Below the pieces are notes generated by a model. That model was not told the DNA's origin. It saw only the letters and a list, made by a program, of their open reading frames with translations, and did no database searches. Position numbers and translations under genes: made by a program. 64,000 bases of DNA from a virus, in IMG/VR virus record IMGVR_UViG_3300032268_001383, positions 1 to 64,000 of that record; one strand, given 5' to 3'. Positions 1 to 64,000 of this stretch are shown piece after piece (positions within the stretch are counted from its first letter, which is position 1; every line of letters starts with the position of its first letter).

Positions 1-183
1 TCTAAGATGGTTGCTGGTGATTCTGCTGAGGCTTCTATTAGACTTGCTGCTGATAATTCATTGGCTACTTTAGTTTCTACTGAAATCTTGGCTGAAAATT
101 CTAAGATGGTTGCTGGTGATTCTTCTGAGGCTTCTATTAGACTTGCAGCTGATAATTCTTTAGCTACTTTGATTTCTGCTGAA
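1..183 (+). repeat. 99-bp-period coding tandem repeat
   Basis: tctaagatggttgctggtgattct..gaggcttctattagacttgc.gctgataattc starts at 1 and again at 100. Confidence 0.85.
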
Positions 184-2193
184 GAATCAGCTAGAGTATC
201 TGGTGACGAATCAGTAAACGCTAAAATCTCTACTAACGAATCAAGAGACCTTTCTGTTGAAGCTCGTATCGCAGCTGAAGAAGTTGCAAGAGAGAACGCT
301 GATGATTCATTAGCTACCCTAATTTCTACTGAAATCGATAATGAGCACTCACATCACGTTTCTGCAGAACTTTCATTGACTAACCTAGTTTCAACTGAGA
401 CTTCTACAAGACTTGCTGCTGATAGTTCATTGACTACATCTATTTCAACTGAGGCTTCTACAAGACTATCTGGTGATGTTTCATTAGAAACTAGATTTAC
501 TAATGAAATCTCTAGTGAGGCTTCTACAAGACTTTCTGTTGACACTTCTTTAGCATCACAAATCACTGAAGAGGCATCTATCAGACTTTCTGCTGATAAT
601 TCTCTTTACACTCAAGTTGCTTCTGTTGCTACAAACTTGTCAACTGAAGAATCTGTAAGAGTTGTTGCTGATGCTTCATTGGCTACTCTAATTTCAAATG
701 AAGCTGCATCTTTAGATACTAAACTTTCTACTGGTGACCTTTCATTAGAAACTAAGTTCAGTTCTGATATGTCAGCTGAGACTTCTGCAAGAATCCTTAA
801 CGATGCGTCATTGAATAGTTCAATCTCTACTGAAGGTAGTTTGAGAGTTGTTGCTGATGTGTCATTCACTAATAGACTTTCTGCTGAAGAATCTAACAGA
901 GTTTCTGGTGATGCTTCTTTAGACACTAAACTTTCTAATGAAACTAGCCGTGCTACTGCAGCTGAAGGTTCATTAGATGTTAAAGTTTCAAATGAAACTC
1001 TACGTGCAGAATCTGCTGAATCTTCATTAGCTGATAAAATCTCTGACGAACTTTCAAGAGCTCAAAGTGCAGAAGGTTCATTAGGTTCATCTATTTCTGT
1101 TGAAAAGGGTCGTATTGATGCTATCCTTGATGGTTCTAATGTTGATTTAGATCAATTCGTAGAAGTTGTTAATTTCATTAACAGCATCGACGTAGTAAAC
1201 GATGATACACTATTGTCTATCGAACTTTCACAGAATGCTAGAGTTTCTGCTGAAGAAGCTAACAGATCATCTGCTGACCTTTCTTTAACAACTAGACTTT
1301 CTAACGAAGAATCAACTAGCACTTCTGCTTATGCTTCACTTACTACAAGAGTATCTGGTGAAGAGTCTAACAGAGATTCTGCTGATACTTCACTTGACGT
1401 TAAATTCTCTGGTGAGATTTCTGACGCTAAAGCTTCTGTTGATACTGTAGTTTCAGCTGAAGGTTCATTCAGATTGTCAGCTGACGAATCATTGACTTCA
1501 AGAGTTTCTGCTGAAGAATCTTCAAGAGTTTCTGGTGATGAATCATTAACAACTAGACTTTCTAACGAAGAAGTTACTACACTTTCTCGTGACAACTCTC
1601 TAGCTGCTTACCTTTCTGCTGAAATCTCTACAGAACACGCACATCACGAATCTGCAGAACTTTCATTGACTTCATTGATCAGCACTGAAATCTCAACTGA
1701 GGCTTCTTATAGAGAAGCTATTGATTATGCATTATCTACTCAACTTAGTACCGAAATTACTGATAGAGTCTATGGTGATACTTCATTGGCTGAATTGATT
1801 TCTACTGAAACCTCAACTGAGGCTTCTGCAAGACTTTCTGCTGATGCTTCATTGGCTGAATTGATTTATGCTGAAATCTCTGCAGAACACGCACATCACG
1901 AATCAGTAGAGAACTCAATTGGCGAAAGAATAAATGCATTCAATCCGGGTCAAATGGAAATGACTGTATCACCAGTTGATGGTGATGACACTACAGTGGA
2001 ATTCAATGCTGATACTAAAGACCTCAATGGTGCCTTTGTATTAGTTCTTATGAACGGTCTTGTACAGTTCCTTGGTGTCGACTATACTTTCGATGCTTCA
2101 GGAAATGGAGGTTTAGGTTCAGTAATGTTCCAGATTGCACCAACAACTGGTTCGAAAATTAACTTCATGATTTTAAGATCACCATCACTTTAA
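1..2193 (+). CDS. Ser/Ala/Glu-rich long coiled-coil fibre protein (5' truncated by window edge)
   Basis: Frame open from base 1; repeated E-x-S-x-R-x-S-(A/G)-D-x-S-L units spaced 11/22/33 aa; C-terminal 'VLMNGLVQ..DYTF..APTTGS' beta domain of a type common in virion proteins; strongly biased codons. Confidence 0.7.
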   Translation, partial: SKMVAGDSAEASIRLAADNSLATLVSTEILAENSKMVAGDSSEASIRLAADNSLATLISAEESARVSGDESVNAKISTNESRDLSVEARIAAEEVARENADDSLATLISTEIDNEHSHHVSAELSLTNLVSTETSTRLAADSSLTTSISTEASTRLSGDVSLETRFTNEISSEASTRLSVDTSLASQITEEASIRLSADNSLYTQVASVATNLSTEESVRVVADASLATLISNEAASLDTKLSTGDLSLETKFSSDMSAETSARILNDASLNSSISTEGSLRVVADVSFTNRLSAEESNRVSGDASLDTKLSNETSRATAAEGSLDVKVSNETLRAESAESSLADKISDELSRAQSAEGSLGSSISVEKGRIDAILDGSNVDLDQFVEVVNFINSIDVVNDDTLLSIELSQNARVSAEEANRSSADLSLTTRLSNEESTSTSAYASLTTRVSGEESNRDSADTSLDVKFSGEISDAKASVDTVVSAEGSFRLSADESLTSRVSAEESSRVSGDESLTTRLSNEEVTTLSRDNSLAAYLSAEISTEHAHHESAELSLTSLISTEISTEASYREAIDYALSTQLSTEITDRVYGDTSLAELISTETSTEASARLSADASLAELIYAEISAEHAHHESVENSIGERINAFNPGQMEMTVSPVDGDDTTVEFNADTKDLNGAFVLVLMNGLVQFLGVDYTFDASGNGGLGSVMFQIAPTTGSKINFMILRSPSL

Positions 2194-2212
2194 TCAGTAT
2201 GGTTTAAATGAT

Positions 2213-2243
2213 AAGGTGAGCTTTTTTAAGCTCACCTTTTTTT
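2213..2243. terminator. intrinsic terminator between convergent genes
   Basis: aaggtgagctt-tttt-aagctcacctt followed by T tract. Confidence 0.85.
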
Positions 2244-2246
2244 ATT

Positions 2247-2999
2247 TTAGTAGTCCCAATGTCCAGCTAGATGACATCTAATATAACCAGGTACTGAAAC
2301 TAAACCACCCAGTTTATATTTTTGTCTTAATTTTCGATTAAACAGGGTATCTTCTGATAATCCCTCTGATTCTCTTCTTATAACATCTTCCCATGAAACA
2401 TCACAACTTCTCCTGTGTGATATAAGAGCTGGTGACATTAATATCTTACCCACCTTAACTCTTGATTGTATCCACTGACTCTCTAATCCCTGAATTTTTA
2501 TCATAGTAGATGGGTCTAATTTCTGGAATGAATCATAGTAGCCATTTGGTTGATTGGCTAATATAAGTTCATTTTCATACCAGGTGTTATTGAATATCCA
2601 TTCTATACCATTAGTGGATTCCCAATATCTTGATAAATTTTCTAAATAATCTGTGAGTATATAATCATCTGAATCCATATAAGTTATAATTTCACCAGAT
2701 GAATTATTTATCCCTATTTGTCTTGGATATCCTCTGTAAAAAATTCCCTCTTCTAATTTTTGATACATCTTTTTTGAATCATCAACCAGGTGAAAAAATT
2801 TTATTCTTGGATTCCCTTTCCAGTTATTTTCCCATTCCACTCTTGTTAAGTCGCAGTTATCTGAAACCAAAACCAATTCAGTATTTTTATTCGTCTGATT
2901 TTCAAAACTTTGAATTGCACGATTCAATTTAAAAAGAGAATCTTTCCTAGAACCGGTATAGTCACCTAGGAAAGATTGCATTATAACACTTATTTTCAA
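2247..2999 (-). CDS. glycosyltransferase family 2 (GT-A)
   Basis: N-terminal KISVIM, 'ELVLVSD', 'GEIITYMDSDD' DxD motif, ED motif; TTG start. Confidence 0.85.
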   Translation of the reverse strand: MKISVIMQSFLGDYTGSRKDSLFKLNRAIQSFENQTNKNTELVLVSDNCDLTRVEWENNWKGNPRIKFFHLVDDSKKMYQKLEEGIFYRGYPRQIGINNSSGEIITYMDSDDYILTDYLENLSRYWESTNGIEWIFNNTWYENELILANQPNGYYDSFQKLDPSTMIKIQGLESQWIQSRVKVGKILMSPALISHRRSCDVSWEDVIRRESEGLSEDTLFNRKLRQKYKLGGLVSVPGYIRCHLAGHWDY

Positions 3000-3006
3000 A
3001 ATTTAA

Positions 3007-4236
3007 TTAATAGTTTTTATATAAATTTGTTTGCCAATCATATTCTAAATTATCTGGATTTCCACCTTTCAAGAGATTAGCAATTAGTTTATCATACATC
3101 TTTATTACATCTTCATTTTCTGCATGATATCTCTGTAATACTAAGTCATTTCTTTCATCATAAGCATCTAAATTCTTATCATGCTCAGTTAGTATATAGT
3201 CAAGTTGTTTAGCTCCCCCTATTGTATCACAAGCTTCATAGTAATAACCTAAGTCTTTACAAAGTGGAGCATTGTGTAGTACTGGATATCCAAGATAGGC
3301 AGCATCTAAATAAAGATAATTCAGTGGATTTAGGAGTTGATGACATATTAGGACATCTAAGTACTGAGTTAGGAAGTAAGCAGTTTGATATCTTGATTCA
3401 GCTGAAACTTTTCCATCCTTGTAAATATCTAATGTTGATATTACAGAGAGGTATTCTTTGTTTTTTGCTACACCCTCTTTTGCGTTTGAAATCATCAGAC
3501 CTGCTATATTATCTTTTCCAATAGATCCTCTATATGATTGTTCTGCAATAAAGGCTGGTATCATAGAAAATTTAACCACATTTATGTTAGGCTCCATTAT
3601 ACCAATCATCTTTTGTTTTTTAGTTGCGTCGTATTTCCAGTTCTTTTTATAATTGCCAGATAAATAACTTTTTTCAACATGTTCTGCACTTTCTCTTAAA
3701 TATCTATCATGCCAAAGAAAAGGAACTGCAAAAGAGTTTGCTCTATAGAGTGTATGGAAGTATCCATAATTTGTATCGTGTTGTTGTGGTACATACCAAA
3801 CTTCATCAAATTCCTTTTCATATTCATAATAGTTTTTACTAACATCTTTGAATAGCATATTCTCTAACGAAATTATATAATTATTTCCACATTTATAGGC
3901 TACCACTTTTTTACTTGGCGATTGACTTTTAAATTTCTTCAATTTCTCATCATGTATTTGGGCACCCATCATAACTATGATGTCCATTTCCATATATCTG
4001 TTATCAAATAATTCAAATTTGAATCCATCTAGATAACTAGGTTTTTTGCTAAAATCTAATTCCGTGGTGTTCAAGATATAAACATCATAATCTTCTTTAG
4101 ATCTTTTTAACATATCTGCGAAGAATAGGACGTTTTGCTTCATACCATTTGACCAAATAGATTCAGTATTTGATTTTAGTGCCAAGGTAATACCAATTTT
4201 AAGCTTGGTGGAAGGTTTTTTAATTTTCGTTTTCAT
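3007..4236 (-). CDS. DUF2827-like putative glycosyltransferase
   Basis: 'SIWSNGMKQN', 'MEPNINVVK', 'NPLNYLYLDAAYLGYPVLHN..GYYY' motifs; likely ATG at 4236 overlaps upstream stop (ATGA). Confidence 0.7.
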   Translation of the reverse strand: MKTKIKKPSTKLKIGITLALKSNTESIWSNGMKQNVLFFADMLKRSKEDYDVYILNTTELDFSKKPSYLDGFKFELFDNRYMEMDIIVMMGAQIHDEKLKKFKSQSPSKKVVAYKCGNNYIISLENMLFKDVSKNYYEYEKEFDEVWYVPQQHDTNYGYFHTLYRANSFAVPFLWHDRYLRESAEHVEKSYLSGNYKKNWKYDATKKQKMIGIMEPNINVVKFSMIPAFIAEQSYRGSIGKDNIAGLMISNAKEGVAKNKEYLSVISTLDIYKDGKVSAESRYQTAYFLTQYLDVLICHQLLNPLNYLYLDAAYLGYPVLHNAPLCKDLGYYYEACDTIGGAKQLDYILTEHDKNLDAYDERNDLVLQRYHAENEDVIKMYDKLIANLLKGGNPDNLEYDWQTNLYKNY

Positions 4237-4805
4237 GAGTGTTGTTGTATATACATTTTTATTATCTTTTCTTTCTCTTCTTCTGTTTCTGCGTTTACCC
4301 AAAGCCAAAGAAAAGTGCCCTCAATTTTTACTAAATTAGTTTTTCTCTTTTCTAAATCTCTCTTAAGTAAACCTAAGTCTTCTTCATCAAGTGAGAATTC
4401 GAGTAGAAGTTTATTAGAAATTTTTATTAAAGACATTAGGTCATTTTTCTCGTAGGCAAATTTTGCTTCTACATATAATTCATTCAAGGTCTTATCATTC
4501 GATTTATCTGGATGACATAGCTTACTTATCTCTTTATAGATTTTCTTTATCTTAGCCTTTTCACTTTCGCTGATTTCATTTACCTCTGATTCTTCACTTT
4601 CTATATTATCTGTTGGCGGTGGTGGGGTGGCTTCACTTTGATTTGTCTTTTGAAAGAATTCTGGAGAGATATCTCTTAGGTGTTTATTGAATTTGGGTCT
4701 ATAATTACTAACAAATTCCTTAGAGTAATTCTCATCCATTTCAATTAATTCGATTTCCAGAATCAATTTTTTAAGTTCAAGACTTTTAAGTTTTTCCATA
4801 TTCAT
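4233..4805 (-). CDS. J-domain-containing protein
   Basis: 'IKKIYKEISKLCHPDK' HPD motif, AYE helix. Confidence 0.7.
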   Translation of the reverse strand: MNMEKLKSLELKKLILEIELIEMDENYSKEFVSNYRPKFNKHLRDISPEFFQKTNQSEATPPPPTDNIESEESEVNEISESEKAKIKKIYKEISKLCHPDKSNDKTLNELYVEAKFAYEKNDLMSLIKISNKLLLEFSLDEEDLGLLKRDLEKRKTNLVKIEGTFLWLWVNAETEEEKEKIIKMYIQQHS

Positions 4806-4876
4806 TATATATTCAAATCGGAGTTTGATAGAATTACGAATATCGAAATTTTAAAAAAAAACGAAGCATAATTTTT

Positions 4877-5476
4877 TTAAATTATTTGAATAATTTGTGG
4901 TACGGTATCTGTTTCAAGTACCTTAGATTTATCCAAAATAAATTCAACATCTATAAAATTAAATTTGAAAGTGACAGTGAATTCTTTTGAATTAGTTTTT
5001 TGTTGAGAGTAATCAAATGTGTTATCGCTCAACGAAATTGCAATTATTTCAAAAAATTTAATTCGATAAATTGCATCTCTCCAAATATCAACTGCTGTTA
5101 ATAGAAAGGGGTTTATATATAAATTTACTACATCAAGATAGTGTTTACTGAAAATATCATAGGCCAACCAATAATTTAAATCTGAGTCAACAGATCTGAA
5201 TGTTACTGTAAATTCATGTGATGTAACTATATCCTGTACATTCTTCGAAGGTTTATAGGCCCTTACCTTACCTCTGATTAGATTTTGTTCAGGGGTATCA
5301 ATTGAAATACCTGGAAAGCTTACTGATTTTATAGTAGAATTTAGATAGTCTAACACAGTGTCATATTGAACCCAATTTTTTTCCAAAATTGGCTTATAGG
5401 TATTTAATATCTGCTGTGGTATGAAATCTGATGGTAGATTAAATACAAACTGTGAGGATTGACTAGATAAACGGAT
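4877..5476 (-). CDS. tail tube/terminator-like virion protein, probable non-ATG (ATC) start
   Basis: 'IKSVSFPGISID..F.VTFRSVD..NYW..F.VTFKF' pattern resembles T4 gp19/gp3-type proteins; frame open to TAA at 5486-5488. Confidence 0.5.
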   Translation of the reverse strand: MRLSSQSSQFVFNLPSDFIPQQILNTYKPILEKNWVQYDTVLDYLNSTIKSVSFPGISIDTPEQNLIRGKVRAYKPSKNVQDIVTSHEFTVTFRSVDSDLNYWLAYDIFSKHYLDVVNLYINPFLLTAVDIWRDAIYRIKFFEIIAISLSDNTFDYSQQKTNSKEFTVTFKFNFIDVEFILDKSKVLETDTVPQIIQII

Positions 5477-5536
5477 AAACTTTGATTAATTTTTTTTTAC
5501 TGATTTATTCAGTTCTATTTTATTATATATTTAATT

Positions 5537-7729
5537 TTATTGGACATCTAAAAATGATGTTTGTATTGATTCTAATTTTTCTTTATCAGCAGGTGTTTTT
5601 ATATATTTAGATTTTAATTTATCTTCCAGTGTATTCAATTTATCCAAAAATTTATTAAATGAATATAGTCCATCTGATTTAAATGATAATTGATTTGGTA
5701 AACTTACCAAGACAAGCGTTTCTTTAAGTTGTAGATTTGTCCAAAGGTATCCATTAATAATCAAATTTGATTTTGAATCAATTGTATACGTTTTATTTCT
5801 AATCTTTGTACTCGACTCTACAGACGTTGAATTATCCCTCTGTGTAGAAGCCGTAAGTCCAGTCGTTGATGATGTCCTAGTTCTTGTGGCTATTGCTGTT
5901 TGTTGTTCAGATAATTCTGGGTCTGGAATAATTCTTGACTCTGTATTAATACTTTCTGACTGAGCCAGAGAAGCTTTATTTTTAAGATTGGTTATATTTT
6001 CAATTGTATCAAAAATTGTAAATATACCAGAATATATCACAACTGTTCCACTGTCTGTTGTGCTAGTAACATAAAAGACGTTGAATCCTGTTTGGTATAT
6101 TTTTTTAATATCCGACATTTTAGAGGCAGGAATCTTGAATACTACTACCCCATTAGCTAAATCTACTTCATTTGAGCCAAAATATAAAGTCGTTTCAAAG
6201 CTAATTTTATCGTTTTTCATGACTAATTTTATTTCACCCATGCCTGTTAAGTCCATATATGAAGGGGCTGCTACAATTTGATTGGGTGCCCTTAGCGTTG
6301 ATGCTGTTGTGGGTTGAGTTACATCTTGAGCGATTTTGAACTGCAAAACATTATCAAAGGGTTGTAGAATGATTTCCAATTTACCAAGTCCATAGAATGT
6401 GTTCTTTCCAACAATTACATTGTCGCTTTTAGCAACAACACTAAACATATTAGTTAGTACAGCATAATTAACTCTAACTACTTCAACTTTAATTTGGCTA
6501 TTTTGTAAATTGTCTAGGGTAGTGGTTGGTTCAGTTGTTGGTTTGCCTTTATTAATTCTCTGTTTTGAATTACCAAAAATACCTGCGCCCTCAGCTGACT
6601 TTATGTTATAGATCTTTGGCTTAGCAGCATTAGCAATATTAATCTTTGTTAAGTTAAGGCTATATTTTGCCACCTCATCTTGTAATAATCCATAAGAGGA
6701 TTTTCTGTATATAGATGAGTTATCTACAGCATCTATCATATTCATTTCGACATCAATAATTGCTGTTGTTGTCGAGAATTTTATTATAGGTCGATATTCA
6801 ACTTTTTCATTAAAATTATCGGTGATTGTGATTGTAAAAGATTTACCTCTAATATTTTGTTCATAGAGTGTTACTGTGTAATTGACATAATACCTATTGC
6901 CATTTGAAATGGATGATTGTATAAAGTTATCAAATTGGTTGATATCACCATTAAAAGTACCAAATATTTCAAAATAATCCCCAAAACTGGACGCTTCAAT
7001 TTTAACACCTATATTCTCGAAGTCCGGTGCTTGTGGCACACTTGTACTTGTCTTAGCTGTAAGATTATAAGTTGTTACTCCATTTACAGCTCTTTTTTGT
7101 GTTATAAAATGAAAGTCAATGAATACGGGTGATGTTTGACTTAAACCAAATCCATTAGTTAGATTAGCATTAATAGAATTTGTCTTGGTACCTGTACCCA
7201 CTCTTTGTCTTGAAACTGTATAGGCAGATGGTACTAAAATCTGAATATTTTTACCCCAAAGTTTTTCTTGTAGGTAAAAAGGCGGTGAGGTATAATTCAA
7301 TAAATATGCCTGGCTTATGTTAGATGTATCAAAAAAGAAACTTGATAGTGTATAGGGTACTTTATTGATAAAGTCAAACGTGTATATCTTTACATAAAAT
7401 CCTAAATATTCCCCGAAAGTATAATTTATAGGTAGATGAACTTTAAGTGTGTCGTGTCTAACCGGAAAACCAGATGAGTAATCTTTTAGTTGTAAGAAAC
7501 CATAAGTGTCTGTGTTCAATAATCCATAATTATTTGTGACTGGATCTAACTGAATTAGCTGATTCCCGGGTTCATTGTTTGTAATAGATGATGAAGCAGA
7601 TAGGTATGAAAGTGAATTATCTCTTAGGTTTTGTAATATTTTATAAGATTCACTTATATTGTTACCATCGTCATAAATATATTCTAATAATATGTCTTTA
7701 TTGGGCTTTACATATTTCGAAACTCTCAT
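5537..7729 (-). CDS. large hypothetical, probably virion structural protein
   Basis: 730 aa, beta-rich N/T/S/Y composition, ATATATA motif upstream. Confidence 0.55.
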   Translation of the reverse strand: MRVSKYVKPNKDILLEYIYDDGNNISESYKILQNLRDNSLSYLSASSSITNNEPGNQLIQLDPVTNNYGLLNTDTYGFLQLKDYSSGFPVRHDTLKVHLPINYTFGEYLGFYVKIYTFDFINKVPYTLSSFFFDTSNISQAYLLNYTSPPFYLQEKLWGKNIQILVPSAYTVSRQRVGTGTKTNSINANLTNGFGLSQTSPVFIDFHFITQKRAVNGVTTYNLTAKTSTSVPQAPDFENIGVKIEASSFGDYFEIFGTFNGDINQFDNFIQSSISNGNRYYVNYTVTLYEQNIRGKSFTITITDNFNEKVEYRPIIKFSTTTAIIDVEMNMIDAVDNSSIYRKSSYGLLQDEVAKYSLNLTKINIANAAKPKIYNIKSAEGAGIFGNSKQRINKGKPTTEPTTTLDNLQNSQIKVEVVRVNYAVLTNMFSVVAKSDNVIVGKNTFYGLGKLEIILQPFDNVLQFKIAQDVTQPTTASTLRAPNQIVAAPSYMDLTGMGEIKLVMKNDKISFETTLYFGSNEVDLANGVVVFKIPASKMSDIKKIYQTGFNVFYVTSTTDSGTVVIYSGIFTIFDTIENITNLKNKASLAQSESINTESRIIPDPELSEQQTAIATRTRTSSTTGLTASTQRDNSTSVESSTKIRNKTYTIDSKSNLIINGYLWTNLQLKETLVLVSLPNQLSFKSDGLYSFNKFLDKLNTLEDKLKSKYIKTPADKEKLESIQTSFLDVQ

Positions 7730-7759
7730 TCTGTAAAAAAAATTTATTTTATATATAAA

Positions 7760-7791
7760 AAATAAACCCTCTTCATTGAGAGGGTTTATTT
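7760..7791. terminator. intrinsic terminator
   Basis: aaataaaccctct-tcattg-agagggtttattt. Confidence 0.8.
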
Positions 7792-7796
7792 AGTAT

Positions 7797-8189
7797 TTAG
7801 TTTTGTAAGTTGGAATGAATCTGATTTACAATTTCATCATCTGATAATTCAGGATAACGATCTTTGATAGTCTTATATAAATTTTCCTCATCCTTTTTGA
7901 GTTTCTCCATTTCTTTGTTAATATTGGATACCTTTCTCTGTAGTTTTTTTTCTTCAGACTCAATTTCTTCTATACTTTTAATTAGTTCTTCAGAAACAAC
8001 TCTAATGTCATCTTTGTTTTTAATGTTTTTTACTTTATTCTTGTTATACTCCTCCAATTCTACGATTTTTTTTTTCAAAAAATTCATAATATTTCTGATA
8101 TCATCCTGATATTTTGATAGTTCAACATTAAGTTTCAAAAAATTTCTTCTGATGAGTTGAGCGCTTTGAATTATTTGAATGTCAATCAT
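7797..8189 (-). CDS. coiled-coil hypothetical protein
   Basis: 130-aa K/E-rich ORF overlapping the upstream gene's stop. Confidence 0.65.
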   Translation of the reverse strand: MIDIQIIQSAQLIRRNFLKLNVELSKYQDDIRNIMNFLKKKIVELEEYNKNKVKNIKNKDDIRVVSEELIKSIEEIESEEKKLQRKVSNINKEMEKLKKDEENLYKTIKDRYPELSDDEIVNQIHSNLQN

Positions 8190-9057
8190 TTGTATTTAGT
8201 GTTTTTTTTGTTCTTGTTCTTCTTGGACTTTTTGCTGGTTTTGCAGTGTCTTTGATTTTTTCGGAAAATTTCTCATCATAAACTATTTTTTTGATTTCAC
8301 TCACTATTTTATCCCTAATAATGCTGGGATTTTGAAGTATACCATTCGTGAATTCATCAGCTAAAAATTCTATGATAGAGGTATTATAGGAGTCTTCCAT
8401 CATTTCTATAAAATCTGCTCTTGGTATTTTATCCTCAATATCAAAGTTTACTTTGAAGTCAGTGTTCCTTTTGACATTCTTAAACATAGAAATAATTGGA
8501 TCGAATTCTTGATTTAGATTCGGATTAACCCCTTGTTTAATATCATCCGTTTCATAATTTTTTCTAGCTTCTACTCTTATAATATTTTCTTCGTCAACTT
8601 CTACACTTGGTTCTTTTAGAAGTGATTCAAACTTTTCTATTTGCTTTTGAGCTTCAATCTGAGAATTATTTAATTGTGCCTTTTGATTTTTTATACCATA
8701 CTTTCTCATCAATTCTTCTTTCTCTACTTCTGGATCAGATGGTAGAATCGCTAAGTCCTCGAATTCGGGTCTAAAAGTTGGATCCTGAATAGACTCATTT
8801 ACAAGTTTTTTTTCTTCAGCTGTCATCTTTGATAGGACATCATCTGGTATTTGTCTTATTTTTTGTGCAAATGTTTGGAGCAATGATTGATTTCTGAAGA
8901 AGTCCGATGGATCGATGTATTCTTCATAGTAGGATTTATTCATCAATTTAGTTGCGCTTAATTTTGAATTATCATCCAAAATTATGATATCTTCAAACAT
9001 ATCTTTTACTTCAACTACTCTGCCATTTAATAGGTTCGTAAATTTTTTTCCAATCAT
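8182..9057 (-). CDS. hypothetical protein
   Basis: 291-aa ORF, A-rich initiation region. Confidence 0.7.
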   Translation of the reverse strand: MIGKKFTNLLNGRVVEVKDMFEDIIILDDNSKLSATKLMNKSYYEEYIDPSDFFRNQSLLQTFAQKIRQIPDDVLSKMTAEEKKLVNESIQDPTFRPEFEDLAILPSDPEVEKEELMRKYGIKNQKAQLNNSQIEAQKQIEKFESLLKEPSVEVDEENIIRVEARKNYETDDIKQGVNPNLNQEFDPIISMFKNVKRNTDFKVNFDIEDKIPRADFIEMMEDSYNTSIIEFLADEFTNGILQNPSIIRDKIVSEIKKIVYDEKFSEKIKDTAKPAKSPRRTRTKKTLNTND

Positions 9058-9099
9058 TATTTTTTTTTATTTTATATTATATATCATTTCTGATGTTTA

Positions 9100-9131
9100 A
9101 AAAAACTCACCTTATTGAGGTGAGTTTTTTT
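9100..9131 (-). terminator. intrinsic terminator downstream of SSB
   Basis: A-tract-ctcacct-tattg-aggtgag-T-tract. Confidence 0.85.
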
Positions 9132-9141
9132 AGAAATTAAA

Positions 9142-10107
9142 TTAGGCAAAATCTGCAAAGAAATCGTCCTCATCGACATCACTGGTAACAACTCCAGCTG
9201 CAGTTGACACCTCATCAAAACTGAAATCCTCTGATGTTGCCCCCTTAGTCTGCTGAGAAGCCGTGTTGAAAGAAGTAGAAGCTTTTCCAGTCAAGTAAGC
9301 TGTAATCTCATTGATTTTAGCTTGTTGTTCCTCAGTCAATCTCTTAGGTGCAAATTCTTCAAGTTCGTGTTCGCGCTTCATTAAGAATTCGGCTACCATA
9401 GTGTGTGCTTTAGAGTCAATTTTACCATTCGATACTGGGGCATTTTTAAATACACCTTTATCTTCGAAGTAAACCGGAACAGAAGAAATTTCAGGTCTAA
9501 ACATAGAGTTTTTGTAATCTGGATATGTCTCATCACCAGTTGATATTTCTTTCACGAGAACTACAAAATCTTTACCTACTGCTAAGTCAAAAACGTTACA
9601 AGATACACCAGAAATCTCACCATTCTTTTCTGCTTGAATTTTGTCTTTAATTGTTTTTCCATATTGGAAAATCATAATTTTACCCACTAATTCCGGTTGT
9701 TGCTCATCTTCTACAATCAAAACATACGAGTAATACTTTTTAGAGTATTTCAAACATTTTGCTTTTTCATGAAGAACTGCATTCTTAGAATTTGTCATGT
9801 TGTAATACAAATCAGTGAGTGGGCATTTCTCATTGAAATTTTTTGCTGAATCAAACCATCCTGAAAGTTCTTTCACATTTTTGATGTCAACATAGTGGGT
9901 AATTTTTTCGATTGCTGCTTGTCCAACTAATTTATCTTTAGTAAAGTTTGGAAGAAAACGTATCACTGAACGATAACCTTTCTTCTTATCTTTTGCTTTA
10001 GATAAATCAATTCGGTAAATGCCGTCTGAATTTACTTGTTTTCTTTCGTTAAGAAAGTCCATTTTGCTGTCTAATTCGCCGCTGAATAAATCATTAAAAT
10101 CTGTCAT
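9142..10107 (-). CDS. gp32: T4 gp32-like single-stranded DNA-binding protein
   Basis: 'VIRFLP', 'YYSYVLIVED..P...GKIMIFQYGKTIKDKI', 'YPDYKNSMF', acidic tail DEDDFFADFA. Confidence 0.85.
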   Translation of the reverse strand: MTDFNDLFSGELDSKMDFLNERKQVNSDGIYRIDLSKAKDKKKGYRSVIRFLPNFTKDKLVGQAAIEKITHYVDIKNVKELSGWFDSAKNFNEKCPLTDLYYNMTNSKNAVLHEKAKCLKYSKKYYSYVLIVEDEQQPELVGKIMIFQYGKTIKDKIQAEKNGEISGVSCNVFDLAVGKDFVVLVKEISTGDETYPDYKNSMFRPEISSVPVYFEDKGVFKNAPVSNGKIDSKAHTMVAEFLMKREHELEEFAPKRLTEEQQAKINEITAYLTGKASTSFNTASQQTKGATSEDFSFDEVSTAAGVVTSDVDEDDFFADFA

Positions 10108-10307
10108 AATTGCTTTAAATTTTTTTTTTGTTAATTTTCAAATAGTTAATTTGATATAAATTATATCGAATTTTATTATAAAGTTTAGATTTTTTTCCTT
10201 ATATTTACTACTAAATTTTATTCATTTTACCGTCTTTAGAATAAACAATTTCTTGATTAAATGTACTGGTTTTGATTCCATAAATAAATAGTAATTTTTT
10301 AAATACT

Positions 10308-10958
10308 TCATTTACTCATGTCTGTTGGATTCAATTCTTCTAAGTATGGCATAAATGCCTCCAAATTACAATCATTCTTAACATTGTTCGATTTTATCGC
10401 ATCTAATATCTTTTGAATATTCTTAGAGTCAATTTCTAATATAGAATCGCCATCTGATCCCAAGCTTGCTGTTTTACGGCAACCATATGCGCCTCGAAAT
10501 TCAAAATGAAGGAATAATCTTTTAGATGACATATTTGTCAAATTTACTAGTGTAATAGTAATTGATGATATCCCATTTGGTGTATTTATACTTCCGTTCG
10601 GAGCGATTAATTGAGCTGAAATAATATCACCTGAAACTTTCCTATAAAATGCTTCAAATTCTATTTTAAAGTCCTCAACCTTATTTAATTGAATGGTAAT
10701 CTCAATATCCTGAATTTCTCTAAGGTCCGATATCTTAATAGTCTTTGATTCAATTTCATATCGAGTTTTCAATCTTTCTGATAATTCATTATATCTTATC
10801 ATAATTTTTGATATATCTTTTGGAATACCAGAGTAATAAAGTTTGATTAAAGATCCACTTGGAGTATACTTAAATCCTTCAACTTCTGTAAAATGTAAAA
10901 AGTAGTCAGTTATTTCATGTGGTAGAATTGATTCATTAAATTTCATTATACGTTTCAT
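10308..10958 (-). CDS. hypothetical protein with N-terminal leader MKRIMKFNES
   Basis: In-frame ATG at 10958 begins the shared leader motif. Confidence 0.65.
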   Translation of the reverse strand: MKRIMKFNESILPHEITDYFLHFTEVEGFKYTPSGSLIKLYYSGIPKDISKIMIRYNELSERLKTRYEIESKTIKISDLREIQDIEITIQLNKVEDFKIEFEAFYRKVSGDIISAQLIAPNGSINTPNGISSITITLVNLTNMSSKRLFLHFEFRGAYGCRKTASLGSDGDSILEIDSKNIQKILDAIKSNNVKNDCNLEAFMPYLEELNPTDMSK

Positions 10959-11205
10959 CTTTTTCTTTTTTTTTTCTATTTGATTTTTCATAATCCTGAT
11001 AAGATTGTATGCCAGTTTCTATTGGATTTTGGATATACATGATATTTGCTCCCTGTTTATTCATATCCGAAATTTTATCACCAATGTCACCACCAATTTC
11101 CTTATTCATTACAGATTTAATCTTTTTAAGTTGATTTACGGTAGATTGTTGAGGTAAAGATTCTTTTATTAAAAATTCACTGAATTTTAAAACCTTATCA
11201 TTCAT
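10936..11205 (-). CDS. small hypothetical protein with leader MNDKVLKFSEFLIKES
   Basis: 89-aa ORF in operon. Confidence 0.65.
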   Translation of the reverse strand: MNDKVLKFSEFLIKESLPQQSTVNQLKKIKSVMNKEIGGDIGDKISDMNKQGANIMYIQNPIETGIQSYQDYEKSNRKKKEKDETYNEI

Positions 11206-11208
11206 TCT

Positions 11209-11808
11209 TTAATTTTGATGTTTTATAACCCACTGTGCGAGTTTTTTGTGTCCTGTTCCACCCATATGAATTCCATCACCTGTATCAGAATATTTGATAG
11301 TAGTATCTATTGGAATTATTTTACAGTTTTTGAGTTCTTTAGACATCATCTTTTGTAATTCGATGTATCGAGCTACTGATCTTTTAGTAGTTGCTTCATC
11401 ATAAACTGTTTTAATTGTTACTCTTGCTGGATCGAATCCTAACACCACAATCGGTTCAATGCCTCTTCTATTACAAGTATCAATCATCATTTGAGTATAC
11501 TTTAATGATTGTTTTAAATCTACATAACAGAAGGCATCATTACATCCACCATAAATATAGACTCTACTATAAGCTGAATCTGTTTTTAATTGTTGATCTA
11601 AACGGTGCTTCATCCATTCTAATCTTTTTCCACCAACAGAAACATTAGTATAGTTACTACCCCCATGTGTAGCAACTTGATGTTGCCAACCATAGGCATA
11701 ACAAGTTAGACTATCACCTACAAAAAGAACTCTGAGTGGTGGTGTTTCAAATCCGAAAACTGTTGTAAAAATTACAGTTAATAAAATTGTTGATAAAAAT
11801 TTTTTCAT
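11209..11808 (-). CDS. SGNH/GDSL hydrolase with signal peptide
   Basis: 'FVGDSLT' block I, 'GGCND' block III, 'DGIH' block V; hydrophobic N-terminus. Confidence 0.85.
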   Translation of the reverse strand: MKKFLSTILLTVIFTTVFGFETPPLRVLFVGDSLTCYAYGWQHQVATHGGSNYTNVSVGGKRLEWMKHRLDQQLKTDSAYSRVYIYGGCNDAFCYVDLKQSLKYTQMMIDTCNRRGIEPIVVLGFDPARVTIKTVYDEATTKRSVARYIELQKMMSKELKNCKIIPIDTTIKYSDTGDGIHMGGTGHKKLAQWVIKHQN

Positions 11809-11814
11809 AATTTA

Positions 11815-12057
11815 TTATTGATTTAATTTTTTATCCTCCGGTAAATCAAATCCAGATAGGGGATAGGATTCAATAATTTCTATAGGTTTCATCATTTTGT
11901 AGGTAACGTGTTCGGTTTTCCATTCGGTAATCACGTGGTAAAAATTTTTGATACCAGATTTTATTATTTTTGTAAAAAGAAACGGTGATTCTTTTGTGTG
12001 TTCGATAATTGTCATAATTGAATTCACTTTCTTTACATTATTTATTATTTTTTCCAT
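11815..12057 (-). CDS. hypothetical protein
   Basis: 80-aa ORF filling the operon gap. Confidence 0.55.
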   Translation of the reverse strand: MEKIINNVKKVNSIMTIIEHTKESPFLFTKIIKSGIKNFYHVITEWKTEHVTYKMMKPIEIIESYPLSGFDLPEDKKLNQ

Positions 12058-12070
12058 TTATAAAGTTTGT

Positions 12071-12907
12071 TTATTTTGAATAGTCAATTAATGTTTTAGA
12101 CATCTCAATCAATTTAGGTTGAGGTGAAACATCAGTCTTATCTGATCTGTATGAATTGTGGGTAAAAATACCCTTTTGACCAGAAAGAGCCTTTTTACTA
12201 ATAGAGAAAAATTCATCATAACTATAATCTAAAGGTATTTCAAATCTCATAGCATTTAGTAGAGTCCAATATTTCAGAGCTTTTATTTCCTCATCTGTAT
12301 AAACTTCATAGTATTTAATTCCTTTATAGTTTAATTCTATAACTTTTTCTTTAGGTAGTTCAACATTTGCCCAAGTATAGAACTTACCTCCTTTTTCTGT
12401 TAGTGATCCCCAATTACATATTTCAACAGCTACTGCTGATTCATCTAATGCTTGGTTGTTGATTACTCTACCATTTCTATATTGCAATGAGATACCATTG
12501 TTCTGAAAAGAGTCAATTTTACAACCAATAGAGGCAGCCCAAAACTTTTCATCAAATCCCTTCCATATTTTACCATCATCGGATATTCCGATTGATGTTG
12601 CAACATGTGTTACTTTATCATTTTTCCACCAATCAAACATACCTCTGGCGTTGTCCCAACCAGCACTATGATGCCAAATAATTTGTTTTTTTGTAAATTC
12701 TGCTTTAAAATAGAATCCTTCAAAATCAACATTCTCAACTTTTAGTATTAGATTATAAAGTTTGGTATAAGACATCATTCCGAAAAGTCCATCTGCGGTA
12801 AGTCCGTTTTTAGATTGGAAATCCTTTATGTTGCTATATCCTAATTCGGAAAGTAAGTTTCTCAAAATTTTGATACCTAAATTTGTAGATTGTTCTGTGA
12901 GTAACAT
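12071..12907 (-). CDS. N-acetylmuramoyl-L-alanine amidase (endolysin) with PG-binding domain
   Basis: 'FQSKNGLTADGLFG' PG-binding motif; 'IIWHHSAG', 'AVEICNWG', 'GIFTHNSYRSDKTD' Amidase_2 motifs. Confidence 0.85.
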   Translation of the reverse strand: MLLTEQSTNLGIKILRNLLSELGYSNIKDFQSKNGLTADGLFGMMSYTKLYNLILKVENVDFEGFYFKAEFTKKQIIWHHSAGWDNARGMFDWWKNDKVTHVATSIGISDDGKIWKGFDEKFWAASIGCKIDSFQNNGISLQYRNGRVINNQALDESAVAVEICNWGSLTEKGGKFYTWANVELPKEKVIELNYKGIKYYEVYTDEEIKALKYWTLLNAMRFEIPLDYSYDEFFSISKKALSGQKGIFTHNSYRSDKTDVSPQPKLIEMSKTLIDYSK

Positions 12908-13019
12908 ATATTTTGACTTAATTTTTTTTTATAATCTATGTATTAAAAATAGATATTCGACTTTGTAACTTTTTTTAATATTGTTCGTTTTAATATATAA
13001 TAAAAATAAAAATGCGAAT

Positions 13020-13412
13020 ATGTATTCAAAACCTGAAGTAAGAATAATACAAGACCAACAAATCAATACATCACCAGCAGAAGTTACATCTTCTGAAGCT
13101 GCTGCTCTTTTAGCTAAATATGGATATTCTTCAAATACATATAACAATCAACCCCAAGCACCTATTCAAGATAATGGATTGACTGTACAAGATTTATATG
13201 CTCAACATGATAGGGAAATTGAGTTGCAAAGACAAAAGGAAATACAGAGAAGAAATGGTCCGAAGGCTTATACTTTTGATACTACCAACATTCATTATTC
13301 TAACACAGATTATAGAACTTTAGACACTGATGGAAATTTTGGCATTCAAGTTCAAGTAGTTTCAGATATGCCAATTTATAATAATAATAATCATAACCAA
13401 TATAGACGATAA
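13020..13412 (+). CDS. hypothetical Q/N-rich protein
   Basis: ATG at 13020 downstream of TAATATATA (12991-12999). Confidence 0.6.
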   Translation: MYSKPEVRIIQDQQINTSPAEVTSSEAAALLAKYGYSSNTYNNQPQAPIQDNGLTVQDLYAQHDREIELQRQKEIQRRNGPKAYTFDTTNIHYSNTDYRTLDTDGNFGIQVQVVSDMPIYNNNNHNQYRR

Positions 13413-14042
13413 ATGAAAAAAATAACACTAATTTTAATACTATTTTGCACTAAGTTATTTTCTCAAAGTCCGGAAGTAGACACTGTTATCACTACAAAAA
13501 TTTACAAATCATATTTTGATTTTGAGAAAAAACAATGTTTACAGGTAAATTATATACTTTGGAAGGGCGGTGGTGAATGTGATAGAAGTCGATTCAGATT
13601 CACAAATGATACTCATATTCAAACATCCAATCCAAAAGATTATTACAAGAGTGGTTTTGATATGGGTCATTTAGTACCAGCTGAAGATTTTGCTTGGGAT
13701 TGTGAGTTAGAAGAATTGACTTTTAGGATGTATAATTGCTTACCACAATCACCAAACTTAAATAGGGGAATTTGGAAAAAATGGGAAAATAGAATTAGGC
13801 AGGAATCTCAAACAGATTCACTATTGATAATATGTGGTGCTACTTTTTCAGATAAAATGATTGGTGACAGCGTATCTATACCAAAGTACTTTTACAAAAT
13901 TGTGAGTTCTTTAAGAACGGGAAAATTGAAGTGGGTCCTTTGGTTTGAAAATGTAAAAGAGGGCGCAGAATCTCTTTCAGAAATCATTACATTTGAAGAG
14001 TTGGAAAAAAGATTAGGCTACAAAGTAAAATTACAATACTAA
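13413..14042 (+). CDS. DNA/RNA non-specific endonuclease (NucA/EndA type) with signal peptide
   Basis: 'SGFDMGHLVPA', 'PQSPNLNRGIWKKWE', 'IPKYFYK'. Confidence 0.88.
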   Translation: MKKITLILILFCTKLFSQSPEVDTVITTKIYKSYFDFEKKQCLQVNYILWKGGGECDRSRFRFTNDTHIQTSNPKDYYKSGFDMGHLVPAEDFAWDCELEELTFRMYNCLPQSPNLNRGIWKKWENRIRQESQTDSLLIICGATFSDKMIGDSVSIPKYFYKIVSSLRTGKLKWVLWFENVKEGAESLSEIITFEELEKRLGYKVKLQY

Positions 14043-14242
14043 CCTGTGTAGACTCCTATAATCGATCCATTACTAAGTCTGAAATTTACTCTGTTAGATT
14101 TGTTATTATATTCAACCATTTTCGGTCTACCATCTTCTTCAACTATTCTCCATACGTAACCTATTGATTCTGTTTTTTCTATGGCTTCTTTTAAAGTTAG
14201 TCCTAACCATTCTCTTTCTGTAATTGGCCTAATTTCGTTCAT
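14039..14242 (-). CDS. small protein resembling I78/potato-inhibitor-I-type protease inhibitor
   Basis: 'WLGLT..EA..WRIV..DG..M..NRVNF....G.I..VYTG' pattern. Confidence 0.45.
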   Translation of the reverse strand: MNEIRPITEREWLGLTLKEAIEKTESIGYVWRIVEEDGRPKMVEYNNKSNRVNFRLSNGSIIGVYTG

Positions 14243-14257
14243 TTGTATTAATTATTT

Positions 14258-14692
14258 TTATTTTAAAAATCTTTCTATTTCTCTTTTTGCGTCTTTCAAC
14301 TTTAAGTCGTTTCTTTTATCATATAATTTCTTACCCTTAGCAACAGCAATTTTAACTTTAAATCTACCATTATTCAAAAATATTTCAACTGGTATCACAG
14401 TAATACCATTTTCACGAGTTAGTTTTGAAATTTCTTTGATTTCTTTTTTATGTAGTAATAATTTTCTATCTCTCTTTTCCTGATGATTATTATAGGTTGA
14501 TTCGTAATATTTAGATATGGATATATTTTTTATAAAAATCTCACCATCCCAGACATAGCAAAAACCATCACCTATATTACAATTACCATTTCTAAGTGAT
14601 TTTACTTCAGATCCAGTTAATTGAATTCCAGCAGTGAATGTCTCTATAAAATGATACTCAAAACTAGCCTTGCGATTGAAAATTTTAGACAT
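14258..14692 (-). CDS. smpB: SsrA-binding protein SmpB
   Basis: 'NRKASFEY..AGIQLTGSEVKSLR', 'RDRKLLLHKKEI', 'AKGKKLYDKR'. Confidence 0.95.
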   Translation of the reverse strand: MSKIFNRKASFEYHFIETFTAGIQLTGSEVKSLRNGNCNIGDGFCYVWDGEIFIKNISISKYYESTYNNHQEKRDRKLLLHKKEIKEISKLTRENGITVIPVEIFLNNGRFKVKIAVAKGKKLYDKRNDLKLKDAKREIERFLK

Positions 14693-14711
14693 TATTATTT
14701 AGATTTAGAAG

Positions 14712-15062
14712 TTAAAAGTCATCTTCAGTGCTAAAAGACGAACTGTTGTGTTTGTTTATTAAATTTATCAGGGTTTGTTTACTTTGTGCTCCGGATATTC
14801 TATCAATTTCTATTCCGTCTTTAAAGAATACTATAGTTGGTATACCTCTAATTCCGAGTTGTGAAACTATTTCTGTGTTTGAATCTGCATCTAATTTACC
14901 TATAATAATTGAATCACCAAATTGTAGAGAAACTTCATCAACAATAGGTGAAAGTGCTTTGCACGGCCCACACCAAACGGCTGTAGTATAAACAAGAGAT
15001 AGTGGACTATTAATTAATTCATTATAATTATCTGAATTAATTTCTTTCATAAATTCTGTCAT
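14712..15062 (-). CDS. trxA: thioredoxin
   Basis: WCGPC active site, 'GIRGIPT'. Confidence 0.93.
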   Translation of the reverse strand: MTEFMKEINSDNYNELINSPLSLVYTTAVWCGPCKALSPIVDEVSLQFGDSIIIGKLDADSNTEIVSQLGIRGIPTIVFFKDGIEIDRISGAQSKQTLINLINKHNSSSFSTEDDF

Positions 15063-15123
15063 ATTTTTTTCTTTTTTATATTAAATTTAGATAAAATTGT
15101 TTTCTCTAAAAAATATATAAAAT

Positions 15124-15891
15124 ATGAGATTCAATTTTTTATTTTTATTATTATTTTTTTATACATTTTGTTTTTCACAAAATGATTCATCGAAATTGAA
15201 ATTAAATTTATCTATTGGTGGAAATTACACCGGTGGTAATTTTAATCACTATACTTTGTTCATTAAATCCTCGATTTCAAAAAATTGGGCTAGAAATGAA
15301 GTCTCTTTTTCGCCGAATTTCCAATACTCTCAAATATCAAATGATAGGGATAGATTTAAACTAAGAGAAAGAGAAGTTTACTATGCTCTTTCTTATACAA
15401 AAAGGTGGAATAATTTCAGACTTTTAATTTATAATGAGTCTGAAAACTCTTTTTTAAGAAAGGTAGATTTTCGTGGGTCTATGGGTGTGGGTGTTGGGAT
15501 GAAGATATTTAAAAGTCAAAATTTAGAATTAGATGTTTCTGAGATGGTACTTCCAGAATTTCTACTTTCAAATTTCGGCAATAAATTTGATAACTTTGCA
15601 CTACGACTATCAACAAGATTAAAATTTCTATTTTCAAAAAATAATTTTAGATTATCATCAGTCTCACTATTACAGCCATCATTATATACTATCAAAAATG
15701 GAACTGATATAATTAGTTACAAAGACAATTTTAATTTACGTAGTTTAAATAGCTTGGAATATTCCCCTTTGAAATGGTTTTCTATTGGGATTAATAATGA
15801 AATTATTTTTCAAACTTACTCAAATTCGATAAATCCGGATGTCAGTCCGATAGATTTTAATTTTTCTGTATTCTTTAGGTTCAAAAATTAA
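15124..15891 (+). CDS. outer-membrane beta-barrel protein (DUF481-like)
   Basis: Signal peptide, alternating amphipathic strands, aromatic C-terminal strand. Confidence 0.6.
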   Translation: MRFNFLFLLLFFYTFCFSQNDSSKLKLNLSIGGNYTGGNFNHYTLFIKSSISKNWARNEVSFSPNFQYSQISNDRDRFKLREREVYYALSYTKRWNNFRLLIYNESENSFLRKVDFRGSMGVGVGMKIFKSQNLELDVSEMVLPEFLLSNFGNKFDNFALRLSTRLKFLFSKNNFRLSSVSLLQPSLYTIKNGTDIISYKDNFNLRSLNSLEYSPLKWFSIGINNEIIFQTYSNSINPDVSPIDFNFSVFFRFKN

Positions 15892-15893
15892 AA

Positions 15894-15918
15894 GAGAGAA
15901 GTTCTAAGAACTTCTCTC
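15894..15918. terminator. inverted repeat between convergent genes
   Basis: gagagaagttct-a-agaacttctctc. Confidence 0.65.
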
Positions 15919-15928
15919 CAAATTATTT

Positions 15929-16741
15929 TTACAGATACATTTCATCTAAGACATCAAATTCTTTTCTTGTTTCATTTATAAGTATGGCTCTACCGTTTCT
16001 TATTTGACTTTTAATAGTTGATAAAGATTTAGGTGTTCTTGCACTCACAATATATTTACCTGGATTTATCGATATTTCAGTAAAAAAAGGTGTTTTCTTA
16101 GTGTCTCCTTCGATTAGGTTAAATTCTTCAATATTATTACCGAAACTATCCATTATTTTATAGACTTTTGATAACTCCATTGGAAGTGGACATTTATCCT
16201 GTAGTTGAACATTAATTTCAAACTTAACATCCCTACCTTGGTTACAAGCTATGTTTTTGTAGGTCATTTTCTTCAACTCACGCATTTCAATGACTGTTTT
16301 ATATGGATCTTTAAGAGCTGAAATGCGACACTTCATAATTTCTGATTTTTTATCATTTAATTCTTGTAGATGTAGATAACTCTCCTCCTCTTGAATGAAG
16401 TCTTTAAGAGTTGTGCCTTCTTCGTCAAGTTCAACATCAAGTGACATAGTTTTTCTTGTAGGTTTGATGTCTTGTAATGCAAGATTTTTTGCAATTGTAA
16501 ATAGCCAAGTAGAGAATTGAGATTTTTCTTTTTCGTACTTTTCTATTTTCTCGAAAGCTGCTAAAAAAGAATCAGTGGAGATATCTTCTGCTTTTTGTTG
16601 ATCATTACAAATTTTTGAGGTAAAATAAACAAGTTTTGGGTAATACTTTTGGTAGAGTGTATTGAAATCTTTACCAGTTTGTTCTTTAAAGATTACTTCT
16701 TGATCTGAAAATGAGTTAATTGATTTTAATTGTTCTGACAT
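15929..16741 (-). CDS. ECF-type RNA polymerase sigma factor
   Basis: Region 2 'AEDISTDSFLAAFEKIEKY..QFSTWLFTIAKNLALQ'; region 4 'LKDPYKTVI..TYKNIA' and 'LSTIKSQIRNGR'. Confidence 0.85.
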   Translation of the reverse strand: MSEQLKSINSFSDQEVIFKEQTGKDFNTLYQKYYPKLVYFTSKICNDQQKAEDISTDSFLAAFEKIEKYEKEKSQFSTWLFTIAKNLALQDIKPTRKTMSLDVELDEEGTTLKDFIQEEESYLHLQELNDKKSEIMKCRISALKDPYKTVIEMRELKKMTYKNIACNQGRDVKFEINVQLQDKCPLPMELSKVYKIMDSFGNNIEEFNLIEGDTKKTPFFTEISINPGKYIVSARTPKSLSTIKSQIRNGRAILINETRKEFDVLDEMYL

Positions 16742-16874
16742 AAATTTCCGTTATTTTTATTTAATTTAATCCAATTGCCTTAAATGTAATAATATTACTA
16801 CCTATATTATATAAATTATATATTAATTTGTTTATTATTTTGATAAAATAATTCTCTTTTTTAATATTAGAATA

Positions 16875-16905
16875 CAAATATATCACTTTATAATTAGAAC
16901 AACAA
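16875..16905 (-). promoter_or_regulatory. Bacteroidota-type housekeeping promoter upstream of sigma gene
   Basis: Minus strand TATATTTG (-7 box, 16875-16882) with TTG 17 or 20 nt upstream. Confidence 0.55.
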
Positions 16906-16975
16906 GTAAATTTCAAAAAATTCTTGAAATATATATTCACACACTCTAATAAATGTGGTGGAAAATAGATACAAT

Positions 16976-16984
16976 TAATATATA
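16976..16984 (+). promoter_or_regulatory. putative late promoter TAATATATA
   Basis: Recurrent motif 20 nt before the structural operon start. Confidence 0.6.
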
Positions 16985-17004
16985 ACAAAAAATTCAATTT
17001 TAAA

Positions 17005-20000
17005 ATGGCTATACAAAGCTCTTATGCGTCAGTCGCCGAACAGGTAGTAATATTTAATAATAATGTTGTAGATCTACTATCAAAAATAAATACATTAGTA
17101 ACTACTAGTGAATCTTCAGTATCTGTTAATATTACTGATACCACTGGTGTGATTAGACAATTTAATTTACCTTCTTTTGGATTTCTAAAATCAGAAATTG
17201 ACAGACTTAATAATAATGTTAATTCTATTTATAGTATAAATGATGCTGGTGCCTTAATCCAACCTTCAAATGGCACTAAATTCAGAAAAATAATTACAGT
17301 GGATTTAAATAGAGAACCAAATGACTTAGGAACTTTGGCAAATTTCACAAATTTCAAAACAAAGAAAAACTGGTTTTTTGATAGTCTACTAAATCCACAA
17401 CTTTTTATTGAACTTGACTTAACAAACCAAGTTGAGAATAATGTCAGAAAGGTTTTATGTAGAAGATACATCCCTGAATTTGCTAAAGATGTGTCAGGTA
17501 GTTTTACACCACTTGGTCAATCAGCTGTTAATAGTTTTAATAATTTATTCAGAGGTAAGAATGATTTTACATTAGATGATTTCTTACAATGGCACCGTAG
17601 TACACCTGGGGTACTATCACCTAATAATCCAAATTATGACGAGCAAATGTTTGATTTTGAACCAAATCGTCTCGAATTTGATGGTACATTCACGGTAATT
17701 AGAATTGAAGAAGATACTATCAATAGAAAGTTATTCTATCATATAAATTCTTTGAATTATGTAAGAAATTTGGTCACTGGTGGCGAAACCATTCAGCAGA
17801 ATACTCAGTTAAAAGTTGGTGATGAGTTGATTATAAACGTACCTATCACTTCTACAAGATATAAAATAATTGAGATTTCTACAACTGCCTCAAACCCGAG
17901 AATTAGAGTTGAAAGGATAGAAGGAAATGAACCAATCCCGGTTGGTGTACAAACTCTAAAAATATATTCTCCAGTAATTTACGATAAAAAAGTTCTTGTA
18001 AGCGTTGGATACAATGAAAGAAATACATTATTTGTAAAGGCTCTCAATATGGACAATTACATATTGTCTAAAAATTGGAGCAGTGGTGTTGGATTCTGGA
18101 CAAATGACTTGAGAGATATTGATAGTGGATTATCCATGGAACAATTTTACACTGATAGTGTTTTAGATTATGGACAAGTTTTGACAGATTTAGTCTCGAA
18201 AAAAACTCCCGATGTTTTAGCAGCGACTCCAAATATTGTGAACTTGCTAGCGGATAATTTCAAAGTTGTACAAATTAATAGGCACTTAACAGATACACCC
18301 GACTCTAATAATTTAAAAATAAAACATAATCAACAAAAGAATCTTAAATCTGAAATACAGCAATTATCGGATGCAATACAACAGAAAAATAAACAACTAA
18401 AAATACAGAGGTTTACTTCTGATGCAGAAAGAAAACAATTTTCAAATGAACTAAATTCATTGAATAATCAAAAAGAATCAAAGAACAAATTGCTGAGTTC
18501 TGTGACTAGTGAAATTTTGAGTCTCTCTAATACAATTGATACTAGAGTAGAACCAATTTTCAGAATTAGAGGTTTTTGGTCGTTACCACAGCCGGTAATA
18601 ACCAAGGGAACAAAACCACAAGAAGTTGTTCAATTCCGAGTGCAATATAAATACCTAAGCAAAGATGGTAGAGAATCACCAATTGAAACTACTGTGTTAG
18701 CCGATTCTGTGACTAGTAATACAACTGGTTCACTTTCAAATTGGATTGAATATAAGACGGATGTCAGAAAAAGGGTTCTTGACAATAGCACTGGTGTTTA
18801 TAATTGGCAATCCGAAGATTTGTCAAATCCAGATACTCCAAATATAAACCAATTAGATATTCCAATCAGAAGTGGTGAGCAGGTGTTGGTAAGAATTAAA
18901 TCGATTTCCGAAGTTGGGTGGCCGGAGTCTCCACTAGAATCAGACTGGTCAAATGAGTTAGTAATTGATTTCCCAGATAGTTTATCAACAATATTCAATG
19001 AAAGTAGTTCTATAATAACTGAGGCAACAAAAGAAGATATGAGAATTGCTGTTGAGAACGATTTGGCTGCTAAGGGTTTAGACGATCATTTATCGGAGCA
19101 AATAACTGTAAATAATGTAACTTATTATCACACTGCTAATAAAATTCTTTCAGGTTTTAGAGATGAAAACGGCACTGCAATAGACCTCTATCAATATATT
19201 TTAGCTTTAGAAACAAGAATCAAATCATTAGAAGAGCAAGTTAGGAAGGTTAAAGGTGAGCTCGAAATTATTGTTTATAGAAATAATGAATTATTCACAG
19301 TCACAAATGGATCTGAATTGACATTTACAGTTGAGTGTGAAGATTATTTGGATCAATATAGCGCAACTGGTGTACCTACTGGTAGAGTATATCAAAATAA
19401 TATTTATGTCATAAAGGATTTCTTAGTAAAGTTTAGAAATAAATCGGTAGATTCACCCCTGGGATTACTATCTAATAGAAACTATTCAAATAGTAACAGT
19501 GACTTCTTTAATTCAACTGCACCACAGGTATTCTGGGTTAATCAACTTAATGAGTTGATTGTAGATAATTCTACTGGAGCAACAAAAACTCAGAAAAACA
19601 ATCAATTTATCTGGTCCACGAATTTTGATTCAGTAACAGTAAAATCAGCTACAAAACTTTCGGAAAATATTGGTAATCGATTTTCGAACAATGTGAATAG
19701 TAATATTTCACAACTAAACACAACAAATTCAATTACAGATGTTTTGAGTTCAGACGAATACAATATTGGATATTCGGAAAAGACTATATTATCGTTTATA
19801 GGTAATAATAATTCATTACTGGATACGTCAAAGTGGTTAGATAATAAAGTTTCAATTGCGTCAACAACAAAGCTGTTATCAACAATACATCCACAGATTC
19901 AAAATTTAGATAAGATAGTCGAAACTAATGTATCAAAGGTAAGGGCAATCAAAGGTGGTGAGGCAAATGATGTCGATGTTCCAATAAACATTTATTTTAA

Positions 20001-20223
20001 GATGAATGCTTTAGATCCAACACAAGACGGATTGAATTATAAATACATTAATTTAAATTCCGCTAAAGATACAGTAAAACACATAAAGAAGGTTAAATTT
20101 TTCTTAGAGAATGAGGAAGAAAATAGGCCTTTTGTTTTTACTTTGAAGTTTATTTTGAATAGAAGTAGAGTAGTGACTAGAAAAACATCAAATACATCTG
20201 CTACACAATTATTAAATAAATAA
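17005..20223 (+). CDS. large virion structural protein (baseplate/tail-like)
   Basis: 1072 aa, central coiled coil, FN3-like 'VRIKSISEVGWP..ESDWSN'; first gene of a tightly coupled operon. Confidence 0.6.
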   Translation: MAIQSSYASVAEQVVIFNNNVVDLLSKINTLVTTSESSVSVNITDTTGVIRQFNLPSFGFLKSEIDRLNNNVNSIYSINDAGALIQPSNGTKFRKIITVDLNREPNDLGTLANFTNFKTKKNWFFDSLLNPQLFIELDLTNQVENNVRKVLCRRYIPEFAKDVSGSFTPLGQSAVNSFNNLFRGKNDFTLDDFLQWHRSTPGVLSPNNPNYDEQMFDFEPNRLEFDGTFTVIRIEEDTINRKLFYHINSLNYVRNLVTGGETIQQNTQLKVGDELIINVPITSTRYKIIEISTTASNPRIRVERIEGNEPIPVGVQTLKIYSPVIYDKKVLVSVGYNERNTLFVKALNMDNYILSKNWSSGVGFWTNDLRDIDSGLSMEQFYTDSVLDYGQVLTDLVSKKTPDVLAATPNIVNLLADNFKVVQINRHLTDTPDSNNLKIKHNQQKNLKSEIQQLSDAIQQKNKQLKIQRFTSDAERKQFSNELNSLNNQKESKNKLLSSVTSEILSLSNTIDTRVEPIFRIRGFWSLPQPVITKGTKPQEVVQFRVQYKYLSKDGRESPIETTVLADSVTSNTTGSLSNWIEYKTDVRKRVLDNSTGVYNWQSEDLSNPDTPNINQLDIPIRSGEQVLVRIKSISEVGWPESPLESDWSNELVIDFPDSLSTIFNESSSIITEATKEDMRIAVENDLAAKGLDDHLSEQITVNNVTYYHTANKILSGFRDENGTAIDLYQYILALETRIKSLEEQVRKVKGELEIIVYRNNELFTVTNGSELTFTVECEDYLDQYSATGVPTGRVYQNNIYVIKDFLVKFRNKSVDSPLGLLSNRNYSNSNSDFFNSTAPQVFWVNQLNELIVDNSTGATKTQKNNQFIWSTNFDSVTVKSATKLSENIGNRFSNNVNSNISQLNTTNSITDVLSSDEYNIGYSEKTILSFIGNNNSLLDTSKWLDNKVSIASTTKLLSTIHPQIQNLDKIVETNVSKVRAIKGGEANDVDVPINIYFKMNALDPTQDGLNYKYINLNSAKDTVKHIKKVKFFLENEEENRPFVFTLKFILNRSRVVTRKTSNTSATQLLNK

Positions 20224-23200
20224 TGAAGAGTCACGCAATATTAAGAACTAATGTCGGGTTAACAACTAACGCAAAGGTAATGGTGAGTAGTAATTACTCA
20301 CTGTTCATAGATTCGATAATATCAACTTCAGCTCTATCATCTACGAAATATAAAAGAAGAGAATTTAATAAGTCAAATTATTTAGATGAAATTATACCAA
20401 TCTTTTTCAAAGATACACCAGCGGATGTTGCATTTTTTATAAAAGATGACTTTGACAATAAAAATATGTCAAAAGATTTTGCCAAGCAATATGATGATAT
20501 TTACCAATATAGTGCAAGAAATATAACTGAAAATAAAGATTATAGAGAGGAATTCGAATATTTTGCCCCATTACATATTTCAAAAGGTAATTTACCTTCA
20601 AATTTTGTTATATTTAGAATTGATGGTCCCGGATTAAACATTATGAATAAAGATAATTTCAATGATGAAATTGTCAACAAACTTAAATGTGTAAAAATTT
20701 TTGATATGACAAGGTCAACACCTTTGGGTGAATGGTTAGATTTAAACATAACTTCAAATAGGAATTTCCCATCTACTGGTCTTTATATCGATTTTAGAAA
20801 ATTAGAATTCTCAACTTGGAATGGAATCGATTATGAAACTGGTGGTTATAGTGAAAAATCATTCATGTTAGATGATGTTCTTAGTAAAGAACAAACATAT
20901 CTAGATTTTGAAAAATTCATATTAGAAGGTTATAAGAATAATAAAGTAGTTTATCCAAGTATTATAAATTTTAGTTTTCTATTTGATGATACACCGGCTA
21001 CTCAGACTTCACTAAGAACTTGGTCATTGAATCGATATCTTGGATTTTATTTAGATAGTCTAGAATTCGTAAAATATGTTAGTCCATATATTCTATTGTC
21101 ACTAAAATCAGATGTTGTTATAGACTCTAATAATATAATTTATAGTCTATCAGAGGGCAACCCATTTTTAGAATCATTCAGAAACGAGGAAAATTTTTAT
21201 ATAGAAATAGGTGGTGTATTCTATAAAATTGAAAGATTTTTAGAACAATTACCTTCAGTGGTTGATAAGGTGCAGATAAGTAATGTATTTTTTGAGGATT
21301 TACCCAATCAATCATTTATCACAAGGTATAAAATAATAAGTGATGTCAATTTAGAGGGAAGACAATCAGAAATAAATAAAAATCTTGTTTATCTAGATTC
21401 TTCAACAGGTAATAAATTGTTATACAGCGATAAATCGACATTCGAAATCGAAGGTTTTGATGATGCTGACGTTTGGTTGATAGAAATAAATAATAAATTT
21501 CATAACATAGTTAAAAGGGATGGTGATTTTTATATAAACACCGACTCTGGATTTTATCAGACTTTAGATAAATTTGAGTATTATATTAACGACCCTGATC
21601 CAAAATTTAGAGTAAGTATTTCATTAAAGGTTGGTGAAAATATTGCCCCTAAACAATTTGGAATTTACAGATGTAAGTTTACTGATATCAAGGATTTTGA
21701 TACTGATATTGTAGATACCGAATATTCTAAATTTGAATATATGTATGTAGGAAAACCTACCATTACAGACGAAACTAAGATGTATGCTGTTAATGTTGAT
21801 TCTAGATCGTTACCAAAAGATTTAGATGATTTCAAGATTAATGGAACCGTAGTAAATATACCTGCTTCATCTGAGTATATAGCAAATTCTGAAATATTTA
21901 GAATAGAGGATAATGACTTATCTATACTATGGAAGAAAAATTCACAAAGAATCAAATGGGGATTTAAAAATTCAATCTCCTCAAATGATTATGCATACTT
22001 ATTAAATAACTCTTTTTCATCAGAAGATTATAATAGAACTGTGAACCCCTATAACCCTGCACCCGGGAGACTTGATAGAAATTTAGACTATTTTTATACA
22101 GTTAATGCTGATTCTTCTGAATATTCTCATCAAAGCCTACATATTGTTGATGATGGTTTCGTGAATTTTGGGGGCGCGGATAACATCAATAATTTATTAA
22201 GACTAACAGGAATCTTAGATATAAGTTATTTTAGTTTATATGATAAGATTGAAATCACTTTGGATAATAATACTATTCCTGCATACAACACAACTACGAT
22301 AATTGAAAGTATTGATTTTCTGGTAAACTCTGGTTGGAGAATAACAACATCTCTGAATTTCATGGGTGGTACCGTTTCCGGTAAGATAAAAAACCAAACA
22401 AGAACCCCATTCTCATTAAATAAATATTTGAATATTGGACACGAATCTGATTATTTTACTGAATTTTTTAGTAAAAAAACTAATTTTGATTCTGGAAATT
22501 TGGTGAAAAATACGAAAAAGTGGTCATTATTCAACACAGGTGATGGAAGTATTCCAAATATAACCTTATTCAGAGGGTTGAAATTCAAAGTACAAAATGT
22601 TAGTGGATTGAAAGTAAAAGAAGATTTTATTGAGGCTATAAACACAAGTTCTAATAATGAATTTGAAAATTACAAATTTTCTATACTTTTAAGTAAGAAT
22701 AATTACACCGTATCATCCGATGTACAATCCATAAATATCGCAACAGTAAGTTATTCAAATAATACTATGAAATGGATAATTATTGATGAATGGAAACATG
22801 ATAAGATATACTCCGGAGGTGATATTGTAAAATGGAATGAGTCAATTTACATATCATTGACTCAATCTCAAATAGTAGATCCGAATATTTTCCCAGCTAA
22901 TTCAAATCAATGGGGTATTTATACTAATAAAAACATATTTTGGAATCCAGTTGTAGATGGTTCTTCTCCAACTATTTCGAAAAATAATATGTTGGGGTTA
23001 GGTCAATTTTTGTTTGATTCATCTACAATTTTACCACCACTTGTATTTAATCATGGGGAATACTATTATTCTTCTGGTGGTTCTGGAATAAATTTCTGGA
23101 ATCCTAACCTAACTTATAGTATTGGGAACAGTGTTTTATATCAAGATAAGATTTGGACATCAACCACAAGTAGCAATACATTCAGACCCAAATCAAATTC

Positions 23201-24524
23201 AACATATATAGAAAGTGATGGTACCTATCAAGACTATTGGATTTTAGATAGCAACTCAAATTCAATATGGACTTCTGTTGAATTATGGAGTCCACTTATA
23301 GATTATAATCAGACAAATTCAAATTGGAACAATTCTTTTACACCAGGTCATTATGTTATCTTCGAAGATGTGGTTTATGCCACAATTACAAGTCCAACTA
23401 TAGGGGTTAATCCGAAACTTGATATAAGTTGGAAAAGAGTTTATAGTTTTGTGCAAGATACTAATTTTTTCTACTTCAACAATTTCAACAATGGTAACAA
23501 TCCAATTATAAAAATGAATAATCGATATTACCTATGTATTGATAATGGTGAAAGAAATATTCCAAACACATATTCAACACTAGAAAATGGTATCAACATT
23601 TATATAAACAAAAAGTGGAAAAATATTCTAATAAATATTTATGTCAATGACAACACTTACACAATTTCTGAAGATTTAGGTTTATCTACAATAATTTTCA
23701 AGAGAGACAATCTTTCTAACACAAAAAGAGACGATATTTATCTGGATTTATATTCTAAATTAACGGCTAATAATTTTATGAATGCCTTAAATGATTTAGA
23801 TAATCCATATGAATTTTCAGATAAAGTAAGATATATAGTTATTGAGGAAGATTTATCACTTAAGATTTGGAACTTTAATGATTTGAATTCGGTCTCGAGC
23901 TTACCCTATATTATTAGCTGTGAGGGTCCAGATGAATTCTTAGTTAAGTTAGACTCTTTTAAAGTTGAACCATCAACAATCTCTCTTAGTGAAATAAAAC
24001 CAAGAAGAAGATTATTAAACGGTGATATTAATTCGATGGAACAAATAAATTATTATTCGGATTTAAGTTTATCTACAATTATTAAAGATAATAAATCTGA
24101 TAGTGTCAAAGTTATAAATTATTCATCTCTGAAAAATAATTTATATAACAATTTATTCAGACACAGTGGGTATTATTCCCCAATATTTCACGATATAGAA
24201 ATTTTTGAGTCTTCTAATAACTATAAATTTGATACAACTCTAACTAATTTTGGTAAAATTAAAGAAAGAGTCATTTCGAAAATAAATAGACAGAACAACA
24301 TTTTGAAACTTAGAAATAATTCAAATTTAGTTTCTATCTATCCGATGTTAGATGAATTTGGTTACCACACAATTTCATTTTATATTTTTAAATCCACTTG
24401 GGATTTAGAATATCATATTGAATGTCAGGAAATACCACAAACAGAAGTCGTCACTGGAAATCAATCTATACAGTTTATTCCACAGAATAATAGTACAATC
24501 AATTCAAACTTAAATTTATTATAA
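20223..24524 (+). CDS. large virion structural protein with carbohydrate-binding-like repeats
   Basis: 1433 aa; 'W...IY..GDIVKW', 'WNPNLTYSIGNSVLY' CBM5/12-like repeats. Confidence 0.6.
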   Translation: MKSHAILRTNVGLTTNAKVMVSSNYSLFIDSIISTSALSSTKYKRREFNKSNYLDEIIPIFFKDTPADVAFFIKDDFDNKNMSKDFAKQYDDIYQYSARNITENKDYREEFEYFAPLHISKGNLPSNFVIFRIDGPGLNIMNKDNFNDEIVNKLKCVKIFDMTRSTPLGEWLDLNITSNRNFPSTGLYIDFRKLEFSTWNGIDYETGGYSEKSFMLDDVLSKEQTYLDFEKFILEGYKNNKVVYPSIINFSFLFDDTPATQTSLRTWSLNRYLGFYLDSLEFVKYVSPYILLSLKSDVVIDSNNIIYSLSEGNPFLESFRNEENFYIEIGGVFYKIERFLEQLPSVVDKVQISNVFFEDLPNQSFITRYKIISDVNLEGRQSEINKNLVYLDSSTGNKLLYSDKSTFEIEGFDDADVWLIEINNKFHNIVKRDGDFYINTDSGFYQTLDKFEYYINDPDPKFRVSISLKVGENIAPKQFGIYRCKFTDIKDFDTDIVDTEYSKFEYMYVGKPTITDETKMYAVNVDSRSLPKDLDDFKINGTVVNIPASSEYIANSEIFRIEDNDLSILWKKNSQRIKWGFKNSISSNDYAYLLNNSFSSEDYNRTVNPYNPAPGRLDRNLDYFYTVNADSSEYSHQSLHIVDDGFVNFGGADNINNLLRLTGILDISYFSLYDKIEITLDNNTIPAYNTTTIIESIDFLVNSGWRITTSLNFMGGTVSGKIKNQTRTPFSLNKYLNIGHESDYFTEFFSKKTNFDSGNLVKNTKKWSLFNTGDGSIPNITLFRGLKFKVQNVSGLKVKEDFIEAINTSSNNEFENYKFSILLSKNNYTVSSDVQSINIATVSYSNNTMKWIIIDEWKHDKIYSGGDIVKWNESIYISLTQSQIVDPNIFPANSNQWGIYTNKNIFWNPVVDGSSPTISKNNMLGLGQFLFDSSTILPPLVFNHGEYYYSSGGSGINFWNPNLTYSIGNSVLYQDKIWTSTTSSNTFRPKSNSTYIESDGTYQDYWILDSNSNSIWTSVELWSPLIDYNQTNSNWNNSFTPGHYVIFEDVVYATITSPTIGVNPKLDISWKRVYSFVQDTNFFYFNNFNNGNNPIIKMNNRYYLCIDNGERNIPNTYSTLENGINIYINKKWKNILINIYVNDNTYTISEDLGLSTIIFKRDNLSNTKRDDIYLDLYSKLTANNFMNALNDLDNPYEFSDKVRYIVIEEDLSLKIWNFNDLNSVSSLPYIISCEGPDEFLVKLDSFKVEPSTISLSEIKPRRRLLNGDINSMEQINYYSDLSLSTIIKDNKSDSVKVINYSSLKNNLYNNLFRHSGYYSPIFHDIEIFESSNNYKFDTTLTNFGKIKERVISKINRQNNILKLRNNSNLVSIYPMLDEFGYHTISFYIFKSTWDLEYHIECQEIPQTEVVTGNQSIQFIPQNNSTINSNLNLL

Positions 24525-25204
24525 TGAGAAGAAGTTATATTAGTCCAGAATTCAATTATATACCAGTCAATGGGAGTTTCAATATGTTAGAACAAAGTTC
24601 ATTTTTTGGTTCTAAAATGTTAGAGATATCAGATTCTATAGATATAAAAAACGAAAGTATTATTTATTACCAACAAAATACAAATGAGCAACTAGATTTA
24701 TTGGTAGAGTCCAATTTGACTCAAATAGTTTATGATACAGTACAAGATAAAAATAGGAATCATACTATTACAATTGATAACTCACAAAAAAATAACAATC
24801 CAAGATGGATAATAGACATTAAAATCAGAGAGATTTTAAGAAACTATATTTTTGCAAATTTGAAAAAATTTAGAACTTTTGAAGGTGTGAGAAACAATAT
24901 GGTGGTTGATAAGAATGTTGATGAATCAATCAAAAAATATATAGATCTGAACGTTTTGGGTAGATATAAGTTCAAGAGTGTAGAATTGTATTATAAACCA
25001 ATAGACTTATTAACATCTGGTAGTTTAAAATTAGAAAATAAATTTGATGTGAATATAGAGATTTTTCCAAATTCATTATTTACTAAAATACAAACTGAAA
25101 CTGACCCAGAATATAGAGATGTAAAGGTCTCATTTTATCAAGACAAGGATTTTTCCAAATTCTCTTTCAACTACTATTTCAATCTATATTTCGAGAAATT
25201 ATGA
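24524..25204 (+). CDS. hypothetical (probably structural) protein
   Basis: Overlaps the upstream stop (TAATG). Confidence 0.65.
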   Translation: MRRSYISPEFNYIPVNGSFNMLEQSSFFGSKMLEISDSIDIKNESIIYYQQNTNEQLDLLVESNLTQIVYDTVQDKNRNHTITIDNSQKNNNPRWIIDIKIREILRNYIFANLKKFRTFEGVRNNMVVDKNVDESIKKYIDLNVLGRYKFKSVELYYKPIDLLTSGSLKLENKFDVNIEIFPNSLFTKIQTETDPEYRDVKVSFYQDKDFSKFSFNYYFNLYFEKL

Positions 25205-25596
25205 GTAATAACGATAAAATTTATAAGAACCTGATTACTATTTTGAAATTATTTCAAAATAGACCTTATCATTTAGCGAAGTATTTAATTGAAAATGAAT
25301 CACTTAGCCAAGAATTTATGGAAAAAGTCAAAAATAGCGAAAAATTAAATAAAATAAATGAAGGTGAAACCGATAGTTTTATTAAGGCAATTCATTTTAT
25401 TGATATTTCACACATGAAAGATTTTTTTGATTCATTGACCGATGACGGGGATAGTATAGATGATCAAAGAGATATAGTTTCTGATTTGAATAAAAAATTA
25501 GATAGATTCATAAAAGAAGAAAAATATGAAGATGCTATCAGAATCAGAGACTATATGGTAAAGAATAATATAGATAGAAAGGGTGATAATTTTTAA
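25201..25596 (+). CDS. UVR (UvrB/UvrC motif) domain protein
   Basis: C-terminal 'LNKKLDRFIKEEKYEDAIRIRD'. Confidence 0.7.
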   Translation: MSNNDKIYKNLITILKLFQNRPYHLAKYLIENESLSQEFMEKVKNSEKLNKINEGETDSFIKAIHFIDISHMKDFFDSLTDDGDSIDDQRDIVSDLNKKLDRFIKEEKYEDAIRIRDYMVKNNIDRKGDNF

Positions 25597-25650
25597 ACTA
25601 ATTATAAATTTAAGAATACAATTATTGTAACTCTTAAAAATTATAAAATA

Positions 25651-26739
25651 ATGGGTAAAAAAAATCATTACGGCGATCTCCGTTTTCAGGATCAAGACTT
25701 TTTCGAAGATATTCTAATCAATGAGAATCCGGACTTTCTTTCAAGAGGGGAATTAGAAGAACTTTACAAAAACTATGATGTCAAAATTCCACAGATAGGG
25801 AAAGTGGCAAGTGTAGTATATGTTGGGACTGCTTGTTCAGATTTTGTATTTGATGGTGGATTTAAAGATTATGTAAGAATAGAAGAAAAACCAAATGAAT
25901 CCAAGTATTTAGTTAATACTAATATAGGTGACACTCTTGACATTTTAGTAACAGCAATTGATGAAACAAACTTCCAAATTAGTGGTAGCATCGCAGCTCT
26001 CTATGAAAGTAAGGCAAGACATTCTCTTACCAATCTTGACTATGGGACTCCAGTAATGGTTGGTGTCAAAGAACTTACACCAGCTGGATATTCAGTGGAT
26101 ATCTACTATGAAAGTGTAACTATACCAGGTTTTATGCCGAACACTTTAGCGGGTATTAACAAACTTTCATCACCTGAATCAATCATCGGTCAAACTTTTG
26201 AAGTAATGATTGAATCATTCTCGAATGATGAAGGAACTTATATCGTGAGTAGAAGAAGATACCTACAAAGTTTGATTCCTCAAGCAATCAAACAACTAAT
26301 GAACAATGTTGTTTATGAAGGAACTGTTACGGGTACAACTACGTTCGGTATCTTCGTTGAATTCAAAGATTGTTTAACTGGTATGATTCACAAAACGAAT
26401 CTGAATCCAGAACTTCAAGAAAGAATTGGTGAAGTACTTCCTGGTATGATAATTCAGTTTTACATCAAAGAAATTATTAAGGACAAAATCATTTTGACAC
26501 AAGTTCTTAAAGAAAGTCTTTGGGATTCTATTAAAGTAAATCAAACTATTACTGGTAAAGTTAGAGATGTTAAATCTTTCGGTGTACTTGTAAGTTTGGA
26601 TGAAGAAACTAATGGATTGATTCACACTTCTGAGCTTGAAAAGGCGAGTAAGAAATTCCAGAGTGGTGATGAAGTTAAAGTTAGAATCATCGCTGTTGAT
26701 AGGATGAATCGAAAAATCTTTTTATCAGTCGCCAATTAA
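25651..26739 (+). CDS. rpsA: ribosomal protein S1-like protein (about four S1 domains)
   Basis: 'GTVTGTTTFGIFVEF..LTGMIHKTNL', 'GKVRDVKSFGVLVSL..NGLIHTSEL..GDEVKVRIIAVD..RKIFLS', 'YIVSRRRYL'. Confidence 0.85.
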   Translation: MGKKNHYGDLRFQDQDFFEDILINENPDFLSRGELEELYKNYDVKIPQIGKVASVVYVGTACSDFVFDGGFKDYVRIEEKPNESKYLVNTNIGDTLDILVTAIDETNFQISGSIAALYESKARHSLTNLDYGTPVMVGVKELTPAGYSVDIYYESVTIPGFMPNTLAGINKLSSPESIIGQTFEVMIESFSNDEGTYIVSRRRYLQSLIPQAIKQLMNNVVYEGTVTGTTTFGIFVEFKDCLTGMIHKTNLNPELQERIGEVLPGMIIQFYIKEIIKDKIILTQVLKESLWDSIKVNQTITGKVRDVKSFGVLVSLDEETNGLIHTSELEKASKKFQSGDEVKVRIIAVDRMNRKIFLSVAN

Positions 26740-26744
26740 AAACT

Positions 26745-26828
26745 AAAATCCAGATGAAAATCTGGATTTTTTTTTCTGTATCTATGTAATATAAACAAAA
26801 AAACCTCGAAAATTCGAGGTTTTTTTTT
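26745..26828. terminator. two back-to-back intrinsic terminators between convergent genes
   Basis: aaaatccagat-gaaa-atctggatttt and aaaaaacctcgaa-aa-ttcgaggtttttt. Confidence 0.85.
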
Positions 26829-27571
26829 TACATTGTTTCAAAAATATTTTTAAAATTTTTATCAAGTATTTCTGAAAAATCTTCTGGCGTTAATCCATAA
26901 GTGCTACCGATTTTCTTTATAGCCCAATCAACCACTGACAAATTATTTCTTGTTTTATCTAGGGCAGATTTGAATAAGACTTCTGTTAGTATTTTAGTTT
27001 TTTCCACTTCTGAATAAAGTTCAATTTTTCTTTTTTTCTTGTCAACTTTTGCTAAATCTGGGTTCTCATCAAATACTAATTTTAGATTTATATCTCTAGT
27101 TTCATCCGCAGTACATTTTCTAAAAGAATAAGTTTTATAAAATCTCGTTGCACCTTCTACTTTAATTTCTAATTCTTCATGAGAATTTCCAAAATTTGAT
27201 TTATAAACTTTGATATTTATTTTGTCAACTTTATATTTTTTTCCCTCAACTAAACTACTATGTGAGTTTCTTTGATAAACTACATAATCTCCCTCCTTAA
27301 TATTATCTTTTGTTATTCTATATTCCCAGAAATTGATATGAGTCATTTTATGATTTTGACATTCCCAATCAATTTTGGGAAGTTCATCTCCATTCTCCAT
27401 TTTAAAATTAAGAACACTGAAACTTTGGGAAACACCATCATTCAATTTTACCGTGATTCTAAATCGATGCCATCTATTTTTTTGTGATGTTGGATTATTT
27501 ATTAGATTTATTACTTCGTAGGTTGCACCTTTGACAAGTCTTTTGGTATTAACTTTACTGACTACTTTCAT
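26828..27571 (-). CDS. hypothetical protein
   Basis: 247 aa; internal duplication 'LVKGATYEV'/'LVEGKKYKV'. Confidence 0.65.
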   Translation of the reverse strand: MKVVSKVNTKRLVKGATYEVINLINNPTSQKNRWHRFRITVKLNDGVSQSFSVLNFKMENGDELPKIDWECQNHKMTHINFWEYRITKDNIKEGDYVVYQRNSHSSLVEGKKYKVDKINIKVYKSNFGNSHEELEIKVEGATRFYKTYSFRKCTADETRDINLKLVFDENPDLAKVDKKKRKIELYSEVEKTKILTEVLFKSALDKTRNNLSVVDWAIKKIGSTYGLTPEDFSEILDKNFKNIFETM

Positions 27572-27665
27572 TTTTATTTTATTAAATTGTTGGTTATTTC
27601 TATATTTTATCTAAGATTTGTTTAGAACAAAAGAAAAAAATACTATATAAAAATAAAAATTATTT

Positions 27666-27914
27666 ATGGAAAATATCGAGAATCTCCAACAAGATGATAC
27701 TTTAGAAAAAATTAAAGAAATTGAAGAAATAGTTCAAGCGGAAAAAATTGAACCAACAACAGCTCTCAACATTTTAATTAACGCAGTACAAGTAACTTTT
27801 GAATCAGAAAAATTTAATGATTTAGATAAATTTCTAATTGCAAAAGCACTGACTTGTTTTAAGGATTATGTTGATTCTGGTGAAAACTTCATCATCAAAG
27901 TTAAAGAAGACTAA
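27666..27914 (+). CDS. small acidic hypothetical protein
   Basis: 82-aa ORF with promoter-like motif upstream. Confidence 0.65.
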   Translation: MENIENLQQDDTLEKIKEIEEIVQAEKIEPTTALNILINAVQVTFESEKFNDLDKFLIAKALTCFKDYVDSGENFIIKVKED

Positions 27915-27918
27915 ATCT

Positions 27919-28530
27919 CTAAAACGTCTTATGATAATCCAAATCTATACAATGTCTTATGATATTACTATGGATTTGGATTATTTCATTTTCAATCTTT
28001 TTCTTTGAATTCTCTTCTCCATAATTGTGTAAAACAAAATTTGACTTGGAATTTTTTATAAATTCACAATACTCATTATCAAGTATAAAATCAATCATAT
28101 CATTTGGCATCTGCGTTTGATTAATCAATAATTTTCTTCTTAGCATTTGTGGCTTGAATATGTTGATAGAATAGTTCATTTTAGAGTTCCAACCTCTTTC
28201 GAATAGGATAGAAGATAGGAATATTGTGTATGCAAATTTGTGATTTTTTTGTCTAAAATTTTCGTATTTAGAAAATATTTCTGGCTGAATTATATCTATC
28301 AACTTATTAAACTTCTTTGTATCTTCGAACTTATTAAAGTTAATAAGTCCATAAGTATAAGTATTCGGTCCAAAATTCTGTTTGATTTTTAGGATCATTT
28401 TTTTATTGAAATTCAATAAATATTTCATCATCAAATCAGCATCAAAAACCGGAGTATTGTTTTTGGTGAATATATCTGCTATCTCTCGGTGACCAGATTT
28501 AAAATTCCCTGTTAAAGCTACTTTTATCAT
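27919..28530 (-). CDS. coaE: dephospho-CoA kinase-like protein (degenerate P-loop)
   Basis: 'KVALTG..SG', 'PVFDAD', 'IKQNFG', 'ILFE' CoaE pattern; GKS replaced by GHR. Confidence 0.7.
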   Translation of the reverse strand: MIKVALTGNFKSGHREIADIFTKNNTPVFDADLMMKYLLNFNKKMILKIKQNFGPNTYTYGLINFNKFEDTKKFNKLIDIIQPEIFSKYENFRQKNHKFAYTIFLSSILFERGWNSKMNYSINIFKPQMLRRKLLINQTQMPNDMIDFILDNEYCEFIKNSKSNFVLHNYGEENSKKKIENEIIQIHSNIIRHCIDLDYHKTF

Positions 28531-28540
28531 AATTTAATTT

Positions 28541-29524
28541 TTAATATTCTTCTTCTTCGTAGTTATCATCATAATTTTCTTGGTTTTCCATATCTTCATT
28601 TGACATCAAATTACCATTGGCTTGAGTCAATTTGTAATCCCAATCTAAATTTAGGTTATCGTTTGTAATATAGGATGTGTATTCACAAAAATAGGGAAAG
28701 GTATCCAAATACGGATAATGTCTAAAGTTTGTTCTCTCTAATTTTACTGATATTGAAAGTTTCAATATCTCAGATTTATCAAAGAAATAAAGATGTGATT
28801 TGGAATTTTGTTCTAATTTGTGAATATATCCATTTTCATAAGCCCAATTTCTAAAAAGTATCACATCTGAATCTAAAATATTATAGATTCTATCCATTAT
28901 TTTTATGTCCTTCGGTGCCTTATTGTAAAAATCATTCACAATAACATCATCCCAAAGTAGAGCTCTGCCTCTAAGTTTTTCCACTCCATTTTCAGTAGAT
29001 GTTAAAATCAACATCTTTATATTAGAATTTGTACAATACAAATCTAAAAATTTAAGTCTTTCTTTGTGTCTCATACAAGAATTCCAAAGTGTACCTTTAC
29101 TTATTGTTGAGTAATTATCTAAATCATACCATTGACGAATTTCTTCACCAGTGACTATTCTGAAAGTTAACCTATTTTTCTCAAAGAATGATTTATAAGA
29201 ATTCACAAAGTGTTCTATGTCCCCATTAGTAATCCCTAATTCAATAATTTTGTCTTTAGTGAATAATTTTGATATAACCCTACCTACTTTCATATTTTGA
29301 AGTTTGTAGTCTGAAACTTGAAAATCCTTTTCTAAATCGACTTTGGATTTTGGGATATAGGAAATCATATCTGTATCACCGGAATTCTGTAAATAAAAAA
29401 CTTCCTCATTGGATTCAAAACCAATAAGTAGTTTACTTATTTTGCCATCTGAATTCAAAAGAAAAGTTAATAACTGTTTTTCAACCAAAAGATTTGGATT
29501 GATTTGAATTATATTTTTTGACAT
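28541..29524 (-). CDS. conserved phage hypothetical protein
   Basis: 'GTLWNSCMR', 'GRALLW', 'MDRIY', 'YPYLDTF' motifs. Confidence 0.7.
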   Translation of the reverse strand: MSKNIIQINPNLLVEKQLLTFLLNSDGKISKLLIGFESNEEVFYLQNSGDTDMISYIPKSKVDLEKDFQVSDYKLQNMKVGRVISKLFTKDKIIELGITNGDIEHFVNSYKSFFEKNRLTFRIVTGEEIRQWYDLDNYSTISKGTLWNSCMRHKERLKFLDLYCTNSNIKMLILTSTENGVEKLRGRALLWDDVIVNDFYNKAPKDIKIMDRIYNILDSDVILFRNWAYENGYIHKLEQNSKSHLYFFDKSEILKLSISVKLERTNFRHYPYLDTFPYFCEYTSYITNDNLNLDWDYKLTQANGNLMSNEDMENQENYDDNYEEEEY

Positions 29525-29548
29525 AATTAAATTTTAATATATATGTTT

Positions 29549-29761
29549 ATGAAATTTTTATTAGAGTTTAATTCTTTTTTTAAAGAGGGTGATACAGTTT
29601 TAATTAAATACTGGTATAACGGAATGGTTACACCAGTAAAAATTCTAAAATCCAAAGGGGAGCACTTCAAAATCTCTCATAATATACCAGAATCAAAAAT
29701 ACAAAATGCTCCCGATGATTTGATAGAAAAAAAGAGAGTCATTGGACTATATCGAGTTTAA
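29549..29761 (+). CDS. small SH3-like protein with leader MKFLLEFNSFFKE
   Basis: 'GDTVLIKYW..PVKI' pattern; preceded by TAATATATA at 29535. Confidence 0.55.
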   Translation: MKFLLEFNSFFKEGDTVLIKYWYNGMVTPVKILKSKGEHFKISHNIPESKIQNAPDDLIEKKRVIGLYRV

Positions 29762-30909
29762 AGTAGTTCTTTCATCTCTAAATAGAAATCTAAATCTTCT
29801 GGGTCTGTTAAATCGACATACATATACTTCAATCTTTCAAATTCTTCTTTAGTCAATTTATCATCAAAGATGATTTGCTTCAATGATTCATAATAGTTTT
29901 TTTGTTTCGGAAAGTTTGATTCAACTTCATAATTGAAAAGAGATTTTTCTTCTACATCTTCATCCCACAATTCGTGATCTAAATCTTCCCAATATTTTTT
30001 ACCCCTTTTAGAAGTATCTATGTGATGAATATTCTTACTTGAACTGTCTTCATACCAATTATAATCATCATAATATTCATATTCATTTTTACCATAAGCT
30101 TTATGAGTATATCCATAGTCATCATAACCAGTGGTCAAGCTCCTTTGATTAGTCGATTTATATCTTGTAGAATATCCACTATTTTTATATTCTTTAACTT
30201 TTGGATTTCTTTTAGTTGGGAGACTTTCCCAATCAACTCTTATTACAGCTTGACAAAGTTTAGTCAAGAAATCAATATCTTGTTTTTCAGATTTTGTGTG
30301 CTCTGAGTAGTAACCAACCGAAATATTTGTACACTCTGGAATAACACCTACAAATTCAGCAGAGTCAGTATACACACCAGTGTCATCAAGTTTCATTTCT
30401 AAACCAGATTTGTTAAGTTGTTTTGCTAATTCTTTGGCAAAATCTTCTGAACAACATCTCTGTGAAGATTGATGTGTGATTACAGATGTGGTACCTCTAC
30501 GGTCGAATGAAATCATTCTATCGAAATTTTCGAATAAGTCATCTTGTGATGCTAACCCAGAACCAATACAACCAACTTCTTCTCCAACAAAGAAGCAATA
30601 AAGTCCTGGTACATTATGTTGAATCATCCATAGTAGGATTGTTACACCTGCTTTATCGTCAGCGCCTAAGATTGATTTGCCATCGGTTTTGATATAATTG
30701 GCGTCGAAGACGTGTGTTACATTGACTTGGTCTTGGCAGGCTGTATCTAAATGTGAAGTGAATGCGGTTTTTGTGTTACCAATTTCATAGAAATAGTTAC
30801 CGTGAGCATCTTTAGTAAAACCTTTTGGTAGGAAACTTTCGAGTTCAGTTTCAAAACCGTATGGATAGGTTTTAGATGTAAGTTTTAGGAATGTTTGTTT
30901 AATGTTCAT
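29758..30909 (-). CDS. M28/M20-family zinc peptidase
   Basis: 'SHLDT', 'LGADDKAG', 'GEEVGCIGS', 'FDRRG', 'YTDSAEF', 'EHT'. Confidence 0.85.
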   Translation of the reverse strand: MNIKQTFLKLTSKTYPYGFETELESFLPKGFTKDAHGNYFYEIGNTKTAFTSHLDTACQDQVNVTHVFDANYIKTDGKSILGADDKAGVTILLWMIQHNVPGLYCFFVGEEVGCIGSGLASQDDLFENFDRMISFDRRGTTSVITHQSSQRCCSEDFAKELAKQLNKSGLEMKLDDTGVYTDSAEFVGVIPECTNISVGYYSEHTKSEKQDIDFLTKLCQAVIRVDWESLPTKRNPKVKEYKNSGYSTRYKSTNQRSLTTGYDDYGYTHKAYGKNEYEYYDDYNWYEDSSSKNIHHIDTSKRGKKYWEDLDHELWDEDVEEKSLFNYEVESNFPKQKNYYESLKQIIFDDKLTKEEFERLKYMYVDLTDPEDLDFYLEMKELL

Positions 30910-30956
30910 GCTCTCAATGTTTTACTTAAATATCCTTGTGATATTATTTAATACAA

Positions 30957-30987
30957 CAAATTTAAGGATAAAATTCCAAATAAACAA
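30957..30987 (-). promoter_or_regulatory. Bacteroidota-type housekeeping (early) promoter
   Basis: Minus strand TTG-N20-TAAATTTG upstream of M28 peptidase. Confidence 0.6.
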
Positions 30988-31031
30988 GCTTTTTACTAAT
31001 TTTATTTTAATATATAAAAGAAAAATTGTTA

Positions 31032-31607
31032 ATGAAAATTAGTAATTGGAATAAATTTAATGAATCTGTAAGTGATACTTTTACTGAGGAAATGGCTCAA
31101 GAGATAATTTATTATTTTTCAGAGGAGTCAAGACCATCTAAGCATATATCAGATTTATTCACCCAGTGTAAAGACCAGTGGGGAGAAATAATCGACACTA
31201 TGTATGAAACTTCCTATGAAGAAATGAAAGAGATGATAGAAAAACTGTATAGTCTGATTCAAACAGGAAGTTTAGATTTCAGAGATTCGATGATTGAAAT
31301 CTATACTAAAATTAGAGAAGAAAGGAAAGATTTCCCAGAAGTTTATGAAATTGAAGATGCTTTCTTAGATTTAATTGAAGGACATGGTTTTACTTTTATG
31401 ATTTACTCTGATTTAAAAAAGTATGAAATAAAATTACATAGCCCTTGGGGTGGTAATAGTACGAAAATGGAAGATTTTATAAACTATTGTAATTTAGTAA
31501 AGAACCCTATAAGTAAATTAAGTAAATACAGTACGAAACTAGTGGAATGTGAATTTATCAATAGGAGATATTCTTATTGTGTTTTTAAAGTAGAAATAAC
31601 AAATTAA
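31032..31607 (+). CDS. hypothetical protein with leader MKISNWNKFNES
   Basis: ATG at 31032, TAATATATA at 31008. Confidence 0.7.
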   Translation: MKISNWNKFNESVSDTFTEEMAQEIIYYFSEESRPSKHISDLFTQCKDQWGEIIDTMYETSYEEMKEMIEKLYSLIQTGSLDFRDSMIEIYTKIREERKDFPEVYEIEDAFLDLIEGHGFTFMIYSDLKKYEIKLHSPWGGNSTKMEDFINYCNLVKNPISKLSKYSTKLVECEFINRRYSYCVFKVEITN

Positions 31608-31622
31608 AAAAAAATTAAAATC

Positions 31623-32183
31623 ATGCAAATTAAAAAATTTTTAAAAGAATCTATTGAACCAATCAAAGTTTCTAATGAAAAAAATCCAGGTTTAGTAAAC
31701 CCAAAAACATTACCTACAGAAATCATTTCTGTTTTAGAAGAAAGAATCGGTGATGAATATACAGCTTATTATTTTTATAGAAATGCTGCTAACTGGTGTA
31801 AAGATAAAAATTATAAAAGGGCTACTCAATACTTTGAGTCAGAAGCGTCATCTGAACTCGAACACTCAAAAGGTCTTCAAGATTATCTAACTCAATGGAA
31901 TACATTTCCAAGTGTTCCACAAGTTGAGACTACAGCAAATTACGAGTCACTTGTAGATATTATAAATAAAGCTTATACTTTGGAATATAATTTATTTCTT
32001 AAATATTCAAAAGACCAACAATCATTTACAAATCTACATCCTGCTACATTTAATTTCATTCAAAAATATGTAGATATACAAAATGATTCTGTTTCTGAAT
32101 ATTCTGATTTATTGAATGCTCTTAATTTAATTGATTATACAGATAAGTTCCAGATATTATATTTCGAACAAACTTATTTCTAA
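31623..32183 (+). CDS. ferritin-like protein with N-terminal leader extension
   Basis: Ferroxidase pattern 'EYTAYYFY', 'EASSELEH', 'LEY', 'Q..SVSE'. Confidence 0.85.
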   Translation: MQIKKFLKESIEPIKVSNEKNPGLVNPKTLPTEIISVLEERIGDEYTAYYFYRNAANWCKDKNYKRATQYFESEASSELEHSKGLQDYLTQWNTFPSVPQVETTANYESLVDIINKAYTLEYNLFLKYSKDQQSFTNLHPATFNFIQKYVDIQNDSVSEYSDLLNALNLIDYTDKFQILYFEQTYF

Positions 32184-32187
32184 AACT

Positions 32188-33471
32188 ATGAGAATCAAGA
32201 ACTGGCTACAATTCAAAGAAAATAAACAATTAGATTTTTTCGAAGGTACTCCTTATGAACATCCGAATTTAGTAGAAAAAGGAATTTGGATACTCACTAA
32301 GGAAGACTTGGAAGAATATTTCATTGACTTTATCGACGAAGGTTGGGATGTCAGATTTTTTTATGGATTTTGGAGTGAATTATATGATATTGATAGTTTA
32401 ATTATTAAAAGAGATATGTTACCACTTATTAGAGTCTATATTGACGGTGTATCAGGTAGTAAAGGTGGTGACTACTTAACCAATTCTCTACTTTCGGCTC
32501 TTAACAGATTGACACCAAGATTCAAAAAGGTAAAGGTTTTTGATGAAGAGGGCTCATTAAATCCAAAAGATTTAAAGTTCGAAGGAAGTTCAATTTTTAT
32601 CAAATCTGATAGTGACAACATTGAAGATGAGATAGAAGTTGAAAGTAGTTTAATGATTGATTTGATTTGGATTAAAGAAGTTTATCTAACTGATAAAATG
32701 ATATTCACATATTATGAATTTGAAGAGGAATTTAAAGAAGGTGACTTGAAATATGATGAAAAAGGTAATGCATTTGTAGGCTTTCCAGTTGAAGATATTA
32801 AAGATTGGGTTTTAGATAAAAAATCTAGATATAGAGACGTTGTTGGTGATAAAGATATGATGGATTCAGATTTTTACTATGATTATGACGTAGATGATGA
32901 TTCGATATTCTCTTACTATTTTGATTCTGAAACTAAAAGATTATTATTAGAAAAGTGTATTGGTGAAGAATTTAAAAATTTACAAGAAGAATATCATTTT
33001 TTAAATAACTACAACTCATTAGAAGAATTGATTGTGGCTACAATGAAAGGTGGTTGGAATAACAGAAATCTTTACGAACAATTAGGTGAAATGTTATCCA
33101 AAATTTCAGATGTTTATGAACAATTGAAAGAAATATATGATGGGTATTATGGTTCAGCTAAAATGGATTCAGATTATGATGCTATAATGTCTTCTTTTTA
33201 TGGAATTGTAGAAGATGTTTTAGACACTCCAATAGTAGAAGAGTATACAAAAGACGGTAAATTATTTTATAGATTGAAATTCAAATTTGAATGGATAGAA
33301 TGGACAGACGGTCCTCAATATATTAAAAGTGGTTTAGAATACATTATATCTAATTGGTGTCATAGAAAATATGATTACCGTAAATTAAATCCAAGATTTA
33401 GTGATTCTGCAGATATAGATAATAAAGAGTTCAATGCGGAATGTAGAGAAATTCTTAATAATTCAAAATGA
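32188..33471 (+). CDS. acidic hypothetical protein with leader MRIKNWLQFKEN
   Basis: In-frame ATG at 32188 just after the ferritin stop. Confidence 0.7.
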   Translation: MRIKNWLQFKENKQLDFFEGTPYEHPNLVEKGIWILTKEDLEEYFIDFIDEGWDVRFFYGFWSELYDIDSLIIKRDMLPLIRVYIDGVSGSKGGDYLTNSLLSALNRLTPRFKKVKVFDEEGSLNPKDLKFEGSSIFIKSDSDNIEDEIEVESSLMIDLIWIKEVYLTDKMIFTYYEFEEEFKEGDLKYDEKGNAFVGFPVEDIKDWVLDKKSRYRDVVGDKDMMDSDFYYDYDVDDDSIFSYYFDSETKRLLLEKCIGEEFKNLQEEYHFLNNYNSLEELIVATMKGGWNNRNLYEQLGEMLSKISDVYEQLKEIYDGYYGSAKMDSDYDAIMSSFYGIVEDVLDTPIVEEYTKDGKLFYRLKFKFEWIEWTDGPQYIKSGLEYIISNWCHRKYDYRKLNPRFSDSADIDNKEFNAECREILNNSK

Positions 33472-34055
33472 AATACTTAAAAAATTTTATAGATTTGTTC
33501 GAGTCCTTAGAAAGTTCTGAAGATAGAATTCACTTTTCAGGTAAAGAAATTAATACTTTAAGAAATACAATTCAAAAAGATAAACCTGAATTTAAACCTC
33601 GAGGTCTTTGGTATGCCTTTGGTGATGACTGGGGTAGGTTCTCCGACGACTTTAGAGATAACGACTATAAGTATAAGATAATATTGAAAGAAGGCTCAGA
33701 ATCAAAAATTTTAAAGATTACAAGTATATCTCAATTAAATAGCTTCATAAAAAAATATGTCGTAAAAACAGGTCTTAATTTAAGAGGAGTTAGATCATCG
33801 GTGAAATGGAAAGAAGTCGCTAAAGATTATTCTGGATTTGAATTTCTAAATTATGAAGAAGACTCAATCAGAAATTTCTACTGGGATGAAGAGCTTGTCG
33901 AAAGGGAGAAATCTAAGTTGACTAGTAAGTTTGATATGTTTTTGATGGATAAATACTCAAAAGAAGGATACTATGATTGGTGTCACTGGTTTGATGTAAT
34001 TAGTGGTTGTATATGGAATGTATCAATAATTGAAAGTATAGAACCTATAGATTAA
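33468..34055 (+). CDS. hypothetical protein with leader MKYLKNFIDLFES; possible ADP-ribosyltransferase-like fold
   Basis: 'RIHFS', 'KPRGLWY', 'WFDVISGCIWN'. Confidence 0.6.
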   Translation: MKYLKNFIDLFESLESSEDRIHFSGKEINTLRNTIQKDKPEFKPRGLWYAFGDDWGRFSDDFRDNDYKYKIILKEGSESKILKITSISQLNSFIKKYVVKTGLNLRGVRSSVKWKEVAKDYSGFEFLNYEEDSIRNFYWDEELVEREKSKLTSKFDMFLMDKYSKEGYYDWCHWFDVISGCIWNVSIIESIEPID

Positions 34056-34611
34056 TAAATCTCTTGAATTTTTCCAACATAAATTGAGTTTGTATATCTG
34101 AAGGTATAAGTGAGTTTATGTACTTAATATCAACTGCAACAGTCTTACTCATTTTTTCAACTTTAGAACCATCACCTCTAATCGGAATTTCACGAAAATC
34201 ATTATTAGTCAGTGGTAAAATACAAGAGTATAATTTAATTGAAGAAGATTTTTGCAAGAAAAGTGGTGCGTCAAATTCAATCTTATAGTTTTCTCTTATT
34301 ACTAAACCAGCTTCTTCTTGGATTTCTCTAAGTAGAGCTTCTTCTGGTTTTTCACCCTCTTCTATCCCACCACCAACACAAGCTAAATGTAGTTCTTGAC
34401 CAGTCGAATATTTGTAAGAGGGAATATATTCTTGACGAAGAATAATTTTATTCTGTTCAATTAAAAAAGGTATACAGATAACTCCATCTCTACCAGAGAT
34501 TACTGACCAGTCCTCATAGTCAACTATTTTTATAAAATCATTAGAATAATGAACTTTTTCTTTTTCTGGTTTAATATATTCGGGAGACTTCAATTTAGTG
34601 AATTTATCCAT
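34045..34611 (-). CDS. Nudix hydrolase
   Basis: Nudix box GGIEEGEKPEEALLREIQEEAG. Confidence 0.9.
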   Translation of the reverse strand: MDKFTKLKSPEYIKPEKEKVHYSNDFIKIVDYEDWSVISGRDGVICIPFLIEQNKIILRQEYIPSYKYSTGQELHLACVGGGIEEGEKPEEALLREIQEEAGLVIRENYKIEFDAPLFLQKSSSIKLYSCILPLTNNDFREIPIRGDGSKVEKMSKTVAVDIKYINSLIPSDIQTQFMLEKFKRFINL

Positions 34612-34638
34612 ATTTTAAAATAATTTTTGGTTGTAAAT

Positions 34639-34660
34639 TATATATTAAATTTAATATATA
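34639..34660. promoter_or_regulatory. palindromic bidirectional late-type promoter
   Basis: Perfect 22-bp palindrome TATATATTAAATTTAATATATA between divergent genes, giving TAATATATA on both strands. Confidence 0.6.
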
Positions 34661-34678
34661 CATAAAAATATATTTATT

Positions 34679-35113
34679 ATGAAAAATTCTCCAAGAAGAA
34701 ATAAAGTAAGATTATTTAACGAAATGATTGATCCTTCCTTATCTAAGGAATTGGAATTAGACAAAATAAGTAAAGGTTTATCTAATCAAGATTATTTCTT
34801 TTCAAGAAAAGAAGTAGATAAAACTTGGGAATTTGAATACTTTGATATTTATGTTGAGAATATGCACTTTCAACAAGGTTACGTTATAGTTCCAATAGAA
34901 ATTACCAGTGATGGATTTTTACATAGAATGTTTTTAGCTTATTCTCAAGATGAAGATATTTTCTATGGTTCAATGACTGGTGGAACCGGTATACAGAAAA
35001 TTAAGAAGATGTTGGGTGAGTATAAGTTTGCATTTTTAGAAGAAGCTACTTCTGAAATCGTGGATGAACTTTTACCCTCTGACTTTTGGGATGTCAGAGG
35101 ATATTCTAATTAA
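34679..35113 (+). CDS. hypothetical protein with leader-like MKNSPRRNKVRLFNEM
   Basis: 144-aa ORF. Confidence 0.6.
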   Translation: MKNSPRRNKVRLFNEMIDPSLSKELELDKISKGLSNQDYFFSRKEVDKTWEFEYFDIYVENMHFQQGYVIVPIEITSDGFLHRMFLAYSQDEDIFYGSMTGGTGIQKIKKMLGEYKFAFLEEATSEIVDELLPSDFWDVRGYSN

Positions 35114-35745
35114 AATTTGTAATTTTTTGACTTTTTGCGACTCTTAATTTGGCTGTTTGTGTTGTTTGATTCGGTGGCACCTATCTCAAGTCTAGCATTT
35201 TTTCTTTTAAGTACTACACCTTCAAGTAAATCTACTTTAGTCCATTTATCAAATAGTTCTTTAAAGTTTGAAAGATAAGATTTAACTCTATAAACATTTT
35301 GACTTACTCCGAAAAGGTATTCTTTTTCGGAATTTTTTTGTCCGAAAAGTCTATCTAAAAGTTCAATTCTTTGTTGAAAGGTTTCTCCTACTAAATATTC
35401 TGAATTGTAGACTAGAATATCAAATATAATCAACTTGTGGTTAAATGATTGATTATTCTCGTCTTTTTTATTTTTGTTGAGATATTCACCGTTCAATACC
35501 ATCCAACCTTTACCAGAGTAAAGATTTAAGATTTCTGCTTCGTTAATTTCTACATTGGTTAATCTACCACCGTGTCTATTATAGACATAACAACTTGTGC
35601 CATTCATAAAGATTACAGCATTTGAACCGTTTGATTTAGGTTGACAAATCATAGAGTCATCATCCCAAGTATTTAGGTGTTTCGGATCGATAGCATTTTT
35701 GGGTCTTGGTGGAAAGATGTAGTAGAAATTGTTATAGTCTATCAT
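35110..35745 (-). CDS. ATP-dependent ligase-like nucleotidyltransferase (adenylation domain only)
   Basis: Motif I 'QPKSNG', III 'LNGEY', IIIa 'IFDIL', IV 'EGVVLKR', V 'QIKSR'. Confidence 0.75.
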   Translation of the reverse strand: MIDYNNFYYIFPPRPKNAIDPKHLNTWDDDSMICQPKSNGSNAVIFMNGTSCYVYNRHGGRLTNVEINEAEILNLYSGKGWMVLNGEYLNKNKKDENNQSFNHKLIIFDILVYNSEYLVGETFQQRIELLDRLFGQKNSEKEYLFGVSQNVYRVKSYLSNFKELFDKWTKVDLLEGVVLKRKNARLEIGATESNNTNSQIKSRKKSKNYKF

Positions 35746-35764
35746 AGTTAGATTATTTATCTTA

Positions 35765-35794
35765 CAAAGATAGTAAAAAAATTTCTAAATCAAA
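35765..35794 (-). promoter_or_regulatory. Bacteroidota-type housekeeping (early) promoter
   Basis: Minus strand TTTG-N18-TATCTTTG upstream of the ligase-like gene. Confidence 0.7.
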
Positions 35795-35798
35795 ATTT

Positions 35799-38327
35799 TT
35801 ATCCGAAAAATGTTGATGATGTTTCAAAAATAGGGTCTGTTGGTAGAGTTGCCCAATTATCTGTATTTGATAGTGTGGCTTTATACGAATATATCTTTTT
35901 ACCACCTAATGAATTAATGTCGGTTGCATTTACGAATCCTAAATCTTGCGTGGCTGCTGGACTTAAATTAAGTAAAGCTTTACTTCCTGGTGTAGTTGAC
36001 CTTAATAGAACTCTGGAGGCATTGGTTGCCGCGGTACACAAAAGTGCGGTATTGATTGTGTGAGTCTGTGTGGAGACTATTTGATGTGTTGCACCTGCTG
36101 ATGTCAAACTCAAAGTCCCAACTGTAAATCCAGATGTGGCAAAAGTTGTACCAGTAGATAGTGATAACGTACCGGTTGCACTCAAAAGATTAGTTAGTGT
36201 TAATGTAACACCACCGGTTGATATATTATTCCAAGACATACCATTTGTCGCCAAAGTAGTGTTTGCTCCAATATTTAGTGTTGAACCTGTGGTGGTAACA
36301 GTTCCTGCCGTGTATGTTAAAGTTCCGGTGTTATAATTTACGGTTCCGGAAATTGTAATTGTGCCTGATGTGTTAATAGTTAGGTTATTTCTTAAGGCAA
36401 GACCGCCGCCACTCCAAGTACCTGTACCAGTTAAAAATAAATTAGTTGTCCCTGTTACTACGTTACCGTTATTATTAGTAAAATTACCATTTATTGAAAT
36501 CTGATTGGAATTTATAGTCATCGTAAACCCTATATTTGAAAAGGTCAGATTATTGACAACTAAGTTATTTGGAACATTAAAAGTACCACAGAAAACTACT
36601 AAATTTGCTGAATTCAAAACTAATTGTCCCGCACCAGAAAAAGAATTTGTGGTAACTGAACCACTGCCGAGAGTAAAAGTTCCGGTGGCTGTTAGATTAT
36701 TTGTAAGTGTAATCGTTGTGTTGCCAGTTATTGTAATATTGTTCCAGCTAATTCCATTAGTAGAAAGAGTGGCTGCCGAAGTTATTGATAGTGTAGAACT
36801 TGTCGTAATGACTGTTCCGGCAGTATAAGTAAGAGTTCCGGTAGTATAAGTAAATGTACCAGAGACTGTGATAGTTCCTGCTGTGTTAATTGAAAAATTA
36901 TTAGTTATACCTAAATTAGCAGTTACTGTTCCTGTACCAACCATCACAATTGTCGTGGTACCAGTTATACCAGCTCCGCTTAATGTTATGCTTCCACTAA
37001 TAGAAAGTGTATTACTTGTTAAGGTAAGGGTATTTCCACCATTGGTAAAATTTCCACCTACGTTGAGATTGTTTCCAAGTGTAATTGTTATTACACCTCC
37101 ACTTGTAGTTATATTGTTCCAACTCATCCCATTTGTAGTAAGAGTAGTCGATTGACTTATATTCAATGTAGAACCTGTGGTGGTAACAGTACCTGCAGTA
37201 TAAGTAAGAGTTCCTGTATTGTAATATACATTCCCTGATATTGTGAGTGTTCCAGCAGTATTGATGGTTAGATTATTTATGATTGTTGGTGTATTCGTAG
37301 CACTCCAAGTACCGGTTCCTGTTAAAACAAGATTTGTTGTACCCAAACAAATTCCATTATTACTTGAACTCAAATTGCCAGTAATATTTATAGTATTTGA
37401 ATTTAACGTAACATTACTTGCGCTATTAACCAATATTGCATTCGTAACTGTTATATTGTTTGGTAGTGTAGTAGTGCCTGCACTTGCAATTAAGGGTCCA
37501 GTAGGATTAAAAGTAAAAGCTCCAGAAAAACTTAATGTACTGCTATGTGACAATGTCAACGTTCCTGCAATGTTTAAGTTAGAGGACATTGTTATTGTAT
37601 ACGTACTACCGCCCGTTGTAAAATTATTCCAAGCAAAAGTGTTTGTGTTAAAAGTAGTCGCAGCTGATACGTTTAGTGTTGAACCAGTTGTGACAACTGT
37701 GCCAGCAGTGTAAGTTAACGTTCCTGTGTTGTAGTAGACATTTCCAGAAATAGTTAGAGTACCAGCAGTATTAATAGTCAAATTATTTCGTATAGCCCCA
37801 GTAGAACTATTAGACCAAGTACCTGTACCATTGAAAACTAATGAAGTTGTCCCAGAGACAATTGCTGTGGTATTTGATGTTAAATTACCTCCAATATTAA
37901 GTGTATTACCATTTATGATAGTAGTCGTAGTTCCACCAAAAGTTACAGTTCCTGTATTCGTCCAGTTTGCAGATAATGTGTATGTAATAGATGTTCCAGT
38001 AAAAGTCAGAGTTCTGGACCAAGTAACACCACCTGAAGTAAGTGTAGCTGTTCCAACAAGATTTATCCCGCTTGCGCCAGCTTGTGTATAACCTCCTGTT
38101 CCAAGATTAATTGTCCCGCTTGTATTTATAACATTATTAAAAGTGATTGTGCCTGTATAAAGTGCAAAAGTAATACCTATTAGGTTAGCAGTAGATACGT
38201 TAACTACAAGGTTACCTGAGGCAGCTGTAAAATTCACATTATCACCCGCTAACGGTACAACACCACCTATCCAAGTTGAGGTTGCATTCCAATTACCTCC
38301 AGCATTTGATACCGTTCTTGTTGCCAT
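35799..38327 (-). CDS. G/T/N-rich beta-helix repeat protein (tail spike/fibre adhesin)
   Basis: Four copies of 'NNLTINTAGT.T.SG...Y.TGTLTYTAGTV.TT.STL'; N-terminal 'GGNWNATSTW.GGVVP..GD.V'. Confidence 0.75.
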   Translation of the reverse strand: MATRTVSNAGGNWNATSTWIGGVVPLAGDNVNFTAASGNLVVNVSTANLIGITFALYTGTITFNNVINTSGTINLGTGGYTQAGASGINLVGTATLTSGGVTWSRTLTFTGTSITYTLSANWTNTGTVTFGGTTTTIINGNTLNIGGNLTSNTTAIVSGTTSLVFNGTGTWSNSSTGAIRNNLTINTAGTLTISGNVYYNTGTLTYTAGTVVTTGSTLNVSAATTFNTNTFAWNNFTTGGSTYTITMSSNLNIAGTLTLSHSSTLSFSGAFTFNPTGPLIASAGTTTLPNNITVTNAILVNSASNVTLNSNTINITGNLSSSNNGICLGTTNLVLTGTGTWSATNTPTIINNLTINTAGTLTISGNVYYNTGTLTYTAGTVTTTGSTLNISQSTTLTTNGMSWNNITTSGGVITITLGNNLNVGGNFTNGGNTLTLTSNTLSISGSITLSGAGITGTTTIVMVGTGTVTANLGITNNFSINTAGTITVSGTFTYTTGTLTYTAGTVITTSSTLSITSAATLSTNGISWNNITITGNTTITLTNNLTATGTFTLGSGSVTTNSFSGAGQLVLNSANLVVFCGTFNVPNNLVVNNLTFSNIGFTMTINSNQISINGNFTNNNGNVVTGTTNLFLTGTGTWSGGGLALRNNLTINTSGTITISGTVNYNTGTLTYTAGTVTTTGSTLNIGANTTLATNGMSWNNISTGGVTLTLTNLLSATGTLSLSTGTTFATSGFTVGTLSLTSAGATHQIVSTQTHTINTALLCTAATNASRVLLRSTTPGSKALLNLSPAATQDLGFVNATDINSLGGKKIYSYKATLSNTDNWATLPTDPIFETSSTFFG

Positions 38328-38596
38328 TAATCACCTAATCCTAATTTTCTTTGCTCTGTAACCGCTCTGTTGGAAATACCTAATTCGATATCAGCATTAG
38401 ACTGAGGGTTAAAGTGCGCGATATCAACAATGTGTAAACCATATCCTGAAAGATCATATTCTACCTTAGTTTTTACAGTTTTAGTAGTCCAGTTTACTTC
38501 TGTGTCAGGGATTTCATTTCCGTTTTCATCATATTGGAATATAGTGTGATTATTAGTTATTTCTTCTGTTTCTAAAATTTGATAAGTGTATGACAT
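38327..38596 (-). CDS. small fibre-associated protein
   Basis: 89 aa, translationally coupled to the beta-helix gene. Confidence 0.6.
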   Translation of the reverse strand: MSYTYQILETEEITNNHTIFQYDENGNEIPDTEVNWTTKTVKTKVEYDLSGYGLHIVDIAHFNPQSNADIELGISNRAVTEQRKLGLGD

Positions 38597-38613
38597 ACTT
38601 GATTAATCTTTTT

Positions 38614-39726
38614 TTATATTATATAACATTTTATAGATAAAGTTACTTTTTGAATACCACTACAAGAATCTACATTGAATCTAATAAATTCATTTTCAGA
38701 GACTGATGTTGTCCAAGAAGATAAAGCCAAATCTTGATTTTTACTTTGAGTAGCCAATGTCGGTCTTTCTGTTCCTGTAATACTATTAGAGGCAGATGGT
38801 GGGTAATTAGCATAAGTATTTTTCCAAACATCTATTACAATACTTCCTGTTTGAGGACTAAATAGGGTCCAAGAATCAATTGTAAGATTATATGGAATAA
38901 AAACATCACCTTTTACACCTGTTGTGATATCACTACCTGCCCCATCTAATGATATACCAATTGTTCTTATTAGTGAAGAAGTAGAACCTGGACCAGCCGG
39001 TCCAGTTGCACCTTGTGGTCCAGTCGCGCCCTGTGGACCTGGTATTCCTGTGCTAATAGGTATAAATATTAAATCTTCATCATTAGAAAAGGTGTACCCA
39101 CCCCCTTGATATGAAACCGGAAATTCCCAATAGAAATTCGGACTCGACCCAAATTGAGAAGGTGTTGATGATACTAACCAATCTTGGTAGTAATTAGATA
39201 TAGTGGAGTTTTGTATAATTATCGAATCGTTGATAGAAATAAAAGACAAAAATAAATCAATGTCAATATTGTCCTGAGTTGTCATATTAACAAAAATAGA
39301 AGTTGAGCTCGATTGTGTAACATTGTTCCAACTTAAATATCCAGAACCTGGGTCACCACTATATATTGTTGTGTTTGCCTTATAATCATAAAAACTCAGT
39401 GATCTACCGTTAGATCCAGCAGGACCTGTTGGTCCAGCAGGACCTGTTACCCCTATTGAGCCTATTGGACCCGTTGGACCTGTTGGGCCATTGGCACCTG
39501 TGGCACCTTGTGGTCCTGTCAACCCTATCGACCCAGTGGGTCCAGCAGGTCCTGTTGCCCCCTGAGATCCAGTCAACCCAGTATCACCAATTTGTCCTTG
39601 TGGTCCGATTGGATTAACATTTCCTAAAGTTTCCCAAGCATAACCATTCCATTTCCAAGAATCACCTGATGTTGGATTTGTATAAACTTGACTAAAAGTC
39701 GGATTTATTGGAAATATTATTGGCAT
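38614..39726 (-). CDS. collagen-like tail fibre protein
   Basis: Gly-X-Y runs (GPTG, GATG, GPQG); N-terminal 'FP.NP...W.WNG.AW'. Confidence 0.8.
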
Positions 39727-39754
39727 ATTATTCGTAATAACTTAAATTTATATC

Positions 39755-40978
39755 TTATCTACTTATTTCTTCCCAGTCTAATGATGCAACAACCGTATCA
39801 TTAGAACTATCAGAAGCAATTATTAAGGTAAGTTCAAACGGTGTTGATGTCAATCCGTTTCTTTCTAATTGAAACTTGAAAAGTGCCTCTTTTAAAATGT
39901 CAACTTGACTTGATGATAGATTTGTTGAGCTAAAAAACCCACTTGCAAGTATTCTACCACCCGCAAAAGTAGCACCTGTAATATTGTATTCTACTGAAGA
40001 ATTTGTTCCAGCGCTCACCCAACTACCCCCTGTTGTAGTACCTGTTGCTACCATTTGCCAATTAAAATTACCCGTACTGATTGGCAAAATAGATAGAGCA
40101 GTTAGAATTACTATACCGTCGAGTCTTGTAGCTGTTAAGCGTAAACTTATTACCGGATAAAACGTTCCGGCTGTTCCTAATGTTCTTGGAGAATTAATAG
40201 GAATACCGATTGCTTGTTGTAGTCCATTAAGTTCATATCCACCTTCCGATAATACAGATGAACATATCTGCTTTAAGGTACTTGCTCCACTCGTATCAGA
40301 CGTATTTGTTATTTCATATCGTAATGGTAATGATGCTGTTGTGATATAAGTACTTGCGATAATATTAGCATGGTGAAACTTATGACAAACATAAAAATTT
40401 CCATTTATAACAAACCCAATTCTAACTGTTCCAAGACCTAACCACTCAATATCCATAAATAAGATTTGAGCTTTTGTAATATCTAGTACTATGCCAGAAG
40501 GCCCGGTGCCATTCATAGTGTCAACATTCCATGATGATTGATTTACTAGAGATTCAGTAACTACTCCAGTAACTAAACTTCTTTCAACAAAGCTAAGAGT
40601 AGAGTTGTCCAATTGAATATATAAACCATTTTCTGCCCCATAATATCCAACCCTTTGTCTAAGACCAGTCTTAGCAGGGCTCATTACAAATGTGTTCAAG
40701 TTCAGTAAGCTTTTACCAGGCTGATATGAAAAAACCTTAGTAGTCTCTCTAATAATCTGAGAACCTGAAGCAGCAGTTACATTTAAGTCAACTAAGCCTT
40801 GAGTCAAATTAAATGTGGCGGTAGCTCCAGTTGCATCACTTGTTGACCATAATCCGTTATCTGCAAATCTATGACTTGAATCAAATAGAGTAAAGGGGTT
40901 ACTAACTCGTAGTCTACCAAAAGCATCGAAATTTGGTGTGTTAGCAAATTTTATTTCATCTGTGTAAGTATATGACAT
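39755..40978 (-). CDS. virion structural protein (lectin/beta-sandwich-like)
   Basis: 'DAFGRLRVSNPFTLFDS', 'YQPGKS', 'EWLGLGTVR.G', 'LPLRYEI'; lies within the fibre operon. Confidence 0.65.
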   Translation of the reverse strand: MSYTYTDEIKFANTPNFDAFGRLRVSNPFTLFDSSHRFADNGLWSTSDATGATATFNLTQGLVDLNVTAASGSQIIRETTKVFSYQPGKSLLNLNTFVMSPAKTGLRQRVGYYGAENGLYIQLDNSTLSFVERSLVTGVVTESLVNQSSWNVDTMNGTGPSGIVLDITKAQILFMDIEWLGLGTVRIGFVINGNFYVCHKFHHANIIASTYITTASLPLRYEITNTSDTSGASTLKQICSSVLSEGGYELNGLQQAIGIPINSPRTLGTAGTFYPVISLRLTATRLDGIVILTALSILPISTGNFNWQMVATGTTTGGSWVSAGTNSSVEYNITGATFAGGRILASGFFSSTNLSSSQVDILKEALFKFQLERNGLTSTPFELTLIIASDSSNDTVVASLDWEEISR

Positions 40979-40985
40979 AATTTAT

Positions 40986-41843
40986 TTATATTGTTTTCCA
41001 TAGTCCATTCCTAAAAAGAAAGGTAAGTGACATATTATTTATTTTCATCAAAATATCAGAATATCCATTAATTGATTGTGTGCCACCTGGATAAACCCTA
41101 ATACCCCTATTAAAATTAGAAATTCCACCTACTTCATCAGCAATAGTTATAATTTTTCCGTTATCAAGTGAAGCAGTACCAAGTGGTAGGTAAACTTCAC
41201 AAATACCTCCTGTATATATTACGCCATAGTATTCATATTCAAAATCTGTTGAAAAAGAAGCTGAATTAATTCCTGTCGTAGTATAAGGTATATTATTTAT
41301 CTGAGTAGGTTGAAACCAATTTGAACTTGTACCGTCACTTATCCAAACATATTCATAACCTGTTTCTGAATGAATCCATCTGGCTCCAATGTTAGAAGCA
41401 GTCGGAACAATCGACTGAAAATAAAACTCACCAAAACCTGTTGCACCTGCCGGACCCGTAGAGCCTGTCGGTCCTGTGGATCCTGTCGGTCCTGATGGAC
41501 CTGTTGGTCCTATTCCAAATATTGATGAAGTCCAAGAAGCCACACCATTAGAATCACTAACTAAATAAAAACCATCCTGTTGAGAACCATCTGTTAATTG
41601 TAAACCACCATTTATTACTAAAACACCGTTCTGAAAAGTTAAATCAGGTACCGTTGTTAATCCAGAAGTTGTGCCATCTGAAATAATCAATTTATTGAGT
41701 AGTGGATTATTTACGATTGCACCACCAGTAATATTGATTAAATTTCCATTACCATCATAAAATTTCCCATTAACATATTGAACCAATCTTGGATATAGCT
41801 CTGGTACAGACTGTTCAATTTTTAGGGGATTATATCTAGCCAC
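40986..41843 (-). CDS. collagen-containing fibre/structural protein
   Basis: GPTG repeats; GTG start; TAATATATA at 41867-41875. Confidence 0.7.
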   Translation of the reverse strand: MARYNPLKIEQSVPELYPRLVQYVNGKFYDGNGNLINITGGAIVNNPLLNKLIISDGTTSGLTTVPDLTFQNGVLVINGGLQLTDGSQQDGFYLVSDSNGVASWTSSIFGIGPTGPSGPTGSTGPTGSTGPAGATGFGEFYFQSIVPTASNIGARWIHSETGYEYVWISDGTSSNWFQPTQINNIPYTTTGINSASFSTDFEYEYYGVIYTGGICEVYLPLGTASLDNGKIITIADEVGGISNFNRGIRVYPGGTQSINGYSDILMKINNMSLTFLFRNGLWKTI

Positions 41844-41894
41844 CTTTAACTTTTAGTATTTATTTTTATATATTAAAAAAGACAATTTTAGAAT

Positions 41895-42392
41895 ATGAAA
41901 AAAAGGGAAATAAAAAAATTGGCAAAAAAGATATTTGGTCATGCAAAAGAATTTGAAAGAAAAAAATATAATTCGGAAGAGTGTTCTATAAAAGAAATTT
42001 CGGAATCAATAGAATACTGCCCATATGACGAAAAAATATCTGAAAAGTTTTTCAAATTTGTAACCAATCTTGTCAAAGTTAAAGATAAGTTGAGTATTGA
42101 CTATTATAGAGAAGGAATTAACATCTTCTGTGACTTAAACAGATATAAAAGTAATAAATACACAACTGAGTCTAATTTTGAAATTAGGATAGACAAAGAA
42201 GGATTCAGACTCAGAAGAGATTACGGTAGTTATCTTAGTTTTACTGATATTACTTTCTTAGAGAAAATAAAACCTGTTATTAAAGAAAAAAATGAATTAG
42301 TCTCAAGAGAAAAAATAGTCGAGACAGTTGATGACTTGACAATCGAGTTGGGACTGAGTCGAGAAAATAATTTAGATGAAATTTTAGCATAA
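41895..42392 (+). CDS. hypothetical protein with C-terminal RENNLDEIL motif
   Basis: 165-aa ORF leading the gp46 operon. Confidence 0.65.
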   Translation: MKKREIKKLAKKIFGHAKEFERKKYNSEECSIKEISESIEYCPYDEKISEKFFKFVTNLVKVKDKLSIDYYREGINIFCDLNRYKSNKYTTESNFEIRIDKEGFRLRRDYGSYLSFTDITFLEKIKPVIKEKNELVSREKIVETVDDLTIELGLSRENNLDEILA

Positions 42393-42394
42393 AT

Positions 42395-44110
42395 ATGTAT
42401 ATAAAAGAAATAAAAATTAAGAACTTCAAATCATTTGGAAATTCAGAACAAACATTAAAATTGAGTACCGAAAAGGGTGAATTGATACTACTATCGGGAA
42501 GTAACGGAAATGGAAAAAGCTCTTTAATGAATTCTGTGGATTTTTCACTTTATGGCAAATGTAAGGGTAATAAGAAAAAATGGGCAACACAATCAACTCT
42601 ACCAAATAGAATTAATGGTGGTGATCTTTCAGTTCATATCAAATTCGAATCCGGTGGAACTGAAGTGGAAGTTATCAGGGGAATCAGTCCGAACTTTTTG
42701 AAGCTTTATGAAAATGGTGTAGAAAATGATAGAGCAGGAAAGGCAAATATAGACGAAAAAATAGAAAACTATATTGGAATGGATTTAGAAACTTTTAAAT
42801 CCTTTATTTCACTAAGTATCAATGACTTCAAAAACTTTATTTCTCTATCCAATGAAGAAAAACAACTCTTATTAGATAAATTGTTTAATCTCGAAGTAAT
42901 TAATATCTTAAATCAAATTTTGAAAGATTTAAATAAAAATAATAAACTACAATTAACTAAATACGATTCCGAGATTTCTACTTTAGAGGAATCAATTCAA
43001 TCTATTAAAGCAAGTATTCAAAAGGCAGTCGAGAAAGAAAAGTTAAACATTCAACTTGAAATTGATGAGATTAAAGTGCAAATGACTTCTAAAAAGGAAG
43101 AATTTTTATCTTTGAAAGAAAAAGTAGAAAAGATAAAGCAAAAAGAATTGGAATTAAAGACTGAAAGTGATAGGGAAAGAGAACAATATATTACTCTTAA
43201 TTCTGAAATAAAGTCTGCTCAAAAAGATATAGATCTTTATGATTCTGGTAAATGCCCAACTTGTGCAACAGATTTCAATACAAATCATTTTATTTCACTA
43301 AAAGATACCCTAGTAGAAAAGAAGGGGGGTTTAGAATCAATTAGAGCTGAAATTGAATCTAATATGAAATTGATTAGAGAAAGGCAAACTAAACTTCAAA
43401 CTTTATCTGATTCAACTACAAAATCTTTTAATGATATAAATTACTTACTTAAAAACTATAAAGGTCAAATCGATAAATTAGAATCACAAAGAGAAAGAGA
43501 AAAAGGTGAATCAAATTCTAATGTAGTTGAGTTTGAAAATACTATAAATGAGTTAAATATTAGAAAAGAAAGGGGAATAGAGCATCAAACACTATGTAGA
43601 GAAAAAGAGTCCTATTATAAAGAGTTGTCTAAAATATTTGGTGAGGATGGTGTTAAAAGGAGTATTATTGCTGGAATCATTAAACCAATTAATCATTTCA
43701 TCAGTGGTAATATCTCTAAGATGAATTTACCTTTTCAGGTAGAATTGGACGAAACATTTACTGCACAAATAAAACAATTTGGGATGCCGATTGAGCAGGA
43801 TTCGCTTTCTACTGGTGAGACAAAATTAATAAATCTTTCTATATTGACTGCTTATTTGAAGTTAATTAGAACTAAAAAGAATATAAATATTCTTTTTTTG
43901 GATGAGGTATTTTCTTCTATTGACATTGAAAATATCGAAAAAATATTAAACTTATTGAAATCTTTTGCTAATGAATATAAGATAAATATATTTGTAGTAC
44001 ATCACGCTATGATGAATGAAGAATTATTCGATAGAATTTTAAGAATAGATAAGAATGTATTTACGGAAATTATTGAGGTTGAATTAGAGAAACAAATGGG
44101 TAATGTCTAA
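42395..44110 (+). CDS. gp46: T4 gp46/SbcC/Rad50-like recombination ATPase
   Basis: Walker A GSNGNGKS, zinc hook CPTC, signature LSTGE, Walker B FLDE, H-loop. Confidence 0.92.
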   Translation: MYIKEIKIKNFKSFGNSEQTLKLSTEKGELILLSGSNGNGKSSLMNSVDFSLYGKCKGNKKKWATQSTLPNRINGGDLSVHIKFESGGTEVEVIRGISPNFLKLYENGVENDRAGKANIDEKIENYIGMDLETFKSFISLSINDFKNFISLSNEEKQLLLDKLFNLEVINILNQILKDLNKNNKLQLTKYDSEISTLEESIQSIKASIQKAVEKEKLNIQLEIDEIKVQMTSKKEEFLSLKEKVEKIKQKELELKTESDREREQYITLNSEIKSAQKDIDLYDSGKCPTCATDFNTNHFISLKDTLVEKKGGLESIRAEIESNMKLIRERQTKLQTLSDSTTKSFNDINYLLKNYKGQIDKLESQREREKGESNSNVVEFENTINELNIRKERGIEHQTLCREKESYYKELSKIFGEDGVKRSIIAGIIKPINHFISGNISKMNLPFQVELDETFTAQIKQFGMPIEQDSLSTGETKLINLSILTAYLKLIRTKKNINILFLDEVFSSIDIENIEKILNLLKSFANEYKINIFVVHHAMMNEELFDRILRIDKNVFTEIIEVELEKQMGNV

Positions 44111-44366
44111 AAAAATAAAAAGGCTTGATACTATTGATGAAGTTTTAGATTTCATAAATGAAGTGTCGATTGAGGTAGTCCAAAATTGGGCTCAAATTTC
44201 AGTAATATTAATTCAACTTGCTAAACATAATAGGATAGACGAATGGATGGACTGTAGAAAAAAATTAAAAGAAATATATATCGAATATCCAGAATTATCT
44301 AAAATTAGAATTTTTTACGCAAAAGAAATTCTTAGAGAAATAAAATTAAAAAAAATATTAGTATGA
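44103..44366 (+). CDS. hypothetical protein with C-terminal REIKLKKIL motif
   Basis: 87-aa coupled ORF. Confidence 0.6.
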   Translation: MSKKIKRLDTIDEVLDFINEVSIEVVQNWAQISVILIQLAKHNRIDEWMDCRKKLKEIYIEYPELSKIRIFYAKEILREIKLKKILV

Positions 44367-44671
44367 AAAAGATAGTTTTACATTTCTCAGATGGTTATAA
44401 AATGGACGTTATAGAAAATTTAGAGCAAATTAATCTTGTTGAAAATTTTAATTCTTTTTATGATGATTTAATCGTGGAAAGTATAAATAATATAGAATAC
44501 AAATTTTCTGGATTTGAAAATGAGTATCAAATCTTCAACATTCAAACAAGAGAATTATATAATATCATAGATCAAAATGAAGTAGTGAAAGTTTCTATGC
44601 AACTTGATGAAAATGAATTTAATCAAATTTTAAAAATAATAAAAAGAAAAGAAAATGATTTCAACAATTAA
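44363..44671 (+). CDS. hypothetical protein
   Basis: 102-aa ORF, ATGA overlap. Confidence 0.6.
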   Translation: MKKIVLHFSDGYKMDVIENLEQINLVENFNSFYDDLIVESINNIEYKFSGFENEYQIFNIQTRELYNIIDQNEVVKVSMQLDENEFNQILKIIKRKENDFNN

Positions 44672-44939
44672 AAATATTATTTCAACGAGAAAATCTATTT
44701 TTAGATTTCTTTATTTTTTCATTCTAAGTTTTATATTTTTCCAAGTCATTGAGATGTCAATACATCACTTTTTTGGAATAGATTTACACAACCTAAAATT
44801 TGGTTGGATTGGACTTGTAATAGTCTATGGATTCAAATACCATATTTTTTGTTGTATCTTACCAGCAATTTGGGCTGGATATAAATGTCGTCACAAAAAT
44901 TGTAAACATGAGCACTGTAAAATCGACGAAAGCAAGTAG
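44655..44939 (+). CDS. small membrane protein with Cys/His-rich tail
   Basis: Two to three hydrophobic segments; 'HIFCC', 'CRHKNCKHEHC'. Confidence 0.6.
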   Translation: MISTIKNIISTRKSIFRFLYFFILSFIFFQVIEMSIHHFFGIDLHNLKFGWIGLVIVYGFKYHIFCCILPAIWAGYKCRHKNCKHEHCKIDESK

Positions 44940-45225
44940 AAGTGCGGCAATGGCTGCAGCTCCAGCATCGAGAAGTATAACTTCAACTTCAAATAATTCA
45001 AATATTTGGTATACAGGAACTACAGGTGCAGGTAACATATCATGGAATCCACCTAATTCGAACATAGATGACCTAATTGAATATATAGATTTACTATATA
45101 GTATAGTTGGTGTTGATATTAAATTCGATGGATTCTGTAAGATGTCAGAATCAGAGAGGAAAAGTTTCATCAGAGAAATAAAAATAGAAAAAATAATTAA
45201 CAAAGATGATAATAATAGAAGTTAA
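44908..45225 (+). CDS. hypothetical protein with REIKIEKII motif
   Basis: Likely ATG at 44908; overlaps bS21 start. Confidence 0.55.
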   Translation: MSTVKSTKASRSAAMAAAPASRSITSTSNNSNIWYTGTTGAGNISWNPPNSNIDDLIEYIDLLYSIVGVDIKFDGFCKMSESERKSFIREIKIEKIINKDDNNRS

Positions 45226-45403
45226 TGATTCCAAGGGTGGAATTGAAAAGGCTCTTAAAAATTACAAAAGAAAATTTAACAATCTTAAAGTTGGCAAAGA
45301 ATGTCGTCAAAGACAGGCATTTGAAAAACCTTCCGAAAAGAGAAGAGCTGAAATTTTGAAAGCTATTTATATTGAAGAAAAAAGAAACGAAGAAAGAGAT
45401 TAG
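45206..45403 (+). CDS. rpsU: ribosomal protein bS21
   Basis: 'IEKALKNYKRKF', 'RQAFEKPSEKRR', 'KAIY'. Confidence 0.9.
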   Translation: MIIIEVNDSKGGIEKALKNYKRKFNNLKVGKECRQRQAFEKPSEKRRAEILKAIYIEEKRNEERD

Positions 45404-45407
45404 TCAA

Positions 45408-46127
45408 ATGGATTTCAATAAAGATTATTATAGTATTTTGGGGGTATCTAAAGAGAGTGATGCAAACCAAATAAAAAAAATTTTTTATAAACTTTCTTTC
45501 ACTCACCACCCAGACAAAGGTGGTGATGCTGTAATATTCAATCAGATTACAGAGGCTTATAATATTCTAACATCCGAAGAAAGAGGTACATATGACAAGA
45601 GAAGTAAATGGGGTGCAAATTATGATGAATCACTCGAATTACTTGATTATGAATTCAATAATAGTGCAAAGGGTTGGAATGAATCAAAATTTGAAGAATG
45701 GAAAAAAGACAATCAACTCAATATTATTGTATATGTTGATGATAATTTTCGAGGTGATGTTGAATATGAAAGATGGGTTGCTTGTAAATCTTGTGGTGGT
45801 GAAGGCAGAGATACTAAATCAAAGATCCAGATTAGGGATGAATTTGGGAACCTATTAAAAGTATTTGATGGTGAAGATGGGTGTGATTTCTGTGAGGGAA
45901 GTGGAAAATCATGGAATGGTCAAGATTGTTACTTCTGTGGCGGCAAGGGAATGGTTGGACTAGTCGAATGTGGAACTTGTAAAGGGGAAAAAAGAGTTTT
46001 GGGTAAACAAAAACTCACCGGAATAAAATTTAGTACTGATGAAAGTAGCCACAAAGTAGAAGCGATGGGACATGCTTCTAAATGGGAAAGGGGAAGATTT
46101 GGTCATCTTTGGATAGTAAAAAAATGA
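45408..46127 (+). CDS. dnaJ: DnaJ-like co-chaperone (J domain + zinc finger)
   Basis: 'DYYSILGV', HHPDKGG, four CxxCxGxG-type repeats. Confidence 0.85.
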   Translation: MDFNKDYYSILGVSKESDANQIKKIFYKLSFTHHPDKGGDAVIFNQITEAYNILTSEERGTYDKRSKWGANYDESLELLDYEFNNSAKGWNESKFEEWKKDNQLNIIVYVDDNFRGDVEYERWVACKSCGGEGRDTKSKIQIRDEFGNLLKVFDGEDGCDFCEGSGKSWNGQDCYFCGGKGMVGLVECGTCKGEKRVLGKQKLTGIKFSTDESSHKVEAMGHASKWERGRFGHLWIVKK

Positions 46128-49100
46128 TTAGTTAGCAGATGTCACCACATTACTGTTTCCCGGTGGTATATTAATTGTTCCACTAACGCCACCTACTGAG
46201 ATAACCGTGTAACTGGTTTGATTATTTACCGTCTCTGAATCAATTGTAAGATTAACATTACCGATGAAGTCAAAGTTTGCATCTGAGTAGTCTATAAAAG
46301 GTGCCTGAGCTGACCAAGGTGTTTGAATTCTTGCATCAATAAGGAAATCTCTTCCATAAATTGTTTCAACCTTTTTATCTTGATAATAATTAAAAAATGG
46401 TACCATATCAACTTCATAAAAAGAGATATTATTAAAAAGTATATCAATTGAATTGTTAATCACCGGTTGCGGGAAGTTAACTGGCAATGGTGGTGTTCCG
46501 GTTTCTGTTAAACTCGAAAATACTTCTATATTCAAATCCAAATTTTTCTTATTAAAGAAGAATTGTCTTTGTGTTAGAGATGGATTTGCCAATTCACTAT
46601 AAAATAACTCATAATTGTTGAAATTTGGTACAAGATTAAAATTAGCGCCCCTACCATGAGTATAGACAGGTGTGGTCGGTGTAGACCAAGTGCCAGGTTT
46701 TATATCAAGTCTATGCAAATTAACCTCAGTTAAATAATATCTATTTCTAATAGTCTCAATATTATCATTATTTAAGACTACTCTTGCGAATCTAAAGTGA
46801 ATTTTAGTATTTGGTGTCCATATTTGTATTATAGCCGATCCAAAAGCCGTTGAGGTTTTAAGTCTGAGTCTATTTGCAGTTAGTGAGTCACCACTTGTAT
46901 TAGAATTTATATTGGAATCTATCTGTACTGGATTCAGTGTAGAAATATTGAGTAATTGTCCAACTGCAACAGAAGAAGTAATTGAGAATGTTGACGAAAA
47001 ATCATTTACGTACCAACCATTATTATTGAAATTTGTTAGATCGAGTCCATATCCAATATTGTTGCTGAATGGTTCTGTAAAATTACCCCCATTAGGTATG
47101 AAATTTTGATATATTTTGAATTTTGTACCTAATTTATAAGTGAAGTTTCTGTTGTTGTAATCCCTAAATATTGAAGAACTCTCTAAAATATCATCTGTAG
47201 TACCACCTTGTAATAATATAGGATCATCCCCAGAATAAATCCCGTCATATGATTGTAATATAGTATCTTCAGTCACAGAATATGTAAATATACTGGTGGC
47301 TATAGTAGGTGGATAATTATTCAATTTAAATAAGACGGATTCTTCATTTATAGTGGTTTTAGTTTTTTCAACATAATTTACATCTATCCAAGATTGCCAC
47401 TTGGGTAATCCGGATGTTGCGTCAACACTATTGTTGTCTATAAAAGTAAAATTCTGAACCAATCCAGTGTTATAACTACTGACTAGTGGAATCTGTGATT
47501 TTCTTGATATAAATCTACCACCATCGAATTTACCATCAATCCAATGCGTATTACCTATTGTTCCGATTCGTGGATAGCTTTTGAATAAGCCGTTATTCCA
47601 TACTCCTCTGAATGAACCATTTAAGAAAGCACCTGATAACCAAATGTTTTTAGTAAGGTATATAAGGTGATTCTCAGAGTCTCTTTCAACACGCATCACT
47701 GGAAAGTTTGTTACCAACTCAACAACTACTGTATTGAATGTCAAATCTATTTCGGATATTGTGAAATAATCTTTGATTAATTTTCTATTCTCATTAATAT
47801 CGATAGCAACTAAATTACCAATCGAAATTTTATCACCTACATTCAATCCTTGAAGTGTATCAATTGATTGAAGTGTTACTAACCAACTAATTGGACTTAT
47901 TTGATATGTGCCTTTTCCAGCATAAGGTGTTACACCATTCAATCCAACTACATTGGAAAATTTATAATAATCTTCTTCCCCTAACATTGAATTACTTCTA
48001 AAACCGTTATTCCAAATTCCATTTTCCCAGATACCAGATTTGAATATGCCGTTTCCAATGTTAATACTAACCAAATTACCGTCTTTTGAAGCAGCCAAAA
48101 CTGTTAAGTTTGGATCATTTGGTAGCACAACTCTATCATTAACAAAAATTATCGAGTTTGATATTATTGCGTTATTATAAAGTGGATGGTATTCAAATAC
48201 TCTTTCAACAATACTTAGATAAAGAACTCTAAGTTTCCCACCTCTTCCCTTTTTGATATAAAATCTGGTATCGTCTGGTGTTATAATTGGATTTCCTGTA
48301 GTATAAATAAAAGTTATATCATGTTGGAAAGGGAAATAGAATATATTATTACCCACCTGTTGTGAAATACTTGGGAGCGTTAATTTTATTTCATCCTTAT
48401 TGCCTATCTTTACAAATACATCTACCTTCTCTTTACCTTCAACAGTTAACTGCAAACTCAAAATATAAGTTTTATCAGGTTGTGAAAATACTTCTAAGTT
48501 AGGAGTCAATCCATTTATACAAGCAAAAAGTCTATTGCTTTCAGGTTCTTCCCTGTTTGGTTGTGGTGTAACGGTTTGTGTGTATACATGGCCGTTTGTA
48601 ATAATCTGACCACCACTCAATGAAAAAGTAGTACCGTGAACCCATCTTGCACTATTATATATCACGGGGTTAATAGAACCCGAGGTGTTTAAACCAAGTG
48701 GATTAGATATTGAGTTATTATTATTTAGTGTCTCTTCGTAGAAATATTGTTCGTTATTCCCAGAGTAAACACTGCTAGTCGAAAAGTTCAAACTATTTAT
48801 ATTCGGATCAGTTAAAATGACATAAGCTACTGAAGCTGAAAAGGCATTATTTACATATATTTTGTTATTGTTTCCTAAATTTATAGCAACATTCAAAATT
48901 ATATCTCTACTTCTACCAGGTTTCAATTCAAGTGGAGTGAGTGTTGTATCAATATCAGAATATCCAAATGGTGCACCATTCCAATTTCCGTTTCTCCACA
49001 AACCATCTAACCATATAATATTGTCTGCAAATCCGTAATTCCAAACTCCTTCTCTCCATAGTGCACCAGACATATAACCCCTATTGAATGTTCCAGACTT

Positions 49101-52100
49101 CCATTCTGAAATATAAAATGAGGCAGTACCAAGTGTGGAATCAAAGTTCCCACCATGCCATACACAAGATTGTGTAGTTGCAAAAGATGAGGAGTTTGTA
49201 CCACTGAAGCTTCTATCAACATAAGCATTGAAAATCGACGAATCGAATGTACCATTATAGAAATTACCACTTAGCCATACCGAATTTTCGAATATTGCGT
49301 TTTTGTGACTAAATGTACCTGACATCCAGAGCACATTCGAGAATTTTACTGAATTATCAATACTAACCTCTTCTACTTTTCTAACAGGTTCAGTTATTAC
49401 TCTTTCTTCTGTCTTAATATTTTTTGGATTATCTGAAACATCACCACTTATCCACAAACCAAAATAGTCATTTCTAAATGAATCGGCAAAATTGTATTCT
49501 CCCATATTGGAAACGTTGGAATTATAGATTGAACTTCCACTGCCACTTCCAAAAAATTCACCCTTTGTGAATAGACCACTATACCACATTCTACCTTGGA
49601 AATTACCACCCTTGAATTCACCAGTATACCAAACCGAATTCGTTAATGTTGAACCATTACCAAACTCTCCACCTAAAAATTTCCCATCTTCCCAACCATA
49701 ATGTATAGAATAGGTTGATGAGTTAGTAGGAGATGAATATGTCATACCATAATAAGAATGAAATTTCCCTTTGGTAAATTTACCATTTTTCCAACGAGCC
49801 AAACCAGTAAATTTACCATTATTAAAATCACCTGAATACCAAATAGATTCATTTGTTGTGTTAGATCCAAAACTCGTGAATTCACCGTTATTAAATTTCC
49901 CACCATACCAATAAACTGATGAGGAACCACCAATAATAGCGTTTTCAACAATTCCATCGTTCCAAATTGTTTGTGTTCCACTTATAGTCAGTGGACTGTA
50001 GTATGACATTTTTGTGTCTAAATATCTCAAATTTGAGCTACCTAGGATACCATTGTTCCAAATACCTGAATACCAATCCGAATTATAGAATCTACCATTA
50101 CTGAAAGTTCCATTGGCCCAAACTGAATTATAGAATTCACCACCGTCAAAATTTCCAAGTAACCAATTTCTATATAATTGTGTTGTATTATCATAATCTT
50201 GTCTAGTTGGGTTAACATCCTTACTGTTTATGAAACTTCCATTCAGGAATCTACCACTCTGCCAATATCCTGAATTGAATATTCCATTTTTGAAGGTAGC
50301 TCCATTCCAAATTGAATTCAAAATTATACCAGAATTCCAAATATCATTGACAAAGTGTGATTTGAAAATATATCCGGAATTTATCTGATTTAGTGTATTC
50401 TTGAAAATAATATTTATTAATCTGAGTCTTTCAACATTAATCGGATCGATATTTTTATCTAAATTATTAAAATTGGTGTTCTTTATAACGTTATTTTTCA
50501 AAGAAGTATTAACAAAAAGACCTGAATTAATTGTTGAATTTTCAATTCTAAACTTATGTATTGATGAATAATTATTATTATCAGCACCTGTAGTCCTAAA
50601 AATATCAAAGATTGAATTAGAGAAAGTCAGACCATCGATACTCGATAGTGTAATTTCTTTTATGTTCGATATTACATTAATAGAATTAACTCTGTATTTA
50701 CCATCTATTGACTTGATAGTTGTACCGATTATCTGTTCTATTGAATTTATCCAAACAATATCTCCAACAAATAAATCTTCACCTGGTATATTGATATCTC
50801 TATTCATTGGATTTAATGGAAGACTTACATTAATTGTATCTGGTGTGAATGATTCAATTGAGAGTATGTTTGATGGTGATAATCTGATTCTATGATGTCG
50901 ATAATTGATATTATTACCACTAATCCAGTTTGAGTTTACTAAATACCCATTCTTATAATCGAGATTACTCAAGGAAGATTTAGAAAATAGTAAATCAATT
51001 TGATTCGGTAGGATCGGACTAAGGCAATATTCTATACCAGTATTGTAAGGTGGTGTATTTACAAGTGTTATGGTGTTTTCCCAAAATGCTAGTGCAGAAG
51101 TATCAATATCAATTGAAGAGTAATCACTATTTTGAAGAGAAAAATTAGTCTGATATCCAGATAAAGTTTGCCTCACAATTGACTTAACCTTGTTGTCATT
51201 CTTGTTTTTAACACTAACAATTATTTTTCTTCTACTCAAATCACTATTTGAATAAATATCAAAAATAAACTTGTTTTCAATAGGAAGTTTTATTCTCTGA
51301 TCATTCGATAAACTAGTTAAAAATAAATTTTTATTTAATTTTGTTAGATAAAAAGCATCCCCACTTTGGATTTTCTGAGAGTCTGCATCTGAAATGTATA
51401 ATTTTAGTATACCTCTAACAGATAAGGTAGTCAAATCAGTGTTATATGACCATAGATCAGCCCCTATCACATTAATACCTTCTTCGTCATTTACTTGGGA
51501 TTTTTCACCAACAGAATAAACTACTTGAGAATTAACTATATTTGAATTCACAATGTGTGAGTTGTTGACATAACTCGTGTTTAGAGTTGCTCTTTCAGTT
51601 TCTACTGCATCTATATCACATTTTTTAAATAATCCAGAAATTTTTAAATCATAACTAAAAGTTTGTCCTAAATAAACGTCTAAGGCTGAAACTGTCGATC
51701 CTATGCCTAAATTACAATTCTCGAAATTTCCATTTTTTATATCACCTCTTATAATACTTGAATCTTCTACTAAATTGAATCCAAATCCTCTATTATTTGA
51801 AAAGTCAATAGTTTGAATAGGTGAATTAGTGGACGTTTTATCTAATGTAGAAAAGAAGAATTTCTCACCTGCTGCAGATTTAGATTCCATGGTGCCAGAA
51901 TTCCAATTGGAGTTCATAAAAATACCCGAATTCCAAGTTGCGTTGTTCCAATTATTCTTTCTTTCAAAGCTACCAAAAACACCATCCTTATGATTTCCAC
52001 CAAAGTTACCATATCTAAAATTTAATCTTGAAATGAATGGTTTTTTATATCTAATATCTAAGTTCCAAATACCATCAAGATGTGTATAGGTATTTCTCTG

Positions 52101-52892
52101 TTTGAATTCTATAGACCCAATTATAAAGTTTTCACCATTTATGTAGAGTTTGCTTTCAACTGTTGCATAATTTTGATTAACCAATCTTAATTTATTATCT
52201 AGTACCAATTGAGTTATGTTTACCCAAGTAGGTGTACTTGACGAGTCGTCTCTTAAATAAAAACCAGAACTGCTTACACCGCTATTCAGATTGAGTGGGT
52301 CTGATGATGCCAAAAACTGTCTTGAGCAATAAATTATACTATCAGAAAAAAGTACAGCTGTTGTTGTGAGTGTAGAACCTAAATTATATAACTTACCAGA
52401 AAATTTTGAAATAGTACCAAGAGTAGCAAATGGAGTTATAGATGTGTTAAGATTGTTAAAAGTTATTCCAAGATGATTAATTTTAATGCTATTAATATAA
52501 TCAAATTCTCTTTGTGTTTCAACATGATTAACTTTAATAGAATTAGTGACATCATCTCCGAAATATGGAAGTTCACCTGTAAATTCTAAATCCAAAATTA
52601 ATCTACATCCATCACAAGCTAAAACTCTATACCCATCCGTAAACTTACTGTATTTATCTCGTGATATAAATAAATCAGAATCATAATTTCCATTTACGAT
52701 AAAGATTCTATCACCAACATTAAAGTTTGTACTAGATTCAGTATAAAAAACTGTTTTTTTAGAACCAGAGATTTCAATAGATTCTACATAATTCAAGAGT
52801 ATAGAACTATAGAATTTATTAGAAACTGTCGTTTTCTGAAATGTTATATTTTCCTCAAGTGGATTTAAGCTTGTTACAACTGGAATTGCCAT
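46128..52892 (-). CDS. giant (2254 aa) virion protein with W/F-x-x-G pentapeptide-like repeats
   Basis: Long runs of 'W..G.F..G.F' repeats; TAATATATA at 52917-52925. Confidence 0.7.
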   Translation of the reverse strand: MAIPVVTSLNPLEENITFQKTTVSNKFYSSILLNYVESIEISGSKKTVFYTESSTNFNVGDRIFIVNGNYDSDLFISRDKYSKFTDGYRVLACDGCRLILDLEFTGELPYFGDDVTNSIKVNHVETQREFDYINSIKINHLGITFNNLNTSITPFATLGTISKFSGKLYNLGSTLTTTAVLFSDSIIYCSRQFLASSDPLNLNSGVSSSGFYLRDDSSSTPTWVNITQLVLDNKLRLVNQNYATVESKLYINGENFIIGSIEFKQRNTYTHLDGIWNLDIRYKKPFISRLNFRYGNFGGNHKDGVFGSFERKNNWNNATWNSGIFMNSNWNSGTMESKSAAGEKFFFSTLDKTSTNSPIQTIDFSNNRGFGFNLVEDSSIIRGDIKNGNFENCNLGIGSTVSALDVYLGQTFSYDLKISGLFKKCDIDAVETERATLNTSYVNNSHIVNSNIVNSQVVYSVGEKSQVNDEEGINVIGADLWSYNTDLTTLSVRGILKLYISDADSQKIQSGDAFYLTKLNKNLFLTSLSNDQRIKLPIENKFIFDIYSNSDLSRRKIIVSVKNKNDNKVKSIVRQTLSGYQTNFSLQNSDYSSIDIDTSALAFWENTITLVNTPPYNTGIEYCLSPILPNQIDLLFSKSSLSNLDYKNGYLVNSNWISGNNINYRHHRIRLSPSNILSIESFTPDTINVSLPLNPMNRDINIPGEDLFVGDIVWINSIEQIIGTTIKSIDGKYRVNSINVISNIKEITLSSIDGLTFSNSIFDIFRTTGADNNNYSSIHKFRIENSTINSGLFVNTSLKNNVIKNTNFNNLDKNIDPINVERLRLINIIFKNTLNQINSGYIFKSHFVNDIWNSGIILNSIWNGATFKNGIFNSGYWQSGRFLNGSFINSKDVNPTRQDYDNTTQLYRNWLLGNFDGGEFYNSVWANGTFSNGRFYNSDWYSGIWNNGILGSSNLRYLDTKMSYYSPLTISGTQTIWNDGIVENAIIGGSSSVYWYGGKFNNGEFTSFGSNTTNESIWYSGDFNNGKFTGLARWKNGKFTKGKFHSYYGMTYSSPTNSSTYSIHYGWEDGKFLGGEFGNGSTLTNSVWYTGEFKGGNFQGRMWYSGLFTKGEFFGSGSGSSIYNSNVSNMGEYNFADSFRNDYFGLWISGDVSDNPKNIKTEERVITEPVRKVEEVSIDNSVKFSNVLWMSGTFSHKNAIFENSVWLSGNFYNGTFDSSIFNAYVDRSFSGTNSSSFATTQSCVWHGGNFDSTLGTASFYISEWKSGTFNRGYMSGALWREGVWNYGFADNIIWLDGLWRNGNWNGAPFGYSDIDTTLTPLELKPGRSRDIILNVAINLGNNNKIYVNNAFSASVAYVILTDPNINSLNFSTSSVYSGNNEQYFYEETLNNNNSISNPLGLNTSGSINPVIYNSARWVHGTTFSLSGGQIITNGHVYTQTVTPQPNREEPESNRLFACINGLTPNLEVFSQPDKTYILSLQLTVEGKEKVDVFVKIGNKDEIKLTLPSISQQVGNNIFYFPFQHDITFIYTTGNPIITPDDTRFYIKKGRGGKLRVLYLSIVERVFEYHPLYNNAIISNSIIFVNDRVVLPNDPNLTVLAASKDGNLVSINIGNGIFKSGIWENGIWNNGFRSNSMLGEEDYYKFSNVVGLNGVTPYAGKGTYQISPISWLVTLQSIDTLQGLNVGDKISIGNLVAIDINENRKLIKDYFTISEIDLTFNTVVVELVTNFPVMRVERDSENHLIYLTKNIWLSGAFLNGSFRGVWNNGLFKSYPRIGTIGNTHWIDGKFDGGRFISRKSQIPLVSSYNTGLVQNFTFIDNNSVDATSGLPKWQSWIDVNYVEKTKTTINEESVLFKLNNYPPTIATSIFTYSVTEDTILQSYDGIYSGDDPILLQGGTTDDILESSSIFRDYNNRNFTYKLGTKFKIYQNFIPNGGNFTEPFSNNIGYGLDLTNFNNNGWYVNDFSSTFSITSSVAVGQLLNISTLNPVQIDSNINSNTSGDSLTANRLRLKTSTAFGSAIIQIWTPNTKIHFRFARVVLNNDNIETIRNRYYLTEVNLHRLDIKPGTWSTPTTPVYTHGRGANFNLVPNFNNYELFYSELANPSLTQRQFFFNKKNLDLNIEVFSSLTETGTPPLPVNFPQPVINNSIDILFNNISFYEVDMVPFFNYYQDKKVETIYGRDFLIDARIQTPWSAQAPFIDYSDANFDFIGNVNLTIDSETVNNQTSYTVISVGGVSGTINIPPGNSNVVTSAN

Positions 52893-52968
52893 CTAAAACT
52901 AATTCAATATTTTAAATATATATTAAATTGCTAAATGGATCTATTGAAATGAATTAATAAAATTTAAT

Positions 52969-53694
52969 ATGTTTATACCCTACTTAGGATCGAAATTTAA
53001 ATTTGCTGATTTTATAATATCGAATTTTCCAAAAAATTTTGGAACTTACGTTGAACCATTTGGTGGTGCATTTTCTATTTTTTTCGAATTGGAGTATAAT
53101 ATTAACACAAAATATATTTATAATGATGTAAATATTTATAATTACCTTCTTTTAAAATTCTTAAATGATGTACAATTTCTAAATTCTCTAAAAAAATTAG
53201 AGGTTAATAGAGATGTTTTTAAAGTGATTCAAAGAGATTTCAAGAATAATAATTGGTCGGATTTTGATAAAGCTACCAACTGGTTAATTCTGCTTCTTTG
53301 TACTCAAACTCAATTCGATATATTGTCATCTGATTATAAAGGAAACTTCAATTTCGAAGCTTTCAAACTTAAACTACCCCATTATCAAGAAAAAATGAAA
53401 AAAATAAGTAGTTACCACAATATAGATTACTTGGAAATAATAGATGTATATGATAGTCCTGATACATTCTTTTATTTAGATCCGCCTTACAAAAATTTAG
53501 AATCCTATTATCTAAATCATAATTTCGGTGAAAATTCTCATTACGAATTATCACAAAAATTAAATAGTATTCAAGGTAAATTTGTTCTAAGCTATTATTA
53601 TTTTCCGGAAATGGAAGAATGGTATAAAGACTGTAGAATGATTAAGAAAAGAACTTTGATGGGCACAGAATATCTAATAATGAACTATCAGTAA
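52969..53694 (+). CDS. D12-class (Dam-like) DNA adenine methyltransferase
   Basis: 'PYLGSK', 'YVEPFGG', 'YND', 'FFYLDPPY'. Confidence 0.85.
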   Translation: MFIPYLGSKFKFADFIISNFPKNFGTYVEPFGGAFSIFFELEYNINTKYIYNDVNIYNYLLLKFLNDVQFLNSLKKLEVNRDVFKVIQRDFKNNNWSDFDKATNWLILLLCTQTQFDILSSDYKGNFNFEAFKLKLPHYQEKMKKISSYHNIDYLEIIDVYDSPDTFFYLDPPYKNLESYYLNHNFGENSHYELSQKLNSIQGKFVLSYYYFPEMEEWYKDCRMIKKRTLMGTEYLIMNYQ

Positions 53695-53745
53695 TTATAA
53701 ATAATTACCTCACTACTTTCTTTCGTATTTTCATAAATTTATTTC

Positions 53746-54030
53746 TTAATATTGATTTCCTTTTATGAGTATAACTTTTTCACTTTTTGACCAACCAGCT
53801 GTGTCTGATAAACTATCTCCTCTTCCAGTACATCTACCAACAGTGGTCTCAACTATTTCCAAAATTTCAGATGGTTCCTCTGCAACATTTACAGCAACTT
53901 TTGTGTTTTCGTCGAATTTTTTCAAATAGTTAATCAATTGTCCAACAGTTGATAGAGGATTATCAAAGTACCCATCTAAATCCCATTCTTCCATTTCATT
54001 AAATTTTTTTAAGTTTGTCATTTTTTTCAT
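53746..54030 (-). CDS. hypothetical protein with leader M(KKM)TNLKKFNEM
   Basis: 94 aa; 'TVGQLINYLKKFDENTKV'. Confidence 0.65.
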   Translation of the reverse strand: MKKMTNLKKFNEMEEWDLDGYFDNPLSTVGQLINYLKKFDENTKVAVNVAEEPSEILEIVETTVGRCTGRGDSLSDTAGWSKSEKVILIKGNQY

Positions 54031-54085
54031 ACTATTTTTTTATTTATATATATAAATATTTTCATATCAAAAATTATTTATAAGT

Positions 54086-54724
54086 TTATTCTTCATCATC
54101 ATATTCCTCTTCACCATCATCATCATCATCATATTCTTTCTGAATTTTGATTTCCTTTACATCATTAGTTATTTCTTTTACTAATCTTTCTAATGTTTTT
54201 TTGCCTTTAATTGCAACATTCCAATGTTTATCAATTAAATCATATATTATTTCTAATATATCTTCTTTAGTTGAATCATTTTTTAATTTAAAATACTTAT
54301 TTATATAAGTACTCCTAACTTCATCAATTGAGATAAGAGAAAATATCATTACACTTTTTAGATAATCAGTATAAGTGATATTTATTTCTAATCCCATAAC
54401 CAAATTTAAATACTTATCTAAAGTACATAATTTGATGGTTTTGTGTATTTCATCTGGTTCAAAATACTTTGAAGCACTAAGTCCAAATTGATCTACTCCA
54501 TTATATTTTTGTATAAATTCATCAAGTGTTTTACAATCTTTGTTGATAGTGAATCTATCGATTATAGCCTTAGAAACCTCTTCGATATACTCTGGTGAAG
54601 ATTTAAGAAGAAGTAAAGCCATCTTAATATCTGATGTATTATTAGTTAATATCATATCACAGATATTATTTGCTTGATTTGAGAAACTCTCATTAAACTT
54701 TTTAAATTTTAGTATTCTTTTCAT
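54086..54724 (-). CDS. hypothetical protein with leader MKRILKFKKFNES
   Basis: 212 aa, acidic C-terminus. Confidence 0.7.
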   Translation of the reverse strand: MKRILKFKKFNESFSNQANNICDMILTNNTSDIKMALLLLKSSPEYIEEVSKAIIDRFTINKDCKTLDEFIQKYNGVDQFGLSASKYFEPDEIHKTIKLCTLDKYLNLVMGLEINITYTDYLKSVMIFSLISIDEVRSTYINKYFKLKNDSTKEDILEIIYDLIDKHWNVAIKGKKTLERLVKEITNDVKEIKIQKEYDDDDDGEEEYDDEE

Positions 54725-54727
54725 TTT

Positions 54728-55114
54728 TTAATTTAGTATTTCTTTTTTTAGAAACTCTAATAGTCCCATAAATTCATCACATTTGTATGTAGATTCATGA
54801 TAGTCACCATCATCATATGGTTCATATGAGTATAGAAAAACATAGTACCACTCATCATGATCTTTAAAAAAACGTAAATCAATATATAGATCACCTATAT
54901 CCAAATAAAATTCTTCTTCTTCAAATTCAGTAGTTGGAGATTTTCGGACTGAAACATCTTCAAATTTTTCTTGAATCATATCATTTATAATATCAATTTC
55001 CTCTTGGATGATGGGAACTATACCTTCTATTTTAGAACCATACACTTCATCAGACACAACTTGATAAAGTTCCGAATTATCCTCAAATAAATTATAATTT
55101 TTTATATATCTCAT
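54728..55114 (-). CDS. hypothetical protein with leader MRYIKNYNLFED
   Basis: 128 aa; shares YKC..F.GL domain with neighbour. Confidence 0.7.
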   Translation of the reverse strand: MRYIKNYNLFEDNSELYQVVSDEVYGSKIEGIVPIIQEEIDIINDMIQEKFEDVSVRKSPTTEFEEEEFYLDIGDLYIDLRFFKDHDEWYYVFLYSYEPYDDGDYHESTYKCDEFMGLLEFLKKEILN

Positions 55115-55141
55115 TTATTATTTATATTCTTTTTTTAACTT

Positions 55142-55906
55142 TTACCAAAGTGTCATGTAGTATTCGGCTACCCAATTATGTATTCCATCGATAAGGCATT
55201 GCTCTAAACCAACAAAGTCAAAACATTTATAATAATATTCACTATGGTTAACATTCATAATAGCAAAATACCTATCATCATCATCCCTACAAAACGAAAA
55301 TTCAGAGTCCGACATTTGATTAAATATTAATTTTACAACCTCCCCAACTTTTGCTACCTTTATATCTAATAGTTGTTCAGGTATATCTAAATATTTCTTT
55401 TTACTCAATTCTTTTTTGAAAAAATTTAAAACATTTTCAATTTCATTTTGACGAATTGTCTCAAGTTCAGGGTCATATTTTTTTTCATCACTTTCATCTA
55501 CCGAACATTCTATTCCATCTTCTGAAAAAGTGATATTTTGTATTTCTTTCCAAAATTCTCTATCTTGTTCTACTGTTATAGTTTTGGAATCTGTACCAAA
55601 ATCATTTTTGCAAGTAAGAGTAATTTCATTAGTGCCCTGCTTTAGTTTAAGATAATTTGCAACGAAATTCGAATTCTTATCAAATCTGAAATCCATCAAT
55701 CCTCCAGGTTCAAATCTAAAGTTAGTAAATTCAACACCATTAACTTCTAAAGTTATGTTACTTGCATCATCAATGTTTGAAATCTTAGCCTGTATGGTAA
55801 TATTATGATGTTGGGTGAAAATTTCATCTGAGTTAGGGACAATAATTGATATTATTGGTAACTGTCCTGAATTTTCAAAAAGTTTAAAAGTTTTTAAATG
55901 TTTCAT
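55142..55906 (-). CDS. hypothetical protein with leader MKHLKTFKLFEN; Ig-like domain plus YKC domain
   Basis: 'P.ISIIVP..ITLEVNG..LKQGTNEITLTCKN..G.DSKTITV' Ig-like domain. Confidence 0.7.
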   Translation of the reverse strand: MKHLKTFKLFENSGQLPIISIIVPNSDEIFTQHHNITIQAKISNIDDASNITLEVNGVEFTNFRFEPGGLMDFRFDKNSNFVANYLKLKQGTNEITLTCKNDFGTDSKTITVEQDREFWKEIQNITFSEDGIECSVDESDEKKYDPELETIRQNEIENVLNFFKKELSKKKYLDIPEQLLDIKVAKVGEVVKLIFNQMSDSEFSFCRDDDDRYFAIMNVNHSEYYYKCFDFVGLEQCLIDGIHNWVAEYYMTLW

Positions 55907-55932
55907 TTTGTATTACTTAAATTCTGTTTTAT
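55882..55932. repeat. direct repeat copy A (51 bp)
   Basis: 47/51 identical to 56822-56872; 28-bp perfect core attttgtattacttaaattctgttttat. Confidence 0.9.
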
Positions 55933-56846
55933 TTACTAATGAATTTTTTAAATTTATCTAAAAACTCAATAAAATCTTTATCAAATAAATTTATACTTAT
56001 TCCAATATCTTTTAATGAGTTGATATAGTCAGAGAAATATTTTTTATCATATATCGTAGATTGTTCCAGAGTTTCAATTCCTATATTTGGGTACATTTTT
56101 TCATATCCTATATAAGTTTTGTAGTCATTCTTCTCAACGTATTGTTTCAATTTATCCAAATTCCTATCAATTATACCAACATATTTTTCGTAATCAACAT
56201 CTTCTAAATTATCAAATGAATATTCATAAAATAATTTTTCTAAAGTTTCAAAAGTTGTATTCCAATCATATATACTTTTGGCAAAATCATCTCCCTGAAA
56301 TTTAGTTTTTACATATGGAAGTATTTCACTCTTTTTAAATTCAGTTCTCTCAACCCATTCAGGGTATTTCTTTTTTAATTCATCAATTAGTTTGGAAATC
56401 CTTTCCACAATCCTATCTTCAAAAATTATAGTCTTATCATTATAAAGCCCTTTCCCTTCGTCATAAATCTCCTTGAAATCACTTCCTTTATTTATGTGCA
56501 ATTGAACAGCGCCATACTCATTAGTTGAATCGAGATAATGGTGATCAACATAAAATAAAGAAGTAATATTTTTTCTATTTTGTGGGGTATTATCAACATC
56601 ATAAAATTCAATGATTGAATCAATAATTGAATTTGTAACAACATCTATAATAATGCTGGACTTATTTATTCGAGCTGCGTCAAATTGAATTTGCTTCTCA
56701 TTCTTACCAATTACTGTACGTCCCCTTTTATGACCCGTAATTTTGGTTAATGCATCAATTAAATTATTTGAAATGAAAGTATTGACATCGTAACTATCCA
56801 ACGATTTTAATTCATTTAATTGTCTAAAAGTCTTTAAACGTTTAAT
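55929..56846 (-). CDS. hypothetical protein with leader (ATT)KRLKTFRQLNE
   Basis: Track ORF starts at TTG 56801; the in-frame upstream leader begins at ATT 56846, aligned with the ATG in the repeat copy. Confidence 0.65.
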   Translation of the reverse strand: MKRLKTFRQLNELKSLDSYDVNTFISNNLIDALTKITGHKRGRTVIGKNEKQIQFDAARINKSSIIIDVVTNSIIDSIIEFYDVDNTPQNRKNITSLFYVDHHYLDSTNEYGAVQLHINKGSDFKEIYDEGKGLYNDKTIIFEDRIVERISKLIDELKKKYPEWVERTEFKKSEILPYVKTKFQGDDFAKSIYDWNTTFETLEKLFYEYSFDNLEDVDYEKYVGIIDRNLDKLKQYVEKNDYKTYIGYEKMYPNIGIETLEQSTIYDKKYFSDYINSLKDIGISINLFDKDFIEFLDKFKKFISK

Positions 56847-56872
56847 TTTGTATTACTTAAATTCTGTTTTAT
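56822..56872. repeat. direct repeat copy B (51 bp)
   Basis: Matches 55882-55932 at 940-bp offset. Confidence 0.9.
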
Positions 56873-57962
56873 CATTTGATAAATAAAAATCATCGAAGTT
56901 AAAATATTTTTCATAGACTTCTCTAATTTTGTTTATGTTAACTTTTTCAACAATATCTTTAACAGACCAACCTTTCGGTAAAATCCAATGATTTACATTA
57001 CTAAATCGATTAATCCTATCCTTTTTTAACTTAATCAAATAAGATTCTTTAATTGTTTCCAACCTTCCTTTAGTGATATATTTATCAGGGTTAGTAATTA
57101 CTGTTCTTACAGCATCATAAACACTTTCAACATTCTTAGAAGATGTCTGTGTTGTTATCGATGTCACACCTTGTTGATTCATTCTTGATTGAAAACATCT
57201 AATATAGTATACTAATCCTCTTTTTTCTCTTACTTCTGTATAAAGTGGTGAAGATAAACCAGATGATAACATACTATTTATGAAAGTGATATAAGCGAAG
57301 TCCGATTCTGCTACCGGAGAAACCATAATTAAGGAAGATTTATCACCAAAATCATTCATCTTTTCTATAGTCGCCTCTGGATAAGGTCCAAATTTTACTT
57401 TTTTGTTTATCTTAGGTTGAAAGAAATCAATATCATCTCTATCAAATTTTGTTTTAGCGGAAACATTGATAATTTTTGTTGGGTTTTGAAATTGTAATTC
57501 GAAGAAATTTAGACAATCCATAAATTTAAGATTTTCTAAATCTTCTCTCCTTCCAATTGGATCATAGTCTAAAAACAACTTTCTGCCTAAATTCAAAGCA
57601 TGCGATTCTGTTTGTTCCCCAAAATAATCTGTGTATTCTTGAAGAACAATATTTCTTTCTTTTTCGAAGTCCTCTTTAGTAATATTAAATTGTGACATCA
57701 AGTCAAAAATTTCATATTTACGTGCGTTTATGTTCTCTTCTAAGCCAGTAAAATAAAAAACTATATTATTACTATCGGTATAGGCATTCCAGTCAATAGA
57801 TTCTCTTTCTAAATCTTCTCTTAGATGTTCGAAATTTTTGCACATTAAATGTTCTCCTAAATGTGCCAACCCTTTCCAACCTTCTTTTTCTAAATTAGTA
57901 GAACCTTCGTAAACGATATAGAATCCAGATAAATCTGTTTGACTTTTGAGATTAATAATCAT
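56853..57962 (-). CDS. M16 (pitrilysin/MPP-family) zinc peptidase
   Basis: Inverted zinc motif HLGEH, 'NAYT', 'EKERNIVLQE', 'SSPLYTEVREKRGLVY'. Confidence 0.9.
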   Translation of the reverse strand: MIINLKSQTDLSGFYIVYEGSTNLEKEGWKGLAHLGEHLMCKNFEHLREDLERESIDWNAYTDSNNIVFYFTGLEENINARKYEIFDLMSQFNITKEDFEKERNIVLQEYTDYFGEQTESHALNLGRKLFLDYDPIGRREDLENLKFMDCLNFFELQFQNPTKIINVSAKTKFDRDDIDFFQPKINKKVKFGPYPEATIEKMNDFGDKSSLIMVSPVAESDFAYITFINSMLSSGLSSPLYTEVREKRGLVYYIRCFQSRMNQQGVTSITTQTSSKNVESVYDAVRTVITNPDKYITKGRLETIKESYLIKLKKDRINRFSNVNHWILPKGWSVKDIVEKVNINKIREVYEKYFNFDDFYLSNDKTEFK

Positions 57963-58116
57963 TTTCTTCTAAATATTTTTTTATTATATAATCAACCAAT
58001 CTTGATTTCTTATAAAAATTTTTTTCAATAGTAATTTTTTCTAATTTACTATTCGAATCATTATCTATACTTATAGATATTTTAACTTTCTTTTTATTGT
58101 GAGGTATTTTAGCCAT
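57952..58116 (-). CDS. ribbon-helix-helix DNA-binding protein
   Basis: 'KKKVKISISID...KLE....KSRLVDYII'; ATG at 58116 after TAATATATA (58125-58133). Confidence 0.6.
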   Translation of the reverse strand: MAKIPHNKKKVKISISIDNDSNSKLEKITIEKNFYKKSRLVDYIIKKYLEENDY

Positions 58117-58227
58117 ATTCAAATTATATATTAAAATCAATAACTGTAATATTAATGTATGAAAAAAAGTTTTAAAAAGGTAAGAAAAAAGTAAGAAGAA
58201 AACAAGTGTTATTTAATATATAGTACT

Positions 58228-59196
58228 ATGATAGTTACAGAAAAAGTATTAATAGAAGTTAATAATAAAAATATCCATATTTTTAGGAAAAAATTAGGTT
58301 GTGATATAGAAATAGGATTGAACGAAATCTCTGTTAGAGATTTATCTAAGGGTAGTCATTTCAAAGTAGAAGTGAAGTGTGATTCTTGTGAAAGTATTAA
58401 TAATATAGAATGGAGAGCCTATTTGAAATTCACAAAAGATGAAACTGATATTTATTGTTGTAAAAAGTGTAACAATGTTAAAGTCCGTAAGACAAATTTG
58501 GAAAGATACGGTGTTGTCTGTAACTCTCAATTAGAAAGTAATAAAAAAAAGGTAAAAGAAAAGTCACATTCATCAAATATAAAAAGAATAGACACGCTTG
58601 AGAAGAAATATGGTGAATTTTATTTTGATGTTATATCTGAAAAAAGGAAAAAAACTATGTTCAATAAGTATGGTGTACAAAGCTCATTTCAAATTGAGGA
58701 AACAAAGGAAAAAAGGAAAAAATCACTAAAGGAAAAATATGGATCAGAAACATTCAATAATCCAGACAAAACAAAAAATACAAGAATATGTAATGGAACT
58801 CAAATAAATGATGACTTGATAAACGATTTCATAGACTATAAAAAAATTGCTGTCAATAGAACAAATACTATTTATAACAACAATAAAGATATAATTAATC
58901 CATTAAAATACAAACGTTCTCAAAATGATTATCATATAGATCATAAATTTTCATTAAAGCAAGGATTTTTGAATAATATACCAATAGAAATAATAACACA
59001 TCCTTTAAATCTACAAATGATATATTGTAAAGAAAACTTATCAAAACAAGATTCTTGTTGTATATCTCTTGAGGATTTGTTGATTTTAATCTTTGAAAAC
59101 GACATCGAAGTAAAAATAAATCATACTTACATAAAAGAAAAATACTCTAATATCAAAGCAACCGTTGAGAACATACTCAAAGGTATCAAAAAGTAA
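58228..59196 (+). CDS. HNH-type homing endonuclease-like protein
   Basis: Zn-finger 'VKCDSC..CCKKC', repeated (E/K)(R/K)YG helices, 'YHIDHKFS..HPLNLQMI...ENLSK'. Confidence 0.75.
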   Translation: MIVTEKVLIEVNNKNIHIFRKKLGCDIEIGLNEISVRDLSKGSHFKVEVKCDSCESINNIEWRAYLKFTKDETDIYCCKKCNNVKVRKTNLERYGVVCNSQLESNKKKVKEKSHSSNIKRIDTLEKKYGEFYFDVISEKRKKTMFNKYGVQSSFQIEETKEKRKKSLKEKYGSETFNNPDKTKNTRICNGTQINDDLINDFIDYKKIAVNRTNTIYNNNKDIINPLKYKRSQNDYHIDHKFSLKQGFLNNIPIEIITHPLNLQMIYCKENLSKQDSCCISLEDLLILIFENDIEVKINHTYIKEKYSNIKATVENILKGIKK

Positions 59197-59255
59197 CCAC
59201 TAAATGCATTTTTTCAAGAATGAAATCTATGTAATTAGATAAATATTTCATTTCT

Positions 59256-60050
59256 TTATTTTTTATATGTTGAATACCACTGATTCAATAATTCTAACGC
59301 TTCTTCTCTTGTTGAAACACTATTAACAATTTTTCCAAATTCAGATTTATAAAAATTTGGTATATCGGCACCACTCAAACCTAAATCAGAAAAATCGTCT
59401 TTTGTAATTAATTGTTCTTTTTTATATGATTTTGCGGCTTTTACTTCTTCTGGTTTTCTTGTAACATTTACTGGGTCAGTAGTCCATGCAAATAGCGGAT
59501 ATTTTCCCCAATATGGGCTTTTTAATAAATCTGAGACAGTTCCGAATCCTATGAATTGTGCTTCTAATAATGTATCTATTTTGTTTTGACACAATTCAGT
59601 TAATTCGGATTTATCTTTACCCAAATCTGATTCTTGCAAAAAATTTCGATCTATTCTATTGAGTTCTTGACTAATTATAGGATTTTTTCTTATGGCTCCA
59701 GTTAGAGTATATCCATAATTGTAATACCACTCATTGATTGTAACGAAAAATGTCCATCCAATAACTGAGTTCTCATCTAGTTTTACTACATAAACATGTT
59801 TACCATATACTGATTTCAAGTCCGGTGAGAAAGCCTTTTCATCCATAAAATGAACACACCTCAATCTGTCAGGAAAACCAGCATTTATTAAAGAATCATT
59901 CCAAATATTCTGACCAGTCAATATTCTATCTTTACTTCTTGACCATTCTATTTCGGTATTGTCACCAATGATATCTTCATGACTGAATCTATAAAATTGA
60001 GGAGATTCAAGATAAGCTTCAAATAATTTAAATGTTTTAATTCTTTTCAT
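59256..60050 (-). CDS. hypothetical protein with leader MKRIKTFKLFEA
   Basis: 264-aa ORF. Confidence 0.7.
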   Translation of the reverse strand: MKRIKTFKLFEAYLESPQFYRFSHEDIIGDNTEIEWSRSKDRILTGQNIWNDSLINAGFPDRLRCVHFMDEKAFSPDLKSVYGKHVYVVKLDENSVIGWTFFVTINEWYYNYGYTLTGAIRKNPIISQELNRIDRNFLQESDLGKDKSELTELCQNKIDTLLEAQFIGFGTVSDLLKSPYWGKYPLFAWTTDPVNVTRKPEEVKAAKSYKKEQLITKDDFSDLGLSGADIPNFYKSEFGKIVNSVSTREEALELLNQWYSTYKK

Positions 60051-60051
60051 T

Positions 60052-60696
60052 TTAGTATTTGTTTAATATATTATTGTCCGATTGGACATATTCACCTAAT
60101 TCATTTCTTTGTAAAATATTGCCTATTTCATCAAATTTATAAAATTTATAAGCATCTTCTTGTCTTTCTACTAAGTAATAGTTATTTGGGTTGAGATTAA
60201 GGTATTCTTTAAGATTTGTTTTTTGTTTTTCGTAAGAATGTCTTAGATAATCCGTTGGTACATTTCTATCTCTTTGGATATTACCTATCTGAGCCATTTC
60301 CAAGCTACCTATCAAGTGAATAAAAATTATATCGAATCCATTCTGAATAGACTTATTGTAAATATTTTTAATATTTTCGAGTTGAGTTCCGGTTGTATCA
60401 TAGATAAATGATGTTCCATTGTCGATAAAATAAAATAATCTATCTAAATTTAATTTAGAAGCTGTAGAATGATATGATTTTGGATCTTTAGTGAATTTTA
60501 AAGAGACATCGTCAGTAGAGAATGTTTTTATATTCGGATTTCTTGGTTGGATAAATTTAGAAATGAAAGTCGATTTACCAATTCCAGGTGTGCCGAGTAA
60601 AATCACACCTAATCTATTAGAACGTGTTAATTTTGGAATTGGATCGTTCTTTGAATGTTCCTCAAGAAATTTAGTAAAGCTAAAAATATTCATCAT
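60052..60696 (-). CDS. P-loop kinase (AAA_33/zeta-toxin-like) with leader MMNIFSFTKFLEE
   Basis: GTPGIGKST, 'STDD', 'FIYDTTG', 'QRDRNVP'. Confidence 0.75.
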   Translation of the reverse strand: MMNIFSFTKFLEEHSKNDPIPKLTRSNRLGVILLGTPGIGKSTFISKFIQPRNPNIKTFSTDDVSLKFTKDPKSYHSTASKLNLDRLFYFIDNGTSFIYDTTGTQLENIKNIYNKSIQNGFDIIFIHLIGSLEMAQIGNIQRDRNVPTDYLRHSYEKQKTNLKEYLNLNPNNYYLVERQEDAYKFYKFDEIGNILQRNELGEYVQSDNNILNKY

Positions 60697-61499
60697 TATT
60701 TTAGTGTAATTTTCAATAAGTCACCTGTTTTTTCTTTGGTATAAGAACCTGGTATACAACTATCAAATATAAGTCTAATTTTTTCCTCCATAGATTCTGG
60801 AGTAAAATGATCCTCCTTTGCATCATCTTTGTTTAAAAAAATTATCAAATTGACAGCATTTAATAGTTTTTCCATTTGAAAAATTAAAGAACTACCTTCA
60901 ACTTTTAAGTATGTTTTTAACTTATTTTCTATTTTCCATTCTCTAATAATTGATGATGGTAATATTCCACTTCCAAAATTTTGTAATAGTAGAATCTCAT
61001 CAGAAAGTGCCTTTGCTGCTATTTTGGGAAAATTATCTAAAGCATTATTTTGCTCTAGCCACAATTTACCATAAGGAAGTTGATGCCAACCATAGGAAAA
61101 TTTTATGGTTATGTCATCTGATAAACTTGTATCGAGAGTATATCCAGCTAGTGGAAATTTAGAACCAGTCCATTTGTACAGAAAATAATCAAATGTTCCA
61201 AAGCTTCCATCTATAAGTTCATCTTGAATTTCTAATCTATATTTGGAGAATAGGGAAGAGAGACTGGATTCATCCCAGCCTAAATCATACAAGTCTGATT
61301 CTATTATATCTAAATCTTTATCTGGGTCTCTTTCAGATCGTGCTAATTTGCTATAAGATTTAACCATTTCTTTTTCGTCACCGGAAAATCTTCTGTATTG
61401 TTCTATCAATTTTTTAAAATCCTCCAAGAATTTTTCAAGTGCTTTCTCTTGTTCTAATTCAACTTGTATACCTTTAATATTTAGTTTAATATTGGTCAT
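60696..61499 (-). CDS. hypothetical protein
   Basis: 267-aa coupled ORF. Confidence 0.65.
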   Translation of the reverse strand: MTNIKLNIKGIQVELEQEKALEKFLEDFKKLIEQYRRFSGDEKEMVKSYSKLARSERDPDKDLDIIESDLYDLGWDESSLSSLFSKYRLEIQDELIDGSFGTFDYFLYKWTGSKFPLAGYTLDTSLSDDITIKFSYGWHQLPYGKLWLEQNNALDNFPKIAAKALSDEILLLQNFGSGILPSSIIREWKIENKLKTYLKVEGSSLIFQMEKLLNAVNLIIFLNKDDAKEDHFTPESMEEKIRLIFDSCIPGSYTKEKTGDLLKITLK

Positions 61500-61540
61500 C
61501 TTATATTTATCATTTATTCTATATATAAAAATAGATTTTA

Positions 61541-62500
61541 CTAAAATTCCCTACTAGATAAATATTGAAGAAAGTCAAAACTGTTATCTTGAAAGTTTAA
61601 CATTTCTCTATTGATAGATACAGGTTCAATATCACTTAAATCTAATTTCCTTTCAAAAATTATTTCAGCAGCATCTTTTCCACTTTTACAATGCCAAGTC
61701 TTGTTCCTAATACCACATAGATTAAAAAATTTAGACAAAATTGCACCTGTTTTCCAACCTACCTGATCATTATCACAAAGTATATTAATCGATGATGGTT
61801 TACTTTCCAATAACCTATACAATTGAATAGAAGACCACATTGCACTCGATACAGAAACTGCGTTCAGTCCAATAGATTTGAGTGACATCATATCAAATAA
61901 ACCCTCACAAATCCAAACTTCATCCATTTCTTTTTCTAAACCCCAAACATCTATATCGGGTATAGCTAAAGAATACTTCAACTTACCAACAGAAGAGATT
62001 TTACGAATTGTACAATTTTTTAGTATACCTGATTCAAAAAGAGGGATAATTATTCCTTCTTCCGGGAAATTTGGGTCGAGAAATGTATTGAGTAGTGGAT
62101 GAAGCGAGAAATTTAATTTATTAAGTATATCATGATCTTGAATAAATGAAACCCCGCTTAACGAATATTGATTTATAATATCTTCATTGATTCCTCTCGA
62201 GTTTAGAAATTTCGATTCAGTATCCGAAAATTTACCAGTATTCTCGAATATTTGTGTGGATAGACAGGAAATATCTGATATTTTTAGTTGGACATCTTCT
62301 GAATCTAAATTCAATTTGGATTTGTCTATTTCTATGAACCTCTCAAAGTTATTATAAATTTTCTTCACCCAATTGAGTTTTTTTTCAACTTCTAATAATA
62401 TTTTGGTGTCGATATCTTTCGGTAAAAAATTCTTGACAACCCCTTTAACACTACGGTTGTTATATAAGATATATGCTAGTTCTTCATTAGTATAATTCAT
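61541..62500 (-). CDS. primase-like TOPRIM protein
   Basis: 'FLNSRGI', 'IIIPL', 'VWICEGLFDMMSL', 'CDNDQVG', 'KDAAE'. Confidence 0.75.
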   Translation of the reverse strand: MNYTNEELAYILYNNRSVKGVVKNFLPKDIDTKILLEVEKKLNWVKKIYNNFERFIEIDKSKLNLDSEDVQLKISDISCLSTQIFENTGKFSDTESKFLNSRGINEDIINQYSLSGVSFIQDHDILNKLNFSLHPLLNTFLDPNFPEEGIIIPLFESGILKNCTIRKISSVGKLKYSLAIPDIDVWGLEKEMDEVWICEGLFDMMSLKSIGLNAVSVSSAMWSSIQLYRLLESKPSSINILCDNDQVGWKTGAILSKFFNLCGIRNKTWHCKSGKDAAEIIFERKLDLSDIEPVSINREMLNFQDNSFDFLQYLSSREF

Positions 62501-62517
62501 AGTTTATATATAGAAAA

Positions 62518-62545
62518 AAACTGGTTAGATTTCTCTAACCAGTTT
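62518..62545 (-). terminator. intrinsic terminator downstream of phoH
   Basis: aaactggttaga-tttc-tctaaccagttt with adjacent A-tract. Confidence 0.75.
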
Positions 62546-62549
62546 AATT

Positions 62550-63359
62550 TTAAATCCCGTTTTGAAATTTATATTTTTCATATCTGTTGACTAAATCAAT
62601 CAAGAATTTATTTCTAACAATGTCTTCTGATGTAAATTTATGATAATACACATCACCTAACAACGTTTTATACTCAGTAATATCAGCTACATCATCTTCT
62701 TTGAAATTATATTCACCAGTAATTATCGAAATAAAATCTAAAAACTTTGAATCTTTCTTTTTAATATCATATTGAGAAACATCACCCATCATCATTGCTT
62801 TTGAGTCTTTACCTAAACGAGTTGCCCACAACATTAATTGATGCATAGTACAATTTTGAGCTTCATCCAATAACATTATTGAATGGTCGTACGTAGTTCC
62901 TCTCATGTAAGCGAGCGGTTCAACGACTATTTCTCCCGTTGATTTTAAGAATTCGAATGTTTGTCCTCCTAAAATTTTTTTGAAATTAGAGAAATAAGAT
63001 TGCATATAAGGATCTGTTTTTTCCTGGATTGTGCCGGGCAAGAAGCCTAAATTCTCCCCTGATTCTTGAATTGGTTTAGTTAAAATAATCTTTTCAATTT
63101 TTTTATCAGCTAAGAGTCCTATCGCAGCGTAACAAGCTATAAAGGTCTTTGAAGAACCTGCGGGACCTTGGCAAATTGTAAGAGTGTTATTCCTAATTCC
63201 TTTATACAGGTTAGTTTGTTTTTCGGATAGAGAAATAGTTTGTTGTACTTTTTCCCATTCGCTTTTGGTAATACCCGACTTTCTGTTAGTTCTAGTTTTG
63301 TAGTGGTCATCGGCCATTTGTTGCATTTCACCTTGTTGTTTTTGTTTTTCCTTACTCAT
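62550..63359 (-). CDS. phoH: PhoH-like ATPase
   Basis: GPAGSSKT, 'ENLGFLPG', 'LAYMRGTT', 'DEAQN', 'GDVSQ', 'DIVRN'. Confidence 0.93.
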   Translation of the reverse strand: MSKEKQKQQGEMQQMADDHYKTRTNRKSGITKSEWEKVQQTISLSEKQTNLYKGIRNNTLTICQGPAGSSKTFIACYAAIGLLADKKIEKIILTKPIQESGENLGFLPGTIQEKTDPYMQSYFSNFKKILGGQTFEFLKSTGEIVVEPLAYMRGTTYDHSIMLLDEAQNCTMHQLMLWATRLGKDSKAMMMGDVSQYDIKKKDSKFLDFISIITGEYNFKEDDVADITEYKTLLGDVYYHKFTSEDIVRNKFLIDLVNRYEKYKFQNGI

Positions 63360-63471
63360 AGGCTTGGTTATTTTTTGATGGATTGAATCCGTAATCTATT
63401 TATTTTTTATTGAACTTTCTCTCAAGCTGAAAAGCTCAACTTTAATATATAATCATAAATGATTTTATTTG

Positions 63472-63687
63472 ATGAAAGATAGAGAAGAACTTTTGGTGGG
63501 TTTAATTTTCGGTGCAGATACCGAATATTCTATCAATATTTCAGATTATATAGAGGAAGTATATAAATATGATAGATTTGTAGTTGAAATAAAATCTATC
63601 CTGAAAAAATCAAAAGTTTCTATAATTAGAGAAAGTTTAGAATTAGATAAAAACGGTCCGATTTGGACAATAAAAGTAAAAAAATAA
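63472..63687 (+). CDS. small hypothetical protein
   Basis: ATG at 63472 after TAATATATA (63443-63451). Confidence 0.6.
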   Translation: MKDREELLVGLIFGADTEYSINISDYIEEVYKYDRFVVEIKSILKKSKVSIIRESLELDKNGPIWTIKVKK

Positions 63688-63688
63688 T

Positions 63689-64000
63689 ATGTTTGTAAGA
63701 AATACGGATACTGGTAAATGGTTCAATCAAATTGATACTCTATCAAAGGATAATTATGACGATTTAAGACAAGATTTAGAAAAAGTTAGGCTTTATTCCA
63801 AATGTTTAAGTGGATCTACTTATTTACCAATTGATGGTTTTGAAAATATATACAATACTTTTGACATCCAAAAAATTGGATTTTATATTAGTGAATCTAA
63901 TACGCAAGTCAGAAGACCACTCAATGGACCAGTGATTCCACTAACAAGTAATAACTCTGATGAATTTTACACAAAGTATTTGAAAGAAAATGCTTTCACT
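63689..64000 (+). CDS. hypothetical protein, 3' truncated (MFVRNTDTGKWFNQ...)
   Basis: Not in the ORF track; ATG one base after the upstream stop, frame open to window end. Confidence 0.65.
   Translation, partial: MFVRNTDTGKWFNQIDTLSKDNYDDLRQDLEKVRLYSKCLSGSTYLPIDGFENIYNTFDIQKIGFYISESNTQVRRPLNGPVIPLTSNNSDEFYTKYLKENAFT

Follow-up and report, generated by a model that had tools for sequence, protein, structure and literature searches.

Why would a single phage place much the same short leader in front of proteins that otherwise share nothing? The question is raised by a window of 64,000 nucleotides (the whole stretch of DNA analysed, and the first part of its record) from an uncultured huge phage. 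The source is a 98.7-kb IMG/VR virus fragment, ~18% complete and with a GC content of 30%. The first-pass annotation had proposed that the leader is an address tag for packing proteins into the capsid, and we found no published description of such a tag in this phage lineage. The syntenic relatives of the contig are the 634–642-kb 'Mahaphage' genomes; 58 of the 98 contig proteins are in common, and syntenic, with LR756502.1 (642 kb, 993 ORFs) and LR745206.1. Besides LR756502.1, the genomes used for comparison included those of the Tenacibaculum phage PTm1, T4 and the Chryseobacterium phage MA9V-2, a cultured relative.

A selected N-terminal peptide on unrelated genes

The 15 N-termini named at first were all found at their start coordinates and strands; twelve are clear leaders, and three (34679, 31623 and 56846) are weak or odd. 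An internal Met, instead of the start of the longest ORF, must be taken for those at 10958, 29549, 31032, 32188 and 54021. The leaders span 9–13 residues from Met to Glu; an arrow marks the position behind the Glu. On the minus strand, a 216-aa gene with no Pfam match (10308..10958) carries the short form MKRIMKFNE↓S, and an 89-aa gene (10936..11205) begins MNDKVLKFSEFLIKE↓S. On the plus strand, a 70-aa gene (29549..29761; MKFLLEFNSFFKE↓G) has the late-type promoter TAATATATA at 29535, and its LR756502.1 homologue begins MKFLLEYKSFYNVDD, which has no Glu. Then come a 191-aa gene (31032..31607; MKISNWNKFNE↓S; promoter at 31008), a ferritin (31623..32183) whose weak leader MQIKKFLKE↓S has a single aromatic residue and is followed by a ~20-residue linker, and genes of 427 aa (32188..33471; MRIKNWLQFKE↓N) and 195 aa (33468..34055; MKYLKNFIDLFE↓S). 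The 144-aa gene at 34679..35113 (promoter at 34652) is a weak candidate, starting with MKNSPRRNKVRLFNEM and read as MKNSPRRNKVRLFNE↓M. The others lie on the minus strand: genes of 91 aa (53746..54021; MTNLKKFNE↓M), 212 aa (54086..54724; MKRILKFKKFNE↓S), 128 aa (54728..55114; MRYIKNYNLFE↓D), 254 aa (55142..55906; MKHLKTFKLFE↓N; a weak Ig-like Big_7 match) and 264 aa (59256..60050; MKRIKTFKLFE↓A), and a P-loop kinase of 214 aa (60052..60696; MMNIFSFTKFLEE↓H). The leader copy IKRLKTFRQLNE of 55929..56846 has an ATT start instead of ATG, with the next start, a TTG, at 56801, and is either a tag in decay or a non-canonical start.

Over the whole contig, ~20–26 genes are tagged, about a fifth of the total. 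In a motif-free test, in which residues 1–18 of every protein were compared with one another for their best ungapped 10-mer BLOSUM62 match (cut-off, a top-3 score of at least 25), 26 of 91 proteins pass, against 1 of 91 when residues 41–58 are taken and 1 of 91 after composition-preserving shuffling. A regular expression applied to the first 25 residues matches 17 of 98 proteins, where the internal rate predicts 2.8. With a single fixed definition, the counts are 12/98 for the contig, 147/993 for LR756502.1, 1/321 for PTm1 (29.7% GC) and 2/274 for T4, and among the internal positions of LR756502.1, 164,641 in all, only 2–3 reach the PSSM scores of leaders. Codon use in the leaders is that of the genome, with Ser encoded by TCN and AGY alike and an A content slightly above average, so the constraint acts on the peptide and not on the RNA. 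The tag is real, specific to the N-terminus and selected as a peptide. Its reported absence from replication and translation genes also holds for the contig genes of recognisable function.

No similarity could be detected among the proteins behind the leader, in keeping with the claim that they are unrelated: once the first 25 residues are cut off, the best pair among the 26 tagged proteins reaches E = 0.065. They are 59 to 758 aa long, and besides the ferritin and the kinase there is an ankyrin protein among them. In LR756502.1, clustering of the 147 tagged proteins gives 120 unrelated clusters. The bacterial non-heme ferritin domain (Pfam PF00210, E 4.7e-16) starts at residue 31 and aligns with PDB ferritins (E 1e-13, residues 31–171 on chain positions 3–145), and the kinase domain (Pfam 6PF2K and AAA_33; PDB PSTK-type kinases, E 5e-5) starts at about residue 30. 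Because both domains begin ~30 residues in, tag and linker are an add-on that is absent from the cellular homologues. In the AlphaFold model of a 521-aa protein, residues 1–11 form a free helix of low confidence (pLDDT 36), followed by a confident body. At the DNA level, a 51-nt direct repeat (55882..55932 and 56822..56872, 92% identical) flanks one tagged-gene cassette; it holds the end of the upstream gene, the spacer and the first leader codons.

The promoter TAATATATA occurs 25 times on the contig, and 20 of these copies lie ahead of a called gene start, at a distance of 8–84 nt (19 of them within 36 nt); one copy (16976..16984, plus strand) lies 29 nt upstream of a 1072-aa structural-looking gene. 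The exact 9-mer precedes nine tagged contig genes, or eleven if near-matches are counted. The earlier remark that several tagged genes follow this promoter is supported by its presence at 11 of 26 tagged but 10 of 72 untagged contig genes (p = 0.005). In LR756502.1 it stands before 39 of the 88 ORFs with the tag and 127 of the 905 without it (odds ratio 4.9, p = 1e-10). The portal gene has the exact 9-mer, and the protease and capsid genes have near-matches with the ATATATA core. The tagged genes are co-regulated with structural genes.

Likeness to the capsid targeting sequence of T4

The capsid targeting sequence (CTS) of T4 is MKTYQEFIAE (PMC8442874); the genome of T4 has two copies of it, one each on IPII and IPIII. 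IPI and Alt have related propeptides, and the CTS is removed by the prohead protease gp21 (Mullaney and Black 1996, reviewed in PMC9026906, PMC3012670). Mutagenesis has shown that residues 4 and 7 mainly serve targeting and residues 8 and 10 processing; gp21 cuts after L/I-x-E, and an Asp at residue 10 prevents cutting (PMC9026906). The tag agrees with the CTS at these four positions (aromatic at 4 and 7, I/L at 8, Glu at 10). Both stand at the extreme N-terminus of otherwise unrelated proteins, are ~10 residues long, and have aromatics three apart followed by I/L/V-x-Glu, with a Glu that is irreplaceable. When a pattern that does not require Glu is applied, Glu follows in 84 cases and Asp in 3, even though Asp is the more frequent of the two in the proteome, and conservation of the leader ends at P1'. 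The resemblance to the T4 type suggested at first is borne out at the mapped residues.

The match is not uniform among the leaders. The exact skeleton, M-x(0-6)-Ar-x-x-[FYWL]-[ILV]-x-E, is present in six contig leaders (for example MNIKSYTSFINE and MKIKDFEKFLEE; the kinase leader also has the full T4 skeleton) and in 27 of LR756502.1. The other forms retain the Glu together with either two aromatics or a single one; in the commonest, K-[IL]-F-E↓S and [FY]-N-E↓S, the I/L-x of T4 is replaced by Phe, Tyr or Asn, and such [FY]-N-E and I-F-E forms are partial matches. The family of the 521-aa protein (contig 76533–78098) keeps MK[ND]F[QK]KFLEE in 120 homologues, and its leader, 10 residues long in most of them, can be superimposed on the T4 CTS. 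On the other side, T4 gp61.1, an early hypothetical protein that is not known as a head protein, begins MKTFKEFIKED, and therefore a CTS-like N-terminus need not mean packaging.

The T4 system includes a gp21-type prohead protease (MEROPS S77), a scaffold and a gp23-type capsid protein. Genes for the portal, the prohead protease-scaffold and a gp23-type capsid protein were not found on the 98.7-kb contig. LR756502.1 and LR745206.1 have a T4 portal (E 1e-58) and a Gp23 capsid protein (E 4.5e-28). The gene that lies between these two encodes an S77-like protease fused to a scaffold; its catalytic motifs GExxHP and SSRG align with T4 gp21, His and Ser being kept. The protease homologues of PTm1 and MA9V-2 are above the Pfam cut-off, and in all four genomes the module follows the T4 gene order and the catalytic His and Ser align. 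We infer that the missing 80% of the contig genome encodes the head module seen in the syntenic genomes.

The comparison with capsid and scaffold sites that had been suggested was made in these relatives, with predicted cut positions, and it favours the proposal. The MA9V-2 proteome contains seven instances of the heptad Ar-x-x-F-[IV]-N-E: in four N-terminal leaders, in the capsid protein (residues 18–24, WSEFINE↓A, the same heptad that ends the four leaders) and at two internal sites. Of the two MA9V papers, only the one on MA9V-1 contains an SDS-PAGE gel. Mahaphage capsid proteins keep [HQS]-I-N-E↓N-A-Y at 80 loci. The scaffolds of the tag-bearing relatives have 9–14 tandem repeats that end in Y-[SA]-E-Y-[IL]-A-E, which is the skeleton of the CTS, and PTm1 lacks both the repeats and the tag. 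These repeats are not among the top internal matches of the leader PSSM, and MA9V-2 has the tag and no scaffold repeats; the idea that the tag mimics the scaffold therefore goes as far as a shared skeleton.

Each part of the proposed interpretation that could be checked by computation was favoured, and the interpretation as a whole is partly supported. Taken together, we think it likely that the leader is a T4-type CTS, which docks cargo in the prohead and is removed behind its Glu by the protease, the cargo being kept in the head. The leader would act as an N-terminal helix of 9–13 residues by which a late-made protein docks on the scaffold core of the assembling prohead. A T4-type prohead serine protease would then remove it after the invariant Glu, and the mature cargo would stay in the head and probably enter the host with the DNA.

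Other readings and the M16 peptidase

The likeness of the leaders might be a by-product of AT-rich codons, of translation-start constraints in a host that lacks Shine-Dalgarno sequences, or of descent from a single diverged family. At 30% GC, with AT-rich codons for Lys, Asn, Phe and Ile, frequent MK- starts and leader codons slightly richer in A, such an origin deserves a check, yet it is hardly credible: shuffled N-termini and internal windows yield 1 of 91 against 26 of 91, and PTm1 has its single case despite equal GC content, host phylum and head lineage. Synonymous codons, both Ser families included, are used as elsewhere in the genome, and the range of sizes and folds and the 120 clusters speak against one family. 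An uncleaved amphipathic helix that docks on a membrane, a phage-made compartment, the phage's own J-domain chaperone, or another virion part such as the tail or baseplate would fit the spacing of the hydrophobic positions (i, i+3 and i+6/7, separated by Lys), the several conserved tagged genes amid tail-like structural genes at contig 63–84 kb, and the hydrophobic stretch directly after some LR756502.1 leaders, such as MKNIKTYEDFVNEEINWKGVVAGAMSLLAT. We find it unlikely, as it leaves unexplained the invariant Glu without Asp, the sharp end of conservation at P1' and the identity with the MA9V-2 capsid site. Moreover, SPN3US has a processed head protein with a predicted transmembrane helix, and hence such a stretch behind the leader does not speak against head cargo.

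A further reading starts from an untagged M16 (insulinase-type) zinc peptidase (56853..57962, minus strand; Pfam PF00675 and PF05193), with an intact HxxEH motif (HLGEH), whose gene is the first in a run or operon with five tagged genes. M16 enzymes are classic presequence peptidases, and the leader could be a recognition or processing signal for this one, comparable to the presequences of mitochondrial proteins or the leaders of RiPPs, with no part for the capsid. The gene is present in every tag-bearing Mahaphage genome (the contig, LR745206, LR756502, LR756504 and, in two copies, LR756501) and was not found in PTm1, LR756500 and Lak-A2, where the tag is not clearly seen (42-kb samples for the last two). 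Even so, we regard this as quite improbable. In T4 and MA9V-2, both with leaders of the CTS type, no M16 homologue was found by a query that did detect the gene in other records. Moreover, tag, scaffold repeats and M16 occur together within a single clade, whose members are phylogenetically non-independent. A near-absolute P1 Glu with Asp excluded is the signature of a gp21-type protease, whereas we know of no M16 enzyme with a Glu-specific P1, and the leader heptad is also in the N-terminal region of the MA9V-2 capsid protein. A presequence-type system was rejected, since co-occurrence is not universal and the motif is unlike M16 specificity. With the T4-type tag as the preferred reading, the peptidase possibly clears the released leader peptides.

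An expanded tag in huge phages

We read the system as a T4-type tag that has been greatly expanded. Common to both are the order of the head genes in the lineage (portal, then protease/scaffold, then gp23-type capsid protein), and the turnover of tagged genes as cassettes with leader DNA within the repeat. T4 has a handful of tagged genes, whereas here the tag is on about 15–25% of the genes of this huge Bacteroidota phage lineage: ~20–26 genes on the 98.7-kb contig, and 147 of the 993 ORFs of the 642-kb relative. The registers …K-[IL]-F-E↓S, …[FY]-N-E↓S and …F-[IV]-N-E↓[ES] are interchangeable here, and 1–3 additional residues usually stand at the N-terminus. In the relatives of the contig, protease and scaffold form one fused protein.

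Other giant phages, phiKZ, 201phi2-1 and SPN3US, also have many head-internal proteins that are processed after Glu by a gp21-related protease, and their propeptides are thought to target the prohead (Thomas, Black and colleagues; PMC5694885, PMC9026906). In contrast with the present tag, those propeptides mostly exceed 100 residues and do not amount to one short tag common to all. Cleavage there follows S/A-x-E or A-x-E, and 8 to 19 proteins are processed, versus more than 100 tagged here. The head genes of the present lineage belong to the T4/PAU/Lak type, unlike those of phiKZ. The cargo-loading peptides of encapsulins offer another likeness, being short, attached to diverse cargo that includes ferritin-like proteins (a ferritin is tagged here) and used with an HK97-fold shell. 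They differ in being usually C-terminal, bound to the shell protein itself and uncut, and homology is not claimed.

Since about a fifth of the contig genes start with a close match to the T4 tag, the phage probably carries a large and changeable protein cargo in its head. To our knowledge, 147 different cargo species within one head would be without precedent, which counts against this reading. More far-reaching, and in our opinion still rather doubtful, is the view that in the largest known phages a scaffold-mimicking, clip-off N-terminal tag loads the capsid with more than 100 different, fast-turning-over proteins, ferritin and kinase included, that take up ~15% of the coding capacity, and that M16 disposes of the freed tags as PreP does of organelle presequences. 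If this were true, an injected proteome that can be read straight from the sequence would account for a large part of the 'extra' genome in huge phages.

Source and occurrence of the leader

The window covers the first 64 kb of an IMG/VR virus contig that is 98,741 bp long and has a GC content of 30%. CheckV gives its completeness as about 18%; the contig is therefore a fragment, and the whole phage genome should measure roughly half a megabase. For 58 of its 98 called proteins there are homologues, in long syntenic runs, in the complete 642-kb genome LR756502.1. Both this genome and LR745206.1 (634 kb) rank among the four largest that Al-Shayeb et al. (2020) curated; they form part of the "Mahaphage" clade, for which Bacteroidetes are the predicted hosts (PMC7162821).

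The 15 N-termini that a first-pass annotation had reported as sharing a leader, or tag, are all present where it placed them, and about 10 more lie on the contig outside the window, e.g., MNIKSYTSFINED, MKSIKSYKDFLRED, MKIKDFEKFLEE, MKHIRKFKSFLKE, and MKFIKTFESYE. Their likeness also holds in a motif-free test with shuffled controls, which picked out 26 of 91 N-termini versus 1 among internal windows and 1 among shuffled N-termini. A single fixed definition identifies the tag in 12 of 98 ORFs on the contig and 147 of 993 in LR756502.1, compared with 1 of 321 in PTm1, a Bacteroidota (Tenacibaculum) phage just as rich in AT, and 2 of 274 in T4. PTm1, a cultured relative, has no common leader, and no tag was seen in the 32 kb read of Flavobacterium phage MaF61.

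Behind the leader the proteins have no detectable similarity, in keeping with the first-pass annotation, which had called them unrelated: no pair among 26 tagged contig proteins falls below E = 0.065, the 147 tagged LR756502.1 proteins form 120 clusters, and the recognisable bodies (a bacterial-type ferritin, a P-loop kinase, an ankyrin protein, and a DUF5856 protein) are all different. Codon choice in the leaders matches that of the whole genome, and Ser is written with TCN as well as AGY codons; selection thus acts on the peptide. The computed controls speak against AT bias, a constraint on the RNA, or paralogy as the cause of the likeness, and we give an explanation of this kind almost no credence.

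Two of the recognisable proteins carry weak leaders: the bacterial-type, non-heme ferritin (window 31623–32183, + strand), in which a linker of about 20 residues follows, and the DUF5856/phrog_858 protein, annotated as "starvation-inducible regulator" (contig 78457–78951; positions 15457–15951 of locus L001). A different N-terminus, MNK[LQ]I[KR]xL[IL]E[SN]LFDDxDD, is common to three 350–390-aa proteins of phage Lak-A2 (MK250019.1, locus L066: 8557–9720, 37991–39073, and 39121–40170, with TAG read as a sense codon), which may be paralogues or bearers of another tag.

Anatomy, expression and turnover of tagged genes

The leaders of LR756502.1 fall into a few registers, namely M-K-[HY]-L-K-x-[YF]-K-[IL]-F-E↓S, M-K-H-L-[KR]-x-[YF]-N-E↓S, …I-K-[KR]-[YFW]-x-[DEQ]-F-[IV]-N-E↓[ES], and …[FYW]-x-x-F-N-E↓S, in which the arrow marks the putative cut. 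Conservation stops sharply once the Glu, and the Ser preferred after it, are passed. If the pattern is applied without requiring Glu, this position holds Glu 84 times and Asp 3 times, although Asp is the commoner in the proteome; such a rule would be the expected mark of a Glu-specific protease. The ferritin and kinase domains start about 30 residues in, so that tag and linker are an add-on absent from the cellular homologues. In the AlphaFold model of the 521-aa tagged protein (contig 76533–78098), residues 1–11 are predicted as a free, low-confidence helix before a confident body. Only two internal sites of the LR756502.1 proteome reach leader-level scores with the position-specific matrix (PSSM), YLKAYKLFES and RIKTYKVFEA (residue 127 of ORF 22663–23577 and residue 96 of the ORF starting at 42885), and they are probably pairs of genes merged by the ORF caller.

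On the contig, 19 gene starts have the motif TAATATATA 8–36 nt upstream, among them those of large structural-looking genes beginning "MA…" and, near-matches counted, of eleven tagged genes. The association of tagged genes with a late-type promoter, already noted in the first-pass annotation, is also seen in LR756502.1, where 44% of tagged versus 14% of untagged ORFs have it (p = 1e-10); the portal gene of this genome is preceded by the motif in exact form, the protease and capsid genes by its ATATATA core. The form common to structural-looking and tagged genes, T-T-(T/A)-A-A-T-A-T-A-T-A, occurs 8–36 nt before start codons at window positions 16976, 29535, 31008, 34647, 34652, 41875, 52925, 58133, 58214, 63443, and others, a spacing that implies very short 5' leaders. 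It is akin in kind to the T4 late promoter TATAAATA.

Two copies of a 51-nt direct repeat (window 55882–55932 and 56822–56872, 92% identity) enclose one tagged-gene cassette. The repeat runs from the end of the upstream gene through the spacer into the first codons of the leader; in the second copy, ATT replaces ATG in the upstream leader copy (gene 55929–56846, − strand). Tagged genes are absent from LR756502.1 in 14 of 25 cases versus 26 of 73 for untagged ones, which is only a trend and not significant (p = 0.10).

Comparison with T4 and with a cultured relative

The capsid targeting sequence (CTS) of T4 internal proteins is MKTYQEFIAE (PMC8442874), and in the genome of T4 it turns up on two proteins, IPII and IPIII. 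Mutagenesis has assigned targeting mainly to residues 4 and 7 and processing to residues 8 and 10, with Asp at position 10 stopping the cut, and the protease gp21 cleaves after L/I-x-E (PMC9026906). The mapped positions Tyr4, Phe7, Ile8, and Glu10 are those conserved in the leaders of the contig. The leader of the 521-aa family, MK[ND]F[QK]KFLEE, is retained across 120 homologues, mostly with the same length as the T4 CTS. A CTS-like N-terminus alone is no proof of packaging, since T4 gp61.1 (NC_000866.4, 18966–19130, − strand), a 54-aa early hypothetical protein that adjoins the primase gene and is not known as a head protein, begins with MKTFKEFIKED. Moreover, 147 cargo species in a single head would be without precedent.

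Chryseobacterium phage MA9V-2 (218.5 kb, OR513085.1) is a cultured phage with a related capsid protein and protease. There are exactly four MA9V-2 proteins that start with MK[NT]F[FT]xF[IV]NE↓[AS] (162897–163703, 166687–166935, 216401–216700, and 217802–218449), and the capsid protein of this phage (170818–172539) has WSEFINE↓A at residues 18–24, the heptad pattern occurring only seven times in the whole MA9V-2 proteome. The comparison of leaders with capsid sites, which could be made in relatives only, thus finds one motif at the leader ends and in the N-terminal region of the MA9V-2 capsid protein. In our view, no comparative argument for the leaders being substrates of the prohead protease is stronger than this shared motif.

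Head proteins and candidate leader peptidases

No head genes were found on the contig; its syntenic relatives have them, arranged as in T4: a T4-type portal (E 1e-58), a protein of about 700 aa that aligns in its N-terminal domain with gp21, GExxHP and SSRG included, and a gp23-type capsid protein (E 4.5e-28). In the annotation of PTm1 by its depositors, this fusion bears the name "prohead core scaffolding protein and protease", and the PTm1 and MA9V-2 versions pass the Pfam cut-off for S77. In LR756502 (fusion at 225272–227371 of LR756502.1; L018:5272–7371), LR745206, LR756504, and LR756501, the scaffold part consists of 9–14 tandem 14-residue units NLDKNIxY[SA]EY[IL]AE, which are also present in 77 of 80 IMG/VR relatives (loci L080–L159). 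Every unit ends in a gp21-type [IL]-A-E site, and its YSEYIAE resembles YQEFIAE of the T4 CTS through a common skeleton, Ar-x-x-Ar-[IL]-x-E (Ar, aromatic), found elsewhere in the proteome once per 3,600 residues. This likeness suggests that the tag might dock by imitating one scaffold unit, which we offer as a hypothesis only because the leader PSSM, in ranking internal sites, does not pick out the repeats, the bare skeleton being all that they have in common. The co-occurrence of tag and repeats is confined to one clade. PTm1, without the tag, has no such repeats, and neither does MA9V-2, which has it. In Mahaphage capsid proteins, a site …[HQS]-I-N-E↓N-A-Y… is kept in 80 loci; MAFFT does not place it opposite the Glu65 site of T4 gp23, and the cut is therefore a prediction from motif and conservation.

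Another peptidase could be proposed for the leaders. An insulinase-type M16 gene (window 56853–57962, − strand), with an intact zinc site HLGEH (HxxEH), leads a series of five tagged genes. Its conservation in the 634–642-kb phages extends to the DNA (68%), and it is present in every tag-bearing Mahaphage checked, with two copies in a 735-kb genome; it was not found in PTm1, LR756500, Lak-A2, MA9V-2, or T4. However, T4 and MA9V-2 have this type of tag without M16, and the Glu specificity of the leaders is foreign to these enzymes, for which, to our knowledge, it is no typical trait. For these two reasons we consider M16 an improbable leader peptidase; as a speculation, it might clear the released leader peptides. 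That the leader is instead a non-cleaved docking helix for another site seems to us unlikely.

Meaning for huge phages

Most tagged and large structural-looking proteins gave no match in sequence searches of Pfam, PHROGs, and PDB. For the 521-aa protein, the ESM Atlas, a profile search of PDB sequences and a Foldseek search of PDB with its AlphaFold model (pLDDT 77) were likewise empty. Our literature search found no paper that describes tags of this kind for Mahaphages or for other huge phages known from metagenomes.

What stands out, in our opinion, is the scale of tag use, the strict Glu rule, the scaffold repeats, and the availability of a bench system: MA9V-2 is cultured and has four tagged proteins and the capsid motif, and the idea is therefore directly testable. 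The tag could also offer a ready means of loading foreign proteins into Bacteroidota phages. Should it act as the CTS does in T4, sequence alone would suffice to predict what uncultured huge phages carry in their virions, and a large share of their unexplained genes would gain a common context: the products would be delivered together with the DNA, likely to serve takeover and counter-defence. The CTS, so far described for a handful of proteins in a single model phage, T4, would then be an old and scalable loading system, extending across a wide branch of T4-related phages.
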